Of a stretch of DNA of 64,000 nt, positions 1 to 64,000 are shown piece by piece. Each line of letters opens with the position of its first letter. Within the stretch, counting starts at the first letter, position 1. Origin of the DNA: a virus. The notes under the pieces are model-generated. The model was given only the letters and a program-made list of their open reading frames with translations. It was not told the origin of the DNA and made no database searches. Position numbers and translations under genes: made by a program. The DNA lies in the IMG/VR virus record IMGVR_UViG_3300020463_002275, positions 32,001 through 96,000 of that record. One strand, written 5' to 3'.

Positions 1-1
1 A

Positions 2-142
2 ACTGACATTGTTATAGCAGACCAATTGACTGGTGTTCACCGTAGAGACCATGGTGTTCCAGATAGCGTAGAAAGGGAATTGTTAAGAGCAACGTTTTGG
101 TATAAAACACAAGACAGAATTCACTATGACTATTCATTATAA
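2..142 (+). CDS. C-terminal fragment of a TauD/TfdA-like Fe(II)/2OG dioxygenase (5'-truncated by window edge; not in ORF track)
   Basis: Frame 2 is open from the window start to TAA at 140-142 and reads TDIVIADQLTGVHRRDHGVPDSVERELLRATFW. This matches the TauD C-terminal pattern D-x-x-I-x-D...H-R-R...R-x-L-x-R and the paralog at 6049-6843 (GDLFITESLFTQHRR...RLLYR). Confidence 0.6.
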   Translation, partial: TDIVIADQLTGVHRRDHGVPDSVERELLRATFWYKTQDRIHYDYSL

Positions 143-917
143 TAATATATTACATAACCAAAGCCTTGCAGTAAGAACAAATGTTTTACAGGAAGTTAAA
201 AAAGTTATAGAAAAAGTTGAACCAGACTTTGATAGTGTAGAAAAATATAAAACAAATATTATTGAATGGTTAAAACCTATAGTAGATTTGAAAGATTTTT
301 ATGTTTATCCGATGAATGGAATAACTGAAGGTTTGAATTGGTGGTATTATCAAGATAATCGTAGTGTCTATATGGACGAAGGAGACTATCAATGGATACA
401 CTCTCGAGGAAACATGTATGATAACTGTATTAAATATGTAAGTGTACCAAGTGCAATAAATGGAAATTTTACAAACATTCCTGAAAACACACCTACAGCA
501 GTTGACTTAGCATACGTTGGTAGTACTAAAGTAAAAAAAATAAACTTGCCAAAAAATGTTGAATATGTATTTTACAGTTTTTCTAAACCATTTGGTATTA
601 GAAATATTAGAACTGGTTGGATATTTACAAAACAAAAAGATTCTAAATTAGATGCATTAATACATAGTGCAAAGTATTATAACTATTTTGCAAATAGTGT
701 TAGCGAAGCAATAATCAAAAATTTTGATGTTGACTTTATATACAATTCGTTGTATAATAAACAAAAGACTATTTGTGAAGAATTAGATATTGTTCCTAGT
801 GATAGTGTTTGGCTTGCTACAAGCACTAGAGAAGAGTATCAAAAATTTAGACGTAGCGGAGATATAGCAAGACTCTGCCTAGCAGGAATATATAATGAAC
901 AAGAAACACTTACCTAG
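126..917 (+). CDS. Short PLP-dependent fold-type-I enzyme (aminotransferase/decarboxylase-like)
   Basis: G-I-T-E-G phosphate-binding segment, VDLAY (pyridine-binding Asp), SFSKPFG (Schiff-base Lys), IRTGW and C-terminal RLCL; paralogous to 7406-8269 and 12521-13444. Confidence 0.75.
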   Translation: MTIHYNNILHNQSLAVRTNVLQEVKKVIEKVEPDFDSVEKYKTNIIEWLKPIVDLKDFYVYPMNGITEGLNWWYYQDNRSVYMDEGDYQWIHSRGNMYDNCIKYVSVPSAINGNFTNIPENTPTAVDLAYVGSTKVKKINLPKNVEYVFYSFSKPFGIRNIRTGWIFTKQKDSKLDALIHSAKYYNYFANSVSEAIIKNFDVDFIYNSLYNKQKTICEELDIVPSDSVWLATSTREEYQKFRRSGDIARLCLAGIYNEQETLT

Positions 918-1506
918 TATACATAACTACAATTTAGATATTGACTTAAAACAATTACAAGATGCTTGTAATAAACTGGCAGAAAAGTTTGTTGATGTAA
1001 AAACAGCAAACCCAATGTTGTGTGATAATCATATGGAGTTAGTTGCTCATGTTTATGATAACTTTGAACAAATTAATTTAACTACACCTAGCGAAATATT
1101 ACCTTATACTACAAGTATTAAAGAAAGACTAAGACGAAAAGAAGAACATTTATATAACGTGCCTACAGAAGATTATACAGGCAGTTATTTTGAAAAAATA
1201 ATTACACAATTAAAAGCACCAGCAAGTAGAATTAGAATTACTAAACTTGCTCCAGGAAAAAATATTCCGTTTCATGTTGACTATGATGTGAGTTATGCTG
1301 TCAGATGTATTGTACCTATTTACGGAGACAAGCAAGTAATAAATTTATTTAAACGTGAAGGCAAACTAGAAGCATATAGTCTAGAGAACGGTAATGCTTA
1401 TTTCCTTAATATTGGATATCCACATGCCGTTGTTAACATGAGTAGCAAACCTCGTATTGCTCTTATGTTTAGTCTTAATGGTACAGAGGATATTCAACAT
1501 TTATGA
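895..1506 (+). CDS. Fe(II)/2OG dioxygenase, aspartyl/asparaginyl beta-hydroxylase-like
   Basis: RIRITKLAPG...FHVD (HxD), YPHAVVN (distal His), RIALMF (2OG-binding Arg). Confidence 0.8.
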   Translation: MNKKHLPSIHNYNLDIDLKQLQDACNKLAEKFVDVKTANPMLCDNHMELVAHVYDNFEQINLTTPSEILPYTTSIKERLRRKEEHLYNVPTEDYTGSYFEKIITQLKAPASRIRITKLAPGKNIPFHVDYDVSYAVRCIVPIYGDKQVINLFKREGKLEAYSLENGNAYFLNIGYPHAVVNMSSKPRIALMFSLNGTEDIQHL

Positions 1507-1964
1507 TTACATGGTACTTAGAACCAATACAATCTCATATAGATAAAATTAAAGAATTGTTTGCTAAAAACGTAGATCATAAATTAGCAAGTAATTATTT
1601 AGAAATGCCTCTTTTTGAACATACAAAATTTGCTAGAATGGGATACGATAATGATAAAATGATTTATTATAGTGCAGGTATGGAACGTCCTCAGTATAAT
1701 GGATCTGTTAGAATAATGAGTAGGCACACAAGAGATAGAGAATACGATTTTGGATCTAAGAGCGATGATTTAGCAAGAGGTTTAGAAACATTAGAACAAA
1801 GTGTAGCATATGCCCAGTCATTAGGTTACAAAGACATATGGCTTAGTAGAGAATTTAATCCAAAACTGTTTGAATACTTTGCAAAGCAAAGCAAATACGA
1901 TTGGACTGTAACACACGAATTAATGCATTATGGCGAATACCAATATATAATGAGACTACAATGA
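1503..1964 (+). CDS. Putative GNAT-fold acyltransferase-like protein
   Basis: 153 aa; the segment ARGLETLEQSVAYAQSLGYKDIWLS resembles the GNAT helix-strand end (A...G...i.L). ATGA overlaps with both neighbours. The fold call is weak. Confidence 0.4.
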   Translation: MITWYLEPIQSHIDKIKELFAKNVDHKLASNYLEMPLFEHTKFARMGYDNDKMIYYSAGMERPQYNGSVRIMSRHTRDREYDFGSKSDDLARGLETLEQSVAYAQSLGYKDIWLSREFNPKLFEYFAKQSKYDWTVTHELMHYGEYQYIMRLQ

Positions 1965-2692
1965 CTGTAACAACTTGTAAAACTTCATTTTTTTCTATTG
2001 ATGATATTGGTGTTATAGTTAAAACAAATAATCAAAGCATTAAAAAACAACCTTGCGTTTGGCTGATACACGGCAGTGGCGGAATCAGTAGTAATGAAGA
2101 TTTATGGATTGAACGTGCATTTGAATTAGGTCATACAGTTATTATTGTTGACAGTTATAGCAATAGAGGCATATACAAACAAAATTGGGAAAGTATGGAA
2201 GAATTTAGAATTGACCCAAAACAACGTGCTAAGGATCAAATAAAAGCATACGAATACCTTTTAAATAAACAAAACATTATACCTTTTGCAGATATAACTA
2301 ATAGTAAAGTAGTAGGGTTTTCAGACGGTGGTACAGCAGGAATATGGCTACAACAAAATGATTATCCTGACTATTGGAAGGAAAGTTATTGCTTATATCC
2401 AGGATTGAAGCCAACAGTATTACCCCGAGAAATATATCAAATACGTAGTAATAAGGTGCATATATTTGTAGGAGAATTAGATAATTGGACCCCGGCTTTT
2501 TATGATTTAGATTATCAAAAAGCAACTAATTGTAAACTTACTATATGGCCAGAAACACATCATAGTTTTAGTAAACCGGGTATAGGAACATGGCATGAAA
2601 ATACACTTAATTACAAAAGAGAACGTGGAGTTTACTGTAAATACAGTGCAGAAGCAACACAACAGACAATGGAAATAGTTTTTAATGGATAA
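1961..2692 (+). CDS. Dienelactone hydrolase-family alpha/beta hydrolase
   Basis: HGSGG oxyanion motif, GFSDGG nucleophile elbow (GxSxG), GELDNWTP (acid), HHSF (His). Start moved from 1901 to ATG 1961, which overlaps the upstream stop (ATGA). Confidence 0.75.
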   Translation: MTVTTCKTSFFSIDDIGVIVKTNNQSIKKQPCVWLIHGSGGISSNEDLWIERAFELGHTVIIVDSYSNRGIYKQNWESMEEFRIDPKQRAKDQIKAYEYLLNKQNIIPFADITNSKVVGFSDGGTAGIWLQQNDYPDYWKESYCLYPGLKPTVLPREIYQIRSNKVHIFVGELDNWTPAFYDLDYQKATNCKLTIWPETHHSFSKPGIGTWHENTLNYKRERGVYCKYSAEATQQTMEIVFNG

Positions 2693-3221
2693 TAAAGTTT
2701 GTTTTACATTTGAGTTTGAATATGATATGAAAGCATTAGCAGACATAGTGTATAATATTGACAAATGGGATAGTTATATTCCACCAAAGTGGGATGAAAC
2801 AAAATACACTATTAATAATTTTACTGGTGTAACATATAGGTATTATGAAGATTTACAAAACAAAGAACCTATAAAAACAATAAGAGAAAAATTAAATTTT
2901 CCATATTTGGATTATAAGACAACTCAACTACTAAAGTTTCCTCCGCATAATGGACCTACTATTCATAGAGATACGGAACGACATACTGCTATACTTTTTC
3001 CGATATATACTAATGAAGTATACGAACCTATAAAATTTTATCATGATGATACATCAGAATGGTTTGAAGTAGACTATCATGATAAGGTAATTGTATTTGA
3101 TGCAAAAGTGTTACATGCAGTTGCAAATAAAGAGTATAATAGATTTAGTTTACAGTTTGATTTTAAAGAAACGTATAAAGAAGTATATGAAAAATATTGT
3201 AACGGAGAATTTTTTGCTTAA
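2685..3221 (+). CDS. Fe(II)/2OG dioxygenase
   Basis: TIHRD (HxD), VLHAVAN (His), RFSLQF (Arg). Confidence 0.75.
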   Translation: MDNKVCFTFEFEYDMKALADIVYNIDKWDSYIPPKWDETKYTINNFTGVTYRYYEDLQNKEPIKTIREKLNFPYLDYKTTQLLKFPPHNGPTIHRDTERHTAILFPIYTNEVYEPIKFYHDDTSEWFEVDYHDKVIVFDAKVLHAVANKEYNRFSLQFDFKETYKEVYEKYCNGEFFA

Positions 3222-5397
3222 CGTTTTCGGAGTACAATTGAATGCACACTATACTGTGACACTTCCTGTTAGTTTAGGAACATTGTGGTCGTATCTTTAT
3301 ACAGTAAAAGATGTATACAAACATTTGAATCATACAGGCTGGGCAACTTATCATAAGCCTGAAACTAGTGTAATGGAACTGTTTCCAGAAGTTGATAAAA
3401 ACGGTGCACCTGATGTAGTGCTTGTTAGTTTATACATGTGGAATAGAAACAGATCCATAAAACTTACAAAAGCAATTAAAGAAAAATATCCTGATGTAAA
3501 AATTATTGTCGGAGGAAATGAAGTTCCTCAAGATCCTGAAAGATTTAAACAGTTTGTTGCTGATAATCCTCAGTTTGATTACTATGTTAACAGTGAAGGC
3601 GAAATGGCATTAGAAATGATGTTGCGAAAAATACTTGCTGAAAAAGGTATTTACAAGTCAAAATATTATGAAGATTGTTATCACCAAACAAAAAATGGCA
3701 AAATTATTAGTAAGCAAACAACTAGACGTTACTTAAATCATAAAGCAGAATTAGATTATCCTAGTGCATGTGCATTAGGACTATATGATGACTTAGTTGC
3801 AAAATTGCCTAAAGATATACAAATACAAGGTGTATTAGAAACTAATAGAGGATGTCCTTACACTTGTACATTCTGTGATTGGGGATTAGAAGAAAAACTA
3901 AGACGTTTTAGCATGAAGCGTATCAAGGACGAAATTGATTGGTATGTAGGCAACGTACACGAAATAATGTTTTCTGATGCTAACTTTGGCATTTTGCATA
4001 GAGATCTAGATATTGCAAAATATTTAATCAAGGCAAAATTACAACATCCTAATCCTAAATTACATACAACAGCAATTACGTATGCAAAAAATAACAAAGA
4101 AAGAGTTTTACGTATTGCAGAGATATTAGAGAAATTTGACTTTAGTAGAAGTGGTGCAACTTTTAGTTTGCAAAGTTTACATACTCCTACACTTGAAGCA
4201 ATCAAAAGAGATAACTTGAGTATTACAAAAGATTTTGAATGGATTGCACAAAACTTTATTAAAAAAGGCTTACCTTACTATCATGAAATGATTATGGGAA
4301 TGCCGTTAGAAACAAAAGAAAGTTTTCTAAACGGTATGAGTAAGTTGTTAAAATATAATCCATTAGAAATAAATGTATACAAATTAGCATGGTTGGAAAA
4401 CAGTGAAATAAGTTTAGAAAAACATGAAGATATTTACAAGTTAGAATGGGACGAGTTTGAACAAGGACCTAGTCCGTTTGAAGATGAAAAAGAATATGCA
4501 TATATCATTGGAAGTACGAGTACGATTACACGAAAAGATATGAGATATATTAGAGACATACGTGATTTGATACAAGTGTTATGGTTAGGAAGAACAATAT
4601 TCTATGTAGGAAGATATCTACAAAACGAATATGACATTGAAGCATGTGATATGATTGAAAAAATTGTTGACTGGTTTCAAACAAAAGGCGATAAAGAATT
4701 TTTTGATACATTGTTAGCAAGTAAAGAAGATGCAGTGCGTGATAAAAAAAGAGATGTACCTCTTTGGTTTCCTTACCAAAAAGATAAATTAAAATTCCAT
4801 AGGTATTCTAATGCTTGGTTATTTTTACACGGCACAAAAGAAAGAAAAAATCATTTCTATGAACAAATTACACAGTTTTTCTTAGACACTTACAAGCAAG
4901 TAGACAAAGACTTATTATTAGATCTTATACACTTCAATAAAAATATACTTATTGATGGAGAACAAACTGAATTCAATACAAACTTTACAACAAAGTATAG
5001 TTGGATTGATTATTTTACGAAAGGCCAACTTATGAAATCTAAGACAACATATGATGCTAAAATAGAAGTTGCTGGAAATACAAAAGTTTCTAAAGATGCT
5101 GTTGATCGAAATGTTTTCTTATATTATATTTCAGGCGGACATGAATTCATGTTTAACAAACAAAATGCATTTTATTATCCAGATGGAACATACACAAACG
5201 AACAAGGCATACATCATTACATAAGTAGAATAGGAATGTTTTATCCTAAAGATACTTACTTTGAAAGTGCTGAAGATATTATTGATAGTATATTAAACGA
5301 AGAAGATATTGATATTAAAGAATATATTACTAGTGCAAGACTTAAAATATCAAAAAATATTAACGAAGAATTAAATCCTTTTAAAGTTTCTGCTTAA
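3187..5397 (+). CDS. Cobalamin-binding-domain radical SAM enzyme (class B methyltransferase-like), about 736 aa
   Basis: N-terminal B12-binding Rossmann signature (PDVVLVSLYMWN...KYPDVKIIVGGNEV), ETNRGCPYTCTFCDW (CxxxCxxC), DANFG, GMPLET, long C-terminal extension. Start set to ATG 3187 (MKNIV) rather than 3091 to shorten the overlap. Confidence 0.85.
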   Translation: MKNIVTENFLLNVFGVQLNAHYTVTLPVSLGTLWSYLYTVKDVYKHLNHTGWATYHKPETSVMELFPEVDKNGAPDVVLVSLYMWNRNRSIKLTKAIKEKYPDVKIIVGGNEVPQDPERFKQFVADNPQFDYYVNSEGEMALEMMLRKILAEKGIYKSKYYEDCYHQTKNGKIISKQTTRRYLNHKAELDYPSACALGLYDDLVAKLPKDIQIQGVLETNRGCPYTCTFCDWGLEEKLRRFSMKRIKDEIDWYVGNVHEIMFSDANFGILHRDLDIAKYLIKAKLQHPNPKLHTTAITYAKNNKERVLRIAEILEKFDFSRSGATFSLQSLHTPTLEAIKRDNLSITKDFEWIAQNFIKKGLPYYHEMIMGMPLETKESFLNGMSKLLKYNPLEINVYKLAWLENSEISLEKHEDIYKLEWDEFEQGPSPFEDEKEYAYIIGSTSTITRKDMRYIRDIRDLIQVLWLGRTIFYVGRYLQNEYDIEACDMIEKIVDWFQTKGDKEFFDTLLASKEDAVRDKKRDVPLWFPYQKDKLKFHRYSNAWLFLHGTKERKNHFYEQITQFFLDTYKQVDKDLLLDLIHFNKNILIDGEQTEFNTNFTTKYSWIDYFTKGQLMKSKTTYDAKIEVAGNTKVSKDAVDRNVFLYYISGGHEFMFNKQNAFYYPDGTYTNEQGIHHYISRIGMFYPKDTYFESAEDIIDSILNEEDIDIKEYITSARLKISKNINEELNPFKVSA

Positions 5398-6061
5398 ACT
5401 CAGTTACACCTAAACCTATTTTATTTTCATTGTCAAATCTTGGATCATTCCATTCTTTTTTAATTTCTTTTGGAAACGGTAAACTAGTATATTCTAAACT
5501 TTCAATATTTTTATAATATTCTTTGTTAGGTTTCCAAGGAGACCCTATACAAACAGTTAATTTTATATCATTACCTGTATTAGTCATACCATGTGGGTGT
5601 GAGCCGTTTATAACATATGCATCAGTTTGTGGTTCGTAATAATGCTTATTGCTATTTCCATCAAAGAAATACAGTGTGCTTTCTTTTTTGCCTTTGACCA
5701 CCCATCTAAATTTATGTTGCATTCCGCCAACTTCTTCTGGCGCACTATCAACATGATCATTTAACATTTCGCCAGGCTTAGTTTTGATAACTGTGACATT
5801 TCCTACTCCACCAATATAAGGAAAAACGTAATCACGCAAAGCAACAACTGATGCTGATTCTTTTGGTAAATTAGGATTAAAACTGTATTGTTCAAACCAG
5901 CCAACGTCCGGCCTAGCATTATATAAACTACACATCCATGCACCATGAAATTTAATCCAGTACCAATCATTTTCTGGTAAAGATAATATTTCTTGTGCAA
6001 CTTGTTCTTTGTTAGGAATATCAAGATTTACAAGATCCATGTATGTAATTATTCTGTCCAT
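5381..6061 (-). CDS. Fe(II)/2OG dioxygenase (AspH-like)
   Basis: KTKPGEMLNDHVD (HxD), HPHGMTN (His). Confidence 0.7.
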   Translation of the reverse strand: MDRIITYMDLVNLDIPNKEQVAQEILSLPENDWYWIKFHGAWMCSLYNARPDVGWFEQYSFNPNLPKESASVVALRDYVFPYIGGVGNVTVIKTKPGEMLNDHVDSAPEEVGGMQHKFRWVVKGKKESTLYFFDGNSNKHYYEPQTDAYVINGSHPHGMTNTGNDIKLTVCIGSPWKPNKEYYKNIESLEYTSLPFPKEIKKEWNDPRFDNENKIGLGVTEFKQKL

Positions 6062-6843
6062 GCATACTCCTTACCACAATTAACTCTATACAATAACCTA
6101 TTAGGATTATCTGTAGGCGGGCGTCTGTGTTGTGTAAACAAACTTTCTGTTATAAACAAATCACCAATGTCCCATTTGTGTTCGTAAATTTTTGCTTCCT
6201 GAAATTTTGTTTGTAGTAACTCGAAATAGTAATTATTATCAGATGTTCCTCTAAGTTCTGTACAAAATAAATGTGGAAAAAATAAACCTTCATTTCCATA
6301 AGGATCTTTAATAACAATTTTTTTCCAATTAGTATGAGGTTTTATTAAGTCTTCTAAATCATTTTGAAATACATCATGATTGAAATAAAAATTTCCTTCT
6401 GCTTGTCTTAGTTCATCTTTAGCAGTTTTGCTTAGGTTATTGAAAATCATATTATTACTTAGATACTGTTGTGTGCCATTATCTAAATTTTCTATACCTT
6501 GAAACATGATAAACGGAGCAAGAGTTTTTGTAACACAATTATCACTATGCCAACCTATTTCAGCAGATTTACCCATACGTCCTTTAGGTGAACCATCTTC
6601 ATATTTTTGTCCTGTAATTTGTCCTACATACTTACACTCTGGATGGTCAACTGGACTTGCATCTGTAACATTGCCAAGTTTGTGTGCTATCTCATTTATT
6701 ACAGACCAATGTGTATCTAATTTTTTCAAAACAACAAATCCGTTTTGCCACACTAATTGTTCTAAATCAATCCAAGGATTATCTACATTATAGTTTTCTA
6801 TTTGTAGGCCAAAAGGTTTTAGTTGTGTTAATGTGCCAGTCAT
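6049..6843 (-). CDS. TauD/TfdA-family Fe(II)/2OG dioxygenase
   Basis: NGFVVLK, GWHSD (HxD), HKWDIGDLFI...TQHRR, RLLYR. Confidence 0.8.
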   Translation of the reverse strand: MTGTLTQLKPFGLQIENYNVDNPWIDLEQLVWQNGFVVLKKLDTHWSVINEIAHKLGNVTDASPVDHPECKYVGQITGQKYEDGSPKGRMGKSAEIGWHSDNCVTKTLAPFIMFQGIENLDNGTQQYLSNNMIFNNLSKTAKDELRQAEGNFYFNHDVFQNDLEDLIKPHTNWKKIVIKDPYGNEGLFFPHLFCTELRGTSDNNYYFELLQTKFQEAKIYEHKWDIGDLFITESLFTQHRRPPTDNPNRLLYRVNCGKEYAWTE

Positions 6844-7403
6844 TGTTTATTCTCTACAGTTGTTACAAGGTGTATTCGTTTTTCAAAACTACCGTTGAAC
6901 GCAGTATGTGGCTGTGTTGTGTCTACCCAATACAAAGTTCCTTGTGGCATATGAACAGTTTTATTATCCCATACCATCATACAACGGTCATTTGTAATAA
7001 TTGGTATATGTAATCTATATGTGCTATCTTGGTGCCATGTTAAACAGGTTTTAGGCTCCATAAGTAATAACCTTGTCCTACCTATGTTAAATTTATTTTG
7101 CAAGTCTTGAAGCAACTCATAAAGATAAGTTCCTTTTAGATCAGGAACAATATTAACAAAGTCCTTTTCTTTAACTTTATCTTTACGCGGTGGAGGATTT
7201 CCCTCTCCATCCCAATTTTCGTAATCCCAATCTAAACTACCTACAGCATCTAAGTATTTGTTTTTTGATTTTTCATTTGCATATGTCAAACCTAATTGTG
7301 TTTTAAATGTATCAGAAAATAAATCCTTATTTTCAAAAAGTAAAACCGTTTCAGTTTTAAGACGTTCTATGTCTATGTTGTAATTTATAATTTGTTTATA
7401 CAT
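6840..7403 (-). CDS. Fe(II)/2OG dioxygenase, AspH-like
   Basis: RTRLLLMEPKTCLTWHQD (HxD), RLHIPIITN, QPHTAFN, RIHLV. Confidence 0.8.
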   Translation of the reverse strand: MYKQIINYNIDIERLKTETVLLFENKDLFSDTFKTQLGLTYANEKSKNKYLDAVGSLDWDYENWDGEGNPPPRKDKVKEKDFVNIVPDLKGTYLYELLQDLQNKFNIGRTRLLLMEPKTCLTWHQDSTYRLHIPIITNDRCMMVWDNKTVHMPQGTLYWVDTTQPHTAFNGSFEKRIHLVTTVENKQ

Positions 7404-7405
7404 TT

Positions 7406-8269
7406 TTACTCCGATAATATTTTAGAAATACATATCCTATTACATAATCCATCACGACTAAATTCTTTCCAATTATCATTTTTACTTAAACCAAATAATA
7501 AAGTATTACTTGTATCAATTCCAAAGAAAGTACATACTTCTTTTGATTGTTGTATATACTTATTATAAATGAAAGACAAGTTAAATTTATTCATTAATTT
7601 GATATGCAAATTCATACTAAAGTGATTTAAATAATACCAATCGTTTAATTGTTTGACTGGTGTTTGTATTTCTTCTTTATCAAATTTCATACCTATTTTA
7701 TTCATACCTGTAGCAAAAACTTTACTAAGACTTGTTGCTACACTTTTGATACAAGGTTCGTTAATATTTACATCACCGATATTGCTAATATTAAGATATG
7801 CACAATCTAATAATACATCTACTTTGTTATTATTACAATGTTCTATAATGCTGTAATAATCTTCATGTATATTGCCTGTAGCACTAAATGGTGTACTTAA
7901 TATCAAAGTTTGCCCTTTTTTTATGTCCGAAAAGTGTTCTAATACAGTACAACCATTACGTGCATGGAATGGATATTCTCCTTTTAACACTACTAAATTT
8001 GCTATTGTATAGTATGCATACCAGTCCATAAAAGCACCTGTTACACCGTCTATAACGCCCGTACAAGCGAATTTATCCAGTCCTAGTACATTTGAGTGCT
8101 TATACTCATTTAATTGGTTTTTATATAAATTTTTAAATAAATCTATGTCAGCAAACGTCATAATTGTAGTTGGTTCGTTCCAGCAATCAGCCGAGACTTC
8201 ACGAACATAATCATAAACTTCTTTATCAAATATAGGTCTTGCACCAGTCTGTAAATGTGTTTTATCCAC
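7406..8269 (-). CDS. Short PLP-dependent fold-type-I enzyme, about 287 aa
   Basis: GVTGAF, LLDCAY, SLSKVFATG..KIG, C-terminal RICIS. Start placed at GTG 8269, which overlaps the upstream stop, instead of 8365. Confidence 0.75.
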   Translation of the reverse strand: MDKTHLQTGARPIFDKEVYDYVREVSADCWNEPTTIMTFADIDLFKNLYKNQLNEYKHSNVLGLDKFACTGVIDGVTGAFMDWYAYYTIANLVVLKGEYPFHARNGCTVLEHFSDIKKGQTLILSTPFSATGNIHEDYYSIIEHCNNNKVDVLLDCAYLNISNIGDVNINEPCIKSVATSLSKVFATGMNKIGMKFDKEEIQTPVKQLNDWYYLNHFSMNLHIKLMNKFNLSFIYNKYIQQSKEVCTFFGIDTSNTLLFGLSKNDNWKEFSRDGLCNRICISKILSE

Positions 8270-8903
8270 TCTGATCAAACCCCCATTTGCGTTCTTCACA
8301 CCACCAACACTTACCACAATGTTCCATGCCCGGATCTGGAGTGTCAAATTCTTTAATCCATTCACAACTTCTTGTTAAGGGAAATAAGTTTTCTAAAAGA
8401 TTATATTTCTTATATATTTTACATAGATATTTTTTATCAATATTAGTCCACGGAGTAAACCCAATTCCGTCTTTTGTATTTCTTACTATATTAGGATCTC
8501 GTTCATGAGTTTCTGTTGTTGCTTGACTAAAAGTATCAGTTACAGACTTAGGTGGGTCTTTGGTTATACCTGTGTATACATGAGTGATAGTTTTATTGTT
8601 ATAATACTGTTTTGGTGTATTAAATAACTTTTCGTCTGTTTGTGTAGTTGCATATGAAATGTGGTGTAAAAAGTTGTAGTTGTTTGTAAGTTCTGCACAC
8701 TTACTTACTACGTTTACTGATGCTAATGCATTACATATATTCTTACTTTGATTTGCTAACGTAAAAATGTGAAGTTTATGGTTCGAATATTTTAATAAAA
8801 AATATAATAGTAATGCACTATCTGCTCCACCACTTACTGTAATACCCAAAGTTGAATCTGGTATTTCTAACTCTAAGTTATCAATAACATTTATAGTAGC
8901 CAT
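8262..8903 (-). CDS. QueC-like PP-loop ATPase (adenine nucleotide alpha-hydrolase superfamily)
   Basis: VSGGADS PP-loop; C-terminal TRSCE...HCGKCWWCEER resembles the QueC Zn-binding Cys cluster. The QueC-specific VPxRN and YPDCR motifs were not seen. Confidence 0.75.
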   Translation of the reverse strand: MATINVIDNLELEIPDSTLGITVSGGADSALLLYFLLKYSNHKLHIFTLANQSKNICNALASVNVVSKCAELTNNYNFLHHISYATTQTDEKLFNTPKQYYNNKTITHVYTGITKDPPKSVTDTFSQATTETHERDPNIVRNTKDGIGFTPWTNIDKKYLCKIYKKYNLLENLFPLTRSCEWIKEFDTPDPGMEHCGKCWWCEERKWGFDQSG

Positions 8904-8904
8904 A

Positions 8905-10014
8905 CTATTTCCTTTTAGGTATCTTTGAATCTGCTGAACTTACACAACTTTTAGTAATACACGTTTTAGGTGTCTTAAACAGTTCGAAACCTGTTTCTAT
9001 GTTGCCTAGTGGTGCATCATGGCACGAATAACTCCTTTTTACGCTACCGTCTGGCTCGCGTATTATAAGTCCGCTAAAACCGGCGTTACACCGCCATCCT
9101 TCGAAATTATTGAAATTAAAGGCATTAAAACGTTCTGCTTGGTCCATATACCACTTTTTACCATTAGAATCTTTTAGTTCTACTTGCATATGCCAAGGAA
9201 CACTGGCATCATTTTTTCCTTCTACTCCATGAGGTATTTGGAATGAGGCTTTCGGTCTTTCTGCCCAGACTCTCTTACTTTCTGTGTATCCTCTTTGTGG
9301 CATTCCGTTCCAGAGTCTTTTAAGATCTTCCTCCTTGTATCCTTCAACCACTCTTGAGGCTGTTGGATCGGACTGAGGTTTAAGAGTGACATTGATACCA
9401 CGTTCGTGGAAGAAGAGAGCGTTTTCCCAATCCCTTTCAAAGTGTTCAGGCACCATGACCTGATTAATTGTAACTTGTACATCATGTTCTTGACACAAGA
9501 TCAATTTGTCTGCAAAGTCTTGCATCTTCTCCTTACTGTTTACGTGTTCTACATGCAGACTTGCGGTTATGCTTGCTCTATGAAATGGTTTAGCATATTC
9601 AACATAAGTGTTAAACCATTTCATAGGTCGGCTACAATTACTAGTCATATGAATACTAGTATAATTTGTATTAGATACATCGTCGGCTAGATACTTTAAT
9701 ATATCCAAGTATCCAGGATGGAATGTAGGTTCTCCCCCTGACAGGGAGAAGTGAAAACTGTTGAAACCGTTGTCTCTGGCTTGACGTTTAATCTCATCCA
9801 CTGTTCGCAAGCATAACTCGGTAGGACGGTGGTCTTTACGATCGCTTCTTGCGTAAGGCCAACAGTAGGAACATCTATAGTTACAGAACCTTCCGAGTAG
9901 CCAGGATACAGTAAATAAATCACGATAAAGCAAAGTGCGTTGACCCACAGAGACAATATCGCCAAACGGGATCTTTGTAAAATCATAATTGCTCCATTTT
10001 AAATCTTCTGTCAT
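8905..10014 (-). CDS. Radical SAM enzyme with C-terminal twitch/SPASM-like Cys region
   Basis: FCNYRCSYC (CxxxCxxC), LSGGEPT, TSN; C-terminal CNAG...EPDGSVKRSYSC...GN...CITKSC. Confidence 0.9.
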   Translation of the reverse strand: MTEDLKWSNYDFTKIPFGDIVSVGQRTLLYRDLFTVSWLLGRFCNYRCSYCWPYARSDRKDHRPTELCLRTVDEIKRQARDNGFNSFHFSLSGGEPTFHPGYLDILKYLADDVSNTNYTSIHMTSNCSRPMKWFNTYVEYAKPFHRASITASLHVEHVNSKEKMQDFADKLILCQEHDVQVTINQVMVPEHFERDWENALFFHERGINVTLKPQSDPTASRVVEGYKEEDLKRLWNGMPQRGYTESKRVWAERPKASFQIPHGVEGKNDASVPWHMQVELKDSNGKKWYMDQAERFNAFNFNNFEGWRCNAGFSGLIIREPDGSVKRSYSCHDAPLGNIETGFELFKTPKTCITKSCVSSADSKIPKRK

Positions 10015-10020
10015 GATATT

Positions 10021-10049
10021 ATTATACGATAAATATGATTATATGTCAA
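10021..10049 (-). promoter_or_regulatory. Consensus sigma70 promoter; probably gives a leaderless transcript of the 8905-10014 radical SAM gene
   Basis: Minus strand: TTGACA (10049-10044), 17 nt, TATAAT (10026-10021). The usual ~7-nt offset puts +1 at about 10014, the A of the ATG, and there is no Shine-Dalgarno. Confidence 0.8.
10029..10035 (+). promoter_or_regulatory. Candidate phage late promoter (ATAAATA) for the nitroreductase gene
   Basis: Same motif as found upstream of the structural genes; lies 55 nt upstream of ATG 10090, which has a GGAG RBS. Confidence 0.5.
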
Positions 10050-10089
10050 GCACAACATACATATACTTATTAATACGGAGAATTTTAAT

Positions 10090-10680
10090 ATGAAGGATAT
10101 GATTAGACTGGCTAGAACTGTAGAACGCTGTCAAAGGAATTTTGATCATACGAAAAGAATACCTAATAAACATGTAAAATACATTTTGAACTGTGCTACT
10201 AGTATGCCTACAAAACAGCAACAAAATTTTTATAACATTACAGTTATAGAAGAAGAGCCTCTTGCAAGAGAGTTTTATACTACTTGTTCTATTGCAGACG
10301 GTGAAGAATGGAGGAATAGCCAAACTTATGCTCCATTAGTTTTATTATATTCGACTTACCCGAAATATAACAGATATGAGCCATATAATGATATAGCGAT
10401 GTCTATAGGGCTCAGTTCAGGAGCCGCCGCACTTGCCGCCGCCAATTTGGGATATAAAACAGGTTTTTGTAAATGCATCGACGAACATCTAACAAATGCA
10501 TTTGTTTGGGATCATTTTCGTAAAAAAGTATGGGATCCAACACTGGCAGTAGGAATAGGACATTCTTTAGAAGGATTCGACAGAACTGAAGGTGTATTAG
10601 ATGGTGAAGTAAAATATCAAGCAGAATCCAATGGAGACAAAGAAATTAAAATTTTTAGACGTCCGCGGCCATCTCCTTAA
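10090..10680 (+). CDS. Nitroreductase-family flavoprotein
   Basis: R-T-V-E-R-C-Q-R-N-F (FMN-phosphate R..R.F), MPTKQQ, AAALAAANLGYKTGF, LAVGIG; RBS ACGGAG. Confidence 0.7.
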   Translation: MKDMIRLARTVERCQRNFDHTKRIPNKHVKYILNCATSMPTKQQQNFYNITVIEEEPLAREFYTTCSIADGEEWRNSQTYAPLVLLYSTYPKYNRYEPYNDIAMSIGLSSGAAALAAANLGYKTGFCKCIDEHLTNAFVWDHFRKKVWDPTLAVGIGHSLEGFDRTEGVLDGEVKYQAESNGDKEIKIFRRPRPSP

Positions 10681-11839
10681 TTGTTGTCCAAATAGTTTTA
10701 CCATTCAAACTTCCAATATCTTTTTTGAAAACAGGTTCTAAGTGTTTTGTTCTTTGTGTAAATATTTCTTTTGCATCTTGTTCATGTAATGCTTTAGGAC
10801 TACAAAGACCACAACCACAATGAAACTTAGGACATCTAATTACAGGCATCTTTCCACTGCGTAACGATTTTCTTAGTTTATCTATTATTGGTTTAAAATT
10901 ACTTGCTTTTCCAATTGGTCCTATTTCACCATCCATATTAACTTGACATGTTTGATGATGCCACACGCCGTCAAGTTCGCTGTTAATAAAAAGAAAGTCC
11001 CAGTTTACCATACAATGCCAACCATGAAAATTAGTTGTAGGTACTCTAAAATCTCTAGACCATTTATCGGCTACTTTAATATTTAGACACTTACCATTAC
11101 AGCACGGTCTACCAATAGTTTCAAGAGAGGTTTTTTTCTGTGCCATATGCATGGTATTTTTTACAGGTTTCGGTTTTAGTTTCTTAGTCCACTGATTTTT
11201 AAAATACTCTAATTGCTTATCTGTATATGCATGTGCAGTACCGTCTAATAAATCAGATTTATTATTACTATCACCTATGGGTCTGCTAGTATATGTTATA
11301 CCTAACTCGTCAAACCATTCCGCTAATTCAATACACTCTTCAAAATAATCTTTGTGAAACATATGATTAATTCTAAAATTATATCCGCTTTCATGCATTA
11401 ATTTTATATTTTCTATTACTAATTTTTTCTGCTCCGGAGTGCCTTCAGCATGATAACTTAATGTAGTGCTATTAATACATTCCATAATCTGCTTGCAACG
11501 CTTTGCTGTATAACATCCGTTTGTTGTAATATTAGACCTTATAAATGGATATGTTTCTTTAGCATATTGCACAAATTTAAAAAACGCAGGATGTATTGTT
11601 GGTTCACCGCCTGTGTATGCAATATCTAATTTAAGAGGATCTTTTCTATATAAGTCTAATAATTGTGCATACTCTACAATTCCGTCTAATGTATGTTTGA
11701 GTACGTTTATATCGACTAGTGGACTTGTTTTGTTACTGTGATGTGGTCCGCAATAACTACATGCGTAAGTGCATCTTCTGCCTAAATCCCATACTACGCT
11801 AAAATCTTCTTTCCGCGTATGGTTAATAGCGTTTAGCAC
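10655..11839 (-). CDS. Radical SAM enzyme with Cys-rich C-terminus
   Basis: RCTYACSYC, YTGGEPT, TTNG; C-terminal CPKFHCGCGLC; GTG start with upstream GGAG. Confidence 0.9.
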   Translation of the reverse strand: MLNAINHTRKEDFSVVWDLGRRCTYACSYCGPHHSNKTSPLVDINVLKHTLDGIVEYAQLLDLYRKDPLKLDIAYTGGEPTIHPAFFKFVQYAKETYPFIRSNITTNGCYTAKRCKQIMECINSTTLSYHAEGTPEQKKLVIENIKLMHESGYNFRINHMFHKDYFEECIELAEWFDELGITYTSRPIGDSNNKSDLLDGTAHAYTDKQLEYFKNQWTKKLKPKPVKNTMHMAQKKTSLETIGRPCCNGKCLNIKVADKWSRDFRVPTTNFHGWHCMVNWDFLFINSELDGVWHHQTCQVNMDGEIGPIGKASNFKPIIDKLRKSLRSGKMPVIRCPKFHCGCGLCSPKALHEQDAKEIFTQRTKHLEPVFKKDIGSLNGKTIWTTIKEMAADV

Positions 11840-12521
11840 TTAAATCTCCTTTAGGAATATCGGTAGAACCAAATCCTATGATTGCTCGTTTGTATTCTGT
11901 ACTTGTTTCTAAAAGTTCTTTGCTAGATAGATACCAACTGCTACTATGCCATCTTGCAGTATCAAACACCATTGCTGTGCCTAATTTCCATTCATAAACA
12001 CTTTCAACTTTTAAATCAAAATATAACCTGTGATACCATGTGCCTCTTGGATTATACTTTGCAACTTCTTCATCTAAATTTTCTGTATGTCTGTAATTAA
12101 TAATTTCACCATTGTCAGTATACTTCATATTACCATCTTTGTATATTGCTTTTCTAGGTTTATGTTCTACTCTATCGTAATTTACTGTGTAGGGTTGTTT
12201 ACAGTTCCATTCTAAAGGTATTATTACTCCTACATCAACTCTACAATCAGTTGTATCGTCCCAAGGTACAGTAGTAAAATCAGTATGTAATCCAGCAGGC
12301 TCTCCACTATGAAAATATTGAAACTTCCAATCAAATTTACCAAGTCCTAAAGAATCAGAAAAATAATTTCCAATGTGTTCGTTTATGTTTTTAGGTGTAT
12401 CAACAAAGTAATTTAAATTAAACTTACCTGTGTATTTAATTTTATCAGAAAGAAATGCTTCCTGGGCCAATTCTTTGTAATAATTTATATCTAAATTTAT
12501 ATCGTAACTTCCATATTGCAT
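11823..12521 (-). CDS. Fe(II)/2OG dioxygenase
   Basis: FQYFHSGEPAGLHTD (HxD), VIIPL, FDTARWHSS (His), KRAII. Confidence 0.7.
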   Translation of the reverse strand: MQYGSYDINLDINYYKELAQEAFLSDKIKYTGKFNLNYFVDTPKNINEHIGNYFSDSLGLGKFDWKFQYFHSGEPAGLHTDFTTVPWDDTTDCRVDVGVIIPLEWNCKQPYTVNYDRVEHKPRKAIYKDGNMKYTDNGEIINYRHTENLDEEVAKYNPRGTWYHRLYFDLKVESVYEWKLGTAMVFDTARWHSSSWYLSSKELLETSTEYKRAIIGFGSTDIPKGDLSAKRY

Positions 12522-13444
12522 TATATACGCTCTTCTCTTTCAACTTTATTTAATCCTTTGTCTGTACCACGTTCATCAAATACACCTTCAATTAAAAACC
12601 GTAAAGGTGTACGCACACCAAATTGATGCTTACCGTCCGCATCACTTATCCATCCTACATGAATACTATCTGATTCTTGTAAATTAAAATCTGCACACAC
12701 TTTTGTATATAAATTTTCATAATTACTCCACCAAAAATCTGTACCAAAATGTTGCATTGCTTCTGCTCCTAGCCACATATCACTTACATTTGCATAAGCA
12801 AAATCGTTCATAATAGCAATAGGTCCATTTACACGTTCTCTAGTATAGCGTATGCCAATACGTTGACTGCCCATACCAAGTGCTTTTGATAAACTTACAC
12901 TAACACTTTTAACAGCAGGATGTGTAACATCAAATTCAAAATTTCTACATTGTCCAAACCATGCTCCATCAATGTGTACTGGAATGTCATGTCTGTCGCA
13001 ATGATCTAACAACTTGTCAAAATCCTTATGATAATTTGTAGTGATACAACTAGGATAACTTACTATGAAAACATCACCTTTTTTAAGATCACTATAATGA
13101 GTAATTTGATTTACAGTAAAGTCTGTTAAGCGTCTATGATACTTGTATTCACCTTTGTATACTGTTATATTACGTCCATACAGTTGATGTAATTCATCTA
13201 ATTGGTGTGTAGTTCCTAAAATTGCATCTCTACGTACAAAAGTGTTTAATCCTTTGTACTGCACACGTTTATGTGCGTTAATCCATTCGTCGATAATTTG
13301 TAAAAATATTTTTGTATACTCATGAGGATCTTTTGGATATCTTTGCATATCTAAATTTTCTCTAAATTTGGTAAACTTGCTAAGGTACATAGGCCTTTGC
13401 CGTCTGGTACCTAGCATTTCAAATGTTATATCTTCATACTTCAT
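12521..13444 (-). CDS. Short PLP-dependent fold-type-I enzyme, about 307 aa
   Basis: GTTHQL, HIDGAW, SLSKALGMGSQRIG. Start at ATG 13444 (ATGA overlap with the upstream stop). Confidence 0.8.
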   Translation of the reverse strand: MKYEDITFEMLGTRRQRPMYLSKFTKFRENLDMQRYPKDPHEYTKIFLQIIDEWINAHKRVQYKGLNTFVRRDAILGTTHQLDELHQLYGRNITVYKGEYKYHRRLTDFTVNQITHYSDLKKGDVFIVSYPSCITTNYHKDFDKLLDHCDRHDIPVHIDGAWFGQCRNFEFDVTHPAVKSVSVSLSKALGMGSQRIGIRYTRERVNGPIAIMNDFAYANVSDMWLGAEAMQHFGTDFWWSNYENLYTKVCADFNLQESDSIHVGWISDADGKHQFGVRTPLRFLIEGVFDERGTDKGLNKVEREERI

Positions 13445-14136
13445 ACTATGCGTCCAAAACCCCAATATCTTTCTAAACAAAAAAAGCATTCTCCACAATG
13501 CAAATGATTGCCTTTATCATCTAATAATTCATAAGGCGCATTTTCACAACTAAAAGTATAAGGATATAATTTTTCCATCATATCTAATTCTTCATACGCA
13601 CTTGCAGTACCTTTTTTGTCAGTAGCACCAAAAACTCTATATGGATTTGTGTTAGGATGTGAAATATTATCCCTATCAGTATCTCTAATATCAAGATGCT
13701 TTTGTATTCTTGAGAAATCTAGTCCGTGCGTACTTGCATTTTCTTTAAAATAATTTTTCATTTCTAGTGGAGGTGGATTTTTTGTTAGTCCACTAAAAAA
13801 TCCTATATCGCCATATTTTTCTTTTACTTCTGCAACTAATTGTTCTTGGCCATTAGTATAATTTTTGTCACTATGTGGCACTGTTATAGTAAAATGTTCA
13901 GTAGGTTCTATTCCTGTAAGATCTTTTACAATACCTATAACACGTTTTGCGCCTGCAATATATAAATTTTTAAAATCTGTATCTAAAGTTACTACAATTA
14001 TTTTAGTATCTAAATTATTATCTTTGATATGTTTGCATAAAGCATAGTATAGGATAGAACTATCTGCTCCTCCGCTTAATTTCATTCCTATGTATTCGCC
14101 AATGTTTAAATTTTTAATCTTATCTAATATACTCAT
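13441..14136 (-). CDS. QueC-like PP-loop ATPase (paralog of 8262-8903)
   Basis: LSGGADS; SGLTKNPP (cf. TGITKDPP in the paralog); TFSCE...HCGECFFCLERYWGF. Start at ATG 14136 (ATGA overlap). Confidence 0.75.
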   Translation of the reverse strand: MSILDKIKNLNIGEYIGMKLSGGADSSILYYALCKHIKDNNLDTKIIVVTLDTDFKNLYIAGAKRVIGIVKDLTGIEPTEHFTITVPHSDKNYTNGQEQLVAEVKEKYGDIGFFSGLTKNPPPLEMKNYFKENASTHGLDFSRIQKHLDIRDTDRDNISHPNTNPYRVFGATDKKGTASAYEELDMMEKLYPYTFSCENAPYELLDDKGNHLHCGECFFCLERYWGFGRIV

Positions 14137-15029
14137 ATCCATTTCTCCACTATTGCGTCCAATTTACAAGGACATGCTTTATAATTACACACTATAGGAT
14201 CCTCTGGTAGTGTGTATGCACCCGTTTTAAGATTACCCAAACTTCCACCAACACGTTTTGTACAACGTAGCATATTGCCATCTGGTTCTACCATTAATCT
14301 TTTTATACCTGCTGTACAAGTATATCCGTTGAATATATGCTTTTGTTGATCTAATACTTTCATAAACTTTAACGGATCACCATCAAAATGTAAGTTTCGA
14401 GGTATGGTCCAATCTATACCAAATGGCTTCATTTTATGCCATGCATTATTTTGTATCCATTCTCTTTGTTCGTCAGTGTATTTAAAATAGTTTGTACCAC
14501 CTATACTAGTCCTTGTAAATTTTGGAGTTATTTCTACTTTCAGATCAGTCAACCTATAATACAAAGACTTAGCACGTTCAAAATTATCTGGTGTAATCAT
14601 AAGTGGTATACTTACACTTGCTTTATGTTGCATAATTTTTGCAACTTCATAAAAATGATCATCGTCAGCAAATTCGTTATGCCAACTTAAAAAACAAAAT
14701 GCCCTGTGTGTTCTAAACTTTTCCCAATATCTTAAAGTCCTACTTGCGTTTGTACTAAATTCTACAAAAACTGTGTCTGAACTTATAGTATCTACAAAGT
14801 CCTGGAACTTAGGCCATAGTGTAGGTTCTCCGCCTAAAACTTCTACATAAAGATACTTGTTCTTTTTTTGCATTTTTTCAATAAGATCGATGTAGGGCTC
14901 CCATTCAGTTGGCCAACGTTCACTGCCATCTCTATGATAATCGTCACAGTAACTACAATTATAATTGCATACATTATGTATAAACAACGTGATAATAGCA
15001 CAGTCTAGATTTTCATTAGTTATGTGCAT
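14133..15029 (-). CDS. Radical SAM enzyme with C-terminal twitch-like domain
   Basis: VCNYNCSYC, LGGEPT, STN; C-terminal CTAG...VEPDGNMLRC...GN...CNYKACPC. Confidence 0.9.
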   Translation of the reverse strand: MHITNENLDCAIITLFIHNVCNYNCSYCDDYHRDGSERWPTEWEPYIDLIEKMQKKNKYLYVEVLGGEPTLWPKFQDFVDTISSDTVFVEFSTNASRTLRYWEKFRTHRAFCFLSWHNEFADDDHFYEVAKIMQHKASVSIPLMITPDNFERAKSLYYRLTDLKVEITPKFTRTSIGGTNYFKYTDEQREWIQNNAWHKMKPFGIDWTIPRNLHFDGDPLKFMKVLDQQKHIFNGYTCTAGIKRLMVEPDGNMLRCTKRVGGSLGNLKTGAYTLPEDPIVCNYKACPCKLDAIVEKWI

Positions 15030-16372
15030 TAAAATAAATCCTTATATTGCGGTACAATATCTAAAATATTTTGATCACGTACTTTGTCAAGTTTTTTAGT
15101 TTGATCTACAAAATGTTCTAACCATTCCTCTGAATAGTCTTCGCTCATCATAAATTTTTCTACGCCATTTAAAACTTTTGCATAATTTCCTTTTACATGG
15201 TCACTAAAGTCTGTTGTTGCAATCCAATCCTTATGTTCTTGATAATAATCTTTTACTTGTTGTTTTAATTCAGGAGGCAAAACTTTTACATTAAAATATT
15301 TAGGACTATGACACATATGATGTGTAAGTATAGGTCTCATACCATCAATAGGATTAAATTTATCTAATCCACTTTCAGTAAGTTTCCATTTCATAAAATC
15401 TGCCATATGGAATACATTATAAGGTGTAACAGTAAACGCAAACCATGCTTTGAGATTAATTTTTTCATTTTGCTGTAGCGTCATCATATGTTTGTATACT
15501 GCATCAAACTTTGCAGGAGTGCGTTGATAGTTAAACACATCACCTATGCCATCTATACTAACACCAATTCTAATTTGTTTAAATTGTTCCCACAGATAAA
15601 CTAATCTATCAGGAACCATTGTAAGATTACTATTATATTCTAATTGTATCTGTTTACTTTTACCAGACGCTACTAAACGTTCTAAACTTTCTTGATGTTC
15701 TTTAATAATTAAAGGTTCGCCGCCAACTATATAAAGTTTTTTTGCTTTAGGCCCGTACTTTTCAAAATTACTCCAGTATCTATTATTATTTTGAAACCAA
15801 TCATATTGATCAGTATGCCACTTGCCTTTGGCATTTTTAGTAAGTTTAATTTTTTCATGTGTATCTTTGTATTCTGTTTTTCCTGTTATTGCAACAAAAT
15901 CATCATACCATTTATGACTGTCTGTAGGTCCACACATTCTACATTTTAAATTACAAAAATTACCGTATCGTACATCCATAAATTCGATTGGCAAACTTTC
16001 AGCATCAATAGTTCCATCTTCTTCAGTATGTGGTAACATTTTTTCTAAACTTATATCGCCAAACCATTTACCCCAATCGTCATTTTCATACTCACGTCTG
16101 CTACGAATACCGTTTACTTCTTCTTGTCGGCAACGTTCGCACTCAGGATGCCATTCGCCTTTCATCATTGACTTTCTTACTTCTTTTAGTATTTCTGCAT
16201 TACGTGCTTCGTTCCAATCATCTTTGCCTGCATTATACGGAGTACCATCTTCTTTAGACATGATACCACGCTTAGGACTGTAACTGTTTGTGTTACAACA
16301 AATACGCAAATCACCATTGTTACGCATGTTAATACTATTCCACGGTAATGGGCAAAAAGTACAATCACTCAT
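15029..16372 (-). CDS. Radical SAM enzyme with N-terminal SPASM/twitch-like domain
   Basis: N-terminal FCPLPW...NGDLRICC...ECERC, then CNLKCRMC, VGGEP, YNSN, SIDG. Confidence 0.9.
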   Translation of the reverse strand: MSDCTFCPLPWNSINMRNNGDLRICCNTNSYSPKRGIMSKEDGTPYNAGKDDWNEARNAEILKEVRKSMMKGEWHPECERCRQEEVNGIRSRREYENDDWGKWFGDISLEKMLPHTEEDGTIDAESLPIEFMDVRYGNFCNLKCRMCGPTDSHKWYDDFVAITGKTEYKDTHEKIKLTKNAKGKWHTDQYDWFQNNNRYWSNFEKYGPKAKKLYIVGGEPLIIKEHQESLERLVASGKSKQIQLEYNSNLTMVPDRLVYLWEQFKQIRIGVSIDGIGDVFNYQRTPAKFDAVYKHMMTLQQNEKINLKAWFAFTVTPYNVFHMADFMKWKLTESGLDKFNPIDGMRPILTHHMCHSPKYFNVKVLPPELKQQVKDYYQEHKDWIATTDFSDHVKGNYAKVLNGVEKFMMSEDYSEEWLEHFVDQTKKLDKVRDQNILDIVPQYKDLF

Positions 16373-17781
16373 TTGATATCCTCAAAAATATCTTTCATTT
16401 CAGGAAAAGTTTCTGCGAAAGAAATACCACGTTGCTTGTCACATAAATCTAAAAATTCTTTCATTTCAGGCAAGCGTTGTGTCCAATCTTCGCTTTCCAT
16501 AAACTGTAACATACCGTTAAGTCTGCTTATTCCATAACTAGCATTACGCCATGTATCATAATCAACTTTTCCTTTGTGCCAACTAGGAACACCTTTTTCC
16601 CAGTTTTCTTCCCACCACGGGTACCATGCTTCATATTTTTCACGACATTTTTCTTTAAACCACTTTGGTAAAATTTTAACATTAAGATGTGGTGGATGAT
16701 AAACAAAGTGATAATTAATAGCACCTGCACCAAATGGCCACATGTTAATTTTTTTAAAATTTTGTTCTAGTTTCCATTGTATAAAGTCAGGTAAGTAGTA
16801 AATGTTTAAAGCCTGTACTGCACAAGCAACTGTAACTTCTGTATTATTAGGTGTTTCGTTATCTAAAATATGAAACACTTCTTCTTGACGTTTCCAATTA
16901 CTAGGATAACGTATATAATCGTTCATTTCCTTAATACTATCTATTGAATAATGAAAACGTACTAATTTAAATTCTTTCCACAAGTCAAATAAATCTTCAC
17001 GCCATTCAACTCCATTTGAATTATAGCGTAGTTCTAAATCTTTTGCATATCCCATTTTAATTGCATGTTCAAGTATTTCGTAGTGTTCTTCAATAATAAG
17101 GCTTTCGCCTCCTGCAAAATAAATTTGTTGCATACTTGGCATTTGTTCATAAAACTGATTCCAAAATACAGGATTTTGTTTATGCCAATTATAACTACTT
17201 CCATTAAAACTACCTTTGTCTTTCCATTGCATAGTTTCTTTAAGACTTTCATCTTGTACTGCTGGAAAAATCTTTTTATAATCTTTAATCCATCCTGATG
17301 AATCATGAGGTGAACACATAACACAAGCAAGTTGGCACTTAGTTCCAAAACGTAAATCAATATATGCTAACTGTGGAGGTACACTTCCATCTTCTTTTGT
17401 ATCTGCAACTATTTTATCAACATCAACACGCTGACTCCAATAGTGTGTTTCCCACATACGTTTTGAATTATGTCCTGCGGCTTCTTCTTTGTAACACTTG
17501 ATACAACTTGGAGGCATTTCTCCGTTAAGCATTTGTTTACGCACATTCTTCATATATGTACTATTCCATGCTGTTTCAAAATCACTAACATTTAAGTTAT
17601 TAGGTCTTCCATGCTCATCTTTGAGAATACCAACTTGTCCTCCGTGTTCTTTATCGTTTGTAGGACCAACTGAACTTGCATTTGCAGTACAGCATACTCG
17701 CATGCTACCGTCAGGTCTAGTACTTAAATGTACCCAAGGTAGTAAGCAGAATGTTTCTGATGGTGATTTAAAGTCTTTCAT
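16369..17781 (-). CDS. Radical SAM enzyme with N-terminal SPASM/twitch-like domain (paralog of 15029-16372)
   Basis: FCLLPW...PDGSMRVCC...SCIKC, then KCQLACVMC, AGGES, YNSNG, SIDS. Confidence 0.9.
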   Translation of the reverse strand: MKDFKSPSETFCLLPWVHLSTRPDGSMRVCCTANASSVGPTNDKEHGGQVGILKDEHGRPNNLNVSDFETAWNSTYMKNVRKQMLNGEMPPSCIKCYKEEAAGHNSKRMWETHYWSQRVDVDKIVADTKEDGSVPPQLAYIDLRFGTKCQLACVMCSPHDSSGWIKDYKKIFPAVQDESLKETMQWKDKGSFNGSSYNWHKQNPVFWNQFYEQMPSMQQIYFAGGESLIIEEHYEILEHAIKMGYAKDLELRYNSNGVEWREDLFDLWKEFKLVRFHYSIDSIKEMNDYIRYPSNWKRQEEVFHILDNETPNNTEVTVACAVQALNIYYLPDFIQWKLEQNFKKINMWPFGAGAINYHFVYHPPHLNVKILPKWFKEKCREKYEAWYPWWEENWEKGVPSWHKGKVDYDTWRNASYGISRLNGMLQFMESEDWTQRLPEMKEFLDLCDKQRGISFAETFPEMKDIFEDIK

Positions 17782-18824
17782 TATAAGTGTACATCTCTAA
17801 CTAATTGTTTGCATTTTCTTACACAAACAAAATATGTTTGTAAGTGATCGTCTATAAGTTTCCAATAACCACCTATTATATCTACTAAATTTGTGTGGTG
17901 TAGATTATGTAAATTTTTATCAACTTTGTGTGTTTCCCAAAGTTGTTCAATCTCGTTTGGATTACCCATCCAACAACAAGGCGTTACATATCCTCTTGCA
18001 TCAACATATATATTGCCAAACTTCTTGTGAAATTCAGTATCGCCACTATTTGTTTTTGCAGGACATTTTACACAACTTATTTCAGTATTTGATTTGTGTG
18101 TTTCTTTCTTATCCTTATCACCAAATTTAATATCTGATATTTCTACATCGTCAATCTTGTTTGCATCGCTAGTATCATACCAATCTGGTACTTCAAATTT
18201 TGTATCTCTTTCGTTGTCAATTTCATCTACTACTTCTCTATCACTATGAATCAACATTAGTTTTGAAAATCCTTCTCGATCTAACCTTTCCTTTACATCA
18301 TCTAATTGATGTTTATTGTGCGAGAATACAATAAATTGCCAAACAGCATCTCCTCCTGCGGCAATGTATGCTCTAAAATTACGCTGTAGTATTTCCCATT
18401 TTACATTTCGTCTATAAAGATGATTAGTATCTTCTAAACCGTCTATACCAAAAACTACAGTTAACTTACCCTTTTTTTTACTAATACGACCTAACTTGTG
18501 CCAAAACGCAACATCTCTTGTACCACCATTGGTGCTAATTGATATTTTTTTTGTTTGTATACTTAATGTATGTGCCCATTGTACTAGATCTATTAATTCT
18601 GGATTAATAGATGGTTCATCAACACTTCCACAAAAATGAATATCTGTCAATTGATCCCAATTGTACTTACTAAACCATTTCTTGTAATTTTCTAACGTAT
18701 GTGCGGCATTATTAAGATCGCTTAAATGCATATCGGCTCTGTCGCATTGCGGACATGCCGCATTGCAATAATTTGTACATTCTAGTTGCAATCTACCAAC
18801 TTGTGTTGTATTAAACCATTCCAT
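17781..18824 (-). CDS. Radical SAM enzyme with C-terminal SPASM-like domain
   Basis: CNAACPQC, STNGG, FGIDG...YRR; C-terminal YVDARGYVTPCCW...CVRKC. Confidence 0.9.
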   Translation of the reverse strand: MEWFNTTQVGRLQLECTNYCNAACPQCDRADMHLSDLNNAAHTLENYKKWFSKYNWDQLTDIHFCGSVDEPSINPELIDLVQWAHTLSIQTKKISISTNGGTRDVAFWHKLGRISKKKGKLTVVFGIDGLEDTNHLYRRNVKWEILQRNFRAYIAAGGDAVWQFIVFSHNKHQLDDVKERLDREGFSKLMLIHSDREVVDEIDNERDTKFEVPDWYDTSDANKIDDVEISDIKFGDKDKKETHKSNTEISCVKCPAKTNSGDTEFHKKFGNIYVDARGYVTPCCWMGNPNEIEQLWETHKVDKNLHNLHHTNLVDIIGGYWKLIDDHLQTYFVCVRKCKQLVRDVHL

Positions 18825-18835
18825 GATATACGTAC

Positions 18836-19924
18836 TTATCTGAACTGTTCACCGTAAGGATCGAACTCGGTGCCACACTTTTGAGAACAAACTCCAAGTT
18901 TACCATCTGCAACACTAGACTTATTCCAACTATTTGTTATGCTTCCGATTAGTTGTCCATTAACTACATCTTCTATATCATTTTCTATAATACTAATTCC
19001 TTGTTTTCCGCCAGCACTATCTATATGATCCCATATTTGTTCAACTTTAGGATCTGCATGCCACCACTTGTACATTCTTCCTGCTGTCCAACAACACGGC
19101 ATTAACAATCCCTCTGCTGTAACAAATATACTACCTTGCTTCGCAACTTTACATTTTATAGAACATTTGTCTAAATATTCTTTCATACTTCCATATGACT
19201 TTACTATTTCTGCTTGTTTTAACAATGCTAAATTTTTATTTTTTTCTTCTTTTGGTTGTTGCAGTTTTTGTGTTTCAGCACCTTTTCTGTTTACCGCTTG
19301 GTGATGATATTTAGGTTTTATATCAGTAGTTACAAATCTACCACTTTTCTTTTTAATAAATTTTTCACACCCCCATTGATTAGCAAGTGCTTCTGCTTCA
19401 TCTACTTGATGTTCGTTATGCTGAAATATTAAGAAATCCCAACGTGCTCTGCCTCCAGCATCAATAAATGCTTGCATGTTTCTTTCTACATTATCCCATA
19501 CAACATTTTGTCTGTATAGATGATTTGTATCACGCAATCCATCAACACTAAAAATAACAGCACCCTTTCTTCCTATTACTTCTGCTAATTTTGCCCACCA
19601 ATAGATATCTTTGGCGCCAGCATTAGTATTCATACTAAGCCACATATTAGAATTATGTTCTCTAAAATATTGAAATATTTCTAATGTATCTTTTGCAACT
19701 ATAGGATCTCCTAAGTTACCGCACATATACATAACATTCAATTGCTTGATAAATGAAGGACTAAACATACGCTTGGTATCTTCAATACTTAATTCAGCAT
19801 TTGTTATGTGAGGATTGTCAGCACCGCCATTCATATTACGATCACACATAGGACAAGCCGCCTGGCAACGTTGAGTCACCTCTAAATGAACTTCCTTAAT
19901 ATCTGCGAATCTATACATTCTCAT
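18836..19924 (-). CDS. Radical SAM enzyme with C-terminal SPASM-like domain (paralog of 17781-18824)
   Basis: CQAACPMC, CGNLGDP, NTNAG, FSVDG...YRQ; C-terminal FVTAEGLLMPCCW...CSQKC. Confidence 0.9.
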   Translation of the reverse strand: MRMYRFADIKEVHLEVTQRCQAACPMCDRNMNGGADNPHITNAELSIEDTKRMFSPSFIKQLNVMYMCGNLGDPIVAKDTLEIFQYFREHNSNMWLSMNTNAGAKDIYWWAKLAEVIGRKGAVIFSVDGLRDTNHLYRQNVVWDNVERNMQAFIDAGGRARWDFLIFQHNEHQVDEAEALANQWGCEKFIKKKSGRFVTTDIKPKYHHQAVNRKGAETQKLQQPKEEKNKNLALLKQAEIVKSYGSMKEYLDKCSIKCKVAKQGSIFVTAEGLLMPCCWTAGRMYKWWHADPKVEQIWDHIDSAGGKQGISIIENDIEDVVNGQLIGSITNSWNKSSVADGKLGVCSQKCGTEFDPYGEQFR

Positions 19925-20480
19925 TTTGTTTTAACAATTCACTTAACAAATGTGCTTTAAGTAGCACCGCTTGGCTATAACTTTTGTGTGAGATATTTAA
20001 AAAATTATTGTCTACTTTAAACGAATCAGCATCTATAAGTTTTATTTGACCGTCTGATGTAAAAACGATATTTGATAAGTTAATGTCGTCATGGAAAAAA
20101 TATTGACCTTTAGGAAGATGTTTTTCACTAAACTCAAGACAATCAAAATATACACGGTTGTAAAATTTTACAATCTTAAGAGCATTTTCTAATGTAGACA
20201 TTTTGTGCAATCTGTCGTACTCATCTGCTTCATCTAGTACATCGTATCCATCACAAACAATATCAAGACGTTCCATTTTATAAATATCTCTTGTTTTCCA
20301 TTCAATCGGCTTTACAACATAACTGTGATCTTTTGAAAATAGTACATATAAGTTGTAATATTCCTCTTCCCATCCCCTTTGACCAACTTTTATTATTTTT
20401 GTAGCATTTTTCTCTTGAAGTTTTATCGTAGCATTGTTTCTTTTAATTATTTTTGCGTTATAAAAATTTTTATCCATCAT
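19911..20480 (-). CDS. Protein-kinase-like (PKL) fold small-molecule/protein kinase
   Basis: Catalytic-loop-like HDDINLSNIV and Mg-binding-like KLIDAD; N-terminal IIKVG lysine. Confidence 0.6.
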   Translation of the reverse strand: MMDKNFYNAKIIKRNNATIKLQEKNATKIIKVGQRGWEEEYYNLYVLFSKDHSYVVKPIEWKTRDIYKMERLDIVCDGYDVLDEADEYDRLHKMSTLENALKIVKFYNRVYFDCLEFSEKHLPKGQYFFHDDINLSNIVFTSDGQIKLIDADSFKVDNNFLNISHKSYSQAVLLKAHLLSELLKQNENV

Positions 20481-20694
20481 ATACCAACTTTACTTCTTTA
20501 CCAGGACCTACACGACTTGGTAAATCTCCATACTGTTCAATATACCATTCAATAACAGCCACATACCAATTTTGACTGTTGTGATGTGCTTGCTTGTTGA
20601 ACTTATAAATGTTATTATTAGTTGCTTCCATACAACTCAAGGCTCTAGCACTTTCAGTTTGTAATTGTCTAAGTGTTAATTTATTTGCGTCCAA
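20470..20694 (-). CDS. Hypothetical protein, 74 aa
   Basis: Co-oriented ORF that fills the gap and overlaps both neighbours; TTG start. Confidence 0.6.
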   Translation of the reverse strand: MDANKLTLRQLQTESARALSCMEATNNNIYKFNKQAHHNSQNWYVAVIEWYIEQYGDLPSRVGPGKEVKLVYDG

Positions 20695-23600
20695 TTTTCA
20701 TATACCTTGTGTATTGCCCTAAGTCAAGTTCTCCTTCATATAAAACTGTTTGCATAGGCGCACTTGCACTAAACTCTTGTAAACTGCTAGAGCAATTAAC
20801 ATGTTCTTCAATGCTAAAATAGTTATTACTTTGTAATATGATTAATCTTCCTTCGGGCAATAAATCATACCATTTAGAAAAATTATCAATATGCTCACAA
20901 CTTGTATTAATAATAGTGTGTGGCATTTCCGTCAACGGAGCAGTTGTTCCGTCAAGTCTTTCAGTTGTATAACTATGTTCAACGTAATCTATATCCATTA
21001 TATCTTGTGTTGTTGCTTTAAATTTCCATGTATCACTTACCAAGTCTGCATTGAATATTTCTGCTATTTTCCATGCTTTAGAATCTAAATCAAAACTTCT
21101 AATTTTCTCAAAATCTATTTTGTGTTCCTGTAACATCGGAACAACACTACTATACCAACCAGCACATAAAAATACTGTTCCTAAATCAGGACAAACTTTT
21201 TTTACTTCTTCCACTAACCACTTTTTACTTTTTAACTGACCTCTGCTCATTACGTCTTTATCATATTTAATATTTTGCTTATCAAGTACTTCTAATGGTT
21301 TAACATATAAACTACCTGTATATTTTTCTAATACACGCCATAATGCATGCCTATTATTATCCATAGTAAGATTGACTTCGTCAGTAACACTAGGTTCTAA
21401 TCTTTTAATACTCCAAATATTTTTAAATAGTCCTGCTTTCTTTATATCTTCTACTAATGTATCTTTGCCTTCGATTAATCTAAACAAACTCATTTCATTT
21501 GATTCGACTAATGCTTTTCTTAAATCTTCTGTGGTATCACTATTGTCTATAAGTCTAAACAAACTATGAACATTTTTTTCTGTAACTGCTTTACGTAAAT
21601 CTTCGTATTCATCTCCTAGTAATCTAAAAAGGCTATGTATGTTTTTTTCTGTAACTGCTTTACGTAAATCTTCATGATTGTCTCCAAGCAATCTAAATAG
21701 ACTATGAAGATTTTCTTCAACTACAGTCTTTCGTAGATCTTCATGTTCATCGCCAACTAGCCTAAACAAACTGTGTACATTATCTTCAGTAATTGCTTTA
21801 CGTAACTCTTCATGATCTTTACCTAATAATCTAAACAAACTATGCACATTTTTTTCAATATACATTTTTCTTATATCTTCAATACCTTCAATACCTTTAT
21901 CTTCTAGATATCTAAATAAACTATGGTAATTTCTTTCTTCTACAAATTTACGTAAATCTTCATTTCCGGTTATACGAAGAATGTCTAACATATGTCCATC
22001 ATTATAAAATCTTCTTAGATTAGTTACTTTATCACCGTACAGTATTTCAAATCTATCTAGCAAATCTACAATAAAATTATCTCTAGGCGGTAATGGGTCG
22101 TCTTCTTTAAAAGGTATTGTTTGTTTCCATTCAGTATCTGCTTGTATTTCTGTAAGTTCTATTTTAACAGGTTGTGTGTTAGATGTAGTTTCTTTATCAT
22201 TATACATCTGTTGCCATTCTTCTGTTGTATCTGTAGTTTCAGTAAACTGTTCATACAACCAATTGAAGTCATTTATTAACCTAAGATCAGACCCACTAGA
22301 AAGGCCAAACTCCATACCAGCGGTAGCACCTGCCAAAGCAAACTCCCCAAATGGTCTATCGCGTCCCACGGTTGTCCAAGTTTTAAGTCTTTCATTTGTT
22401 TCGTCCTCCTTTTGTCTATCAATTACTTTACTGCTTAGTTTTGCACATTCTCTAAATGCACTACGCCAAGTACTAAACTCGCTTGAATTAAATGCAGTTA
22501 TGCAAGATATTTTTTCCATTTTTTTAAATCTATCACTAATACTTGTAGTCATATCAGGACGACTAGTATCCATATCACGAGTCATTTGTGTTGGAAATAA
22601 TTTTACACCGCCATATCCGTATACTAAATCATTTATAGGATTTTGACTACGCCATACGTGTACTGCTCTGTTATCTTCAGCAATATAATCAAAGTTAAAA
22701 TCATCTGCAATTACAGCATCACCATCTACAATCCAAAACATTTCAGTCGAACAAACGTTTGCCGCGGCAATATGTGCTTGATGTATTCCTTTTACTCCAT
22801 GTATACGTTGGGCTCTTGGAAAACGTGTTTTTAACTTATTAAAGTTTTCGTCGGCGTTTGCTTCGTCATAAGATATCATTACAATATCATATTCAGTTTT
22901 TTTAGTAGGAACAAAGTTAGACGAAAAAGTGTTAAATTGCGTTGTATTTGTACGTATATAAGGATGTTCAGGTCTTGGTGGGTTGCGGTATGTATTTTTA
23001 AAAAACTTGCTCTGTTGAGCATCTAAGGGCGTTACAGCAATAGGTAATTCTATATCTGCAAGTATACGTTCACCGTAATCTTCAATTGCTTCTAGTAAGT
23101 CACTTTCGTCTTGCACTTTATTTTTCCAAAGATCATTTAAGTATTCAAAGTCGCGTACATTAATATACTCCCAATCAGTACACATTGTTTTGTGCAATCC
23201 TTCTCTGGCTCCATAAATTGCCCATAATCCGTTAGTTACATCTGCGCCTGCCATACACCAGACATATAGTCTTTCCAAATTTTTCCAATGATTTCCTATG
23301 AGTTCTTTTTTTGCAGGTTTGATACCTTCAATTAAACACATTTTTACACCTTCTCGGAAACCGGCACGCCATGCTTGGTGTGGTGTAGCATTATTATGAA
23401 CAGTACTCATTAAACTATTAATTTGTATGTACTCAAGGTCCCAACAAAAATCAATACCTGCCGCTATATTATCAGGATCTGCATTTTCGTGTGTTTTCAT
23501 TTTTAGGACAGTTTCTCTATCCCAACACTTTATACCACCATTTCCGTAACGCAGTCCGTTAATAATATTATCAGCAGTCCAACTAACAACGTGTCTAGTA

Positions 23601-23857
23601 AGATCAACACCTTCTTGAAAGTTAATCACTTCGTTCAAGAATTGTTCATCTATTTGATTATCACCATCGATGGTAATAAATCTTTTTGTTTTGGCTATTT
23701 CTGCACAGGCTTTGTGAGCGGCATCTGATCCTTCTACACCGTGTATACGTTTAGCCCACGGAACTTTAGTTAATAAGTTCGTGTAATTTTCTTCTGCATT
23801 TGGCTCGTCATATGACAAATATATGATATCATAATCTAAAACTTTAAATTGCTTCAT
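20681..23857 (-). CDS. Multidomain protein: two tandem GT-A glycosyltransferase-like domains + helical repeats + class I SAM-methyltransferase-like domain
   Basis: Duplicated unit D(I)x(L/I)SYDE...IHGV(E/K)G...AH...(I/V)DGD...YG(N/Y)GG(I/V)K...WR(A/S)(G/A)FRE..K; 23-aa repeats; C-terminal VFLCAGWY...RSFDLD...QDI...INTSCEH. Confidence 0.7.
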   Translation of the reverse strand: MKQFKVLDYDIIYLSYDEPNAEENYTNLLTKVPWAKRIHGVEGSDAAHKACAEIAKTKRFITIDGDNQIDEQFLNEVINFQEGVDLTRHVVSWTADNIINGLRYGNGGIKCWDRETVLKMKTHENADPDNIAAGIDFCWDLEYIQINSLMSTVHNNATPHQAWRAGFREGVKMCLIEGIKPAKKELIGNHWKNLERLYVWCMAGADVTNGLWAIYGAREGLHKTMCTDWEYINVRDFEYLNDLWKNKVQDESDLLEAIEDYGERILADIELPIAVTPLDAQQSKFFKNTYRNPPRPEHPYIRTNTTQFNTFSSNFVPTKKTEYDIVMISYDEANADENFNKLKTRFPRAQRIHGVKGIHQAHIAAANVCSTEMFWIVDGDAVIADDFNFDYIAEDNRAVHVWRSQNPINDLVYGYGGVKLFPTQMTRDMDTSRPDMTTSISDRFKKMEKISCITAFNSSEFSTWRSAFRECAKLSSKVIDRQKEDETNERLKTWTTVGRDRPFGEFALAGATAGMEFGLSSGSDLRLINDFNWLYEQFTETTDTTEEWQQMYNDKETTSNTQPVKIELTEIQADTEWKQTIPFKEDDPLPPRDNFIVDLLDRFEILYGDKVTNLRRFYNDGHMLDILRITGNEDLRKFVEERNYHSLFRYLEDKGIEGIEDIRKMYIEKNVHSLFRLLGKDHEELRKAITEDNVHSLFRLVGDEHEDLRKTVVEENLHSLFRLLGDNHEDLRKAVTEKNIHSLFRLLGDEYEDLRKAVTEKNVHSLFRLIDNSDTTEDLRKALVESNEMSLFRLIEGKDTLVEDIKKAGLFKNIWSIKRLEPSVTDEVNLTMDNNRHALWRVLEKYTGSLYVKPLEVLDKQNIKYDKDVMSRGQLKSKKWLVEEVKKVCPDLGTVFLCAGWYSSVVPMLQEHKIDFEKIRSFDLDSKAWKIAEIFNADLVSDTWKFKATTQDIMDIDYVEHSYTTERLDGTTAPLTEMPHTIINTSCEHIDNFSKWYDLLPEGRLIILQSNNYFSIEEHVNCSSSLQEFSASAPMQTVLYEGELDLGQYTRYMKIGRK
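21330..21965 (-). repeat. In-frame ~69-bp (23-aa) tandem repeat, about 7 clear and 2 degenerate copies
   Basis: TACGTAAAT recurs at 21592 and 21661 (69 nt apart); protein consensus EDLRKAVTEKNVHSLFRLLGDE. Confidence 0.9.
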
Positions 23858-24371
23858 CTACATATCCATAAGTGTTAAATATCTTTGGTGTGTATATACT
23901 TACATCACCTTCTTCGTCATCATATTCGAACTGAACTGTATGTCCGTTTGCTATTTGTTCTACTGTAGCGTCAAATGTTCTAATTAATAAATGCGGATCA
24001 TTTGCTTTTGTAATACTAAACTTGCACACTTGATTAGGATTTAACAAAAGGTTTTCTTTTACGTTTACAAACAATTTCCAATTACGCCATTTTATATTTC
24101 TTGTGATTATACAATCTGCATTGTCTTGTTTAGGAATATGATAAATTACATCTTTTATATCATAACTAAATTTTGGCTGTTCGTATTCTAATAATGTATA
24201 TTCTTTTTTTGCCAAATCAAACTTTACAACATAATTTTGTTTTTTGTCTGGGTTTTCCATAAAGTCAACATATAAGTCTTCGTCTACTTCTAAAGCATAT
24301 TCATGATCAGGAGTATAGTTTTGTAAACCTGTTACTTTACTTGTATCTTTATCAAATATTAACCAGTACAT
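23844..24371 (-). CDS. Hypothetical protein, 175 aa
   Basis: Co-oriented ORF overlapping both neighbours; no motif recognised. Confidence 0.7.
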   Translation of the reverse strand: MYWLIFDKDTSKVTGLQNYTPDHEYALEVDEDLYVDFMENPDKKQNYVVKFDLAKKEYTLLEYEQPKFSYDIKDVIYHIPKQDNADCIITRNIKWRNWKLFVNVKENLLLNPNQVCKFSITKANDPHLLIRTFDATVEQIANGHTVQFEYDDEEGDVSIYTPKIFNTYGYVDEAI

Positions 24372-25165
24372 TGTTCATACCTTGCTAAAATTTTATTACA
24401 AAAATCTTTTTCTGTATAATGAAATACTCCGTGTTGTCGGTGGTTGCCAATTTTCAAACCATCATTAAAATACCAATCAACTTTTTGTTGCCAATGCTCA
24501 CTGGTATCTACCCAATTTTGAGCATGTAATTTCATATGTACAAAATCTATTATGTCTACGTCTTGAAAATTATCATATTCCATAAGTTCTAATACTATGG
24601 CCGCACAAACATCAATACTACAATGTTTAGGTTTATGATTTTTACAGAATATTTCATAAAAATCTTCCCAATTTTCTATTACAGTTTCTAGTAGTGCAAA
24701 AAAGTTTGCAACACGTTTTGTTTTTTTAAAGTAATACAATCCTGTATACACATTTATTAGGTAATTTTGTGAAAAGACTTTTCTGTAATAGGTATCATTA
24801 ATAGGTTCTTGTCTATATGTAATAGGATTTTGTGTAAAATATAGTTCTTGATCTTTAAACTTAGACCAATTAATTTTTTCTAAAAACAAAACATCGCTGT
24901 CAACAACTATTGTTTCGTCATATGGCGAAAGGTTAAAGGCTTTCCATCTGTTTTCTATTTTCCATTCACTACTTTTTGCTTGATCATGTTTTAACACAAT
25001 AACTTTGTCGAATACAAAAGCAGTTTTTTGGTCAACTTCTTTGTCTGTTACTAAAGTAAAATGCATATTATTATTTTTCATACCGCTCATTGCACATAGG
25101 TATGCTTGTTTTACATAATCATCTGTAGAATTATTTTGTGCAAATATCAAAACACCTTGTTTCAT
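24359..25165 (-). CDS. Nucleotide-diphospho-sugar transferase-like (GT-A) protein
   Basis: GVLIFAQN...DYVKQA...LVTD...FDKVI...LSPYDETIVVDSD (DxD). Confidence 0.6.
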   Translation of the reverse strand: MKQGVLIFAQNNSTDDYVKQAYLCAMSGMKNNNMHFTLVTDKEVDQKTAFVFDKVIVLKHDQAKSSEWKIENRWKAFNLSPYDETIVVDSDVLFLEKINWSKFKDQELYFTQNPITYRQEPINDTYYRKVFSQNYLINVYTGLYYFKKTKRVANFFALLETVIENWEDFYEIFCKNHKPKHCSIDVCAAIVLELMEYDNFQDVDIIDFVHMKLHAQNWVDTSEHWQQKVDWYFNDGLKIGNHRQHGVFHYTEKDFCNKILARYEQCTG

Positions 25166-25950
25166 AGTATTTCCTCTAGACTGTACTTGTTCATAGCATG
25201 TACTGTAAGTCCTTTTGTAGCAATCGGATTATCATCAATAAAAAACATAAGTTTATCTTCATTTATTTCGTGTGTAATATCTTTATCAATAGTATAAAAA
25301 AGTTTTCCTGGCATAGGATTAACAAAATTACCTTTAGAATGATTGTTCATTATATGAGCACCAATACTAAAAGCAAAATCGTTTCTATATGTTTGCTGTA
25401 CTATTTGATATAACATTCTATAGTGGCGCCATTGCTCTTCAATATGCTGTAATAAATCAAAAAATATTTTGTTTTGTTTACATTTTACAAAATACACACA
25501 AGTTGCCCAATAAAAGTCTACACTTGAATCGCTTATTTTATCAAATTGACGATAATCTAAATTTTGTCCCAGATGATATGCATCTTTATACATTAGTAAA
25601 GGATGTGTTTGCTTAAAGCAATTTTTATAAACGTCATCACATATGATTATGTCACTATCTATCATAAGTGTCTGATCATATGGAGACAATTCATAACTTA
25701 AAACCCTTGCATTATTTTTAAATGTTAAATGTTTGCCACTATTACCATTGTTATATAATTTGCTTGTATATCTTTGTGGTGTTTTGAAATCAATTACTTT
25801 ATCAAAAACATTATCTGGAACTTTACAGTCAGTAATTACACTTGTTGGTAAATTAAGATACTTCTTTGCACGTTCTGCAACCATACATGCTTGCTTGACG
25901 TAATCTATTTCTTCATTATTAAATGCATGTACTAGTATACCTTTAGACAT
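25162..25950 (-). CDS. Nucleotide-diphospho-sugar transferase-like (GT-A) protein, paralog of 24359-25165
   Basis: GILVHAFN...DYVKQA...VITD...FDKVI...LSPYDQTLMIDSD. Start set at ATG 25950, which overlaps the upstream gene end. Confidence 0.6.
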   Translation of the reverse strand: MSKGILVHAFNNEEIDYVKQACMVAERAKKYLNLPTSVITDCKVPDNVFDKVIDFKTPQRYTSKLYNNGNSGKHLTFKNNARVLSYELSPYDQTLMIDSDIIICDDVYKNCFKQTHPLLMYKDAYHLGQNLDYRQFDKISDSSVDFYWATCVYFVKCKQNKIFFDLLQHIEEQWRHYRMLYQIVQQTYRNDFAFSIGAHIMNNHSKGNFVNPMPGKLFYTIDKDITHEINEDKLMFFIDDNPIATKGLTVHAMNKYSLEEIL

Positions 25951-26278
25951 TAAGGATTCCTTGTACAGTTCTTTCACTATCAACTATTTTTTGATATTCA
26001 GAATGATAACTTTCTGAGGCTTTTGTAAATGCTGTGACTAATTCGTTATAAAATGCTTCTTTATTTTTAATTTTAATAGGAGTGTTATTATTGTCTACAA
26101 AAATATCACTTTTTAGTGCTAGTATACTTGCAATAAATTCTCTAGTGGCAGTAAATTGCCCGCCTTCATAATAGACAGTGCATTCTTTTGTATACTTTTC
26201 TTGTAATATGCGTTTTTGGTTTTTAAATGTTGTAACGTAATCTGCATGTTCTAATGCTTTTTTAAGACGTTGATCCAT
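25943..26278 (-). CDS. Hypothetical protein, 111 aa; first gene after the sigma70 promoter
   Basis: RBS GGAG at 26287-26284; clean ORF. Confidence 0.75.
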   Translation of the reverse strand: MDQRLKKALEHADYVTTFKNQKRILQEKYTKECTVYYEGGQFTATREFIASILALKSDIFVDNNNTPIKIKNKEAFYNELVTAFTKASESYHSEYQKIVDSERTVQGILNV

Positions 26279-26297
26279 AATTTCTCCATATAGCAGT

Positions 26298-26326
26298 ATT
26301 ATATGACAGATCGACTAAAAAGTCAA
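26298..26326 (-). promoter_or_regulatory. Near-consensus sigma70 promoter heading the GT/radical-SAM operon
   Basis: Minus strand: TTGACT (26326-26321), 17 nt, TATAAT (26303-26298), then GGAG RBS and ATG 26278. Confidence 0.85.
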
Positions 26327-26329
26327 GTA

Positions 26330-27277
26330 TTAACTACCACTAAAATTGGATTGTCTATTGAGTTGAGGTAATGGTGTATTAACATATACACCACTGGCTC
26401 TTTTGAATCCCATTGTAGTAGTAAGATTGCCTACTACATACTCGTCGATTGGAACAACACCTTTTGCTCCAGAAGTATTACCAGTGTCTGCTTCTTCCAT
26501 ACGTATACGGAATTCTATTGTAGAACTGTTTACTTCTTTGCCTCTAATATAATAGTTGTTATCTGCGTAAACTCCACTACCTGTTTTTCTAAAAAGTTGC
26601 TGTTCTGATGAAGTTAATTGAAAGTTTCCTATAGCACTACCTGTACCACTGTTACTTGTGGAAGTATAATTGTAACCAAATGATACTGTGCCTGCATTAG
26701 AAAGCATTGTTGCCCAGTCATTTGTTTTTGCAACGTTAGCGCCTGATGCTGTGCTAGATAAACTGCTGACAAATGTTATTGTTCCGCCAGCATTAAAAAA
26801 ATGCCTACGAGCATCTGCACTTGAAAACACTACTCTAAAATAACCATTAAGTTCTTGATTCCATTGTGTAGGTCCAAAGGTTAATGTATCAGGATCAGTT
26901 CCTGATGTACTTTGTAATGCTGATAATCTAAATCTATTTGGATTATTTTCCAATACAGACATAGTATTTTCATAATCAGCAAAACCTTTTAAAACTCCGT
27001 CTGGGTTATCACTTGTTTCATCTGCAATTAAATCACCTATTAATGCTTGTGCTATTGTTCCTGCAGAACTTTGATTTGTTTGATGTCTGCTTATTCTGTC
27101 AATATCAGTATAAAGTTGATTTAGATGTGTGGCTGTTACTAGATTACCTACAGCAACTTGTGAACTTGCTGTATTTTCTCCATATCCTTCGTTACCAGAT
27201 CCAATAGCAAGGATATTTTCTACCCTTGTTTGCAAATTATTATATCTAGTTGCGGTAATTAAATCACCAACGGCCAT
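26330..27277 (-). CDS. Putative virion structural protein (paralog of 27330-28238)
   Basis: Shares MAVGDLITA.RYNN.Q.RV..IL..GSGNEGYG and FS..DARRHFFNAGG with its neighbour; lies at the end of the tail module. Confidence 0.6.
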   Translation of the reverse strand: MAVGDLITATRYNNLQTRVENILAIGSGNEGYGENTASSQVAVGNLVTATHLNQLYTDIDRISRHQTNQSSAGTIAQALIGDLIADETSDNPDGVLKGFADYENTMSVLENNPNRFRLSALQSTSGTDPDTLTFGPTQWNQELNGYFRVVFSSADARRHFFNAGGTITFVSSLSSTASGANVAKTNDWATMLSNAGTVSFGYNYTSTSNSGTGSAIGNFQLTSSEQQLFRKTGSGVYADNNYYIRGKEVNSSTIEFRIRMEEADTGNTSGAKGVVPIDEYVVGNLTTTMGFKRASGVYVNTPLPQLNRQSNFSGS

Positions 27278-27304
27278 TTACTCTTCTCCAATTATATAGT
27301 AAAA

Positions 27305-27333
27305 ATGATACTATACTTTATTAATTATGTCAA
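27305..27333 (-). promoter_or_regulatory. Possible sigma70 promoter upstream of 26330-27277
   Basis: TTGACA (27333-27328, overlapping the upstream TGA stop), 17 nt, TATCAT (27310-27305); GGAG RBS downstream. Confidence 0.4.
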
Positions 27334-28238
27334 AGACTATTTGTAGCCGAAAATGCTGGCGCTGGTGTATCAACAAAAGACCCACTTGCTCTCACAAATC
27401 CTATTTTGGCTTCTAATAATCCTTGAACTGGTTCATCAATTTTATAACCACCCGGGTTATCATCATAAAAATTGTATTTCACACTAATCGTAGAACTAGT
27501 AGGCGCCTTAGCATAAAGAATGTAATTATTATTTCCATACACTCCTGTTGCTGATTTTCTATATATTTCTTGATACGAAGTTGTTAAGTCAAAATTGCCA
27601 ATACTTTGTACAACACCTGTTCCTGATGTTGTTGTTTCTTGATAATTCATGCTTACTGTTCCTGCATTTCCAAGTATAGATGCCCAGTCTTGACTTTTTG
27701 CAACACTATCTCCTGAAGTAGGAGTTCCGCTTAATGAACTTATAAAAGTAAGCGATCCTCCAGCATTAAAAAAATGTCTACGTGCATCACTATCTGCAAA
27801 CGATACTTGAAATTCACATTCAATTGGTGCTGTCCATTGATTTCTACGTTGAATTACTTCAGCGTTATTCAGTGTACTACTTTGTGCTGATGCTAATCTA
27901 AATCTATTTCCTACTGTTTCTATTATACTAATAAAATCTTCGTAGTCTTTGAAACCTTCTTTTGTATCTGCTCCACTAGTATCTTCAGCAACCGAATCTC
28001 CTACCTCAACTTCTGCGATAGAATTTGGAGCACCACCTGTTTGGTGAACAAAAATTTTGTTTAAATCTGTAAACATAGCATTAACGTGGCTTACATTTAT
28101 TACAACATTGCTTGATACTTGCCCACTGGTTACAGTTTGACCATAACCTTCGTTACCTGATCCATTGCCAAGGATTGCACTTACTCTTCCTTGTGCATTG
28201 TTGTATCTTGCGGCTGTTATTAAATCGCCAACTGCCAT
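27330..28238 (-). CDS. Putative virion structural protein
   Basis: Paralog of 26330-27277; Ser/Thr/Gly-rich beta-type composition; RBS AAGGAAG. Confidence 0.6.
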   Translation of the reverse strand: MAVGDLITAARYNNAQGRVSAILGNGSGNEGYGQTVTSGQVSSNVVINVSHVNAMFTDLNKIFVHQTGGAPNSIAEVEVGDSVAEDTSGADTKEGFKDYEDFISIIETVGNRFRLASAQSSTLNNAEVIQRRNQWTAPIECEFQVSFADSDARRHFFNAGGSLTFISSLSGTPTSGDSVAKSQDWASILGNAGTVSMNYQETTTSGTGVVQSIGNFDLTTSYQEIYRKSATGVYGNNNYILYAKAPTSSTISVKYNFYDDNPGGYKIDEPVQGLLEAKIGFVRASGSFVDTPAPAFSATNSL

Positions 28239-28248
28239 GCCTGCTTCC

Positions 28249-29730
28249 TTATACTTTTAAAACACACTCTATTAACTGCTCCGTATCAGAAGTGCTTGAT
28301 TCTAATGCAACACCTACTAATCCGTTACTAGCAATAGTTGAAGCAACACCGTCCTGCCATGCATAAACTGCTTGTCCTTTTGATACTGGACCTTTTACTC
28401 TTACTGGCACACGACCTTTTAAGCCGACTGCTTGTCCTTCGGACATACTATTCATTAAATATGCTGGTGATTCTGAAATGACACCTATAGCAAAATCACT
28501 TACTTTTGCTGGACGAACTTCTTTTTCTCCGCCTACTGCTACTACTGTTCCTATTGGTAAATGTTCGTTTGTTTCATAATTCTCTGCAAGGTCTGCGTAT
28601 TGTGCTTGTGTTGCTGTTCCTCTAAAGAAATTAGCATGTAAATCACCCGAACTATCTCTTAATGCTGTTGTGCTTGCAATAGCACTTGTGTCTCCTGCAT
28701 AATCTGCACTATTAAATCTAATAGCATTTGCACTAGAAGCATTTCCTTGAAAATTATCTGCCCAAACATTTGACCATTTTGCAATACTTGATCCTAATGT
28801 ATATGTACTTGTTGCACCTGGATTTATTCCTGTTGATTGAATAACTACACTATTTGTTTGTACACTATTTGCATTACTTGTTTTAAATCTAATAATATTA
28901 TTTGTACCAACTTCATTTGCAATTACGCCTTGGTTACCATTTTCAATATAAATGTGTAAATCGTTTTGATCACCTATTGTAACACCTGCATCTGGAAATC
29001 TTACAATATCTTCAAACTCAGTTGCAGTTCCTGGTGTACTTTGTACAAAACTGCTTGCTTCTAAACCATTAAGTTTCAAAGCATTACTTGCCGTTCCCCA
29101 ATAATAATGTCCTACAGGTGTTGTAACTCCATTAGTTGCATCGGTTGTATTAACAAGTGTTAAACCTTTCTTGACTACATCAAATCCTGTAATAGCATTT
29201 AACGGATCAGTACCGTCAATAGTAAATTCTTGTCCGCTTATAATATAGATAATTTCATCTTCGATTGTTGCGGCAATTACACTATGGTTTATGCTTGCAA
29301 CATCACGAATTGTTTTACTCTGCATCTGTGTAAGACCTGAACCAGCACCTTGCGGTCCAACTAATACAAATGATGTTCCGTTATATGTATATAATTGACT
29401 GTTTCCTGAATCCCACCAAAAGTCACCTGCTGTTAAACCTGCAGGCTGTGAGGTTGAAACTTCTGCACCGCCTGTTGTTTTAAACTTTGAACCATCGTAG
29501 AATTTAATTTTTCCGTTTGTTGAGTCATGCCATATCTGTCCGCTAACTGGTTTAGGCGGTTGTGATGTTCCGCTAAAGTTTTCTAACAAAAACAAAAAGT
29601 TTTCGTTTTGTATTTCGCCGTATCCGGCATAGTTCTTACCAACAAATGTTAAATCTGTTGTAAGATCAACGGTGCCATCTTGCACTACTACTAGTGTTGC
29701 TCCGTTGTATTTGTTAATTGTATAAGCCAT
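28249..29730 (-). CDS. Tail/baseplate appendage protein with C-terminal intramolecular-chaperone/peptidase-G2-like domain
   Basis: Shared N-terminal MAY.IN...GYGE..NENF..LLENFS...P..GQIW domain; C-terminal ADLAENY...GTVV..GG.KEV...IGVISE.PAYLMN...GRVPVRV. Confidence 0.6.
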   Translation of the reverse strand: MAYTINKYNGATLVVVQDGTVDLTTDLTFVGKNYAGYGEIQNENFLFLLENFSGTSQPPKPVSGQIWHDSTNGKIKFYDGSKFKTTGGAEVSTSQPAGLTAGDFWWDSGNSQLYTYNGTSFVLVGPQGAGSGLTQMQSKTIRDVASINHSVIAATIEDEIIYIISGQEFTIDGTDPLNAITGFDVVKKGLTLVNTTDATNGVTTPVGHYYWGTASNALKLNGLEASSFVQSTPGTATEFEDIVRFPDAGVTIGDQNDLHIYIENGNQGVIANEVGTNNIIRFKTSNANSVQTNSVVIQSTGINPGATSTYTLGSSIAKWSNVWADNFQGNASSANAIRFNSADYAGDTSAIASTTALRDSSGDLHANFFRGTATQAQYADLAENYETNEHLPIGTVVAVGGEKEVRPAKVSDFAIGVISESPAYLMNSMSEGQAVGLKGRVPVRVKGPVSKGQAVYAWQDGVASTIASNGLVGVALESSTSDTEQLIECVLKV

Positions 29731-29754
29731 GTTTCAACCCTTTAATTATAACTA

Positions 29755-29761
29755 TATTTAT
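29755..29761 (-). promoter_or_regulatory. Candidate late promoter ATAAATA
   Basis: Intergenic, 25 nt upstream of ATG 29730; T4 late promoters are TATAAATA-like. Confidence 0.55.
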
Positions 29762-29762
29762 C

Positions 29763-31583
29763 TTACACACTAGATGTAAGGTTTTGGCTAAATGTCCAAT
29801 TCCCACCTGATGTGACGTATTCCTTTAATGATCTTGTTACACTAACTGTAACTGATCCAGTTGCGTTTGTAAAACCAATATCTTGTAATACTGATTCATT
29901 TTGTACTCCTGCGGCGTCTACTGCTATAAACGATTTAGTTGTGACTGCTGTTATATCAATACCTGTAACACTTGCACCGCCAAGTGTTGTACAGTGAATT
30001 TTTGCAGTTGTACCGTTTGCAACAGTACTTGCATTAACTAAGTCGTTTAGCACTAAGCCAATTTGTGTATCATTTAATCCTGTAATATCCATACTAAATG
30101 AAATAGCCGCCGCTGAAATTGATTCATCAACATATTGTTTTGATGCTCCATCTGTTGCTTGTGTTGGTAATGCTAAAGCAGTAATTTTTTGATTTGCTAG
30201 ATTTACGTCACCGTTTCCGTTAATCGTAAGTCCACTAGCACCTGTAATTGTACTACCATTAATATTGATATTATCAACATCTAAATTAACTAGTGTACCT
30301 ACGGTTGTAAGGCTAGATGCTGTAACACCGCCTCCTAATGTTGTAGCACTTAGTACTGATGATCCTGCAATTTTGTATTCGTTACCTGTTGTAACATTAA
30401 TATTTTCTGTTGCTGTCCAACTATTAGTTGCTTGTATCCAAGTCCATTTTTTGTCTGCTCCTGTAACTCTTATAACCATACCAGCATCGTCTACGCCTGC
30501 ATCTGTTAACAAAGTACTGTCGCTAGTAATAGCAAGTTCAATTTGTTTATCTTCTACTCTTAAAGTGCTTACATCTATACTTGCACTAGATCCTTCTACT
30601 AATAAATTTCCTGTTACACGAATATCTCCTGTAACATCTAATGTATACTCTGGTGTGTTATCAAAAATACCTACACGTTTGTTTGCCGCGTCTATGAATA
30701 CAGCATCAATTTGTTGTGCCCCTGCGGCTGTACTTGTAACTCTTATTGCATAGTTTTCATCTAATTGTGCATTCGCTGTAACAAATGAATTACCTATAAT
30801 ACTTAAAGTTTGGTTAGCATTAGGTCCTATAGTAACCCCTGATGAATTACTAACTGTTAGAGAACCAGTAATAGTGTTATTTGTTGTTGAACTTACAAAG
30901 TTATCAGCACCAACTTTCGTACCGTCTGCTTTTATTAATGCCTTTGCCGCATCTGCTGTTCCTTCAAATATAAAATTATCTTTGTCAATTACGTTTATAC
31001 CTTTTTTGATATTACCTGTAATACCATCTATTGTGTATCCTACTGCTGGGGTAAATTCAACATTACTAATAACAGCGGCTCTTGCTGTTGAACCATCAGT
31101 ACCATTACCTAAATATAAACTTGCAAGTGTACGACTTCTGTCTTGAGTGTCAAGCACACTTTCAATTCTAAATCCTGTCTCACCTTGTTTTGATTTGTAT
31201 ACCGGTCCTGCTAATGTAGGATTACCTGATCCATCAAAAAAGTATAACTGATCATTTACATTGTCAATCCATAGATCACCAGCAACCATAGCAGGTTGTT
31301 GTTTTTGTACAAAAGGTCCACCAACATATTTAAAATATGTACCTTCATAAACTTTTACACGGGCTTCACCTGTATCAAACCAAAGTTGTCCTTTTATAGG
31401 ATTAGTTGGACTATTAGAATTACTAAAATTTTCTAGTAGTTTTATAAAATTTTCATTAAATGCTTCGCCGTATCCTGTATAATTTCTACCTACTAATGTA
31501 AGCGAAGTACTGTTAACATCAATAGTTCCATCAATTAAATCTACTAGTAACGTGCCGTCTGTTTTGTTTAGTTTATACGCCAT
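29763..31583 (-). CDS. Tail/baseplate appendage (fibre-like) protein
   Basis: Same N-terminal domain as its neighbours (GYGEAFNENFIKLLENFS...GQLWFD...GDLWID); beta-repeat-rich C-terminus. Confidence 0.6.
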   Translation of the reverse strand: MAYKLNKTDGTLLVDLIDGTIDVNSTSLTLVGRNYTGYGEAFNENFIKLLENFSNSNSPTNPIKGQLWFDTGEARVKVYEGTYFKYVGGPFVQKQQPAMVAGDLWIDNVNDQLYFFDGSGNPTLAGPVYKSKQGETGFRIESVLDTQDRSRTLASLYLGNGTDGSTARAAVISNVEFTPAVGYTIDGITGNIKKGINVIDKDNFIFEGTADAAKALIKADGTKVGADNFVSSTTNNTITGSLTVSNSSGVTIGPNANQTLSIIGNSFVTANAQLDENYAIRVTSTAAGAQQIDAVFIDAANKRVGIFDNTPEYTLDVTGDIRVTGNLLVEGSSASIDVSTLRVEDKQIELAITSDSTLLTDAGVDDAGMVIRVTGADKKWTWIQATNSWTATENINVTTGNEYKIAGSSVLSATTLGGGVTASSLTTVGTLVNLDVDNININGSTITGASGLTINGNGDVNLANQKITALALPTQATDGASKQYVDESISAAAISFSMDITGLNDTQIGLVLNDLVNASTVANGTTAKIHCTTLGGASVTGIDITAVTTKSFIAVDAAGVQNESVLQDIGFTNATGSVTVSVTRSLKEYVTSGGNWTFSQNLTSSV

Positions 31584-33607
31584 TAAACTTTCCCTGTGTA
31601 AATTATGTAATTTAAGGACATAAACGGATTTAGTGTTTCCATTGCTTGCCCTGTTGTTCCAGAAACTCCTCCACTTGTTGTTACAGCCTGCCCTGCATTT
31701 TGCCCTGTTGGAGCATCAAAAATAATTGATGATGTTGGACTATTAACACCTTTTTGTGCATCAAGTATTGCGTAAAACTGTGTACCTTCAACAACTAAGT
31801 CGTGTTCGTGATCTGGTAAATTAACTTGCCCAATAGTAGTTGTTTCTTGACCGCCAGTATTACCAAGTTCACTACCTTGTAATCCTGAAATTCTGCCAGC
31901 ACCTGTTCCGCCCATATCGTCAAGTCCCATAACAGTTCTACCACGCATGTCTGGTAAAGCAAATCTTGCAACACCTGCATCGCTAAGTAGTCCTTGTTGT
32001 TTGTAAGTAAATCCTATCACATCAAATAACTCTGGATAGTCTGCTTGAAGTATTTCTTGTCCGTAACATAATAACCAAAAACTAGGAGCAGTAGTTCCTG
32101 CATAAGGCATCATAACTCCAGGTGGATTAACTGGTACTGTTGATAGTAGATCTCTTCTACTAATTCTGTACAATCCAACTTGACCTTGGACTCTGTTTAA
32201 TAAAAATTCATCACTAGCATCTGCGCCATTAGTATAAGTTTTGTTACTAATAAAACTATTTGCAATAGTTGTTTGGAATGTTTTAGTAGTGCCTCCAGTT
32301 TGACCATCGAAAATTATAGTAGGCGCACTTACTTCTCCTGCCATTGTAAAGTTTGTAGCACTTGATATTTTATCTGCACTACCTGCTCTACCACTAATTT
32401 GACCTGTAACATTACCTGTTACATTGCCATAAAAGTTGGTTGCATATATTCCTTGATATTTGTTTGCTAAAGATCCAATAGTTCTTGAATTAGTAACATC
32501 CGGAATAACGTTTCTTGTTTCTGTATCCCCTAAAACATTTATTGTACCACCGATGTTTACATCTCCTGCAACACCTGCGCCACCTTTGACTACTAAACTT
32601 CCTGTGCCAAAGTTTGTACTTGCTGTAGTTCCGTCAATAGTAATACCTTGGCTTACTTTTATATTTCCTGTTACGTCTAATGCTTCACTTGGGGCTGTAT
32701 TATTAATACCAATATTTGTTGTAGAATCAACACGCATTACTGTTTTTGTTGTTCCTTGATCATTAACACGAATGTCTAAACTTGATCCACTTGTGTTATG
32801 ACTTATAACACCTGCTTGTCCTTCAACACCTAATGTAAGTTGATTACCGCTACCTAAAATAATACCGTCATCTGTGTTTACTTTTAATTGACTTGTTGTT
32901 GTACTTACAACATCGCCACGTAAGAAATTTGCCGCTGGCACTTTTGCTCCTGCAACAACTAAATTTTCTGCTTGTTCTGCTGGACCGTAAAATCTTGGAG
33001 CGCCGTCTCCTGTAATATCTGCTGTGCTTAAATTAACGCCTGGGTTAATTTGGCTAAAGCCATTAATTTGTGCTCTTGGAGTAAATGTATCTGAACTTAT
33101 AATAGCAACTGGTTTTGCACTTATTTCAACTTGTAATGCTGAATATTCAATATTGTCTTGACCAATAATTTTTACAGGACTAACACCTGTATTAAGTCCG
33201 CCAGCATAATCAGGACCAATTAATGTCCAACCTGAACCTGTGTACAAATATAATTGTTGATTGTCTGTGTCAACCCATAAGTCTCCAGTAATAGATTGTG
33301 ACGCACCTGGTTCGTTAATTGCTTTTTTCAAACCTCCACTTGCTACCCAAGTTGTGCCATCATAAACTTTTAACTGTTCTCCGCCAGCAGTTGTATCATA
33401 CCATAATTGTCCTTCAACTGGATTAGTTGGCGCACTTGTGTTTGCAAAATTTTCTAAGAGTTTTAAAAAGTTTTGATTAAATTCAACACCATAACTTGTT
33501 GTATTACGTCCAACTAGACTTAAACTAGTTGATACGTTGATATCATTATCTTCAACTGTGATGCTACCTTTGTTTGTTACGTCAGTGAAATTAATTGTAT
33601 AAGGCAT
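31583..33607 (-). CDS. Tail fibre-like protein with C-terminal phage tail collar domain
   Basis: Shared N-terminal domain; PPGVMMPYAGTTAP..WLLCYGQ...YPELFDVIG...FALPDMRGR is the tail-collar signature. Confidence 0.75.
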   Translation of the reverse strand: MPYTINFTDVTNKGSITVEDNDINVSTSLSLVGRNTTSYGVEFNQNFLKLLENFANTSAPTNPVEGQLWYDTTAGGEQLKVYDGTTWVASGGLKKAINEPGASQSITGDLWVDTDNQQLYLYTGSGWTLIGPDYAGGLNTGVSPVKIIGQDNIEYSALQVEISAKPVAIISSDTFTPRAQINGFSQINPGVNLSTADITGDGAPRFYGPAEQAENLVVAGAKVPAANFLRGDVVSTTTSQLKVNTDDGIILGSGNQLTLGVEGQAGVISHNTSGSSLDIRVNDQGTTKTVMRVDSTTNIGINNTAPSEALDVTGNIKVSQGITIDGTTASTNFGTGSLVVKGGAGVAGDVNIGGTINVLGDTETRNVIPDVTNSRTIGSLANKYQGIYATNFYGNVTGNVTGQISGRAGSADKISSATNFTMAGEVSAPTIIFDGQTGGTTKTFQTTIANSFISNKTYTNGADASDEFLLNRVQGQVGLYRISRRDLLSTVPVNPPGVMMPYAGTTAPSFWLLCYGQEILQADYPELFDVIGFTYKQQGLLSDAGVARFALPDMRGRTVMGLDDMGGTGAGRISGLQGSELGNTGGQETTTIGQVNLPDHEHDLVVEGTQFYAILDAQKGVNSPTSSIIFDAPTGQNAGQAVTTSGGVSGTTGQAMETLNPFMSLNYIIYTGKV

Positions 33608-33610
33608 CTA

Positions 33611-34216
33611 TTAAACTCCTGACAAACTTTGTACACGTACTGTATAATCAATTTGAACCAATCTGTTTAAACTTTTTTGAACAGGGTGGAAAATTACATG
33701 AGTTATTAATCTACCTGAACCTGATGGATTATAACTTTTAAGTCCTAATTCATCAAACACATAAAGGTTTTCTGTATCTGTAGCAGTATCAAATGCATCT
33801 TGACCTTCAGGTTCACCGTAGTCTAATAAACAAGTTACAACAATATCAGTATAGTTTGTTCCGCTTACATGACGTGTTTCAGTTTTGTTTCTTACAGGAT
33901 CTGTATTACTTGTGCTTCTATCATCTACTACTTTTGTAAATGTTTGATTATACAAACTTGCATTTGTTCCTGTAGAGTTAGGTGTAAGGTAAGTAATTAC
34001 TCCTGTTGGATCAACACTTGTTCCTCCATTACCAAAACTCATTTCATATATCATGCCTTGACCTTGATTTGCAAGGCTTTCTGCAAGAGCAATACTCATA
34101 TTTTCATAGTGGATAGCATTACGCTTATCAACATACACTTCACCAGTATTAGGATCATGTATTTTGATGTGTCCTTTAACTACTACTCCGCTTTTATCAT
34201 TTAATTTGTCTGTCAT
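33611..34216 (-). CDS. Putative baseplate/virion structural protein
   Basis: Lies between the giant wedge protein and the fibres; start at ATG 34216 after a GAGAG RBS. Confidence 0.55.
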   Translation of the reverse strand: MTDKLNDKSGVVVKGHIKIHDPNTGEVYVDKRNAIHYENMSIALAESLANQGQGMIYEMSFGNGGTSVDPTGVITYLTPNSTGTNASLYNQTFTKVVDDRSTSNTDPVRNKTETRHVSGTNYTDIVVTCLLDYGEPEGQDAFDTATDTENLYVFDELGLKSYNPSGSGRLITHVIFHPVQKSLNRLVQIDYTVRVQSLSGV

Positions 34217-34236
34217 GTTTTCTCTCACTGCTACTG

Positions 34237-34243
34237 TATTTAT
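34237..34243 (-). promoter_or_regulatory. Candidate late promoter ATAAATA
   Basis: Overlaps the stop of the 4961-aa gene; upstream of 34216. Confidence 0.4.
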
Positions 34244-37200
34244 TTAGGTAATTCCGTTGTTCTTGCCTTAAGAAACTGTGCAACGTCATTTTCTGCATCA
34301 ACCAGGCTTTCTCCTGCGTTTGACCATGTTTGACCCACTCGTCGAATCACCGTAACCTTCTGATCTTGCTCTGGTGTAACTGCTAAATTCAATGTACTAC
34401 CACTTAAAGTGAATTCCACTGGCAATGTTACGTCACCCTCGGCACTATCTTGTGCAATAAATCTAGTTACAAAGTTTCCTGCACTATTTTTAGTGTCTAC
34501 TTGATAACTACTTATCGCATTTTTACGAAGTCTGTTTCCAGCAACAAATACTTCAAACTCATCAACACCTTTTGTAGGAGTAAAGTCTAATTCATATGAT
34601 GCTGTAGTACCATCTGCTGTAAACACCTGTGTAAGTGTCTGATCTGCATAAGGCATATTTTCGCCTGGACTTTGATCAATTACAGACGTTCCTGAAGCAA
34701 TAAATGTGTTTACACCTGTACCTAATGTACCTCTTCTAATTTGACGTAAACTATTGCCTTGCTTCACGTAGTACTCAATTCTTTCACCGTTTATAAACAC
34801 AACACCCGGAATTTGTTTCTTTTTACCTGGTTCAGGTAATTTTGAAGCATCTACTAGTTCTATTCTAGTATCCCACCAATTAAGGTCTTGTGCTAGTTTG
34901 TACTTATTACTATCATCGAGTCTCTTGTAGTGAACCCGGTTCAGTATATCTTTAAACTGTCTAAATCCAAATCTATGTACAAGTTGCTCTTCGCCAAACT
35001 GTATTATTTCAATTTGATCATTAGCACTTAGTTTTTTAAGAATTTTTACATGCTGTTTATCTTCAGGTACATAATAATCAACATTTGGTGCTAATCTAAG
35101 ACCATTTACAATTACCCAAACATACTCTGAATCTTGTGATGGTCTTCTAAGTTTTACCAGTCCATTACTTAAATTAATATATTCTTTGAAGTTTATAGTA
35201 CCAGGAACAAGCGTAACTCTACTTACAAGATCATATTTTATACGCTCAATATCTTGTAAGTCGTGATTACTAAATGATGTAATTCTGATTGAATCTCCTA
35301 AACCTGGGGCTGTGTCGAAGTAAATTTTACTTCTATCTTGTAAAAACTTAGTTGAACTATCTGCACCTACACCTACATAACCAAATGCATATGTTCCGTC
35401 AACACTAAAAAATACATCTAGTTTATCATTTACTGCACCTATTCCTGCTGAAAGTTTTACACTATTATTTGTGCTATCCCATCTATATTGAACATTTTTT
35501 GTAAGCAGTTCATTATTTAAATATACTTCTATATCTTCACCTCTGATGCTGTTAGCAAAAAATTGCCATTCTTGGATTTGGTATTCTCTAGTTGCTGAAT
35601 TAGTAATTGTAAATTCAGTGTTGTAACCTGCATCTAGTATATTGTTATTAACTTCAACAATAGCGTTTTGTGCAGTTGGCAATCCACCTACAAGTGCAGG
35701 ATTAACATCAAATATTGTAGTTGATCCATCTCCTACCAGAGTTTGAACATTTGTTGCACTAAAGGACTTAGCAGTTGTATAAAATAATCCATAATCTACA
35801 ACTTGTCCTGACTGCGGTGCTGTATCAAATGTAATTACAAAGTTTTTATTTGTATCTTGCGATAAACTTGAACTAATAGATTCACCATTAATAGTTACAT
35901 AATGACTTACATCTGTTTGATATTTTATGTTTGTTGTGTACGTATTTGTACTTCCGTCTGCTACAAATTTATTAATATCTAAAATTTTCTGTCCGCTTAC
36001 TCCTAAGCAAACAATACTTAAAATTTTTCCTGTTGCTGGTGCAGTTGTAAAAGTAATTGTGTCGTTTACATAATTTATTGTATAATCTGTGTTAGCAACT
36101 CTAACATTATCTAATGTTACAAAAACGGCTTCATTATTATGCGGATGTATTCCGATAGCATAAGTTTGTGTAATACCATCAGTTTGGAAAAATTGTGTTT
36201 GTACATTGCTTGTTCCATCATCTGGTCTATGATACACTTGGATATCTACTGTGTCTGAAATTTTACCTGGAACCAATTCTTCTGGACCAGTTGTTGTCAT
36301 TGGTGTAATGAATCCATCACCATCTACAATAATATCACTTGCATCTATACCTTTTGCATTACTATAACTTAATGCTCCACCTGTAAGTTGTGTATCGAAA
36401 CTTGCAGGATCAGGTTTAAAACTTCCGTCACTTGTTGTTTTTCTTATTATAAAAATGTCATCGTCTTTTGATGCTATGCCAAGTCCGTCTATATCAATTT
36501 CTTGTATTACTCCGTCTCCTGTAATACTAGTCATTACAGCATTAGGATTAGTAGGATTGCTAGGATAATTTATATCATCTAATCTAATATTATTCTTGTA
36601 TACATTGTATACAACACCATTTTCTAATGGCTTATCTAAAGAAAGTATGTTTGTAGATCCATCTAAATAAAAAATTATATCTTCAAATGTATTATCATAA
36701 ACATCATATGCTTCTATTCCAAACCCTTTTGTTTCAAATCCTCCTGATCCTGCAAAATCAAAACTTTTAACTTCTACTCCACCAAAGTCTACACCCATCA
36801 TAAGTTGACCAATATCTTTACCAATCATACCATCTATTGGTTGATAGTAACTTTGTACTCTATCTTGTGCAGTAAGTAAGTCTGGTGCTAATTCATAATC
36901 TATTTTTATTGCTTTTCCTGTTACCGGAGGTAAAGTAAATGCAATTCTACCTCGTTTTCTAGTATAACCTTTTGAAATATCCTCGTAATTACTATATGTG
37001 TATTCACTTTTTAATAATTCTACTCCATTAATGTATATTTTAAGTTTTGCGCCATTTAAATTCATCGGCCATAGCAAATTGTATATTGATGTTACACTAT
37101 CTCCAGTAAATGTTTCAGATCTAGCAACTTCTAAGTAATAAGGTTTGCCGCTAATTCTATCAAACCTAGAGATAACGTGTGTGCCTCTTACTTTACCATT

Positions 37201-40200
37201 GCCTAGTACTGCTCTAGCAGTTGCAGGTGTTCCAGCAACAGCAGAATCTTCTGTTCCACTATCTTCTATACTACCTTTTAAAATTACATCTGGTGCTTTT
37301 AAATATCCATCGCCTGGCGAAGTTACTTCAATTTTAGAAACTTTGCCATCATTTAGATAGGCTTGTGCTGTTGCTCCGCTACCGCCACCACCTTCGATAC
37401 TAACTATAGGAGGTAAAGTATAATTCGAACCTGGGTTACCAACACTTATTTCAGAAATTTCATACCCGCTATTTTCTAGCCAATGTTTATCTGGATATTG
37501 TTCTGTAGTCTCAGGTGCACTTGAAATTAAGTTGTTTCTTACTTTTGCTGTACTGCTTGTAATTCTTTTTTGATTAAAATTATATCTAGGAGGTAAATCA
37601 AAATCTGTTACAACACTATTTGTAGGATCTGTCTTTTCATAATTAGATACGTATTCTCTAATTTTTGTTTTGAAAGGTTTGACTTCATTTATATAATCTT
37701 GATAGTTGTCAATATTATCATTTTTAAAAGTAATTTTTTGTGCTAGTTCTCCAACATTGTGTTGTGCTTTAATAAATGATGTTTTAAATGCCCAATCAAT
37801 ATTAGGTTGTTCGCTGAAAGCATAACGTAAACTTGAAATAAACAGTTCATTATAATGATGTTCTAAATCATCTATAAAAATATCATCTCTTAATGTTTCT
37901 AAAACTACTCTAGATTCTGTGACCGGTTGGCTATCATAAAACGTTGTATCAAATGTATCAGTATCAAATCCTGTTCTGTTAACACTTGTGTTATATAGTT
38001 TGTTACTGAATTGAATTGTAGCATTTTGTTTACCTATTACTTTATAATTTTGTGTATAATCTTCAGTTTGTAAATTAGCAATTTTTTCTAGTAACAACCA
38101 GCCGCCGGATCCTATTGTAGAAATCTTAACAGTTTGTCCTACATCATTTTCTAATGCAGATAATTGGTAACTAAAATCAATTAAACTATTAATTTCTGTA
38201 AATGCACTGTATCCTGGCGCATACCAATCTGCATAGTTCCAGTATAAATTTGTATCAAAACGCTGACTAACTGTTCTATTCCATTTTGTTCCGTTGTAAT
38301 TATATAAAGACCATTTGTTTGCAACATTTGAATCACTAGCAACCAACACACTAAAGTTTCTTACTATTAATTTAGTATTGCTATCATAACCAATACCCGG
38401 ATCAATAATGTTAACTTTTGTAATTTGTCCTAATTCGTTAATTTCAGATTCAAGTACCGCATCTCTACCTATACCGTCTATTGTTATTTCTGGACCTATT
38501 CTAGTTCCGCCAACTGTAGAAACATATGTTGGATCTACATAGCCTCTACCCGAGTTAGTAATATCAATACTTGTAATTTTTCCGTCAACTACTGTTGGAG
38601 ATAATACTGCTACTTCTCTTTTTGCTATACCAACAAATGCTAAATCTTCATATGAATCTATTTTTATATCGTATCTACGTGAACTTGCTAAAGGCGCTGG
38701 ATCACTTTTTGTCAAATTACTAATATCAAATTCATCTACAATAATATTTTTTATTAATACATCATTTGCTCTTTCAATAACTTGTTTATATGCTTCAGAC
38801 TTATTAATAAACATAGACTGTCTTGGATTATTGCTTATACCATATTTTGCTTTTGCACTTAGTTTAGGATCTGGTACTAGTCTAAACTGACTGTCGTAAC
38901 CAATTAAACTGTCAAACCATTTACGCTCAATATCTCTAGTTGGTTTACTAGTGCCAATGCCTTGTGTCAACATTTGATATTCATTATGAATATTTTGGTC
39001 AACGTTATCAAGTGTGTAGTAACGTAAATTAAATGCAACATTATTACCGCTTAATAATGGCTCACAGTTAAACAATACAAATCTATCTTTTGCCATTAGT
39101 CCAACAAATCTATGTCCTTGTCCTACTGGATCTTCTATTAAACGTTTTACATCATATGCTGTTATTTTTCTATTAGCAGTTGTAGGTACAACACGCTTGT
39201 TTGCTACCCAATAATAATACTTTGCTTTGCTTGTTTTTGCTATTGGATCCCATTTTAGTCTTTGTGAGTAAACAGTATCGCCATATCTACTTACACCACT
39301 TACGCCTGAAGCAATCCCGCTTTCGCTATCTGCCAAATTATCCCATTCACTAGGTAGTAGATCTGTTTCTACCCATTCATATACTTCAACACTTGTGCCT
39401 GGAAAAACTTCTCCCCAGTAATTTGTTTGATAAGTTACATTATTTTGTTGATAATTATAAAATTTTACTGCGTTTAAGTCCCACCATAGTTTACCTACAT
39501 GTTCTGTACCCCATGCATTATCTTCATCTATTACAACAGTATCATCACCTTTACTATATGCCGCAGGATCATAATATGTTTTATATGATAATTCTTGTTC
39601 TGCTGGTCCTGCAACTTTTCCTTGTACAGGATCTATATAATCTAAATCTTCAATTAGTGTATTTGTTTGCGTATTATATAAGAATGCACCTTTTATTTTA
39701 TTGATGTCAACTTGATCTAATGGACTTCTATGTGTATTCCATGCTCTTTGTCCTATTGTTTTTCTAAAATCAATTATCATTCCTTGATGTGTGGTATAAT
39801 CTGTAACTTCTGGCATTGCAGTGTAAACATGATTATTTTTCATTAATATGTTCTTGCCAAAATTTACTGCTAATGGTTCGTCAATAACAAATTCTTGTGC
39901 AAATATTAAAGACTTATTAATACGTTCATACATGAAGATAGCACCACTATCCATATCCATTCTTTTGAATTTAGTAAATTCATCATCAAATACTGTAGTG
40001 TTGTTATCAAAAGTTGTTGGAATTTCTATATCACCGTTTAGTGATGTTACTGATAACTGGTTTCCATCAAAATTTAAATATGCACCAAACTGTTCTGCTT
40101 GTTCTCCGTTCGGGCTAAAAATTTCTTGTGATAGTTCAAACTTTCCGTTTATAAGATTATATATGTAAACTTTTCCTTGATCTTTTTTACGATCATCATT

Positions 40201-43200
40201 ATATGGTTCTCCTACAGCAATCATTTCTCCGTCAGCACTTACACTTATGCTGTCACCAAATCCGGTATAAGCACTTGTAGAATTCCAATCAAAGTCTGCG
40301 CCTTGAGGCAACATAGAACTATTATCTTCATATGGTGGTTGGATAATTTGAGATACAGTCATTTGTCCTTCAGGCAATCTTCTATATACAACAATTACAC
40401 GCTCACCTGTACTGTCATTACCTTGTATTCTAGAACTTACAACTAAAACCTCTCCATCTTTAGATTGATCAAACTGTCTTGCAAAATTTATTACACCAAA
40501 TTCTGGATCAAAAACTTCTTCGCCAATGATTGCATTAGTTCCATTTGTAGGCACAAAGCCAACATGTGCAGTACCATCAGTAACTGATTCCCAATCTGCT
40601 GGAATAAATGCACTTCCACTAGCAATATTTCTTAATGCTTTGTAAAGTTTATCTTGATATTCTACAATTTCATTTTGCTTATAAAATACTGATGAACTAA
40701 AATTACCTCTGAACTCAGGATCAATATCTAATTGCCAGTTATATGTTTCAAGAACACCATTTTTTGTTTCAGTTCCATTTTTGATAAAATGTATACTTCC
40801 TGCATTATTTTGAGCACCTGCACCTCTAGATGCTACACTCAATCTATATAAATTTCCTTCTTGTGTAAATTGTACTTCGTCGCCAAGTTTTACATGTGAT
40901 TTTCTTTCAGGCACTGTGTAATGATTTTGAACTTTAAATTGTATCTGTTCATTTAGTTCGTAAACACTAAACATACCCTCTGCAGTCAATCCACTTGTTT
41001 GAGTACCATTTAAATTTGAAACTGGTATGCTAGTTACTTGATCCCAATCTCTATTATTTGATGCTGGAATATTGGCTTCTCTTGGTACGCCTTGTAGAGT
41101 TGTTTCATCGAAGAAAAAGTATTCAATATCTGTTAATTCACTAACTGACGCATCTGGAAAATTAGTATCTTCTTCTAAAACAATAATTTTACCTATACGT
41201 GTGCCTTCTAAACTAACACCGTCTATTCTACCCATATTACGTTTCACAGATCCACGCACACGGAATATGTCTGCGTCTTCGTTATGGTTGTTACCTTTAC
41301 TCCAAGTACCTGTAATATTCTTAACATAAATTCTTACACTGTTAAACTGCCTTTTGTAAAAAGTTATTAATGCAGTTGCACCTGTTACGGTATCTTCAAC
41401 AGTATCGCCAACAATAGGTTCAAAAGGTAATTGATTTGCTTGGTCAAATTCGTCAAAAGTAAAATCTATGTAGCCATCCCACAAATCATAGACTGTGTGT
41501 TCTTTGTTAAACAACGTAGTACTCATTGCTGTATCTGTAAAATTAGTATTACCACTAACATTATCTACAACCATTTTAAATTTACTACCAATACTTAATG
41601 TATCAGTAAAAATTTTTCCACCTCTTACTGTCCATAAAGGACTAGATTGTAATGCAAATACTTCTAAAGGATCACCTTCGTAAGTTAGTGTTTGTGCAAA
41701 AGATGCTTGATCCATTAGACTTAAAGTTGCTCCTGAATTGTTAGCATCATCAATTGCTTGTTGTTTTGTTGCAGTGATATTGTAATAAAAATTAGGTGTA
41801 GTTCTTCCACTTGCCGCTGTAAGCAAGTCTACATAAACTAAGCCATGTCCTGGATCTACAAAAGTATTTGTGCTATCTGCTGAAGTAGTATATGCTGGTG
41901 TATCTATCCACCAATAACCACCTAATTGATTAAGAACGTTTACGTAATCTTCTGTGTAATCTCCAATACGAATTGTTCCGACAAACAAACTTCCTGAGGT
42001 AGCAAAAGTTCCATTTACATTAGATAGATATACTGTACATGTTGTCAAATCGTTTGCGACATAAACTATTTCACCACTTGCAACACTGCTTGAAATAATA
42101 TCACCTATTGCTGGTAGATTAACAAAATTTTCTATAACAAGAACATTATCAACTTTGTATTTTATTTCGTGTTTGTCACTTAAAAATGCACCTGTGATTG
42201 CAGGGAATTCTCCATCAAAAGGTTGAACATCTACAGAATCACCTTGTAAATTTAATTTACTATAGTTATTCCATGCTAATACAATCTCATCACCTACTGC
42301 ACTTCCTTCATATGCATTAATTGGTGCTCTTATCAACATGTGACTTACACCAAAACTATTATTAATTTTATAATCAGCAGTTTGTAATAAATTAATTAAT
42401 GTACTATCACTTTCAGAAACAATATCTATATAAGAATCAAAACTACTAAAAGATATTGCTCCTGTAGCAGGATCTATATTTTGTATTGCTTTATATAAAT
42501 TAGGACCGTATTTTACAATTTGTTGTTTTGTATAAGCAACTCCTTGTTTGTATTCTCCTTGATAAAAACTGTATGTGTTTGATGCTTGTGGAGAACCTAC
42601 TGCAAGAAATTTGCCGTCTGGACTTAGAGCGACACTTTCACCAAATTGCATTGATGTAGAAAATGTGCTACCATCATAAGCATCAGCAACATTAACAGGT
42701 GCTGAAATAATTTGATCTAAAACGTAATTTGTACTGTCATTTGGTCTTACGTAAATGTGTACTTCGCCGTTACCTTTGAAAGGAATACCAACTGCCATTT
42801 TTGTGTTTGCATCATTTACACTAATAGCATGTCCAAAACCATGTTGAGTGCTATCTAAACTAAGTGAACTTAAAACTTTTTGATGTTCTGAGTATACTGG
42901 TTTATTTTTCAGTACAGTCCATTTACCATTATCGTCATCATCGATCCAAACTAATTCATTGCTAGATAAATTTGCAGTGATATTTGTATTTGCATCATCA
43001 ACTGTTTTTGTTCTTTGGCTTGTAAATATAGTTATTGTGCCTTTGATAGTGACTGTATCATCTATCTCTAGCCAGTCTGATTTATCGCTTTCAAACGTGA
43101 CTTTATTACCTTCAACTTTAGTTGCTTTGTAAAATCCGTCTAAAGTAGTCAATGCAGTTGTGTTAGCATTAGTAATTCCAAATATATCTCCTACTGCAAT

Positions 43201-46200
43201 GTCTCTTGCAGTAAAATTCATATCTAATGTTATTTCACTACCAACTGGTGTTGCTTTTTCTATTCTTAAATTTGTTTCAGTGTGTTGTAGTACGTTCCAA
43301 GTTTGGTTATCTGTTGCTACCCATATATAATCATTTTTATTAATATCGTCAATACTAAATCCTAGTATTCCGTCCTTTGTTAAAACTGCACGACTAACAT
43401 CTTCACCAGTTACATATCCTACTGTTCTTACATATTCTTCGTTGGTGTATTTTGTAGGTATTTTATTAATATCATAATTTTCAGGTTTTAAAAATACATC
43501 ATAGTTAGGTATTCTATAAATTAAGTCTGTAGGAGCACTAGGTAATGTCTCAACTAGTTCTATTGGTTGTGGACTTAGTTTAAATTTTGATTCATCTAGT
43601 TGCCATTCTATTTCCTCAAAATTTGTAGTACTTCCGTATTGATTATTTTTTACTGCCCATTCTTCATAAAAGTCAACTGATTCTTTATCAGCACTTGCTA
43701 GTGCATCAAACAGTTTGTCAACACTATTACGTGATCCTTTATCTGCAATAAATCCTTGATAAAATTTATATTGCGATACATCATCATTAATAATATTTTC
43801 TAAATATTGTCGCTTTTGATAGCCAACTAAATGCTGTGCAAGCCTTTGTTGCTCGTTATCAAAATTATCACTATCTAAATCATAAAAATCAGTAAACTGA
43901 TTTATTCTATAATCAAAGTTTGTATAAAGTTTTGTTTCTGGACGTCCGTCTATTCTATTCCATTCGGCAGGAATAAATTTAGGACTACCTGCAATTTTAT
44001 TTTTTGCTGTGTAAAAAAATTCTTTGTAACGCACAGTATCACCAATTGCATAATCTCGATACGCTTGCCATTCTTGTACTTCTGCTTGGTCAAACACAAA
44101 TCCCGGAATATTAAGTGTTCCGTCCCAATTAGCAGTTCTATATCCCATAACCTTAATACGGTCTTGTCTATATCCTGATGCTGGTGAGTAAATTACATCT
44201 TTAAAGTCTGAAGTATTATCAAGTATTGCAACATGTTCTACTTGTACTAAAGGAAGTTGTATGTAATAGATACCGTCTGCTGTATTTGCTAAATTAACAG
44301 CAAATGTATTTCCTTCTCTAGTAAGTCTAGTAAATGTTTCGTCTAATGCTTCTCCTGAACTTGTTTGTAATGAATAATCATAAAAATTATCATACAAATT
44401 ATCAACAACTGCATACGGTCTTGTAAACTTTATTTGATTAGCACTAGGGCTCAATGCAATAATTGTACCTGGCGCCCAATTTTGTGTAGTCCAATATAAG
44501 TATTCTTTAGCACTATATCTCCAATCTTCTACAGTACTTGTGTCTTTATTATAATAATCAAAAGTAAATCCTGCTGTATCAAGTTGTTTTGCATATCCAA
44601 GTATAAAGTCAATGACTTCTTGTATTTCTGTATATATTGTTCCGTATGGAACTTCAGTCACTGTGTTCTCAAAGTTTTTACGGAATAATGCTGTGGCTCC
44701 TCCTCGAATTGGTAATGCTGGAATCTTTACAAATTTTGCGGAATCGAAACTTTGTGTTGAAGTATGATCTTCAGTTACTCTATAGAAACTATTTACGTAT
44801 CTTACATATTTGTCTTCAGTGTATTTTTGATCTTCTTCCCATTCAACAAACGCATCAGTAACTCCACCTACATTTACTGCAACATCATTAGTACGAGGAA
44901 TTGCTTTTTGTATTTTGAAAACTGGATCTGCTTTATCATATCCTCTAATTACAAATCCGTATGGTTGTTTTTCTACAATTACACCGCTGTAAGAAATAGT
45001 TTCAATCGGTGAACTTGTGTTCAAAAATATTTGGTAATTTTCTTTAGGTAAAAATACATTTCCTTTGTTGTAAGGAGTTCTGCTATCTAAAACCAATTTC
45101 ATTTTAGATTGATCTGTAAAAGCACCTAATTTGATACCTAATTGATATTTTAGATTTTTTACTTGTTCTTTATAATCTTTAGTCGAAATATTGCTGTTAG
45201 ATAATGTATAATTTATTATATAATCAACTAGTCCACTTGTATAAACTCTTTGTGTGTCGCTGTATACATTACTAAAAACTAAATCAGCCAATGATATAGA
45301 ACGCTTGTTTTCATTGTAAACAAATTGACCTGCAATATTTTTACTAATCCTTGATATATCCCAAGCCATAGACATAACTTTTGCAGGTTGATTCAGTAAC
45401 CATGATTTGATAAGACTAAAAGCATAGTCACTACTATTTCTCCATGCATTCTCTGTAGGAGCATGATCACCAAATTTAAAACCTAGTTTTGTATACGATG
45501 CAATATATTCTTTAGCGTATTTTGATTGTAATGGACTTAATAGATTTCCGTCTTCGTCAACAGGAATATGATTAGTAAGTCCCGGTCTTGCATATTGTTC
45601 TAAAAATTTAGGTGCTTTGTTAGGTTCAGCAACTTTACCTTCTTCTAAATCTTCCCAAAGGATTAAATTATCTTTGGTATATGGTGCTGGACCATAAACT
45701 GAGTTCCACCACGTTGGTTTATCTGTAAAGCCTAGCATCTTCCACGGAGTTGTATGCGGAGTATCAGTATCGTATGCATTTCTGTAAACTGAACGCCAAA
45801 AACCTGTAAGTGCTTCGCCATTAGGTCCAGACATATATGAATAATTGTATGTGAAACTATCAGTTAATTCATAAAAGTTATTTGATGTATAATCTAAACC
45901 ACCTAACGATTCGTTCCATTTTACAAAGTCACTTAGTAATACTTTATTAATATTTGTTAAATTAAATTTAGTATTTCTATATGCTCCAGGAAGGAAATCA
46001 TGTATATCTAATTTTTCAGTATTATAATCAATTTTAATATTATTATAAATTCTTCTTTCTAAATCTAATAATAAATTATCTCTATAATCATTAAACGCAA
46101 TAGTTCTACTACCGTCGTGTCCTATAATAATTTTTGTTGGTGTTCTATAACTATCGTCTGTGATAATTTCAGGTACAAACGAAGGATACAAACCTAACTT

Positions 46201-49125
46201 TGTCGGAGTACTAGGAATGTAACAACCGTCTGTGCTTTCATATTCGTAAATTTCTATTAAATCCCCGTCTGCTTTGGTTGCTGTAATTACAGCAAAACCA
46301 TCAGTATTAAAAGTATAATCTCTGCCATGTACTAATTGTTCTCCGTTCTGATAAATTGTTATTGCTTTATTGCTTAATTTTGTTTTATCAAATACTTGCG
46401 ACAAACTAAAGAAATTATTTTCTATGTCATATACTTTAAATTCTAAACGTTTGTTTCCTAAAAAAGGAACCATATCACTAAAATAATAAGGATCATTTAC
46501 AGTTTTATTTTTTAATGCTTCGGTTAATATTTTATCAACATGAACTTTTGTTTGTCCTTGAAACCCTAAATTTTCAGCAATTTGTAAAAAGGATCTTTTA
46601 AAAGTTCTATATTCATTTTTTGCAAAATCAATTGCTTTAATAACATTGGCATCTTTTGTTGTAATATGGTATAAAGGATTATTAATTGGTCCAGAATGCT
46701 GTACAAACTTTTTACCAACAGTGTTAATATCTCCTAAACTTCCTAAGTTGCTGTTTCCTGGAAATATACCTTTAAAATCTTTTAAATCTTCAATCATGCT
46801 AAAAACATGATCGTTTACTTCACCTAAAGTAAATGTGTCCAAGTTTACGTTATTAGGATTGTGTTCTAAGTTAATTGGAAAATCATAATATCCATTTGCA
46901 TTTTTAGGTGTTGCAGAAGTTGTTTTAATTATTACTGTATCGCCTGCGGATAAATCTTTATTAAAAATAATAAATGCTTTTCCGTCTTGTCTGGATATAG
47001 TATAATCATAATAATGTTTGTTGTTTACAAATACACAGCAATATAAATCATTTAAATCCCCTGCATTATTATATACATCAATTTCTAATTGACTAATTGC
47101 CCCTGCAATATCATATTGTCTTATAACTTTTTGTTTAGAAAAATCTTTTGCTTTTTGCCATCCACTCTTATATGTAAATGCATTTAGCGAGGAATATGTT
47201 TTTAAAAATCCTGTGTCAGACTTTACAGTAAAGATTTCACTTAATTCTTGGTGTGTAAAATTTTGTGTAAGCAAATCAAAATTAAAAGTAATATCACCAA
47301 CATTTGTTAATGCACGATAGGTAATAGGAAATCCTAATTCAGTATCTGCTGTACCTGTACCTTCTTTATAACTAAAAACTTTATTTCCTGCAAAAGTTGT
47401 AGCCTCATATGTTGATTCATCTGCAAAACTTTTGCCGTTTGAATCAAACATATCAAACATAGGTGGTTGATTGACTTTTTCTTTTAATTGTCCTAATTTC
47501 CAAGAAGTACCATCGTAATAGTAATGCTTACCTGCATTTGCAGTTCCTTTTTTAACAAGCACTACTTCATTTGTTTGTGGTGTTGCATCTGTATCTTCAA
47601 GCAATGCAATTTGAGCAACATTACTATTGTGTTCAATAAATTTAACTTTGTAAATTTTACCTGATGCTCTAATATCTTCTTCAGCAGTAAATAAAATACG
47701 CATTCCGTCTCTGATATCTACTCCATCAATATTATAACCTACTGTACCTTCAATAGTAGAAAAAATATCTTTTGTTTGCGTATCAACTAAATCAATATCA
47801 TTCTTCTTTTCTGTACCAAAATTAAAAAGTTTCAATCCGCTTGTAAATTCTATAATAGGACGTTTTGCTCTTTGTGCTTGATCTATGCTTATTGACTGTC
47901 CATTTATTTCAGCACTTTTTTCTATAACTGATCTATGATACCATTTGTTGTTTCTTGACCATGCATTTTTATCTGGTGAATTTCTGTTTACTACAATGTA
48001 ATCCTTAGTCTCACTATAAGAAGCCGCATTGCCAAATGGTAAACTATCAAAACTATCTCCGTCAAATTTTACAGGCTTATCTTGTGCATATGATAATGCA
48101 ATTACTAAGTCCTCAAGGTTAACAAGACTTATTTGTTCACCAACGCCTTCAACAATCCAACTTCCTGTAGCATACTTTTCAGGTGTTACTTGTCCTACAA
48201 AGTTTAACTTCATACCATTTAGTAGTTCAACACCTTTTGAAGTTGTATAATCTTTTTTGCCTAAAATTTCTGTTTCAATATTAATTGCTGTTGCTTCGTC
48301 AACTTCTGCTATTCTAATAATACCGCCGGAATTAATGTTATTGCTATTTTGATAATATAATCTTGTAGGAGCATTTAAAGGAACTGTAAATGTTAATGTT
48401 CCGCTTTCTATATTATTGTTAGTAACTCCTGTTTCGTATATAGTATCTGCATCTAAACTACGTTCAGTTCTTATTGTAAAGGGCATATCAGTTGCACTTA
48501 TATCAAATGTATACGTTTGACCTTTATATAATTCTATTGTAGGATTTTGTGTAAGATTGCCATTAACGACATATGCTAAATTGTTACCATTATCAACACT
48601 TGTAATAGTAAATGTACTTGTAATATCTGTACTTTGTCCTGCAACATTAATTGGTACAGGTCCAGTTGGTAACCAATAGTATTCTCTAAAGTTTGTAAGT
48701 TTATCCCAATCTATATTAGGATTCCATGAATAATATTCAGCACCGTTTAACAAATCATGGTTGTCAACGTTTCCGCCAAATGCTTTTATCTGATTTATAT
48801 AGTCGTTATAGTCTTTGTAAAATTTAACATTATCGTAACTATCTTTAGAAATAACTGCTGGTTCTAATTGATATGCTTCTCTGCTAACAGAAATATCTCC
48901 AATATAGTTGTCATTGTTTCTATATGACTTTGCTGTCTTTCTACCATAGAATCCGTTAAGTTTTTGTGCAGTTCCTGGTTGTAGAACTTGGTCGAGCGTT
49001 GCATCTAAAAACTTATTATTTTTACTACTTCTAAAATACTTAGGTAATAACTGATTAGACTTAAAGTTTTTCTTTTTGCCTTCTACCGGTAATGGACTCT
49101 CATTTTGATTATCATCATATGCCAT
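34240..49125 (-). CDS. Giant (4961 aa) baseplate-associated virion protein, gp7-position
   Basis: Directly follows gp6 (TAATG overlap). Contains FG-GAP-like repeats (FGHAISV, FGESVALSPDG..LAVGSP, FGDSISVSADG..IAVGEP), CBM5/12-like W/Y..Y..G..V.Y....Y.A motifs, GSGATAQA..V..I.V...G.GY repeats and F..DG.T..Y repeats. Confidence 0.7.
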   Translation of the reverse strand: MAYDDNQNESPLPVEGKKKNFKSNQLLPKYFRSSKNNKFLDATLDQVLQPGTAQKLNGFYGRKTAKSYRNNDNYIGDISVSREAYQLEPAVISKDSYDNVKFYKDYNDYINQIKAFGGNVDNHDLLNGAEYYSWNPNIDWDKLTNFREYYWLPTGPVPINVAGQSTDITSTFTITSVDNGNNLAYVVNGNLTQNPTIELYKGQTYTFDISATDMPFTIRTERSLDADTIYETGVTNNNIESGTLTFTVPLNAPTRLYYQNSNNINSGGIIRIAEVDEATAINIETEILGKKDYTTSKGVELLNGMKLNFVGQVTPEKYATGSWIVEGVGEQISLVNLEDLVIALSYAQDKPVKFDGDSFDSLPFGNAASYSETKDYIVVNRNSPDKNAWSRNNKWYHRSVIEKSAEINGQSISIDQAQRAKRPIIEFTSGLKLFNFGTEKKNDIDLVDTQTKDIFSTIEGTVGYNIDGVDIRDGMRILFTAEEDIRASGKIYKVKFIEHNSNVAQIALLEDTDATPQTNEVVLVKKGTANAGKHYYYDGTSWKLGQLKEKVNQPPMFDMFDSNGKSFADESTYEATTFAGNKVFSYKEGTGTADTELGFPITYRALTNVGDITFNFDLLTQNFTHQELSEIFTVKSDTGFLKTYSSLNAFTYKSGWQKAKDFSKQKVIRQYDIAGAISQLEIDVYNNAGDLNDLYCCVFVNNKHYYDYTISRQDGKAFIIFNKDLSAGDTVIIKTTSATPKNANGYYDFPINLEHNPNNVNLDTFTLGEVNDHVFSMIEDLKDFKGIFPGNSNLGSLGDINTVGKKFVQHSGPINNPLYHITTKDANVIKAIDFAKNEYRTFKRSFLQIAENLGFQGQTKVHVDKILTEALKNKTVNDPYYFSDMVPFLGNKRLEFKVYDIENNFFSLSQVFDKTKLSNKAITIYQNGEQLVHGRDYTFNTDGFAVITATKADGDLIEIYEYESTDGCYIPSTPTKLGLYPSFVPEIITDDSYRTPTKIIIGHDGSRTIAFNDYRDNLLLDLERRIYNNIKIDYNTEKLDIHDFLPGAYRNTKFNLTNINKVLLSDFVKWNESLGGLDYTSNNFYELTDSFTYNYSYMSGPNGEALTGFWRSVYRNAYDTDTPHTTPWKMLGFTDKPTWWNSVYGPAPYTKDNLILWEDLEEGKVAEPNKAPKFLEQYARPGLTNHIPVDEDGNLLSPLQSKYAKEYIASYTKLGFKFGDHAPTENAWRNSSDYAFSLIKSWLLNQPAKVMSMAWDISRISKNIAGQFVYNENKRSISLADLVFSNVYSDTQRVYTSGLVDYIINYTLSNSNISTKDYKEQVKNLKYQLGIKLGAFTDQSKMKLVLDSRTPYNKGNVFLPKENYQIFLNTSSPIETISYSGVIVEKQPYGFVIRGYDKADPVFKIQKAIPRTNDVAVNVGGVTDAFVEWEEDQKYTEDKYVRYVNSFYRVTEDHTSTQSFDSAKFVKIPALPIRGGATALFRKNFENTVTEVPYGTIYTEIQEVIDFILGYAKQLDTAGFTFDYYNKDTSTVEDWRYSAKEYLYWTTQNWAPGTIIALSPSANQIKFTRPYAVVDNLYDNFYDYSLQTSSGEALDETFTRLTREGNTFAVNLANTADGIYYIQLPLVQVEHVAILDNTSDFKDVIYSPASGYRQDRIKVMGYRTANWDGTLNIPGFVFDQAEVQEWQAYRDYAIGDTVRYKEFFYTAKNKIAGSPKFIPAEWNRIDGRPETKLYTNFDYRINQFTDFYDLDSDNFDNEQQRLAQHLVGYQKRQYLENIINDDVSQYKFYQGFIADKGSRNSVDKLFDALASADKESVDFYEEWAVKNNQYGSTTNFEEIEWQLDESKFKLSPQPIELVETLPSAPTDLIYRIPNYDVFLKPENYDINKIPTKYTNEEYVRTVGYVTGEDVSRAVLTKDGILGFSIDDINKNDYIWVATDNQTWNVLQHTETNLRIEKATPVGSEITLDMNFTARDIAVGDIFGITNANTTALTTLDGFYKATKVEGNKVTFESDKSDWLEIDDTVTIKGTITIFTSQRTKTVDDANTNITANLSSNELVWIDDDDNGKWTVLKNKPVYSEHQKVLSSLSLDSTQHGFGHAISVNDANTKMAVGIPFKGNGEVHIYVRPNDSTNYVLDQIISAPVNVADAYDGSTFSTSMQFGESVALSPDGKFLAVGSPQASNTYSFYQGEYKQGVAYTKQQIVKYGPNLYKAIQNIDPATGAISFSSFDSYIDIVSESDSTLINLLQTADYKINNSFGVSHMLIRAPINAYEGSAVGDEIVLAWNNYSKLNLQGDSVDVQPFDGEFPAITGAFLSDKHEIKYKVDNVLVIENFVNLPAIGDIISSSVASGEIVYVANDLTTCTVYLSNVNGTFATSGSLFVGTIRIGDYTEDYVNVLNQLGGYWWIDTPAYTTSADSTNTFVDPGHGLVYVDLLTAASGRTTPNFYYNITATKQQAIDDANNSGATLSLMDQASFAQTLTYEGDPLEVFALQSSPLWTVRGGKIFTDTLSIGSKFKMVVDNVSGNTNFTDTAMSTTLFNKEHTVYDLWDGYIDFTFDEFDQANQLPFEPIVGDTVEDTVTGATALITFYKRQFNSVRIYVKNITGTWSKGNNHNEDADIFRVRGSVKRNMGRIDGVSLEGTRIGKIIVLEEDTNFPDASVSELTDIEYFFFDETTLQGVPREANIPASNNRDWDQVTSIPVSNLNGTQTSGLTAEGMFSVYELNEQIQFKVQNHYTVPERKSHVKLGDEVQFTQEGNLYRLSVASRGAGAQNNAGSIHFIKNGTETKNGVLETYNWQLDIDPEFRGNFSSSVFYKQNEIVEYQDKLYKALRNIASGSAFIPADWESVTDGTAHVGFVPTNGTNAIIGEEVFDPEFGVINFARQFDQSKDGEVLVVSSRIQGNDSTGERVIVVYRRLPEGQMTVSQIIQPPYEDNSSMLPQGADFDWNSTSAYTGFGDSISVSADGEMIAVGEPYNDDRKKDQGKVYIYNLINGKFELSQEIFSPNGEQAEQFGAYLNFDGNQLSVTSLNGDIEIPTTFDNNTTVFDDEFTKFKRMDMDSGAIFMYERINKSLIFAQEFVIDEPLAVNFGKNILMKNNHVYTAMPEVTDYTTHQGMIIDFRKTIGQRAWNTHRSPLDQVDINKIKGAFLYNTQTNTLIEDLDYIDPVQGKVAGPAEQELSYKTYYDPAAYSKGDDTVVIDEDNAWGTEHVGKLWWDLNAVKFYNYQQNNVTYQTNYWGEVFPGTSVEVYEWVETDLLPSEWDNLADSESGIASGVSGVSRYGDTVYSQRLKWDPIAKTSKAKYYYWVANKRVVPTTANRKITAYDVKRLIEDPVGQGHRFVGLMAKDRFVLFNCEPLLSGNNVAFNLRYYTLDNVDQNIHNEYQMLTQGIGTSKPTRDIERKWFDSLIGYDSQFRLVPDPKLSAKAKYGISNNPRQSMFINKSEAYKQVIERANDVLIKNIIVDEFDISNLTKSDPAPLASSRRYDIKIDSYEDLAFVGIAKREVAVLSPTVVDGKITSIDITNSGRGYVDPTYVSTVGGTRIGPEITIDGIGRDAVLESEINELGQITKVNIIDPGIGYDSNTKLIVRNFSVLVASDSNVANKWSLYNYNGTKWNRTVSQRFDTNLYWNYADWYAPGYSAFTEINSLIDFSYQLSALENDVGQTVKISTIGSGGWLLLEKIANLQTEDYTQNYKVIGKQNATIQFSNKLYNTSVNRTGFDTDTFDTTFYDSQPVTESRVVLETLRDDIFIDDLEHHYNELFISSLRYAFSEQPNIDWAFKTSFIKAQHNVGELAQKITFKNDNIDNYQDYINEVKPFKTKIREYVSNYEKTDPTNSVVTDFDLPPRYNFNQKRITSSTAKVRNNLISSAPETTEQYPDKHWLENSGYEISEISVGNPGSNYTLPPIVSIEGGGGSGATAQAYLNDGKVSKIEVTSPGDGYLKAPDVILKGSIEDSGTEDSAVAGTPATARAVLGNGKVRGTHVISRFDRISGKPYYLEVARSETFTGDSVTSIYNLLWPMNLNGAKLKIYINGVELLKSEYTYSNYEDISKGYTRKRGRIAFTLPPVTGKAIKIDYELAPDLLTAQDRVQSYYQPIDGMIGKDIGQLMMGVDFGGVEVKSFDFAGSGGFETKGFGIEAYDVYDNTFEDIIFYLDGSTNILSLDKPLENGVVYNVYKNNIRLDDINYPSNPTNPNAVMTSITGDGVIQEIDIDGLGIASKDDDIFIIRKTTSDGSFKPDPASFDTQLTGGALSYSNAKGIDASDIIVDGDGFITPMTTTGPEELVPGKISDTVDIQVYHRPDDGTSNVQTQFFQTDGITQTYAIGIHPHNNEAVFVTLDNVRVANTDYTINYVNDTITFTTAPATGKILSIVCLGVSGQKILDINKFVADGSTNTYTTNIKYQTDVSHYVTINGESISSSLSQDTNKNFVITFDTAPQSGQVVDYGLFYTTAKSFSATNVQTLVGDGSTTIFDVNPALVGGLPTAQNAIVEVNNNILDAGYNTEFTITNSATREYQIQEWQFFANSIRGEDIEVYLNNELLTKNVQYRWDSTNNSVKLSAGIGAVNDKLDVFFSVDGTYAFGYVGVGADSSTKFLQDRSKIYFDTAPGLGDSIRITSFSNHDLQDIERIKYDLVSRVTLVPGTINFKEYINLSNGLVKLRRPSQDSEYVWVIVNGLRLAPNVDYYVPEDKQHVKILKKLSANDQIEIIQFGEEQLVHRFGFRQFKDILNRVHYKRLDDSNKYKLAQDLNWWDTRIELVDASKLPEPGKKKQIPGVVFINGERIEYYVKQGNSLRQIRRGTLGTGVNTFIASGTSVIDQSPGENMPYADQTLTQVFTADGTTASYELDFTPTKGVDEFEVFVAGNRLRKNAISSYQVDTKNSAGNFVTRFIAQDSAEGDVTLPVEFTLSGSTLNLAVTPEQDQKVTVIRRVGQTWSNAGESLVDAENDVAQFLKARTTELPK

Positions 49126-52100
49126 TAGTAACCATATCCTCCACCGCTGTTGCCGCCGCCACTGTTGCTACTGCTTGAACTACTGCTTGAACTACTGCTT
49201 GAACTACTGCTTGAACTTGTACTACTTGACATAGCACCTGTAGAACTTACAGAACCTGCTGGAGATGCAGAACTTGTAACACCTGTATTAAGTGTTTCTT
49301 GACTTGCTGTAATAACATTGCCTGTTGCTCTTAGTCTACTTGCTGTAATTGCATCTATTATTTCAACATTTTCAACTGTTGCTGAACTTATAAAAATTTC
49401 ATTAGATTCAGATTTAATTTCATATAAACTACCAAATGCTTGACTTTGCTCATTTGGTACAATTACAATACTAACAATATCAGGAGTCATTTGATTCATG
49501 ATATATGTTGACAATTCACTAAAGTAAAAACTTTCGCCAAATTCCCAATTATCTAAATTAAAGTAAATGTTAATTGCTTCAATTATTCTTGATTTAATAT
49601 CGTTATTGTTTGTAACTACGTCTGGATTAGTTACAACTTTAAATGTTGCTTGCAAACTAGTCTCCGCTGATGAACCAAATAAAGGTTTATACTTTACAGG
49701 ATGATAAATTATTTCGTCACTTATACTTTTAATTTTATCTAATTCTGCACCATATGTTCTATACATTTCATCACTGCTTGGTGGTAGAGGTTCTGTTAAT
49801 CTATCGCCTGCTAAGAATTGTCTATATTGTGCATCATATGTGCGTGTTAATAAGTATGAATCCATAATGTTACTTGCGGCTGGGTCAATTCTTTGATTAT
49901 AATCTGCACTATGCAAGTATCTAAATTTTAATCCGGATCGACCAGTATAACCTCTATAATCTTTTGTAAGTTCTAAGTTTTTCTTAGTAACATCTAATTT
50001 ATAAAATAACTCAGTATCCATTACAAAGAAAACCTGTCCTGCTGTATATTGACTATATGCTCCTACTGCACCTACACTTGCTTTTACTTTTATACCTTCT
50101 ATTGCATTATCTACATATCTATAATCTTCTACGCCATCGCTAGTAGTATATTTCTTTTGAAATATGTATTTTGTTTCAGGATTAACAGTCTCAGCAACAA
50201 TATCAATAAATCCTTCTGGATTGTCAATAACACCATCATCATCTTCGTCAAAGAAACTTATTTCAATACGCTTGCTATCAACATAGCCTTCAGCATCTCT
50301 ATACTCTTTAACAATTTCCCAATCGTAACTAATGTTAAATGGATCAGATACATCTGGTTTATTATTAACATTTAATACTTCAATTTTATCTTTTATAATT
50401 TTTCCAGATTTGTTATCATAAATTTTATTTGTGCTATCGTAATAGAACTTTATTTCTTTATCACTTTCAAATACATATCTTAATGTTCTGTACGTAATAT
50501 CATATCTTTCGCCATCGGTTTTAAAATACAAAAGCCAACTTGCATCTAAATTTTGATTGCTAGAATCACCTGTTTTACCTGTACTAAAATTACTTACACT
50601 ATCTAAATTGGCTTCAGTTATAATTCTCCATTGTTGTGTTTCTACATCATAACGCAAACCAAATGTGTTTGTTGCAAACGCTTGGTCGACAACTTGTGTT
50701 TTTACAGCGTCTGTAATTACATTGGCTAGTTTTGGTCTCACTTCTTGTAAAATTGCTCCTGTAGGAATATTATCATTTAATACAATAGGACCTAAACCAG
50801 TAGAACCTACTACAGTACCATCTCCGCCAACACTAATAATTTTGGTCCAAATATAATCAATTGCATTAGGATGATCTAAAGCACCTGCCATTAATCCATG
50901 TTCATTATTTTTCATAAAATGAAAACCTGTCGGTGCAACAAATTTTACAAGTGTTCCTGCTTTGATAAATCTTAAATTATTTGCTGTGAAGCCGCCTACT
51001 TTAAATTTAATATCATTAGTATCACTAATAAATCCTGTACTACGATTTGTATCTTGTGTTGAACTATTCCATTTAACTCCAAGATCTGCTGTAATAATTT
51101 TAGTAAAATTTTCTAAATAGTAATTGTAAACTTTTCTATCTCTAATAATAGGTTCTATTGTATTTGTTATAGCACTTTCAATATCAGTTGTTGTTACAAA
51201 GTTAAAAGTTGTCTTTAAATTTTTTGTTTCTTTGTAAATTAACCCATCGTTCCCAAATAAGTTTGTGCTTGAATACTTTCCTGTTGAATCTATTAAGTCA
51301 AAGTATCTGCTTATTCCACTAGCATTTCTATTAACTGTTTTTACTTTGACTATTTCTTGGCTTACACCTAATGGGGCAACATTATAATCCTCAGCAGTTA
51401 CCATTCTATTTTGTGTATAGTAAGTAGCAGGCGCATTTGCTTTAATGCTTTCGTTTGTCTCACTTAAACTACTATTTGAAATTGTATATTTTAATTGTAG
51501 TGTTAAATTAAGTGTTTCAGGCACACCAAATTCACTCAAGTAAGGTATTTGTATTTGGATACCTGTCATTTCACTTGGCTTAATTGTATACCTTTTATTT
51601 GCACTAGTTCTATATACAACTTTAAATCTACCTTGCGGTAAATTTCCAAAAACTCCGTCACTAAAAACTAAACTAATTCTATCTTGTACTCTTGTAAGAA
51701 CAGAATATAAATTTTTAATATTTTTGTTTAAACTATTGTAAATTACATTGTTGCCTTCAACTGAACTAACCTTTGTCCAATATTCATTTTCTCGACCGTT
51801 CTCATCTAATTTAAATAACCAAACATCTTTATCATTAATATCAGTTGCATCAATATCAACTTTTTGATTAGCACTAGGATTATTAACTGTAAACTGACCA
51901 TCATCTAATGATCCTTGTTTAAACGTGCAAAAAAATCCTGTGTTAGTACTTGCCGGTCCTTGCCCGTCATTTTTATATAAACATGCAAAACTGTTTCCAA
52001 CTAAAGGAATTTCTTCTTCAATATCATTTTCTACAATATCACTACTTACAACTTCAAAAGGTAAACTTTGTCCTTCAACAACTTTTGAAAAAGAATATTT

Positions 52101-52691
52101 AGGAATGTCTGTATTGATAGCATTAAATCTATATTGTTCATGTGGAATATTACTTACTGTTGATTTCTTTGCTGGTTTTCCGAATACTCCATTTGCAGGT
52201 AATGCGGTATTTAAAACTTTAATAAATTGTTCGTACCAATTAGAGTTACTAGGATCGTTCCAAGTAATTTGTTGGCCTGATAAATTAAAATTATTTGAAT
52301 CAACAACATCTTGCGATGTTGATATTGATGTAATTTTAAGAAGTCCTTCTGCGGCTTGGTTACGCTTAGGATTATATGAAAGTAATCTTGCTAGACGTAG
52401 TACTGATTCTCTACGCTCTGCAAGTTCTAAAAAGTTTTCACGTGAATTAAGATCAATACGGAATGAAATATTTTGACCTAAAAACGCAATAAGATCGATT
52501 AATGCAAGATATTCGCTAGATTCAATGTAATCATTAAAATCCTCAGGATAGTTAGTCCTTAGGTAATTGATCATAGTTCTGCGTAAGTTGTCGAAGTCGT
52601 AACTTTGGAAATCAGCATTACGATAAGATTGATATATACGCTTCCAATCTTCTGCAACTAGCAGTCTATTTTGTCTGTCTGTTGATGACAT
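49125..52691 (-). CDS. gp6: Baseplate wedge protein, T4 gp6-like
   Basis: N-terminal DFQSYDFDNLR...FNDYIESSE...LIDLIA...ENFLELAERRESVLRLARLLSYNPKR and RMVTAEDY. Confidence 0.85.
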   Translation of the reverse strand: MSSTDRQNRLLVAEDWKRIYQSYRNADFQSYDFDNLRRTMINYLRTNYPEDFNDYIESSEYLALIDLIAFLGQNISFRIDLNSRENFLELAERRESVLRLARLLSYNPKRNQAAEGLLKITSISTSQDVVDSNNFNLSGQQITWNDPSNSNWYEQFIKVLNTALPANGVFGKPAKKSTVSNIPHEQYRFNAINTDIPKYSFSKVVEGQSLPFEVVSSDIVENDIEEEIPLVGNSFACLYKNDGQGPASTNTGFFCTFKQGSLDDGQFTVNNPSANQKVDIDATDINDKDVWLFKLDENGRENEYWTKVSSVEGNNVIYNSLNKNIKNLYSVLTRVQDRISLVFSDGVFGNLPQGRFKVVYRTSANKRYTIKPSEMTGIQIQIPYLSEFGVPETLNLTLQLKYTISNSSLSETNESIKANAPATYYTQNRMVTAEDYNVAPLGVSQEIVKVKTVNRNASGISRYFDLIDSTGKYSSTNLFGNDGLIYKETKNLKTTFNFVTTTDIESAITNTIEPIIRDRKVYNYYLENFTKIITADLGVKWNSSTQDTNRSTGFISDTNDIKFKVGGFTANNLRFIKAGTLVKFVAPTGFHFMKNNEHGLMAGALDHPNAIDYIWTKIISVGGDGTVVGSTGLGPIVLNDNIPTGAILQEVRPKLANVITDAVKTQVVDQAFATNTFGLRYDVETQQWRIITEANLDSVSNFSTGKTGDSSNQNLDASWLLYFKTDGERYDITYRTLRYVFESDKEIKFYYDSTNKIYDNKSGKIIKDKIEVLNVNNKPDVSDPFNISYDWEIVKEYRDAEGYVDSKRIEISFFDEDDDGVIDNPEGFIDIVAETVNPETKYIFQKKYTTSDGVEDYRYVDNAIEGIKVKASVGAVGAYSQYTAGQVFFVMDTELFYKLDVTKKNLELTKDYRGYTGRSGLKFRYLHSADYNQRIDPAASNIMDSYLLTRTYDAQYRQFLAGDRLTEPLPPSSDEMYRTYGAELDKIKSISDEIIYHPVKYKPLFGSSAETSLQATFKVVTNPDVVTNNNDIKSRIIEAINIYFNLDNWEFGESFYFSELSTYIMNQMTPDIVSIVIVPNEQSQAFGSLYEIKSESNEIFISSATVENVEIIDAITASRLRATGNVITASQETLNTGVTSSASPAGSVSSTGAMSSSTSSSSSSSSSSSSSSSSSNSGGGNSGGGYGY
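49168..49215 (-). repeat. 4 x 12-bp perfect tandem repeat encoding the poly-Ser tail of gp6
   Basis: (CTACTGCTTGAA)x4 on the plus strand. Confidence 0.95.
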
Positions 52692-52716
52692 ATCACATTC
52701 CTTATTTGTTCATATG

Positions 52717-52723
52717 TATTTAT
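52717..52723 (-). promoter_or_regulatory. Candidate late promoter ATAAATA upstream of gp6
   Basis: Intergenic; followed by an AAGGA RBS and ATG 52691. Confidence 0.6.
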
Positions 52724-52749
52724 TTGTTTAAGAAAAGTGCGTATATAAT

Positions 52750-53196
52750 TTATGCTGTAAGTCCTGCATTTTCATCAAAGTCTAATCTAAGTTTTTCTGA
52801 AATATTATATGGCAAATATGTTAGTTGCATTTCAATTTGTATACCACTTTCATAACTTGTTACTCTAATATCTTCTGCTTGCACACGTGGATCATAGTTA
52901 CAAATGGTTGTAACATTAGCCGCTATTGCTTCTTTTAGATCATCTGTAAACGGTTCAAACAATGCGTCCCAAATAATAGTGCCAAATTTAGGATTGTGAA
53001 GTTTTTCACCTTGGCGAATATGGAAATGATTTAATAAATCTTGTTTTATAAGTGCAAGATCGTACAATGTACTGGAAGTATTTTCAGGATTAACTGTAGA
53101 CAAACCTCTATAAGCCTTGCTGGTTACAACAGGCTTTTGCTTTTGCGTTGGATTTATAGCAATTCTATCATATAGATTTTTTTCTAAAGTACTCAT
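52750..53196 (-). CDS. gp25: Baseplate wedge protein gp25-like
   Basis: DLALIKQDLLNHFHIRQGEKLHNPKFGT..WD.LFEP...YDPRV; start at ATG 53196. Confidence 0.85.
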   Translation of the reverse strand: MSTLEKNLYDRIAINPTQKQKPVVTSKAYRGLSTVNPENTSSTLYDLALIKQDLLNHFHIRQGEKLHNPKFGTIIWDALFEPFTDDLKEAIAANVTTICNYDPRVQAEDIRVTSYESGIQIEMQLTYLPYNISEKLRLDFDENAGLTA

Positions 53197-53201
53197 ATAA
53201 C

Positions 53202-53207
53202 TATTTA
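53202..53207 (-). promoter_or_regulatory. Candidate late promoter TAAATA upstream of gp25
   Basis: Overlaps the PAAR stop codon; only 5 nt from ATG 53196. Confidence 0.35.
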
Positions 53208-53477
53208 ACCTATCTTCACTGCTGGTGACCCTACATCCCGAGTGTGGCCGCATGAATCATCATCGTTTTGTCTGTTGATAGGTATTCCTCCTATTTTTAC
53301 AAATGTTGTACCATTTGCTGTTGTTGGACTGGCATGTGGTGGCAAGCCGTGACCTTCTACTGGATCTCCGTCTGTAGCGACAGGTTCTCCTCCTACTTTT
53401 ACAAATGTTTGCTTAGTACTTTCAATTTTAGCACCTGCATCATTTTTATCACCTTTTCTTTGTATTTGATTTGGCAT
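53205..53477 (-). CDS. PAAR-repeat spike tip protein (gp5.4-like)
   Basis: RKGD...VKVGGEPVATDGD..GHG..PH...VKIGGIPI.RQ.D.DSCGH...GS..VKIG. Confidence 0.8.
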   Translation of the reverse strand: MPNQIQRKGDKNDAGAKIESTKQTFVKVGGEPVATDGDPVEGHGLPPHASPTTANGTTFVKIGGIPINRQNDDDSCGHTRDVGSPAVKIG

Positions 53478-54244
53478 TATACTGTTGTATCCGATCCTGG
53501 TGTTGCTGGTTCTGTACCATCAATAGGTTTATCAAACTCTGGTGGTATACTCCAGTTTCTTTTGATTGCTCTTACATATTGACTTTTGCTGTTAAAACTA
53601 TAATTTGATACTTTTGCATTATTACCTTGATTTCCACCTAAAACTTTTATTACTCCGTTGCTTGTAATTTCTTGAATAAATCCTATATGTCCGCCACTAC
53701 GTTTTTTTGACTTAAAAATTACAACGTCCCATTTGCGTATTTGCGTTGTATCTCGCCAATCAACTTCACTTCCCCAATTATACCAACCTTGGCTACTCAT
53801 TGTTTGCAGTGTAGGAATACCTGCTGTATATAATGCCCAACTTACAAAGGCCGCACACCAAGCATATGCCATTGAACTACTATCTCTTGTGTAACTATTT
53901 CCGCATACTTTATAACATTCTAATATTCTAGGATTGCCTGTAGCGCCACGTTCTCTCCAATCTTGCGTAAGCACGTTTTTTAATAAAGCATCAAGTTTTT
54001 CCCAACCCGGACCTTCTGGTAAAGGACCTGGTTCAATTGTTGTATCTAAATTAGGCATGTTACTTGAATTGACATATCCGCCATTTCCTGCTTGCTGTCC
54101 AGGACCTGATCTTGGATAGTCTCCTTCTAAGTCAAACTGACCGTCTGGAAATCTATTGCTTTCAATTTGTTCATTCCAATCTGAGTTGTCTGCAACTTCT
54201 GCTGGATTTACAACCGGTGTAAGTGGTATAATTACTTGTCCCAT
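53477..54244 (-). CDS. TIGR02594-type CHAP/NlpC-like peptidoglycan hydrolase
   Basis: AWCAAFVSWAL..AGI (catalytic Cys), GGHIGF (His), VLGGNQ; start at ATG 54244 (TAATG overlap). Confidence 0.75.
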   Translation of the reverse strand: MGQVIIPLTPVVNPAEVADNSDWNEQIESNRFPDGQFDLEGDYPRSGPGQQAGNGGYVNSSNMPNLDTTIEPGPLPEGPGWEKLDALLKNVLTQDWRERGATGNPRILECYKVCGNSYTRDSSSMAYAWCAAFVSWALYTAGIPTLQTMSSQGWYNWGSEVDWRDTTQIRKWDVVIFKSKKRSGGHIGFIQEITSNGVIKVLGGNQGNNAKVSNYSFNSKSQYVRAIKRNWSIPPEFDKPIDGTEPATPGSDTTV

Positions 54245-56820
54245 TAAACTACTGTTCCTGTGCTTGCATTTGGATCTCTGATCCACGCCGGATCATATCT
54301 TCCGCTTGTTAATACTTTTGCTTGTAGATATCCTTGGTCTTTAGGATAACCTAATTCATATCCACGTTCAGTGCCTGCGATAGCATATCTAAAGTTACCT
54401 AGTGTGCCTCTGCCGAAATCTTTGTAACGTTCTTTTAAATATGCCGCTGTAACTTTTACAGATTTTGCAACATCTGTAATCATTATAGTTGGATCGTCAA
54501 CAATTTCTACACCAAATGGGTTTAATGCTGGATCTTTTAATTCTTCTTTTACAAGTCCTGCAAGTTTGCCATAACGTTGATAGTTTGCTTTACCTGTTAA
54601 TTGGATCAATCCACGTCCGATATACTTACCGCCATCGCCTGCTCTTGTGTTGCCCATACCTGGACCAATTTTACTTGTGTAACCATATACAAGTTCAAAG
54701 AATGTTGTTTTATCTTTTTTAATTTCTGTTAGTTCTCCGTCACTTACAGTTCTTGCCGCACTGAATATAGAACGTATACGCTCATTACTTGTTCCACCGT
54801 ATCCTTTTTCCGTTGACAGTTGAAGTCCTGATTCTGTTTCTGCTGTAGCAATAGCCGCATATACTTGTTCTTCTGTAAATCCTTCAGCAAATAAAGCCGA
54901 TGCAAATACTCTTGATATTTCTTGTTTGCTAACTTTTACTGGTTCTGGATCAGCCGGAATATTTGCCGCCGCAATAGGATCAAATCGTAAACTGCCTTCT
55001 GGCTCTCCGCTTGTGTTAAATGCATTTGGCTGATTACCACTTTCAATTACATAACCTCCAGGTGTTCTATTAAATGTATCTGGTGTTGTAGGTGGATATG
55101 TTTCTGGTGGATCAACTCCTGCTCTAGTTTGATCTGGTGTATATTTTAATGGGTCATAATGTTCATGTTCAAACCAAGGCTCGTGTTGAGGAACACGGCT
55201 TGCTTTTAATGCAATTTCTGGCGGAGTAGGATCTACTACAAATGGTGCTGGCGGTATTATAGCCGCTGTAGGATCTGCTGGGTCTACAGGTATAATATTT
55301 TGAATATCTATATTGTTACCGAGTGAGTAAATTAACATGTCTGTGCCTGAACGCATCGATAATTGATTGTCTGTCTGTAATTTCATATTAGCAACACTTT
55401 TGAAATCCATTGTGTTGCCAGATTTCATTGTTGTTTTTAATGTACTTGTTTGATGTATTTCGCCTTCGGTGCTGATAAAACTATTACCTAACGCCTTCAT
55501 ATGATAGTCGCCGTCTGTAGTAATTTTTACTTCGTTATGGCCTTCAATACCAATACCAGCAGTACTACCTAATGAAAGTTGATCTCCTGAAGAAATGTTT
55601 TGTTTTTCCACAGCAATTAACATACCGTTTTGATTTGCATATATTACAACATCTTCGGCACTATTCATGTTTATATCTTTACCACTGTTTAGACTAAACT
55701 GAGTTCCTGTAATCATACTGGTACTGTCATGAGAACTTGTTCTAATTTTATTTGCAACTACATTTACATCTTGGCCTGCTGTAAGATTGATATCTCTGTC
55801 TGCTGTAAAATTTAAATCTTGTTGTGAGTGTACACTTATACTATCTGCGCCATATATATCTACTTTACCGTTACTAGTCATTTCTATCCAACTAGTACCT
55901 CTTGCGTTTGCAATATAAATTAAATCTTCAGAATTATGTAAAAGTATTTGATGACCTGTTCTTGTACGCAAACGTATAAGTTCGTTGTGAGGTCTAGTTA
56001 CATCTCCGCCTTCTTCTTGTGCTTCAATGTTGGCATATTCCATAGCAGTGTCTTTAGGATGACCTTTTCTTAAAAATTTGTCATCACCGTCGTCCATAAC
56101 AAAACTAGAACCACCTAATCTACTTTTTGGATAATTTAATTTATTTCCTTTAAATCCTATTTCTGCTTTAGGGGCGCCTTCACGTTTATCTAATGGTCCT
56201 GGTGTACTCCATCCAAATACTGCACTAGGCAATTCTCGTCTTGCACTAGAACTTGTAAGTCCTCTAGTTTCATCATCACTTAATCCTGAAACAACGTAAC
56301 CTTTTAATAAATCTAAGTGTGTTGGTTTTCTATGTGTTGTAGGTTCTGGTGTAGGATCTGTTGTTGTAAGTTTATTATATTCAACTGCTGGACCTTTTTT
56401 ATCATAATCTTTTAATAAAGATGTTGATGCATAACCAGGAGTCATAAAATTCATATACTCGTCTTGAACACAACCTATCCAATAACATTTACTTGTATTT
56501 CCTTCTACAAAAATAACAAGAACTCTTGTACCTATGTCTGGTGGTACTGCCCAAAATCCATAACTTTGTTGACTGTTTCTATACCCTTCATTTTTGTTGT
56601 TGCCTCCTACAGGCGTTACACCGTAAAATGGACTTAGGTACATTGCTTCCATTACTTGTCCTGAACGCTCAGGTTGATTACCTGAACTTGTTGACTTTAA
56701 TAGTTCAACTTGTAGAGTACCCATGTATTTTGTATCTAAGTTGTTTACAACTATTGCTTCAAAAGGACCAGTTTGACTAGTGCTTTTTGGTCGTGATCTG
56801 CGAATATCTTCGAACGCCAT
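54244..56820 (-). CDS. gp5: Baseplate central spike gp5/VgrG-like with C-terminal GH19-type lysozyme domain
   Basis: N-terminal OB-fold-like (YLSPFYG...YGFWAVPPDIGTRVLV.FVEG...YWIG), RTRTGHQILL, beta-helix-like repeats, Pro-rich linker, then ETESG and DGGKYIGRGLIQLTGKANY (GH19 signature). Confidence 0.8.
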   Translation of the reverse strand: MAFEDIRRSRPKSTSQTGPFEAIVVNNLDTKYMGTLQVELLKSTSSGNQPERSGQVMEAMYLSPFYGVTPVGGNNKNEGYRNSQQSYGFWAVPPDIGTRVLVIFVEGNTSKCYWIGCVQDEYMNFMTPGYASTSLLKDYDKKGPAVEYNKLTTTDPTPEPTTHRKPTHLDLLKGYVVSGLSDDETRGLTSSSARRELPSAVFGWSTPGPLDKREGAPKAEIGFKGNKLNYPKSRLGGSSFVMDDGDDKFLRKGHPKDTAMEYANIEAQEEGGDVTRPHNELIRLRTRTGHQILLHNSEDLIYIANARGTSWIEMTSNGKVDIYGADSISVHSQQDLNFTADRDINLTAGQDVNVVANKIRTSSHDSTSMITGTQFSLNSGKDINMNSAEDVVIYANQNGMLIAVEKQNISSGDQLSLGSTAGIGIEGHNEVKITTDGDYHMKALGNSFISTEGEIHQTSTLKTTMKSGNTMDFKSVANMKLQTDNQLSMRSGTDMLIYSLGNNIDIQNIIPVDPADPTAAIIPPAPFVVDPTPPEIALKASRVPQHEPWFEHEHYDPLKYTPDQTRAGVDPPETYPPTTPDTFNRTPGGYVIESGNQPNAFNTSGEPEGSLRFDPIAAANIPADPEPVKVSKQEISRVFASALFAEGFTEEQVYAAIATAETESGLQLSTEKGYGGTSNERIRSIFSAARTVSDGELTEIKKDKTTFFELVYGYTSKIGPGMGNTRAGDGGKYIGRGLIQLTGKANYQRYGKLAGLVKEELKDPALNPFGVEIVDDPTIMITDVAKSVKVTAAYLKERYKDFGRGTLGNFRYAIAGTERGYELGYPKDQGYLQAKVLTSGRYDPAWIRDPNASTGTVV

Positions 56821-56821
56821 T

Positions 56822-59800
56822 TTATGTAGATCCCATATCTTTTAAATTTGTATTCAGTTGTGCCAACTTAGTTGCATTTGATGTTGCTACTGCTTCTAGA
56901 TTATTTGGAATAGTCATACTTACTGTAGGTGCTGTGTTTGCTAGTTTTGATAGACTAGGTACATTTCCAACTGTGTCTGTAAGTGTAGTTCCAAATTTTC
57001 CTAAAACATCGCTTCCATTTAAATTTACCTGACTTAGTGTTTCAGAGGCAAAGGTTGTGGCGGCATTTTTTAAGTTATTAAATTCTGCACCAATTTTTCC
57101 TAGTTCTGCAATGCCAACTTGTTCTTGTAATGTTTTTAATGATTGACCAATTTTACCAAATGCATCTAATGCAGGTAAGCCTAACGATTGTGCTTGTTGT
57201 GATACTAAATCATTCAGTCCTTGATAGCCAGGCAATAGTAATTCTATTTGTTTTTTTGCTTCAGATAAATTTTCTGTAGCACCAGTTGTTATTGCCGCCT
57301 CAGAAACTTTGCCTGCATACTCAACTGCTTTTTCATTCATTGACTGACTTGCTTTTGTTGTTTCAATAATTGCTCCAAGATTTTGTGTTGTAGGTTGTTC
57401 TGTTTGTGCTCTTACTCTAGTCATTTGTAAAACTGTTGTATACTGGTTTTCATTTATTAAATGGTTAACAACATTAACACGATAAAGACCACTAAAAGTA
57501 TCTACAATAACTAATTCTTCAGGAAATATATAATCTCCCCTGCTTGGATCAAAATCAACTGGAGTTCTAAATAATATGTTTACATGAAGTTCTCCATTGG
57601 CATAGTTTGCATGTCCGTCTTGAGTCATATTAATATACGAAGTTTCTTTAGCATGATAATTTCCGACGCCATTGTCTGAAAGATAAAAAGGATCTCCCAT
57701 AATAGTCATGTCAACTTTGACCATGTCAACTAATGAATTCATAAGTCTATCGTTAAACATTCTTGCGATACCAATTTCAGAATTGTCAAATCCTGAACCG
57801 CCAGAATTTCCTGTATTTGTGTTTACAACATCTGCTTGTTTAGCCGCGGCTTCTCCTGGCGGTAACCCAATTCCTCCGTTGCTAGTTACATATTCTGGAT
57901 TAGGTGGCAATGTTGTTTGCGTACCTGCCGCTCCTGTAGTTTGTGCGGCTGTTGATGAACCTCTATCTGCTGTGATAGGATAGATAAAACTTTTATTATA
58001 AGCAATTTGAAAATCTAGTATATCTTTGTTTTTACCTGTGTAGATATAATTGTATTCTTTTGCCGCTTGTGCTTTAAGTTCTGGAATACCTTTACTTGGT
58101 GCAGAAGGTGCAATAAACAAACTGTGGTGTACATAGTAAGGTACAATTCTGTAAGTGTATACTGATGGTACTTTTCCTGTTTTTGCTATTTCACTATTGG
58201 TAGGTACTGTGTACACATCTGTTTCAACTCTATACCATTTGATATAACCAAAAGGATTTTTAATATCTTTCAACTGTCCAGCCAATTCTCTTCCATACAT
58301 ACTTGTTATTAAAACTTCTTCAATTATTTCTTGCAGTCTTGTACCTGCACTAAATTTATAAGTTCTAATTTCTCCGTCAAGTTTCATGTTGGCTCCAGCA
58401 CGAGCAAAAATAGGATATTGTTTTTGAAACGCTTCAGTTTTCTTTGCTAATTCTTCATTGTCTTTTTTGATCTGTTCATTAGCATCTCGGACACGTATTG
58501 ATTCATTTGCAAAACTATCTAAAGATCCTGATCCCTTAACATACTTAGGTTCAGGCATAGGTTGTGCTCCGCCTTCAAATGGGCTGTCAAGCATTTTTGC
58601 CGCTCCTATTTCATTTTGACTAAATGCACTAGCGGCATATTTTTTCATCATTTGATCTAGTCTGCCAGCATTTTTAACATTACCTGACATAGTTGCAAGA
58701 TATTCATCAAAGTTTTCCGGTACAGGCTCTTCGCCGCCGCCTATACTTTTCCAATACCCTTCTAAAATTTTTGGACTTGTAACTTGTTCATGTGTTGGAT
58801 CTCGAAAACCATCTTCCGCATTATAATATCCTGGATCCATTGTTGCAGAACTATTTGTTTCTGCGTTTGCAGTAGGACTAAAAGTAGATGCTCCTTCTTT
58901 TGGAAAAATAATTACAAATTGATCTGCAACTGATACTTGCTCTGCTTCTTGCATTTCCAACAATCTTGCATTCATTATACCTGTAATACTTTTTCCGCCT
59001 GTTTGTAATATTTCTCTAACAGTTCTCCCAGTAATTGCTACATCAGTTTTAATTTGCTGTACACTATCACGCAAAGCACGTTCGTTCCATGCAATGGCTT
59101 CTACTTGATATATTGAACCTCCTTCATTAACTGAAAATTGTGACGTAGTTAATGAAATAGGAATAAGTCTTCTTGCATATGGTACATCTACTTGTGTACC
59201 GTCAACTGTCCAACCTTTAAAATCTAGTTGTAAGCAAAAACATGCAGTAGTGTAATCTTGGAAGCCTGCTTTTGCCGCGGCAACGCTTAGTGCTTGATAA
59301 AATAGACCCATGCTGTAGGGCTCTTTGACTTCAAAACTAATTTTTGTAACATTACTGTTTGTGCCGTAAGATAAACTTGGTTGCATGTTTGCACCGATAT
59401 CTAAATTATCAATAAAAAATTCTACATTGCTACCTAATGCAATTTCTACTTGTGTTTTTTTCTTTTTAGAACCTGCACCGCCACCACTTTGACATACAAT
59501 ATTATCCAAGCCTGTTTTACGATATGTATTATCAGGATCGCTAATTTGTTCATGACTTAATGCCGCAAGTGTAATAATACAATTCATACTTGCAAAGTTT
59601 TCTAATTCGTTTGGCCAAGGAGGTTGAGATTCGCCAGGTACTAGTTGTCCTGCTTTTGTTGTAAACCCTATTGGTCCTGGTTTTGCTTTTAAATTACTTT
59701 TGAATGCTTTTGGATGCATTGATGCAAATAAACTTCCGTCTTTTGCCATATTGCTAAAGCCTTCAACTTGACCGAATACATTCGTTCCTCCTTCTACTTT

Positions 59801-59917
59801 AAATTGATTCAAAGTATTGTTAATACCGCCTTGAATGTCTGCGGCAATCTCAGGAATTGCAGAACTGATTTGTTGAAACTTGCTAGTTACTTTATTCGCT
59901 AGTGCTTTGAAATTCAA
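56822..59917 (-). CDS. Baseplate hub-like protein (gp27/phage late-control D position)
   Basis: Sits between LysM/gp53 and gp5; C-terminal hub-like V..DMTIMGDP...FSGLYRV..V.H...QY...L...R; TTG start after GGAG. Confidence 0.55.
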   Translation of the reverse strand: MNFKALANKVTSKFQQISSAIPEIAADIQGGINNTLNQFKVEGGTNVFGQVEGFSNMAKDGSLFASMHPKAFKSNLKAKPGPIGFTTKAGQLVPGESQPPWPNELENFASMNCIITLAALSHEQISDPDNTYRKTGLDNIVCQSGGGAGSKKKKTQVEIALGSNVEFFIDNLDIGANMQPSLSYGTNSNVTKISFEVKEPYSMGLFYQALSVAAAKAGFQDYTTACFCLQLDFKGWTVDGTQVDVPYARRLIPISLTTSQFSVNEGGSIYQVEAIAWNERALRDSVQQIKTDVAITGRTVREILQTGGKSITGIMNARLLEMQEAEQVSVADQFVIIFPKEGASTFSPTANAETNSSATMDPGYYNAEDGFRDPTHEQVTSPKILEGYWKSIGGGEEPVPENFDEYLATMSGNVKNAGRLDQMMKKYAASAFSQNEIGAAKMLDSPFEGGAQPMPEPKYVKGSGSLDSFANESIRVRDANEQIKKDNEELAKKTEAFQKQYPIFARAGANMKLDGEIRTYKFSAGTRLQEIIEEVLITSMYGRELAGQLKDIKNPFGYIKWYRVETDVYTVPTNSEIAKTGKVPSVYTYRIVPYYVHHSLFIAPSAPSKGIPELKAQAAKEYNYIYTGKNKDILDFQIAYNKSFIYPITADRGSSTAAQTTGAAGTQTTLPPNPEYVTSNGGIGLPPGEAAAKQADVVNTNTGNSGGSGFDNSEIGIARMFNDRLMNSLVDMVKVDMTIMGDPFYLSDNGVGNYHAKETSYINMTQDGHANYANGELHVNILFRTPVDFDPSRGDYIFPEELVIVDTFSGLYRVNVVNHLINENQYTTVLQMTRVRAQTEQPTTQNLGAIIETTKASQSMNEKAVEYAGKVSEAAITTGATENLSEAKKQIELLLPGYQGLNDLVSQQAQSLGLPALDAFGKIGQSLKTLQEQVGIAELGKIGAEFNNLKNAATTFASETLSQVNLNGSDVLGKFGTTLTDTVGNVPSLSKLANTAPTVSMTIPNNLEAVATSNATKLAQLNTNLKDMGST

Positions 59918-59918
59918 T

Positions 59919-60224
59919 TTATACTCCTAGTACGTTTCTTAGTGTAGGACCTTTTGGTAAAAATATTTGTACACCTGCCTCCATATCAAATACAGGATCT
60001 TTTATTGTATCCATATTTCTTTGTGCAAACACCCACCATAATTTACTGTTACCATATAAATCATATGCAAGTAAATCTGGTCTATGTGTGTACTGTGTTT
60101 CTATTGTATACAAAAAATCATCTGCCTCTGCTGGAACTGGACGTATTTCAAAGTTTCCTAGATAACTGTTATCTACGATTGGCGTGTTTGACCACGGACT
60201 TGCTTTACTATATGATGCTGTCAT
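59919..60224 (-). CDS. gp53: LysM-like baseplate wedge protein gp53-like
   Basis: YTIE.QY..RPDLLAYDLYG...LWWVF...N. Confidence 0.75.
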   Translation of the reverse strand: MTASYSKASPWSNTPIVDNSYLGNFEIRPVPAEADDFLYTIETQYTHRPDLLAYDLYGNSKLWWVFAQRNMDTIKDPVFDMEAGVQIFLPKGPTLRNVLGV

Positions 60225-61063
60225 TATACAAATCCTCTGTTGCTAATTAAGTTTCCGTTAACAAAATCATTTAAACTAAATTGTTCAACATGTGTTCTGC
60301 TGTAAATTGGTTGTAATGTTACAGCCATTAAACTTTGTGCTGGAACCCATGTTCCTGGAGTTCCGTCTGGCGTACCTACTTCTGAGCCAATATTAGTTTT
60401 TATGTAGTCTACATCTTGTGGTAAATCTACGTTAAAACTTGTAACTACACAAGGAACATTTTTAAATACATATTCTCCATATCCATTAAATTTTACAATC
60501 GGAGGAGGATTACCTGTATCGGCACCATTATCTCCATAAAACATTTTTGTAAGTGTTCTTAAAAAAGTAACTGCCGCTACCCAATATTCTGCATCGTCGT
60601 TTGTTTCAATAAAAAAATCACCTGAAACTGTTATAGCGTCCACAGCGGAGTTCTGATAATTGTAAAAAGGATAATTAGTATGTACAGGTTGCATTGAAGA
60701 ATAAGATGCACTGTGTGAAAATATTACTGACGGAGTAAACGGAAATATCATTCGCTCACCTGATTCTACTAAAGGATTTATTAGAGAAGAATTTAGTTCA
60801 CGTATTACTGGAGGAATAGAAATACTTACACGCCAATCATTATCGCCTTGTTTATCAACCACTTTTGCTTCAGATGTTGTCTTAGTAGTAGGAACACCAT
60901 CTTTAGGTAAGTTAGTTTTACGGTTAAATGATGCAAACTCGTCTGGCGTTGTTGGGAAAGCCTTAAGTTTTGCATATTTTTCCTTAATAGCGTTTTGTGC
61001 GACAGATACACCATTATCTATGTAATGATCAATGTGCGGATTTCTTGTATATTGGTTTGCCAT
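60224..61063 (-). CDS. Baseplate/tail-tube initiator-like protein (gp48/gp54 position)
   Basis: IFPFTP...HSASY...HTNY...NS...I.VSGDF...PP..KFNGYG..F..VPCVVTSF..DLP.DVDY; first gene of the baseplate operon. Confidence 0.55.
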   Translation of the reverse strand: MANQYTRNPHIDHYIDNGVSVAQNAIKEKYAKLKAFPTTPDEFASFNRKTNLPKDGVPTTKTTSEAKVVDKQGDNDWRVSISIPPVIRELNSSLINPLVESGERMIFPFTPSVIFSHSASYSSMQPVHTNYPFYNYQNSAVDAITVSGDFFIETNDDAEYWVAAVTFLRTLTKMFYGDNGADTGNPPPIVKFNGYGEYVFKNVPCVVTSFNVDLPQDVDYIKTNIGSEVGTPDGTPGTWVPAQSLMAVTLQPIYSRTHVEQFSLNDFVNGNLISNRGFV

Positions 61064-61087
61064 ATTTTTTTTTGCTCCTAATAGTAT

Positions 61088-61093
61088 TATTTA
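61088..61093 (-). promoter_or_regulatory. Candidate late promoter TAAATA heading the baseplate operon
   Basis: Intergenic; 25 nt upstream of ATG 61063, with a GGAG RBS between. Confidence 0.55.
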
Positions 61094-61094
61094 G

Positions 61095-61123
61095 TTGACT
61101 TTTTTATGTACGTAGTTTATAAT
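61095..61123 (+). promoter_or_regulatory. sigma70 promoter for gp55
   Basis: TTGACT (61095-61100), 17 nt, TATAAT (61118-61123); CCGGAG RBS. Confidence 0.85.
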
Positions 61124-61154
61124 GTATGTAATACTTTAAAAAACCGGAGACCTA

Positions 61155-61985
61155 ATGAGAAAAGTAAATTACTTAAACAACAAAGATATCTTAAAAGAGA
61201 TACACAAGTCAAAAAGCACGTTTTGTAGTTACACAGATGACGAATTTGCTGATTTTGACATAATTTTACCTGATATAGAAAAAATTAACATACGCACTAT
61301 TGCAGAAGCAAAGCGAAATAAAGCGAAAAAACAGAGTCAACTAGCATTTGAGACTAGGAAAGCGGCTGGCGAGAAGATAAAGCAAGCAGAATGTGAGGTT
61401 GACTATAGAAAAATTACAAAAGAAGAATTAATTTTTAGAATTATGACATTTGACCACATTCCAGAAGAGCCAGGACGTAAGAAAAATCCTAAAACAGTAG
61501 CAGATACAAAAACAAAACTTAATTTTCCCCCATTCCAGCATTATAAGTTTAATGAAGCAGGAGAATTAGTTTGTGTAGGCAAAAGTCATTGGGAAGGTGG
61601 TATGGAAAATGGTGGATTTTCAAAAGGACATGGTAAAGCAACTAATAAACTTGCTATGATGTGGATGAAACTATGTGATAGATATGCTACACGTGGAAAT
61701 GTGCGTGGATATACCTATAATGACGAAATGCGTGGACAAGCAATACTACAATTAGCACAAATTGGCTTGCAATTTGACGAATCTAAGAGTCAAAACCCAT
61801 TTGCATACTATACTGCGGCTGTAACAAACAGTTTTGTTAGAGTAATTAACCTAGAAAAGCGTAATCAGAATATAAGAGACGATATTCTTGAAATGAACAA
61901 TATGAATCCTAGTTATACCAGACAACATCAAGGCGAGTGGGAAGCATCACAGAAAAGACAAGAAGAATTAAACAGTAAAAAATAA
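61155..61985 (+). CDS. gp55: T4 gp55-like late-transcription sigma factor
   Basis: VNYLNNKD at the N-terminus; RGYTYNDEM...FDESKSQNPFAYYT...NSF...EK parallels T4 gp55 (SGYT...EM...FDETK..NPHAYIT); synteny with gp47-gp46. Confidence 0.8.
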   Translation: MRKVNYLNNKDILKEIHKSKSTFCSYTDDEFADFDIILPDIEKINIRTIAEAKRNKAKKQSQLAFETRKAAGEKIKQAECEVDYRKITKEELIFRIMTFDHIPEEPGRKKNPKTVADTKTKLNFPPFQHYKFNEAGELVCVGKSHWEGGMENGGFSKGHGKATNKLAMMWMKLCDRYATRGNVRGYTYNDEMRGQAILQLAQIGLQFDESKSQNPFAYYTAAVTNSFVRVINLEKRNQNIRDDILEMNNMNPSYTRQHQGEWEASQKRQEELNSKK

Positions 61986-61989
61986 TCAC

Positions 61990-62018
61990 TTGACATCGTT
62001 AGGTTTTTCAAGTATAAT
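61990..62018 (+). promoter_or_regulatory. Perfect consensus sigma70 promoter for gp47/gp46
   Basis: TTGACA (61990-61995), 17 nt, TATAAT (62013-62018); AAGGAG RBS before GTG 62044. Confidence 0.85.
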
Positions 62019-62043
62019 ATTATTGATTAAGGAGTGATTATAA

Positions 62044-63054
62044 GTGTTTAAAAAAGCGGCTGTCTTTACTGACATTCATCTTGGCCTAAAAGGCAACAGT
62101 AAAGTACATAATGATGATTGTGAACGTTTTGTAGATTGGTATATTGAACAAGCGAAAGCCAATAATTGCGAAACTGGAATATTCTGTGGTGATTGGCACC
62201 ACAATAGAAATAGTTTAAATCTTACAACAATGGATGCAACAATCCGTTGTATGGAAAAATTAGGCAGTTCATTTGAAAAGTTTTACTTTTTTGATGGTAA
62301 TCATGATCTTTATTATAAAGATAAACGTGATGTAAACTCAACTGCGTTTGCTACATACATTCCTGGTATAACTTTTATTGATGAAATATATCAAGAAGAA
62401 GACGTTGCACTAGTTCCGTGGTTAGTAGGAGACGAGTGGCGTAAAATTAAAGACATTAAAAGCAAATATATGTTTGGTCACTTTGAACTTCCAAGTTTTT
62501 ACATGAATGCTATGGTACAAATGCCAGACCATGGTGAATTAAAAGCAGAACACTTTCAACACCAAGAATATGTGTTTAGTGGGCATTTCCATAAAAGACA
62601 AAAACAAGGCAAGATACATTATTTAGGTAATGCATTTCCTCACAACTATGCAGATGCATGGGATGATGCAAGAGGAATGATGATACTTGATAGAGAAAAC
62701 AACAAAGAGCCTGAATATCTTAACTGGGACGATTGTCCTAAGTATAGGACAACTACATTAGGTAAACTTCTTGATCCTAATCAAGATATTATTAAAAGTA
62801 ATATGTACTTGAGAGTTACTATTGATGTTCCAATTAGTTACGAAGAAGCACAATTTATAAAAGAAACATACATTACACAATATAAGTGTAGAGAAATTAC
62901 ACTTATCCCGCAAAAGCAAGTCGAGGAAATAAGTACCGACTTAGATATTTCAACTTTTGAAAGTGTCGATGAAATTGTATCAAAAGAAATTACAGCAATT
63001 GATTCAGACAACTTCAATAAGAAAATGCTATTGGACATTTATAACGAACTATGA
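62044..63054 (+). CDS. gp47: Recombination endonuclease gp47 (Mre11/SbcD-like metallophosphoesterase)
   Basis: DIH, GDWHH, GNHD, GHFE, GHFH motifs. Confidence 0.9.
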   Translation: MFKKAAVFTDIHLGLKGNSKVHNDDCERFVDWYIEQAKANNCETGIFCGDWHHNRNSLNLTTMDATIRCMEKLGSSFEKFYFFDGNHDLYYKDKRDVNSTAFATYIPGITFIDEIYQEEDVALVPWLVGDEWRKIKDIKSKYMFGHFELPSFYMNAMVQMPDHGELKAEHFQHQEYVFSGHFHKRQKQGKIHYLGNAFPHNYADAWDDARGMMILDRENNKEPEYLNWDDCPKYRTTTLGKLLDPNQDIIKSNMYLRVTIDVPISYEEAQFIKETYITQYKCREITLIPQKQVEEISTDLDISTFESVDEIVSKEITAIDSDNFNKKMLLDIYNEL

Positions 63055-64000
63055 TACGAATTAAAGATTTAACCGTAAAAAACTTTATGAGTGTGGGCAA
63101 CCAGACTCAGGCTGTTGACTTTAACAAAGAACAATTAACACTTGTATTAGGTGAAAACTTAGATCAAGGCGGAGATGATAACGGTTCACGTAACGGTACA
63201 GGTAAAACAACAATAATTAACGCATTAAGTTATGCGTTATATGGCATGGCGTTAACAAATATTAAACGCAACAACTTAATTAACAAAACTAACAGCAAAG
63301 GTATGTTAGTTTCTCTTGATTTTGAAAAAGATGGAGTTGATTATCGAATAGAAAGAGGACGTTCTCCCAATGTTTTAAAGTTTTATATTAATAATCAAGA
63401 ACAAGAAATGCTAGATGAGTCGCAAGGCGATAGTCGTAAGACACAAGCAGACATAAATGACCTACTAGGCATGAGTCACGACATGTTTAAACATGTTGTT
63501 GCACTAAACACTTACACAGAGCCATTTCTTAGTATGCGTCAAAACGATCAACGTGCTATTATCGAACAGTTACTAGGTATTACTATACTTTCTGAAAAAG
63601 CAGAAAAACTAAAAGACGGTGTTAGGCAAACCAAAGAAACTATTACACAAGAAACACTTAAAATCGAAGCAATACAAACATCAAATAGTAAAATAGAAGA
63701 TACTATTACAAATTTACAAAGTACGCAACGTGCTTGGCTTTCTAAAAAACAACAAGATGCAGACAAATTAATTACAGCAATCGACGAATTAGAACACTTA
63801 GACATAGATAGTGAACTAACTGCACACGAAAAACTTACACACTGGAACGAACATAACAATGCTATTTTGGCTCTTAGGAAAGAATTAAGCACACTAGAGC
63901 CAGCACTACAACGTGCAGACAATACTGTTGAAAAAGTTAATAAAGATATCGCAGAATTAGAAAATGCTAAGTGTTATACATGTGGGCAAGAACTACATGC
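63051..64000 (+). CDS. gp46: Recombination ATPase gp46 (Rad50/SbcC-like), 3'-truncated by window; not in ORF track
   Basis: ATG 63051 (ATGA overlap) reads MIRIKDLTVKNFMSVGN...RNGTGKTTIINALSYALYG (Walker A), then runs into coiled-coil-like sequence. Confidence 0.9.
   Translation, partial: MIRIKDLTVKNFMSVGNQTQAVDFNKEQLTLVLGENLDQGGDDNGSRNGTGKTTIINALSYALYGMALTNIKRNNLINKTNSKGMLVSLDFEKDGVDYRIERGRSPNVLKFYINNQEQEMLDESQGDSRKTQADINDLLGMSHDMFKHVVALNTYTEPFLSMRQNDQRAIIEQLLGITILSEKAEKLKDGVRQTKETITQETLKIEAIQTSNSKIEDTITNLQSTQRAWLSKKQQDADKLITAIDELEHLDIDSELTAHEKLTHWNEHNNAILALRKELSTLEPALQRADNTVEKVNKDIAELENAKCYTCGQELH

Follow-up and report, generated by a model that had tools for sequence, protein, structure and literature searches.

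Island of radical SAM enzymes and glycosyltransferases in the tail-fibre region of a large marine phage: an example of a widespread, uncharacterised enzyme system

Introduction

In a large uncultured marine phage (contig of 182 kb), ~30 enzymes of iron-dependent and sugar-handling types make up a 28-kb block within the tail-fibre region, with fibre genes on either side. We analysed a window of 64,000 nucleotides of this contig (positions 32,001 to 96,000 of IMG/VR record IMGVR_UViG_3300020463_002275). Within the window, the island encodes eight intact radical SAM (rSAM) enzymes, 7–8 Fe/2OG-type oxygenases, three aminotransferase-like paralogues, two PP-loop ATPases, a nitroreductase, a hydrolase, a kinase-like protein, four GT-A domains and a class I methyltransferase domain.

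Results and Discussion

Extent and layout of the island

The island extends 1.9 kb beyond the left window edge, up to an Mtd_N fibre-like gene, and ends on the right at a promoter gap at 26326. The first-pass annotation had described a tailoring-enzyme island next to the tail module, and its coordinates and gene content hold, with domain evidence of varying strength. The tight joining of genes and the leftward continuation that it reported are borne out as well, abutting or overlapping genes being near-universal; the sole sizeable gap is occupied by the gene encoding sp74 (see below). The borders and unassigned genes are as follows.

Left of window: Mtd_N fibre-like gene, left island border (Pfam Mtd_N, E 1.3e-11)
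Left of window: fatty-acid-desaturase-like membrane protein (Pfam FA_desaturase, E 5.7e-9)
Just outside window, left of the TauD gene: 174-aa HxD...H protein (motif)
1..142, plus: 3' end of a TauD-family Fe/2OG dioxygenase gene (window -835..142; Pfam TauD, E 4.6e-18)
1503..1964, plus: 153-aa protein, no Pfam or NCBIfam family
10021..10049, minus: perfect sigma-70-type promoter, TTGACA-17-TATAAT, in the 75-nt gap before rSAM_A2
23844..24371, minus: 175-aa conserved viral protein (phrog_15770, unknown function, E 5e-5), relatives syntenic
25943..26278, minus: 111-aa conserved viral protein opening the long minus-strand operon, syntenic in relatives
26298..26326, minus: sigma-70-type promoter-like site, TTGACT-17-TATAAT (11/12), in a 51-nt gap at the right island end
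26330..28238, minus: two paralogous Ser/Thr/Asn/Gly-rich viral proteins (315 and 302 aa, 46% mutual identity)
28249..33607, minus: three paralogous tail-fibre genes (493, 606 and 674 aa; PHROG tail-fibre families, shared N-termini), the right-hand context

The 153-aa protein had been called GNAT-like, an assignment that found no family to sustain it. Family searches including PHROG gave the 111-aa protein no match to a family of known function. The Ser/Thr/Asn/Gly-rich pair, which separates the island from the tail fibres, has no Pfam or PHROG family and no enzyme features, its ESM Atlas matches are viral clusters only, and it may be structural. The perfect promoter at 10049 is one of seven such sites across the 182-kb contig. 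The promoters at 10049 and 26326 had been overlooked by the first-pass annotation, as had sp74, the core/shell structure and the published fibre regions rich in rSAM genes.

Radical SAM enzymes

Eight ORFs in the window match PF04055 (Pfam), and a six-frame genome search found no other match in the 182-kb contig. The CX3CX2C motif and extra Cys clusters are retained in 8/8, in agreement with the count of eight made earlier.

3100..5397, plus: B12-binding rSAM (class B; PF02310 and PF04055), accessory and clade-specific
8905..10014, minus: rSAM_A2, core gene, opens cassette 2 (PF04055, E 1.6e-14)
10655..11839, minus: rSAM_C, Cys-rich C-terminal domain (PF04055, E 1.2e-9; 16 Cys)
14133..15029, minus: rSAM_A3, opens cassette 3 (PF04055, E 2.9e-10; rSAM_A2 paralogue, E 3e-21)
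15029..16372, minus: NTwi1, N-twitch rSAM (NF033640, 351.9 bits; cut-off 170)
16369..17781, minus: NTwi2, N-twitch rSAM, core gene (NF033640, 420.3 bits)
17781..18824, minus: rSAM_D1, SPASM-like C-terminus (PF04055, E 5.7e-8; rSAM_D2 paralogue, E 3e-44)
18836..19924, minus: rSAM_D2, core gene (PF04055, E 2.7e-6)

The score of rSAM_D2 straddles the PF04055 cut-off of 29.5, with 28.1 bits in one search and 30.0 bits in the six-frame genome search. The family closest to the B12-binding enzyme is the KedN5 sugar C-methyltransferase (NF033712), at an E-value of 1e-56 and a score of 192 bits where the cut-off is 700; the enzyme's near relatives occur in just two IMG/VR contigs.

Cassettes, oxygenases and accessory enzymes

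A cassette consisting of an rSAM enzyme, a PP-loop ATPase, an aminotransferase-like protein and an Fe/2OG oxygenase is present in two copies, designated cassettes 2 and 3.

126..917, plus: PLP1, aminotransferase-like paralogue 1 (TAVDLAY and YSFSK motifs; paralogous to 7406-8299 and 12521-13444)
895..1506, plus: AspH1, Asp/Asn beta-hydroxylase-type Fe/2OG oxygenase (Asp_Arg_Hydrox, PF05118, E 2.9e-6, over cut-off)
1961..2692, plus: dienelactone-hydrolase-type alpha/beta hydrolase (PF01738, E 2e-5)
2685..3221, plus: 178-aa Fe/2OG-like protein, HRD...H (motif only, no Pfam match)
5381..6061, minus: 226-aa Fe/2OG-like protein, HVD...H (motif only)
6049..6843, minus: TauD2, TauD-family Fe/2OG dioxygenase (PF02668, E 1.6e-14)
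6840..7403, minus: AspH2, Asp/Asn beta-hydroxylase-type oxygenase, closes cassette 2 (PF05118, E 5.6e-13)
7406..8299, minus: PLP2, aminotransferase-like paralogue 2, cassette 2 (VLLDCAY and SLSK motifs; start from the gene call on an identical contig)
8262..8903, minus: PP-loop ATPase 2, cassette 2 (PF06508, 21.9 bits, cut-off 22; PF01171; SGGADS, C-x16-C-x2-C-x2-C)
10090..10680, plus: nitroreductase-family flavoprotein, divergent from rSAM_A2 (PF00881, E 1.1e-5)
11823..12521, minus: 232-aa Fe/2OG-like protein, HTD...H, closes cassette 3 (motif only)
12521..13444, minus: PLP3, aminotransferase-like paralogue 3, cassette 3 (VHIDGAW and SLSK; weak Pfam fold-type I PLP matches)
13441..14136, minus: PP-loop ATPase 3, cassette 3 (paralogue of 8262-8903)
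19911..20480, minus: 189-aa protein-kinase-fold-like protein, accessory (HDDINLSN...IDAD)

Seven Fe/2OG enzymes had been proposed. Four calls are backed by Pfam (two TauD, two Asp_Arg_Hydrox), and three in the window, with one just outside, were made from the HxD...H motif alone. The triads are mostly intact, the exception being the left-edge TauD gene, which has no obvious triad. The 232-aa HTD...H protein co-travels with rSAM_A3/PLP3 in related loci.

The three proteins earlier named PLP enzymes are true paralogues (30% identity and E 3e-33 for PLP2 with PLP3) with the D-x-A-Y and S-x-S-K motifs of class I aminotransferases, and their Pfam matches are weak. PLP3 has homologues in Bdellovibrionota clusters (E 7e-53). 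The two supposed QueC-like proteins are indeed paralogous PP-loop ATPases in which SGGxDS and four C-terminal Cys are invariant (alignment A1). PP-loop ATPase 2 is QueC-like in outline only, and the homologues of PP-loop ATPase 3 are exclusively of viral or metagenomic origin.

The nitroreductase and hydrolase assignments stand, both matches exceeding their Pfam cut-offs. The nitroreductase, which recurs next to rSAM_A2 in further phage loci, would supply electrons to the rSAM enzymes. The kinase-like call draws on the HDDxxxxN...DAD motif and on matches to the catalytic loops of Kdo kinase and CcrZ at E 0.016; few relatives have this protein.

Glycosyltransferase and methyltransferase domains, and sp74

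20470..20694, minus: sp74, 74-aa near-invariant protein with zero Cys (gene call also present on an identical contig)
20681..23857, minus: 1058-aa core fusion of GT-A, GT-A, helical repeats and class I SAM methyltransferase
24359..25165, minus: GT8-like GT-A glycosyltransferase (family profile A6 matches glycogenin-1, E 6e-8; D89 and D91 invariant)
25162..25950, minus: GT8-like GT-A glycosyltransferase, paralogue of the preceding gene (same profile A6 match)

Residues 1–300 of the 1058-aa protein adopt a GT-A fold in an AlphaFold2 model (pLDDT 85.8). Its top Foldseek matches are all GT-A enzymes (RmlT, SunS/ThuS, WrtF, TarP and PBCV-1 A64R), with modest support (E-values of 3e-4, low TM-scores of ~0.33). 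Residues 320–538 form a second GT-A domain, an internal repeat of the first. Conservation of the DGD motif is complete or almost complete. The translation then shows some nine helical repeats of 24 aa (residues ~600–830), and a class I methyltransferase fold follows at residues 840–1058 (pLDDT 88.4; Foldseek E 2.5e-8). The methyltransferase-like domain recognised earlier is confirmed by this fold; of the four GT-A-like domains, two are backed by fold and internal repeat and two by the glycogenin (GT8) profile.

The TTG start of sp74 overlaps the stop of the 1058-aa gene. It occurs in 105 phage loci. In alignment, sp74 has 32 invariant positions and a mean column identity of 76%; one natural in-frame fusion joins it to rSAM_D2. 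It is a candidate partner or substrate.

A conserved core and a variable shell

The island has a small conserved core, and its bulk is a variable accessory shell. The core, present in most related IMG/VR loci, comprises the 1058-aa fusion, sp74, rSAM_D2, NTwi2 and rSAM_A2, usually accompanied by the nitroreductase-type flavoprotein. Of the 41 viral loci that were spanned in full, 38 contain rSAM_D2 (orthologues of at least 55% identity), 37 contain sp74 and 30 contain rSAM_A2 (75–95% identity), and the order is fixed in 27; rSAM_C has relatives in 25. NTwi2 and sp74 are the best-conserved genes of the island, NTwi2 recurring at 83–100% identity in >200 IMG/VR stretches. Variable arrays of rSAM paralogues, 5–14 per 21 kb, separate the core genes. 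The shell of this phage comprises five more rSAMs (one B12-dependent), the two cassette copies, additional oxygenases, the two GT8-like transferases, the kinase-like protein and the hydrolase.

The core set is spread over hundreds of other phages and predatory Bdellovibrio-type bacteria. Bdellovibrionota carry it without sp74, in clusters that adjoin rpoD and dnaG and are therefore chromosomal. In these clusters, separate genes encode the GT-A and the methyltransferase domains and adjoin orthologues of NTwi2 (55–61% identity), rSAM_D2 (40–45%) and rSAM_A2 (55–66%); relatives of rSAM_C are also found. The flanks hold four GT2 glycosyltransferases, an O-carbamoyltransferase, an amine-oxidase/UGM-like flavoprotein, and PP-loop, AspH-like and aminotransferase-like genes. 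Core co-conservation in the viral loci and recurrence in Bdellovibrionota support the coherent multi-step tailoring pathway postulated previously, which, as was also stated, maps onto no characterised one. A check for catalytically dead genes found the rSAM CX3CX2C, PP-loop, aminotransferase Lys, GT-A DxD and most HxD...H motifs intact.

Earlier reports describe phages whose fibre region is rich in rSAM genes (PMC5332604, PMC7029224), including pelagimyophages with glycosyltransferases and rSAM cassettes within a hypervariable fibre region (PMC7029224); this literature notes only the abundance of rSAM genes. We conclude that large marine T4-like/jumbo myophages carry, in their tail-fibre ("host recognition") region, a widespread enzyme system that is uncharacterised, and that the island is one instance of it.

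Possible products

Three candidate products had been named, and glycan or sugar decoration is favoured here: we give roughly even odds that the system builds and edits such a decoration. Domain identities, intact catalytic motifs, core-versus-shell architecture and co-occurrence in phages and Bdellovibrionota form the observed basis, from which we infer a sugar substrate, a reaction order and an acceptor. The GT-A domains would put sugars onto an acceptor, and the rSAM enzymes and their helpers would then modify the attached sugars at unactivated positions. Plausibly, an rSAM enzyme oxidises a hydroxyl, an aminotransferase-like enzyme aminates, and the PP-loop enzyme provides a route to amidation or thiolation; hydroxylation, then C- and O/N-methylation, could follow. 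The product would be a strain-specific glycan, either on virion fibres or on the surface of the infected cell.

Several lines speak for this product. The island encodes GT-A domains, GT8-like transferases and a methyltransferase domain, and GT2 glycosyltransferases and a carbamoyltransferase lie next to the bacterial clusters. An O-carbamoyltransferase and a GT9-like gene also occur on the same phage contig, amid other fibre genes. The B12-rSAM is closest to a sugar C-methylase family, and distant N-twitch relatives occupy a deoxysugar sub-cluster. In Poseidonocella, the latter (~28% identity) lie among FdtA, an NDP-hexose 2,3-dehydratase, an EryCIII-type transferase and two B12-rSAMs; in Paenibacillus, an N-twitch homologue adjoins a GT2. 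That these contexts come from homologues at just 26–28% identity counts against the glycan reading. Activated-sugar synthesis genes (nucleotidyltransferase, 4,6-dehydratase, DegT-type aminotransferase) were found neither in the island nor in the 10-kb flanks of its relatives, and there was no sign of a flippase, polymerase or exporter. We know of no characterised glycan pathway with 8–14 rSAM enzymes.

Further points count against a glycan. SPASM/twitch rSAMs act on peptides more often than on sugars, the aminotransferase-like proteins have class I (amino-acid type) rather than sugar-aminotransferase motifs, sp74 is without an obvious role in a pure glycan pathway, and the Foldseek scores of the GT-A domain are modest. 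Protein maturation, with sp74 or a fibre as the target, is a rival explanation. A (Cys-His-x-Ser) tail protein is not present. A small metabolite is a further rival product. Hypermodification of DNA or tRNA, for which the enzyme classes had suggested an analogy, is a weak alternative: the lack of a DpdA/TGT scaffold noted for the window extends to the entire contig, and the "QueC-like" proteins form a separate viral/metagenomic PP-loop family.

Genome setting of the island

The IMG/VR record is a linear contig of 181,934 bp, estimated by CheckV to be ∼51% complete; the window covers its bases 32001-96000. In the ORF listing, the island is a gap-free block of genes, consisting of a plus-strand arm that extends from 1.9 kb left of the window to 5397 and a minus-strand arm between 26278 and 5381. 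To its right, PHROG matches identify three tail-fibre paralogues, a baseplate of the T4 type and a tail-lysozyme hub. The landmarks of this region are:

2 kb left of the window, Mtd_N fibre-like gene, left border of the island
26326, 51-nt gap with a sigma-70-like site, right border of the island
34240-49125, minus strand, giant single ORF of 4961 residues, between the fibre operon and the baseplate wedge gene

We take the giant ORF to be, probably, a giant baseplate-associated protein of the VrlC type described in pelagimyophages and cyanomyophages. The baseplate wedge protein shares ∼37% identity with its counterparts in jumbo myophages such as SCTP-2, Atu_ph07 and the Rak2/PA5oct groups, and the baseplate of the present contig is closest to that of jumbo phages. 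A 601-residue O-carbamoyltransferase and a GT9-like gene are found outside the window among other large fibre genes (contig 143142-145477, about 111100-113500 in window numbering). No tRNA gene was detected in the 96 kb of the contig that were scanned.

This arrangement resembles the host recognition cluster (HRC) described for pelagimyophages and cyanomyophages by Zaragoza-Solas et al. (2020, PMC7029224), a hypervariable block of the structural region that adjoins a giant baseplate-associated protein and fibres and carries glycosyltransferases and “radical SAM cassettes”, in that the 4961-residue ORF, the baseplate and the fibres are located directly right of the island. It differs in that the pelagimyophage markers ribosomal protein S21 and CsgG, as well as psbA, occur nowhere in the contig. 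A T4-like marine viral genome with 12 radical SAM (rSAM) genes has also been described (Nishimura et al. 2017, PMC5332604). These two reports only list the genes; the definition of a core, the link to Bdellovibrionota, a conserved 74-residue protein (sp74) and a proposed mechanism are absent from both. We conclude that the system is an uncharacterised variant of the phage-encoded clusters that tailor surfaces or virions, with an unusual enzyme content, and that it is real and widespread.

A conserved core within a variable shell

A search of IMG/VR with NTwi2, one of the two N-twitch rSAM enzymes of the island, identified 201 related stretches, the best 80 of the 201 being 83-100% identical, and a search with the 1058-residue multidomain protein identified 69 loci. 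Gene counts were taken from 41 loci spanning 10 kb on either side of NTwi2. Their backbone consists of fibres, the 302/315-residue proteins, a 111-residue protein, two GT8-like proteins, a 175-residue protein, the 1058-residue protein, sp74 and the rSAM enzymes rSAM_D2, NTwi2 and rSAM_A2. Among the 41 loci, rSAM_D2 is present in 38, sp74 in 37 and rSAM_A2 in 30, and the order is shared in 27. The backbone genes are separated by variable runs of divergent rSAM paralogues (20-45% identity), such that 21 kb hold 5-14 rSAM-like genes (median 9); certain loci contain 11-14 consecutive rSAM genes. The cassette composed of the rSAM enzyme rSAM_A3, a PP-loop protein, the aminotransferase-like PLP3 and a 2OG oxygenase moves as one unit in a minority of loci, and close relatives of the B12-rSAM arm were found in two other contigs only. 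The first-pass annotation had treated the entire 26 kb as a single multi-step pathway. This is supported for the core, whose genes are co-conserved and do not assort independently, whereas much of the 26 kb is an accessory shell.

The position of the island within the fibre region is fixed across hundreds of phages, and its sequence recurs near-unchanged in marine metagenomes of at least seven studies from 2014-2025. Phages with this core are common at sea, and devote 10-15% of a large genome to iron-sulfur radical enzymes, exactly at the site that decides host recognition. In a marine metagenome of 2014, a related strain carries a 25-nt insertion and small indels at 9995 and 10296-10299, within and next to the promoter gap that separates rSAM_A2 from the nitroreductase gene.

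No DNA match to the island was obtained among cultured phages (megablast, 20 kb). A tblastn search of cultured phages with NTwi2 and the PP-loop protein returned only relatives of 20-24% identity, in Ralstonia phage RsoM2USA and two Vibrio phages. In RsoM2USA, a cultured jumbo phage (MG752970.1), the 24%-identical PP-loop and N-twitch rSAM homologues are located at separate sites (90160-90726 and 217354-218529). This phage is a possible experimental handle.

Counterparts in Bdellovibrionota

Prokaryotic genomes, one per species, were scanned with a six-sequence N-twitch alignment, an 18-sequence alignment being too diverse. The matches fall almost exclusively in Bdellovibrionota. The four others are contigs filed in genome bins (Arcticimaribacter, Neisseriaceae, Gammaproteobacteria MED685 and Chloroflexota NAT137), which carry the phage version of the island with an NTwi2 identity of 53-85% and, in two of the four, sp74; these are probably phage contigs misplaced in bins. 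The N-twitch family is present in 26 of 121 sampled Bdellovibrionota genomes, compared to none of 14 control genomes, and single Bdellovibrionota genomes contain 15-24 matches.

The Bdellovibrionota clusters group orthologues of NTwi2 (55-61% identity), rSAM_D2 (40-45%) and rSAM_A2 (55-66%) with separate genes for both GT-A domains and the methyltransferase domain of the 1058-residue protein (33-45%). They also hold extra N-twitch enzymes, paralogues of rSAM_C (a further island rSAM) and rSAM_D, and aminotransferase-like and PP-loop genes. Four GT2 glycosyltransferases, an O-carbamoyltransferase and an amine-oxidase/UGM-like flavoprotein are found nearby, as are rpoD and dnaG in several genomes; based on these neighbours, the clusters are chromosomal. 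The core is thus greatly expanded in these predators, which, like phages, attack other bacteria and do so with fibre-like adhesins. More distant N-twitch homologues (26-28% identity) occur in a Poseidonocella cluster with FdtA, an NDP-hexose 2,3-dehydratase, an EryCIII-type transferase, two B12-rSAMs and a polyketide synthase, and another in a lipid-type cluster of Paenibacillus with a GT2 enzyme.

Radical SAM enzymes and their partners

Pfam and NCBIfam searches recovered all eight rSAM enzymes proposed in the first-pass annotation, one of them B12-binding. Eight ORFs match PF04055 with E-values from 1.6e-14 to 4.5e-6, six of the eight exceeding the cut-off in the protein scan and all eight in the six-frame genome search; no further rSAM gene is present elsewhere in the contig. 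The CX3CX2C motif is kept in every one of the eight. The B12-binding enzyme belongs to class B (PF02310, E = 6.4e-9; PF04055, E = 4.8e-9; both above cut-off). KedN5 (NF033712) is its nearest family, of which it is not a member, with a score of 192.5 bits (E = 1e-56) against a curated cut-off of 700 bits.

Two of the enzymes are members of the N_Twi_rSAM family NF033640, with scores of 351.9 bits (15029-16372) and 420.3 bits (16369-17781) for a curated cut-off of 170, and the remaining six are non-members that score under 45 bits. The auxiliary cysteines of the N-twitch enzymes (Cys12, Cys30, Cys93 and Cys96) are invariant across 18 paralogues and precede Cys149, Cys153 and Cys156; residues 12-97 match the SPASM domain PF13186. 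NF033640 is a catalogued family for which we found no tested function. The family name gives no substrate, whereas here its members are part of a fixed phage cassette with GT-A and methyltransferase genes and a 74-residue protein. The seven rSAMs other than the B12-rSAM match no solved or named enzyme: single-sequence searches of solved structures with rSAM_A2 and rSAM_D2 gave no match, and the N-twitch profile reached only generic rSAM cores, such as those of SkfB and viperin. NCBIfam matches to HxsB/HxsC-type models are weak (E = 1e-4 to 1e-6), with scores far below the cut-offs.

The partner enzymes proposed from the sequence fared unevenly. The nitroreductase and the hydrolase, of the dienelactone hydrolase type, have Pfam matches over the cut-offs. 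The three PLP genes are paralogous by BLASTP, and all three retain the Asp of the D-x-A-Y/W motif and the Schiff-base Lys of the S-x-S-K motif; Pfam matches of these aminotransferase-like proteins are weak (E = 1e-3 to 5e-3) and below cut-off. Two TauD and two Asp/Asn-hydroxylase-type enzymes of the Fe/2OG set are recognised by Pfam, and four others by the HxD...H motif only. The kinase-like assignment has motif support plus very weak matches, and the GNAT-like one could not be confirmed. BLASTP also groups the two PP-loop ATPases and three pairs of rSAMs as paralogues, and a cassette of rSAM, PP-loop, aminotransferase-like and 2OG genes is present in two copies with identical gene order, one from 8905-10014 down to 6840 and the other from 14133-15029 down to 11823.

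The PP-loop proteins had been described as QueC-like. The SGGxDS motif and a four-Cys site are indeed present, while QueC family membership did not hold: the protein encoded at 8262-8903 scores 21.9 bits with PF06508 (gathering score 22), in a match confined to its C-terminal end, and that at 13441-14142 gives no match to this model. Ser23, Gly24, Gly25, Asp27 and Ser28, as well as Cys199, Cys216, Cys219 and Cys222 with the spacing C-x16-C-x2-C-x2-C, are invariant in 27 sequences. The family profile reaches no QueC structure at E ≤0.1; the closest PDB entry is a tRNA thiolase, matched in its PP-loop region. The family is purely viral or metagenomic, and some of its members carry a prior PF06508 annotation.

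Glycosyltransferase and methyltransferase domains

Residues 1-300 and 840-1058 of the 1058-residue protein were folded with AlphaFold2, using alignments that included the bacterial homologues. Both domain assignments of the first-pass annotation were borne out by these models. The model of residues 1-300 (pLDDT 85.8) matches GT-A glycosyltransferases only in Foldseek, where at least the top 30 matches are all GT-A (probability 0.84-1.0, mostly ≥0.97; E-values from 3e-4), with low TM-scores of ∼0.33. These matches include the peptide S-glycosyltransferases SunS/ThuS and A64R of PBCV-1. The DxD motif is DGD, with Asp64 present in at least 90%, and Gly65 and Asp66 in all, of 14 phage and Bdellovibrionota sequences. 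Residues 320-538 are a repeat of this first GT-A domain. The model of residues 840-1058 (pLDDT 88.4) has a class I methyltransferase fold, with >500 Foldseek matches at E <1e-3 that are all methyltransferases (best E = 2.5e-8). Its SAM-binding GxGxG motif is degenerate (L-x-G-W-x-G), and Asp84 and Asp86 are invariant.

The methyltransferase domain matches no Pfam methyltransferase family, and profiles of the GT-A and methyltransferase domains found nothing among solved structures. The whole 1058-residue protein matches only designed armadillo repeats, weakly and in its repeat region; this linker between the GT-A and methyltransferase domains (residues ∼600-830) consists of about nine tandem 24-residue helical repeats of the HSLFRLLGD-HEDLRKAV type. 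In the ESM Atlas, the 1058-residue and 315-residue proteins reach unnamed viral clusters only, with weak methyltransferase and GT2 leads that score <0.8. The family profile of the two GT8-like paralogues (24359-25950) matches glycogenin-1 over the N-terminal 100 residues only (E = 6e-8), and Asp89 and Asp91 are invariant. One of 22 family members matches PF01501 at E = 0.0045, and none at the cut-off.

Sugars as the likely working material

Sugars are most likely the working material of the island; we estimate the probability of this reading at about one half. Several lines of evidence point to them: the four GT-A domains, the methyltransferase, the glycan-type neighbours in bacteria, the KedN5-like B12-rSAM, the deoxysugar context of the distant relatives, and the carbamoyltransferase and GT9-like gene among the fibre genes elsewhere in the contig. 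Two observations weaken it. Sugar-activation, flippase and export genes were found neither in the island nor in its relatives, and the aminotransferase-like proteins carry amino-acid-type motifs.

In this reading, the transferases would attach sugars to an acceptor, on which the radical enzymes would then edit unactivated positions. Pairs of rSAM and aminotransferase could convert a hydroxyl to an amine in the manner of BtrN/BtrS, and the PP-loop enzymes may act on an activated carbonyl, by amidation or thiolation. Hydroxylation would fall to the oxygenases, and methylation to the B12-rSAM together with the methyltransferase domain. Beside rSAM_A2, the conserved flavoprotein of the nitroreductase type may feed electrons to the Fe-S clusters.

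Natural-product pathways for sugars and aminocyclitols use rSAM enzymes such as BtrN (with BtrS), the B12-dependent C-methylases of the GenK/KedN5 type, and DesII. The island is similar to these pathways in the predicted coupling of an rSAM, acting at an unactivated carbon, to an aminotransferase, and in the predicted methylation of sugars by a B12-rSAM; we know of no such sugar pathway that uses 8-14 rSAMs. Virion glycosylation of the PBCV-1 A64R type is likewise a possible parallel, as GT-A transferases are encoded beside structural genes in both cases. To our knowledge, the virion-glycosylation systems described so far contain no rSAM arrays. The product could reveal new radical chemistry on sugars or proteins. 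A new layer of surface recognition, between phage and host and between predator and prey, is also possible, and so is, in the ocean, a considerable viral need for iron, sulfur, SAM and cobalamin.

The 74-residue protein and possible maturation of a polypeptide

The sp74 ORF fills the sole sizeable gap of the island (20480-20681), and gene calls on an identical contig include it. It starts at a TTG that overlaps the stop codon of the gene for the 1058-residue protein. It occurs in 105 phage loci, always just ahead of rSAM_D2, and in one metagenomic protein is fused in frame to this enzyme. Thirty-two positions are invariant in 24 sequences, and sp74 remains ∼75-80% identical even beside flanking enzymes at 55-65%. 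No family or structure match was obtained, apart from sub-threshold designed armadillo repeats with its N-terminal helix. Predictions of a complex between sp74 and rSAM_D2 scored 0.00, 0.59 and 0.00, with a mark of 0.32, and count neither way. Contigs from two RNA runs of one marine metatranscriptome study cover only 19271-20943, a region extending from the 5′ half of rSAM_D2 through the kinase-like gene and sp74 into the end of the gene for the 1058-residue protein; two DNA runs cover all 20 kb. The RNA contigs give a weak hint of high expression of this region; they may be DNA carry-over, provide no readable transcript level, and are uninformative on expression of the uncovered parts of the island.

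These properties bear on an alternative that we consider rather unlikely, in which the rSAMs, oxygenases and transferases mature a ribosomal product. The target would be sp74, possibly held by the helical repeats of the 1058-residue protein, or else a fibre protein or the Ser/Thr-rich 302/315-residue proteins, with the GT-A domains glycosylating the polypeptide. In favour of sp74, it ranks with the best-conserved genes of the island, its translation is coupled to that of the 1058-residue protein, and the RNA contigs include it, as does an in-frame fusion with rSAM_D2. The structural matches of the GT-A domain to SunS/ThuS and to a capsid-glycosylating enzyme are also consistent with maturation of a polypeptide. 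In addition, rSAMs with auxiliary clusters (SPASM/twitch) and AspH-type hydroxylases usually act on peptides. A precedent is the HXS antiphage system, in which two rSAMs, HxsB and HxsC, together with the small protein HxsD mature the protein effector HxsA (PMC13128918). The island is similar in encoding several rSAMs with a small conserved protein, and differs in that sp74 has no HxS motif. A substrate with a CHxS tail was rejected, as six-frame regex scans for HxS and Cys-His-x-Ser repeats found no (Cys-His-x-Ser)n tail protein in the contig and 230 related loci.

Other features fit maturation of a peptide less well. The only free small ORF of the island, sp74 is conserved and coupled to the enzymes, but has no Cys and no leader or core features. 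It is missing from the true Bdellovibrionota clusters, which still hold the core rSAM trio together with genes for the GT-A and methyltransferase domains. Neither an RRE/PqqD domain nor a leader protease or exporter turned up when all ORFs were scanned with Pfam, and an invariant substrate with 5-14 varying rSAMs would be unusual for RiPPs. Through sp74, a protein-centred reading stays alive, in which it would be either a substrate or scaffold, or a common partner of the rSAMs.

A specific version of the former, which we regard as unlikely, is that sp74 is a dedicated carrier or scaffold on which the GT-A domains would build a sugar for the variable rSAM array to rewrite, as a “glycan editing line”. 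If so, an invariant scaffold would be paired with a fast-evolving set of radical enzymes in a protein-templated system that yields glycopeptide or glycoprotein decorations specific to each strain, serving host recognition or masking; in Bdellovibrionota, the core chemistry would be the same but would take place on an unrelated scaffold.

Promoters and timing of expression

Sigma-70-type sites are located in short gaps at the operon starts:

10021-10049, minus strand, perfect TTGACA-17-TATAAT, in the 75-nt gap ahead of rSAM_A2
26298-26326, minus strand, 11/12 sigma-70-type site, in the gap ahead of the gene for the 111-residue protein
27305-27333, 11/12 sigma-70-type site, in the gap ahead of the gene for the 315-residue protein

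A further promoter site in the window is at 61990. Seven perfect TTGACA-17-TATAAT sites are present in the 182 kb, and each of those checked occupies a short gap in front of a gene. The T4 late box TATAAATA is underrepresented, with one occurrence in the window compared to 14 expected. CTAAATA boxes, likely a late signal, precede structural genes by 25-40 nt, among them the first gene of the fibre operon (34247); none is found between island genes. CTAAATA is also embedded within the spacer of two perfect sigma-70 sites.

Purely late expression of the island, co-transcribed with the fibres, was rejected in view of the depletion of TATAAATA, the absence of CTAAATA inside the island and the sigma-70-type sites at operon starts. 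Because of the latter two features, the island may be read early by the unmodified host polymerase, alongside late read-through. Transcription at this stage would be in keeping with a remodelling of the host surface or with decorations built in advance.

Less probable products

It is quite unlikely that the island makes a small diffusible or intracellular metabolite, such as an aminoglycoside-, nucleoside- or amino-sugar-like compound derived from a host metabolite during infection. The pairing of rSAM and aminotransferase recalls the BtrN/BtrS logic of 2-deoxystreptamine formation, and the kinase-like protein, hydrolase, B12-rSAM, TauD-type oxygenases and methyltransferase are all classes of natural-product tailoring enzymes. 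The polyketide and deoxysugar clusters that contain distant N-twitch homologues, and promoters that allow early expression, are also compatible with such a product. However, the Pfam scans recognised neither a scaffold-forming enzyme nor a resistance gene or exporter, the flanks of the bacterial clusters hold polymer-type GT2 enzymes rather than scaffold synthases, and in hundreds of phages the island is fixed inside the fibre region.

Hypermodification of phage DNA or tRNA, to which the first-pass annotation had drawn an analogy through the 7-deazaguanine (QueC/QueE/DpdA) and thymidine (kinase, aGPT-PPlase, PLP and rSAM) pathways, is highly improbable, as their hallmark, a base-exchange or DNA-transferase enzyme, was not found in the contig, the PP-loop family is separate from QueC, and the island is set in the fibre region rather than the replication module. 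Six enzyme classes are shared with these pathways (PP-loop, rSAM, PLP, flavoprotein, kinase-like and Fe/2OG), and the five other than PP-loop overlap with the thymidine pathways in particular. The PP-loop proteins are QueC-like in outline (SGGxDS and C-terminal four-Cys site), and the near-consensus sigma-70 promoters would fit early expression. On the other hand, DpdA/TGT (PF01702) has no match in the 182-kb contig at E ≤1, an absence that is provisional because the contig is only ∼51% of the genome. Pfam, PHROG and NCBIfam gave no match suggestive of a 5-hmdU DNA kinase or aGPT-PPlase, with models that are not specific to these enzymes. The lack of rSAM genes outside the island means that there is no separate QueE, and the bacterial counterparts sit with GT2 and carbamoyltransferase genes.

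A TGT fold was considered for a 429-residue ORF upstream (contig 10684-11973) and rejected, since it belongs to no Pfam family and PF01702 finds nothing in it. In the adjoining stretch (contig 12145-17844), the gene for a PsiE-family phosphate-starvation protein precedes consecutive genes for a phosphoribosyltransferase, a 2OG-Fe(II) oxygenase (PF13759) and a HIT hydrolase; this trio, 14-15 kb upstream, could be counted in favour of hypermodification. Also left of the window (contig 24067-26613), an AAA+ ATPase is followed by a DUF2201 metallopeptidase/VWA protein. Such CobS/CobT-like pairs are common in marine myophages.
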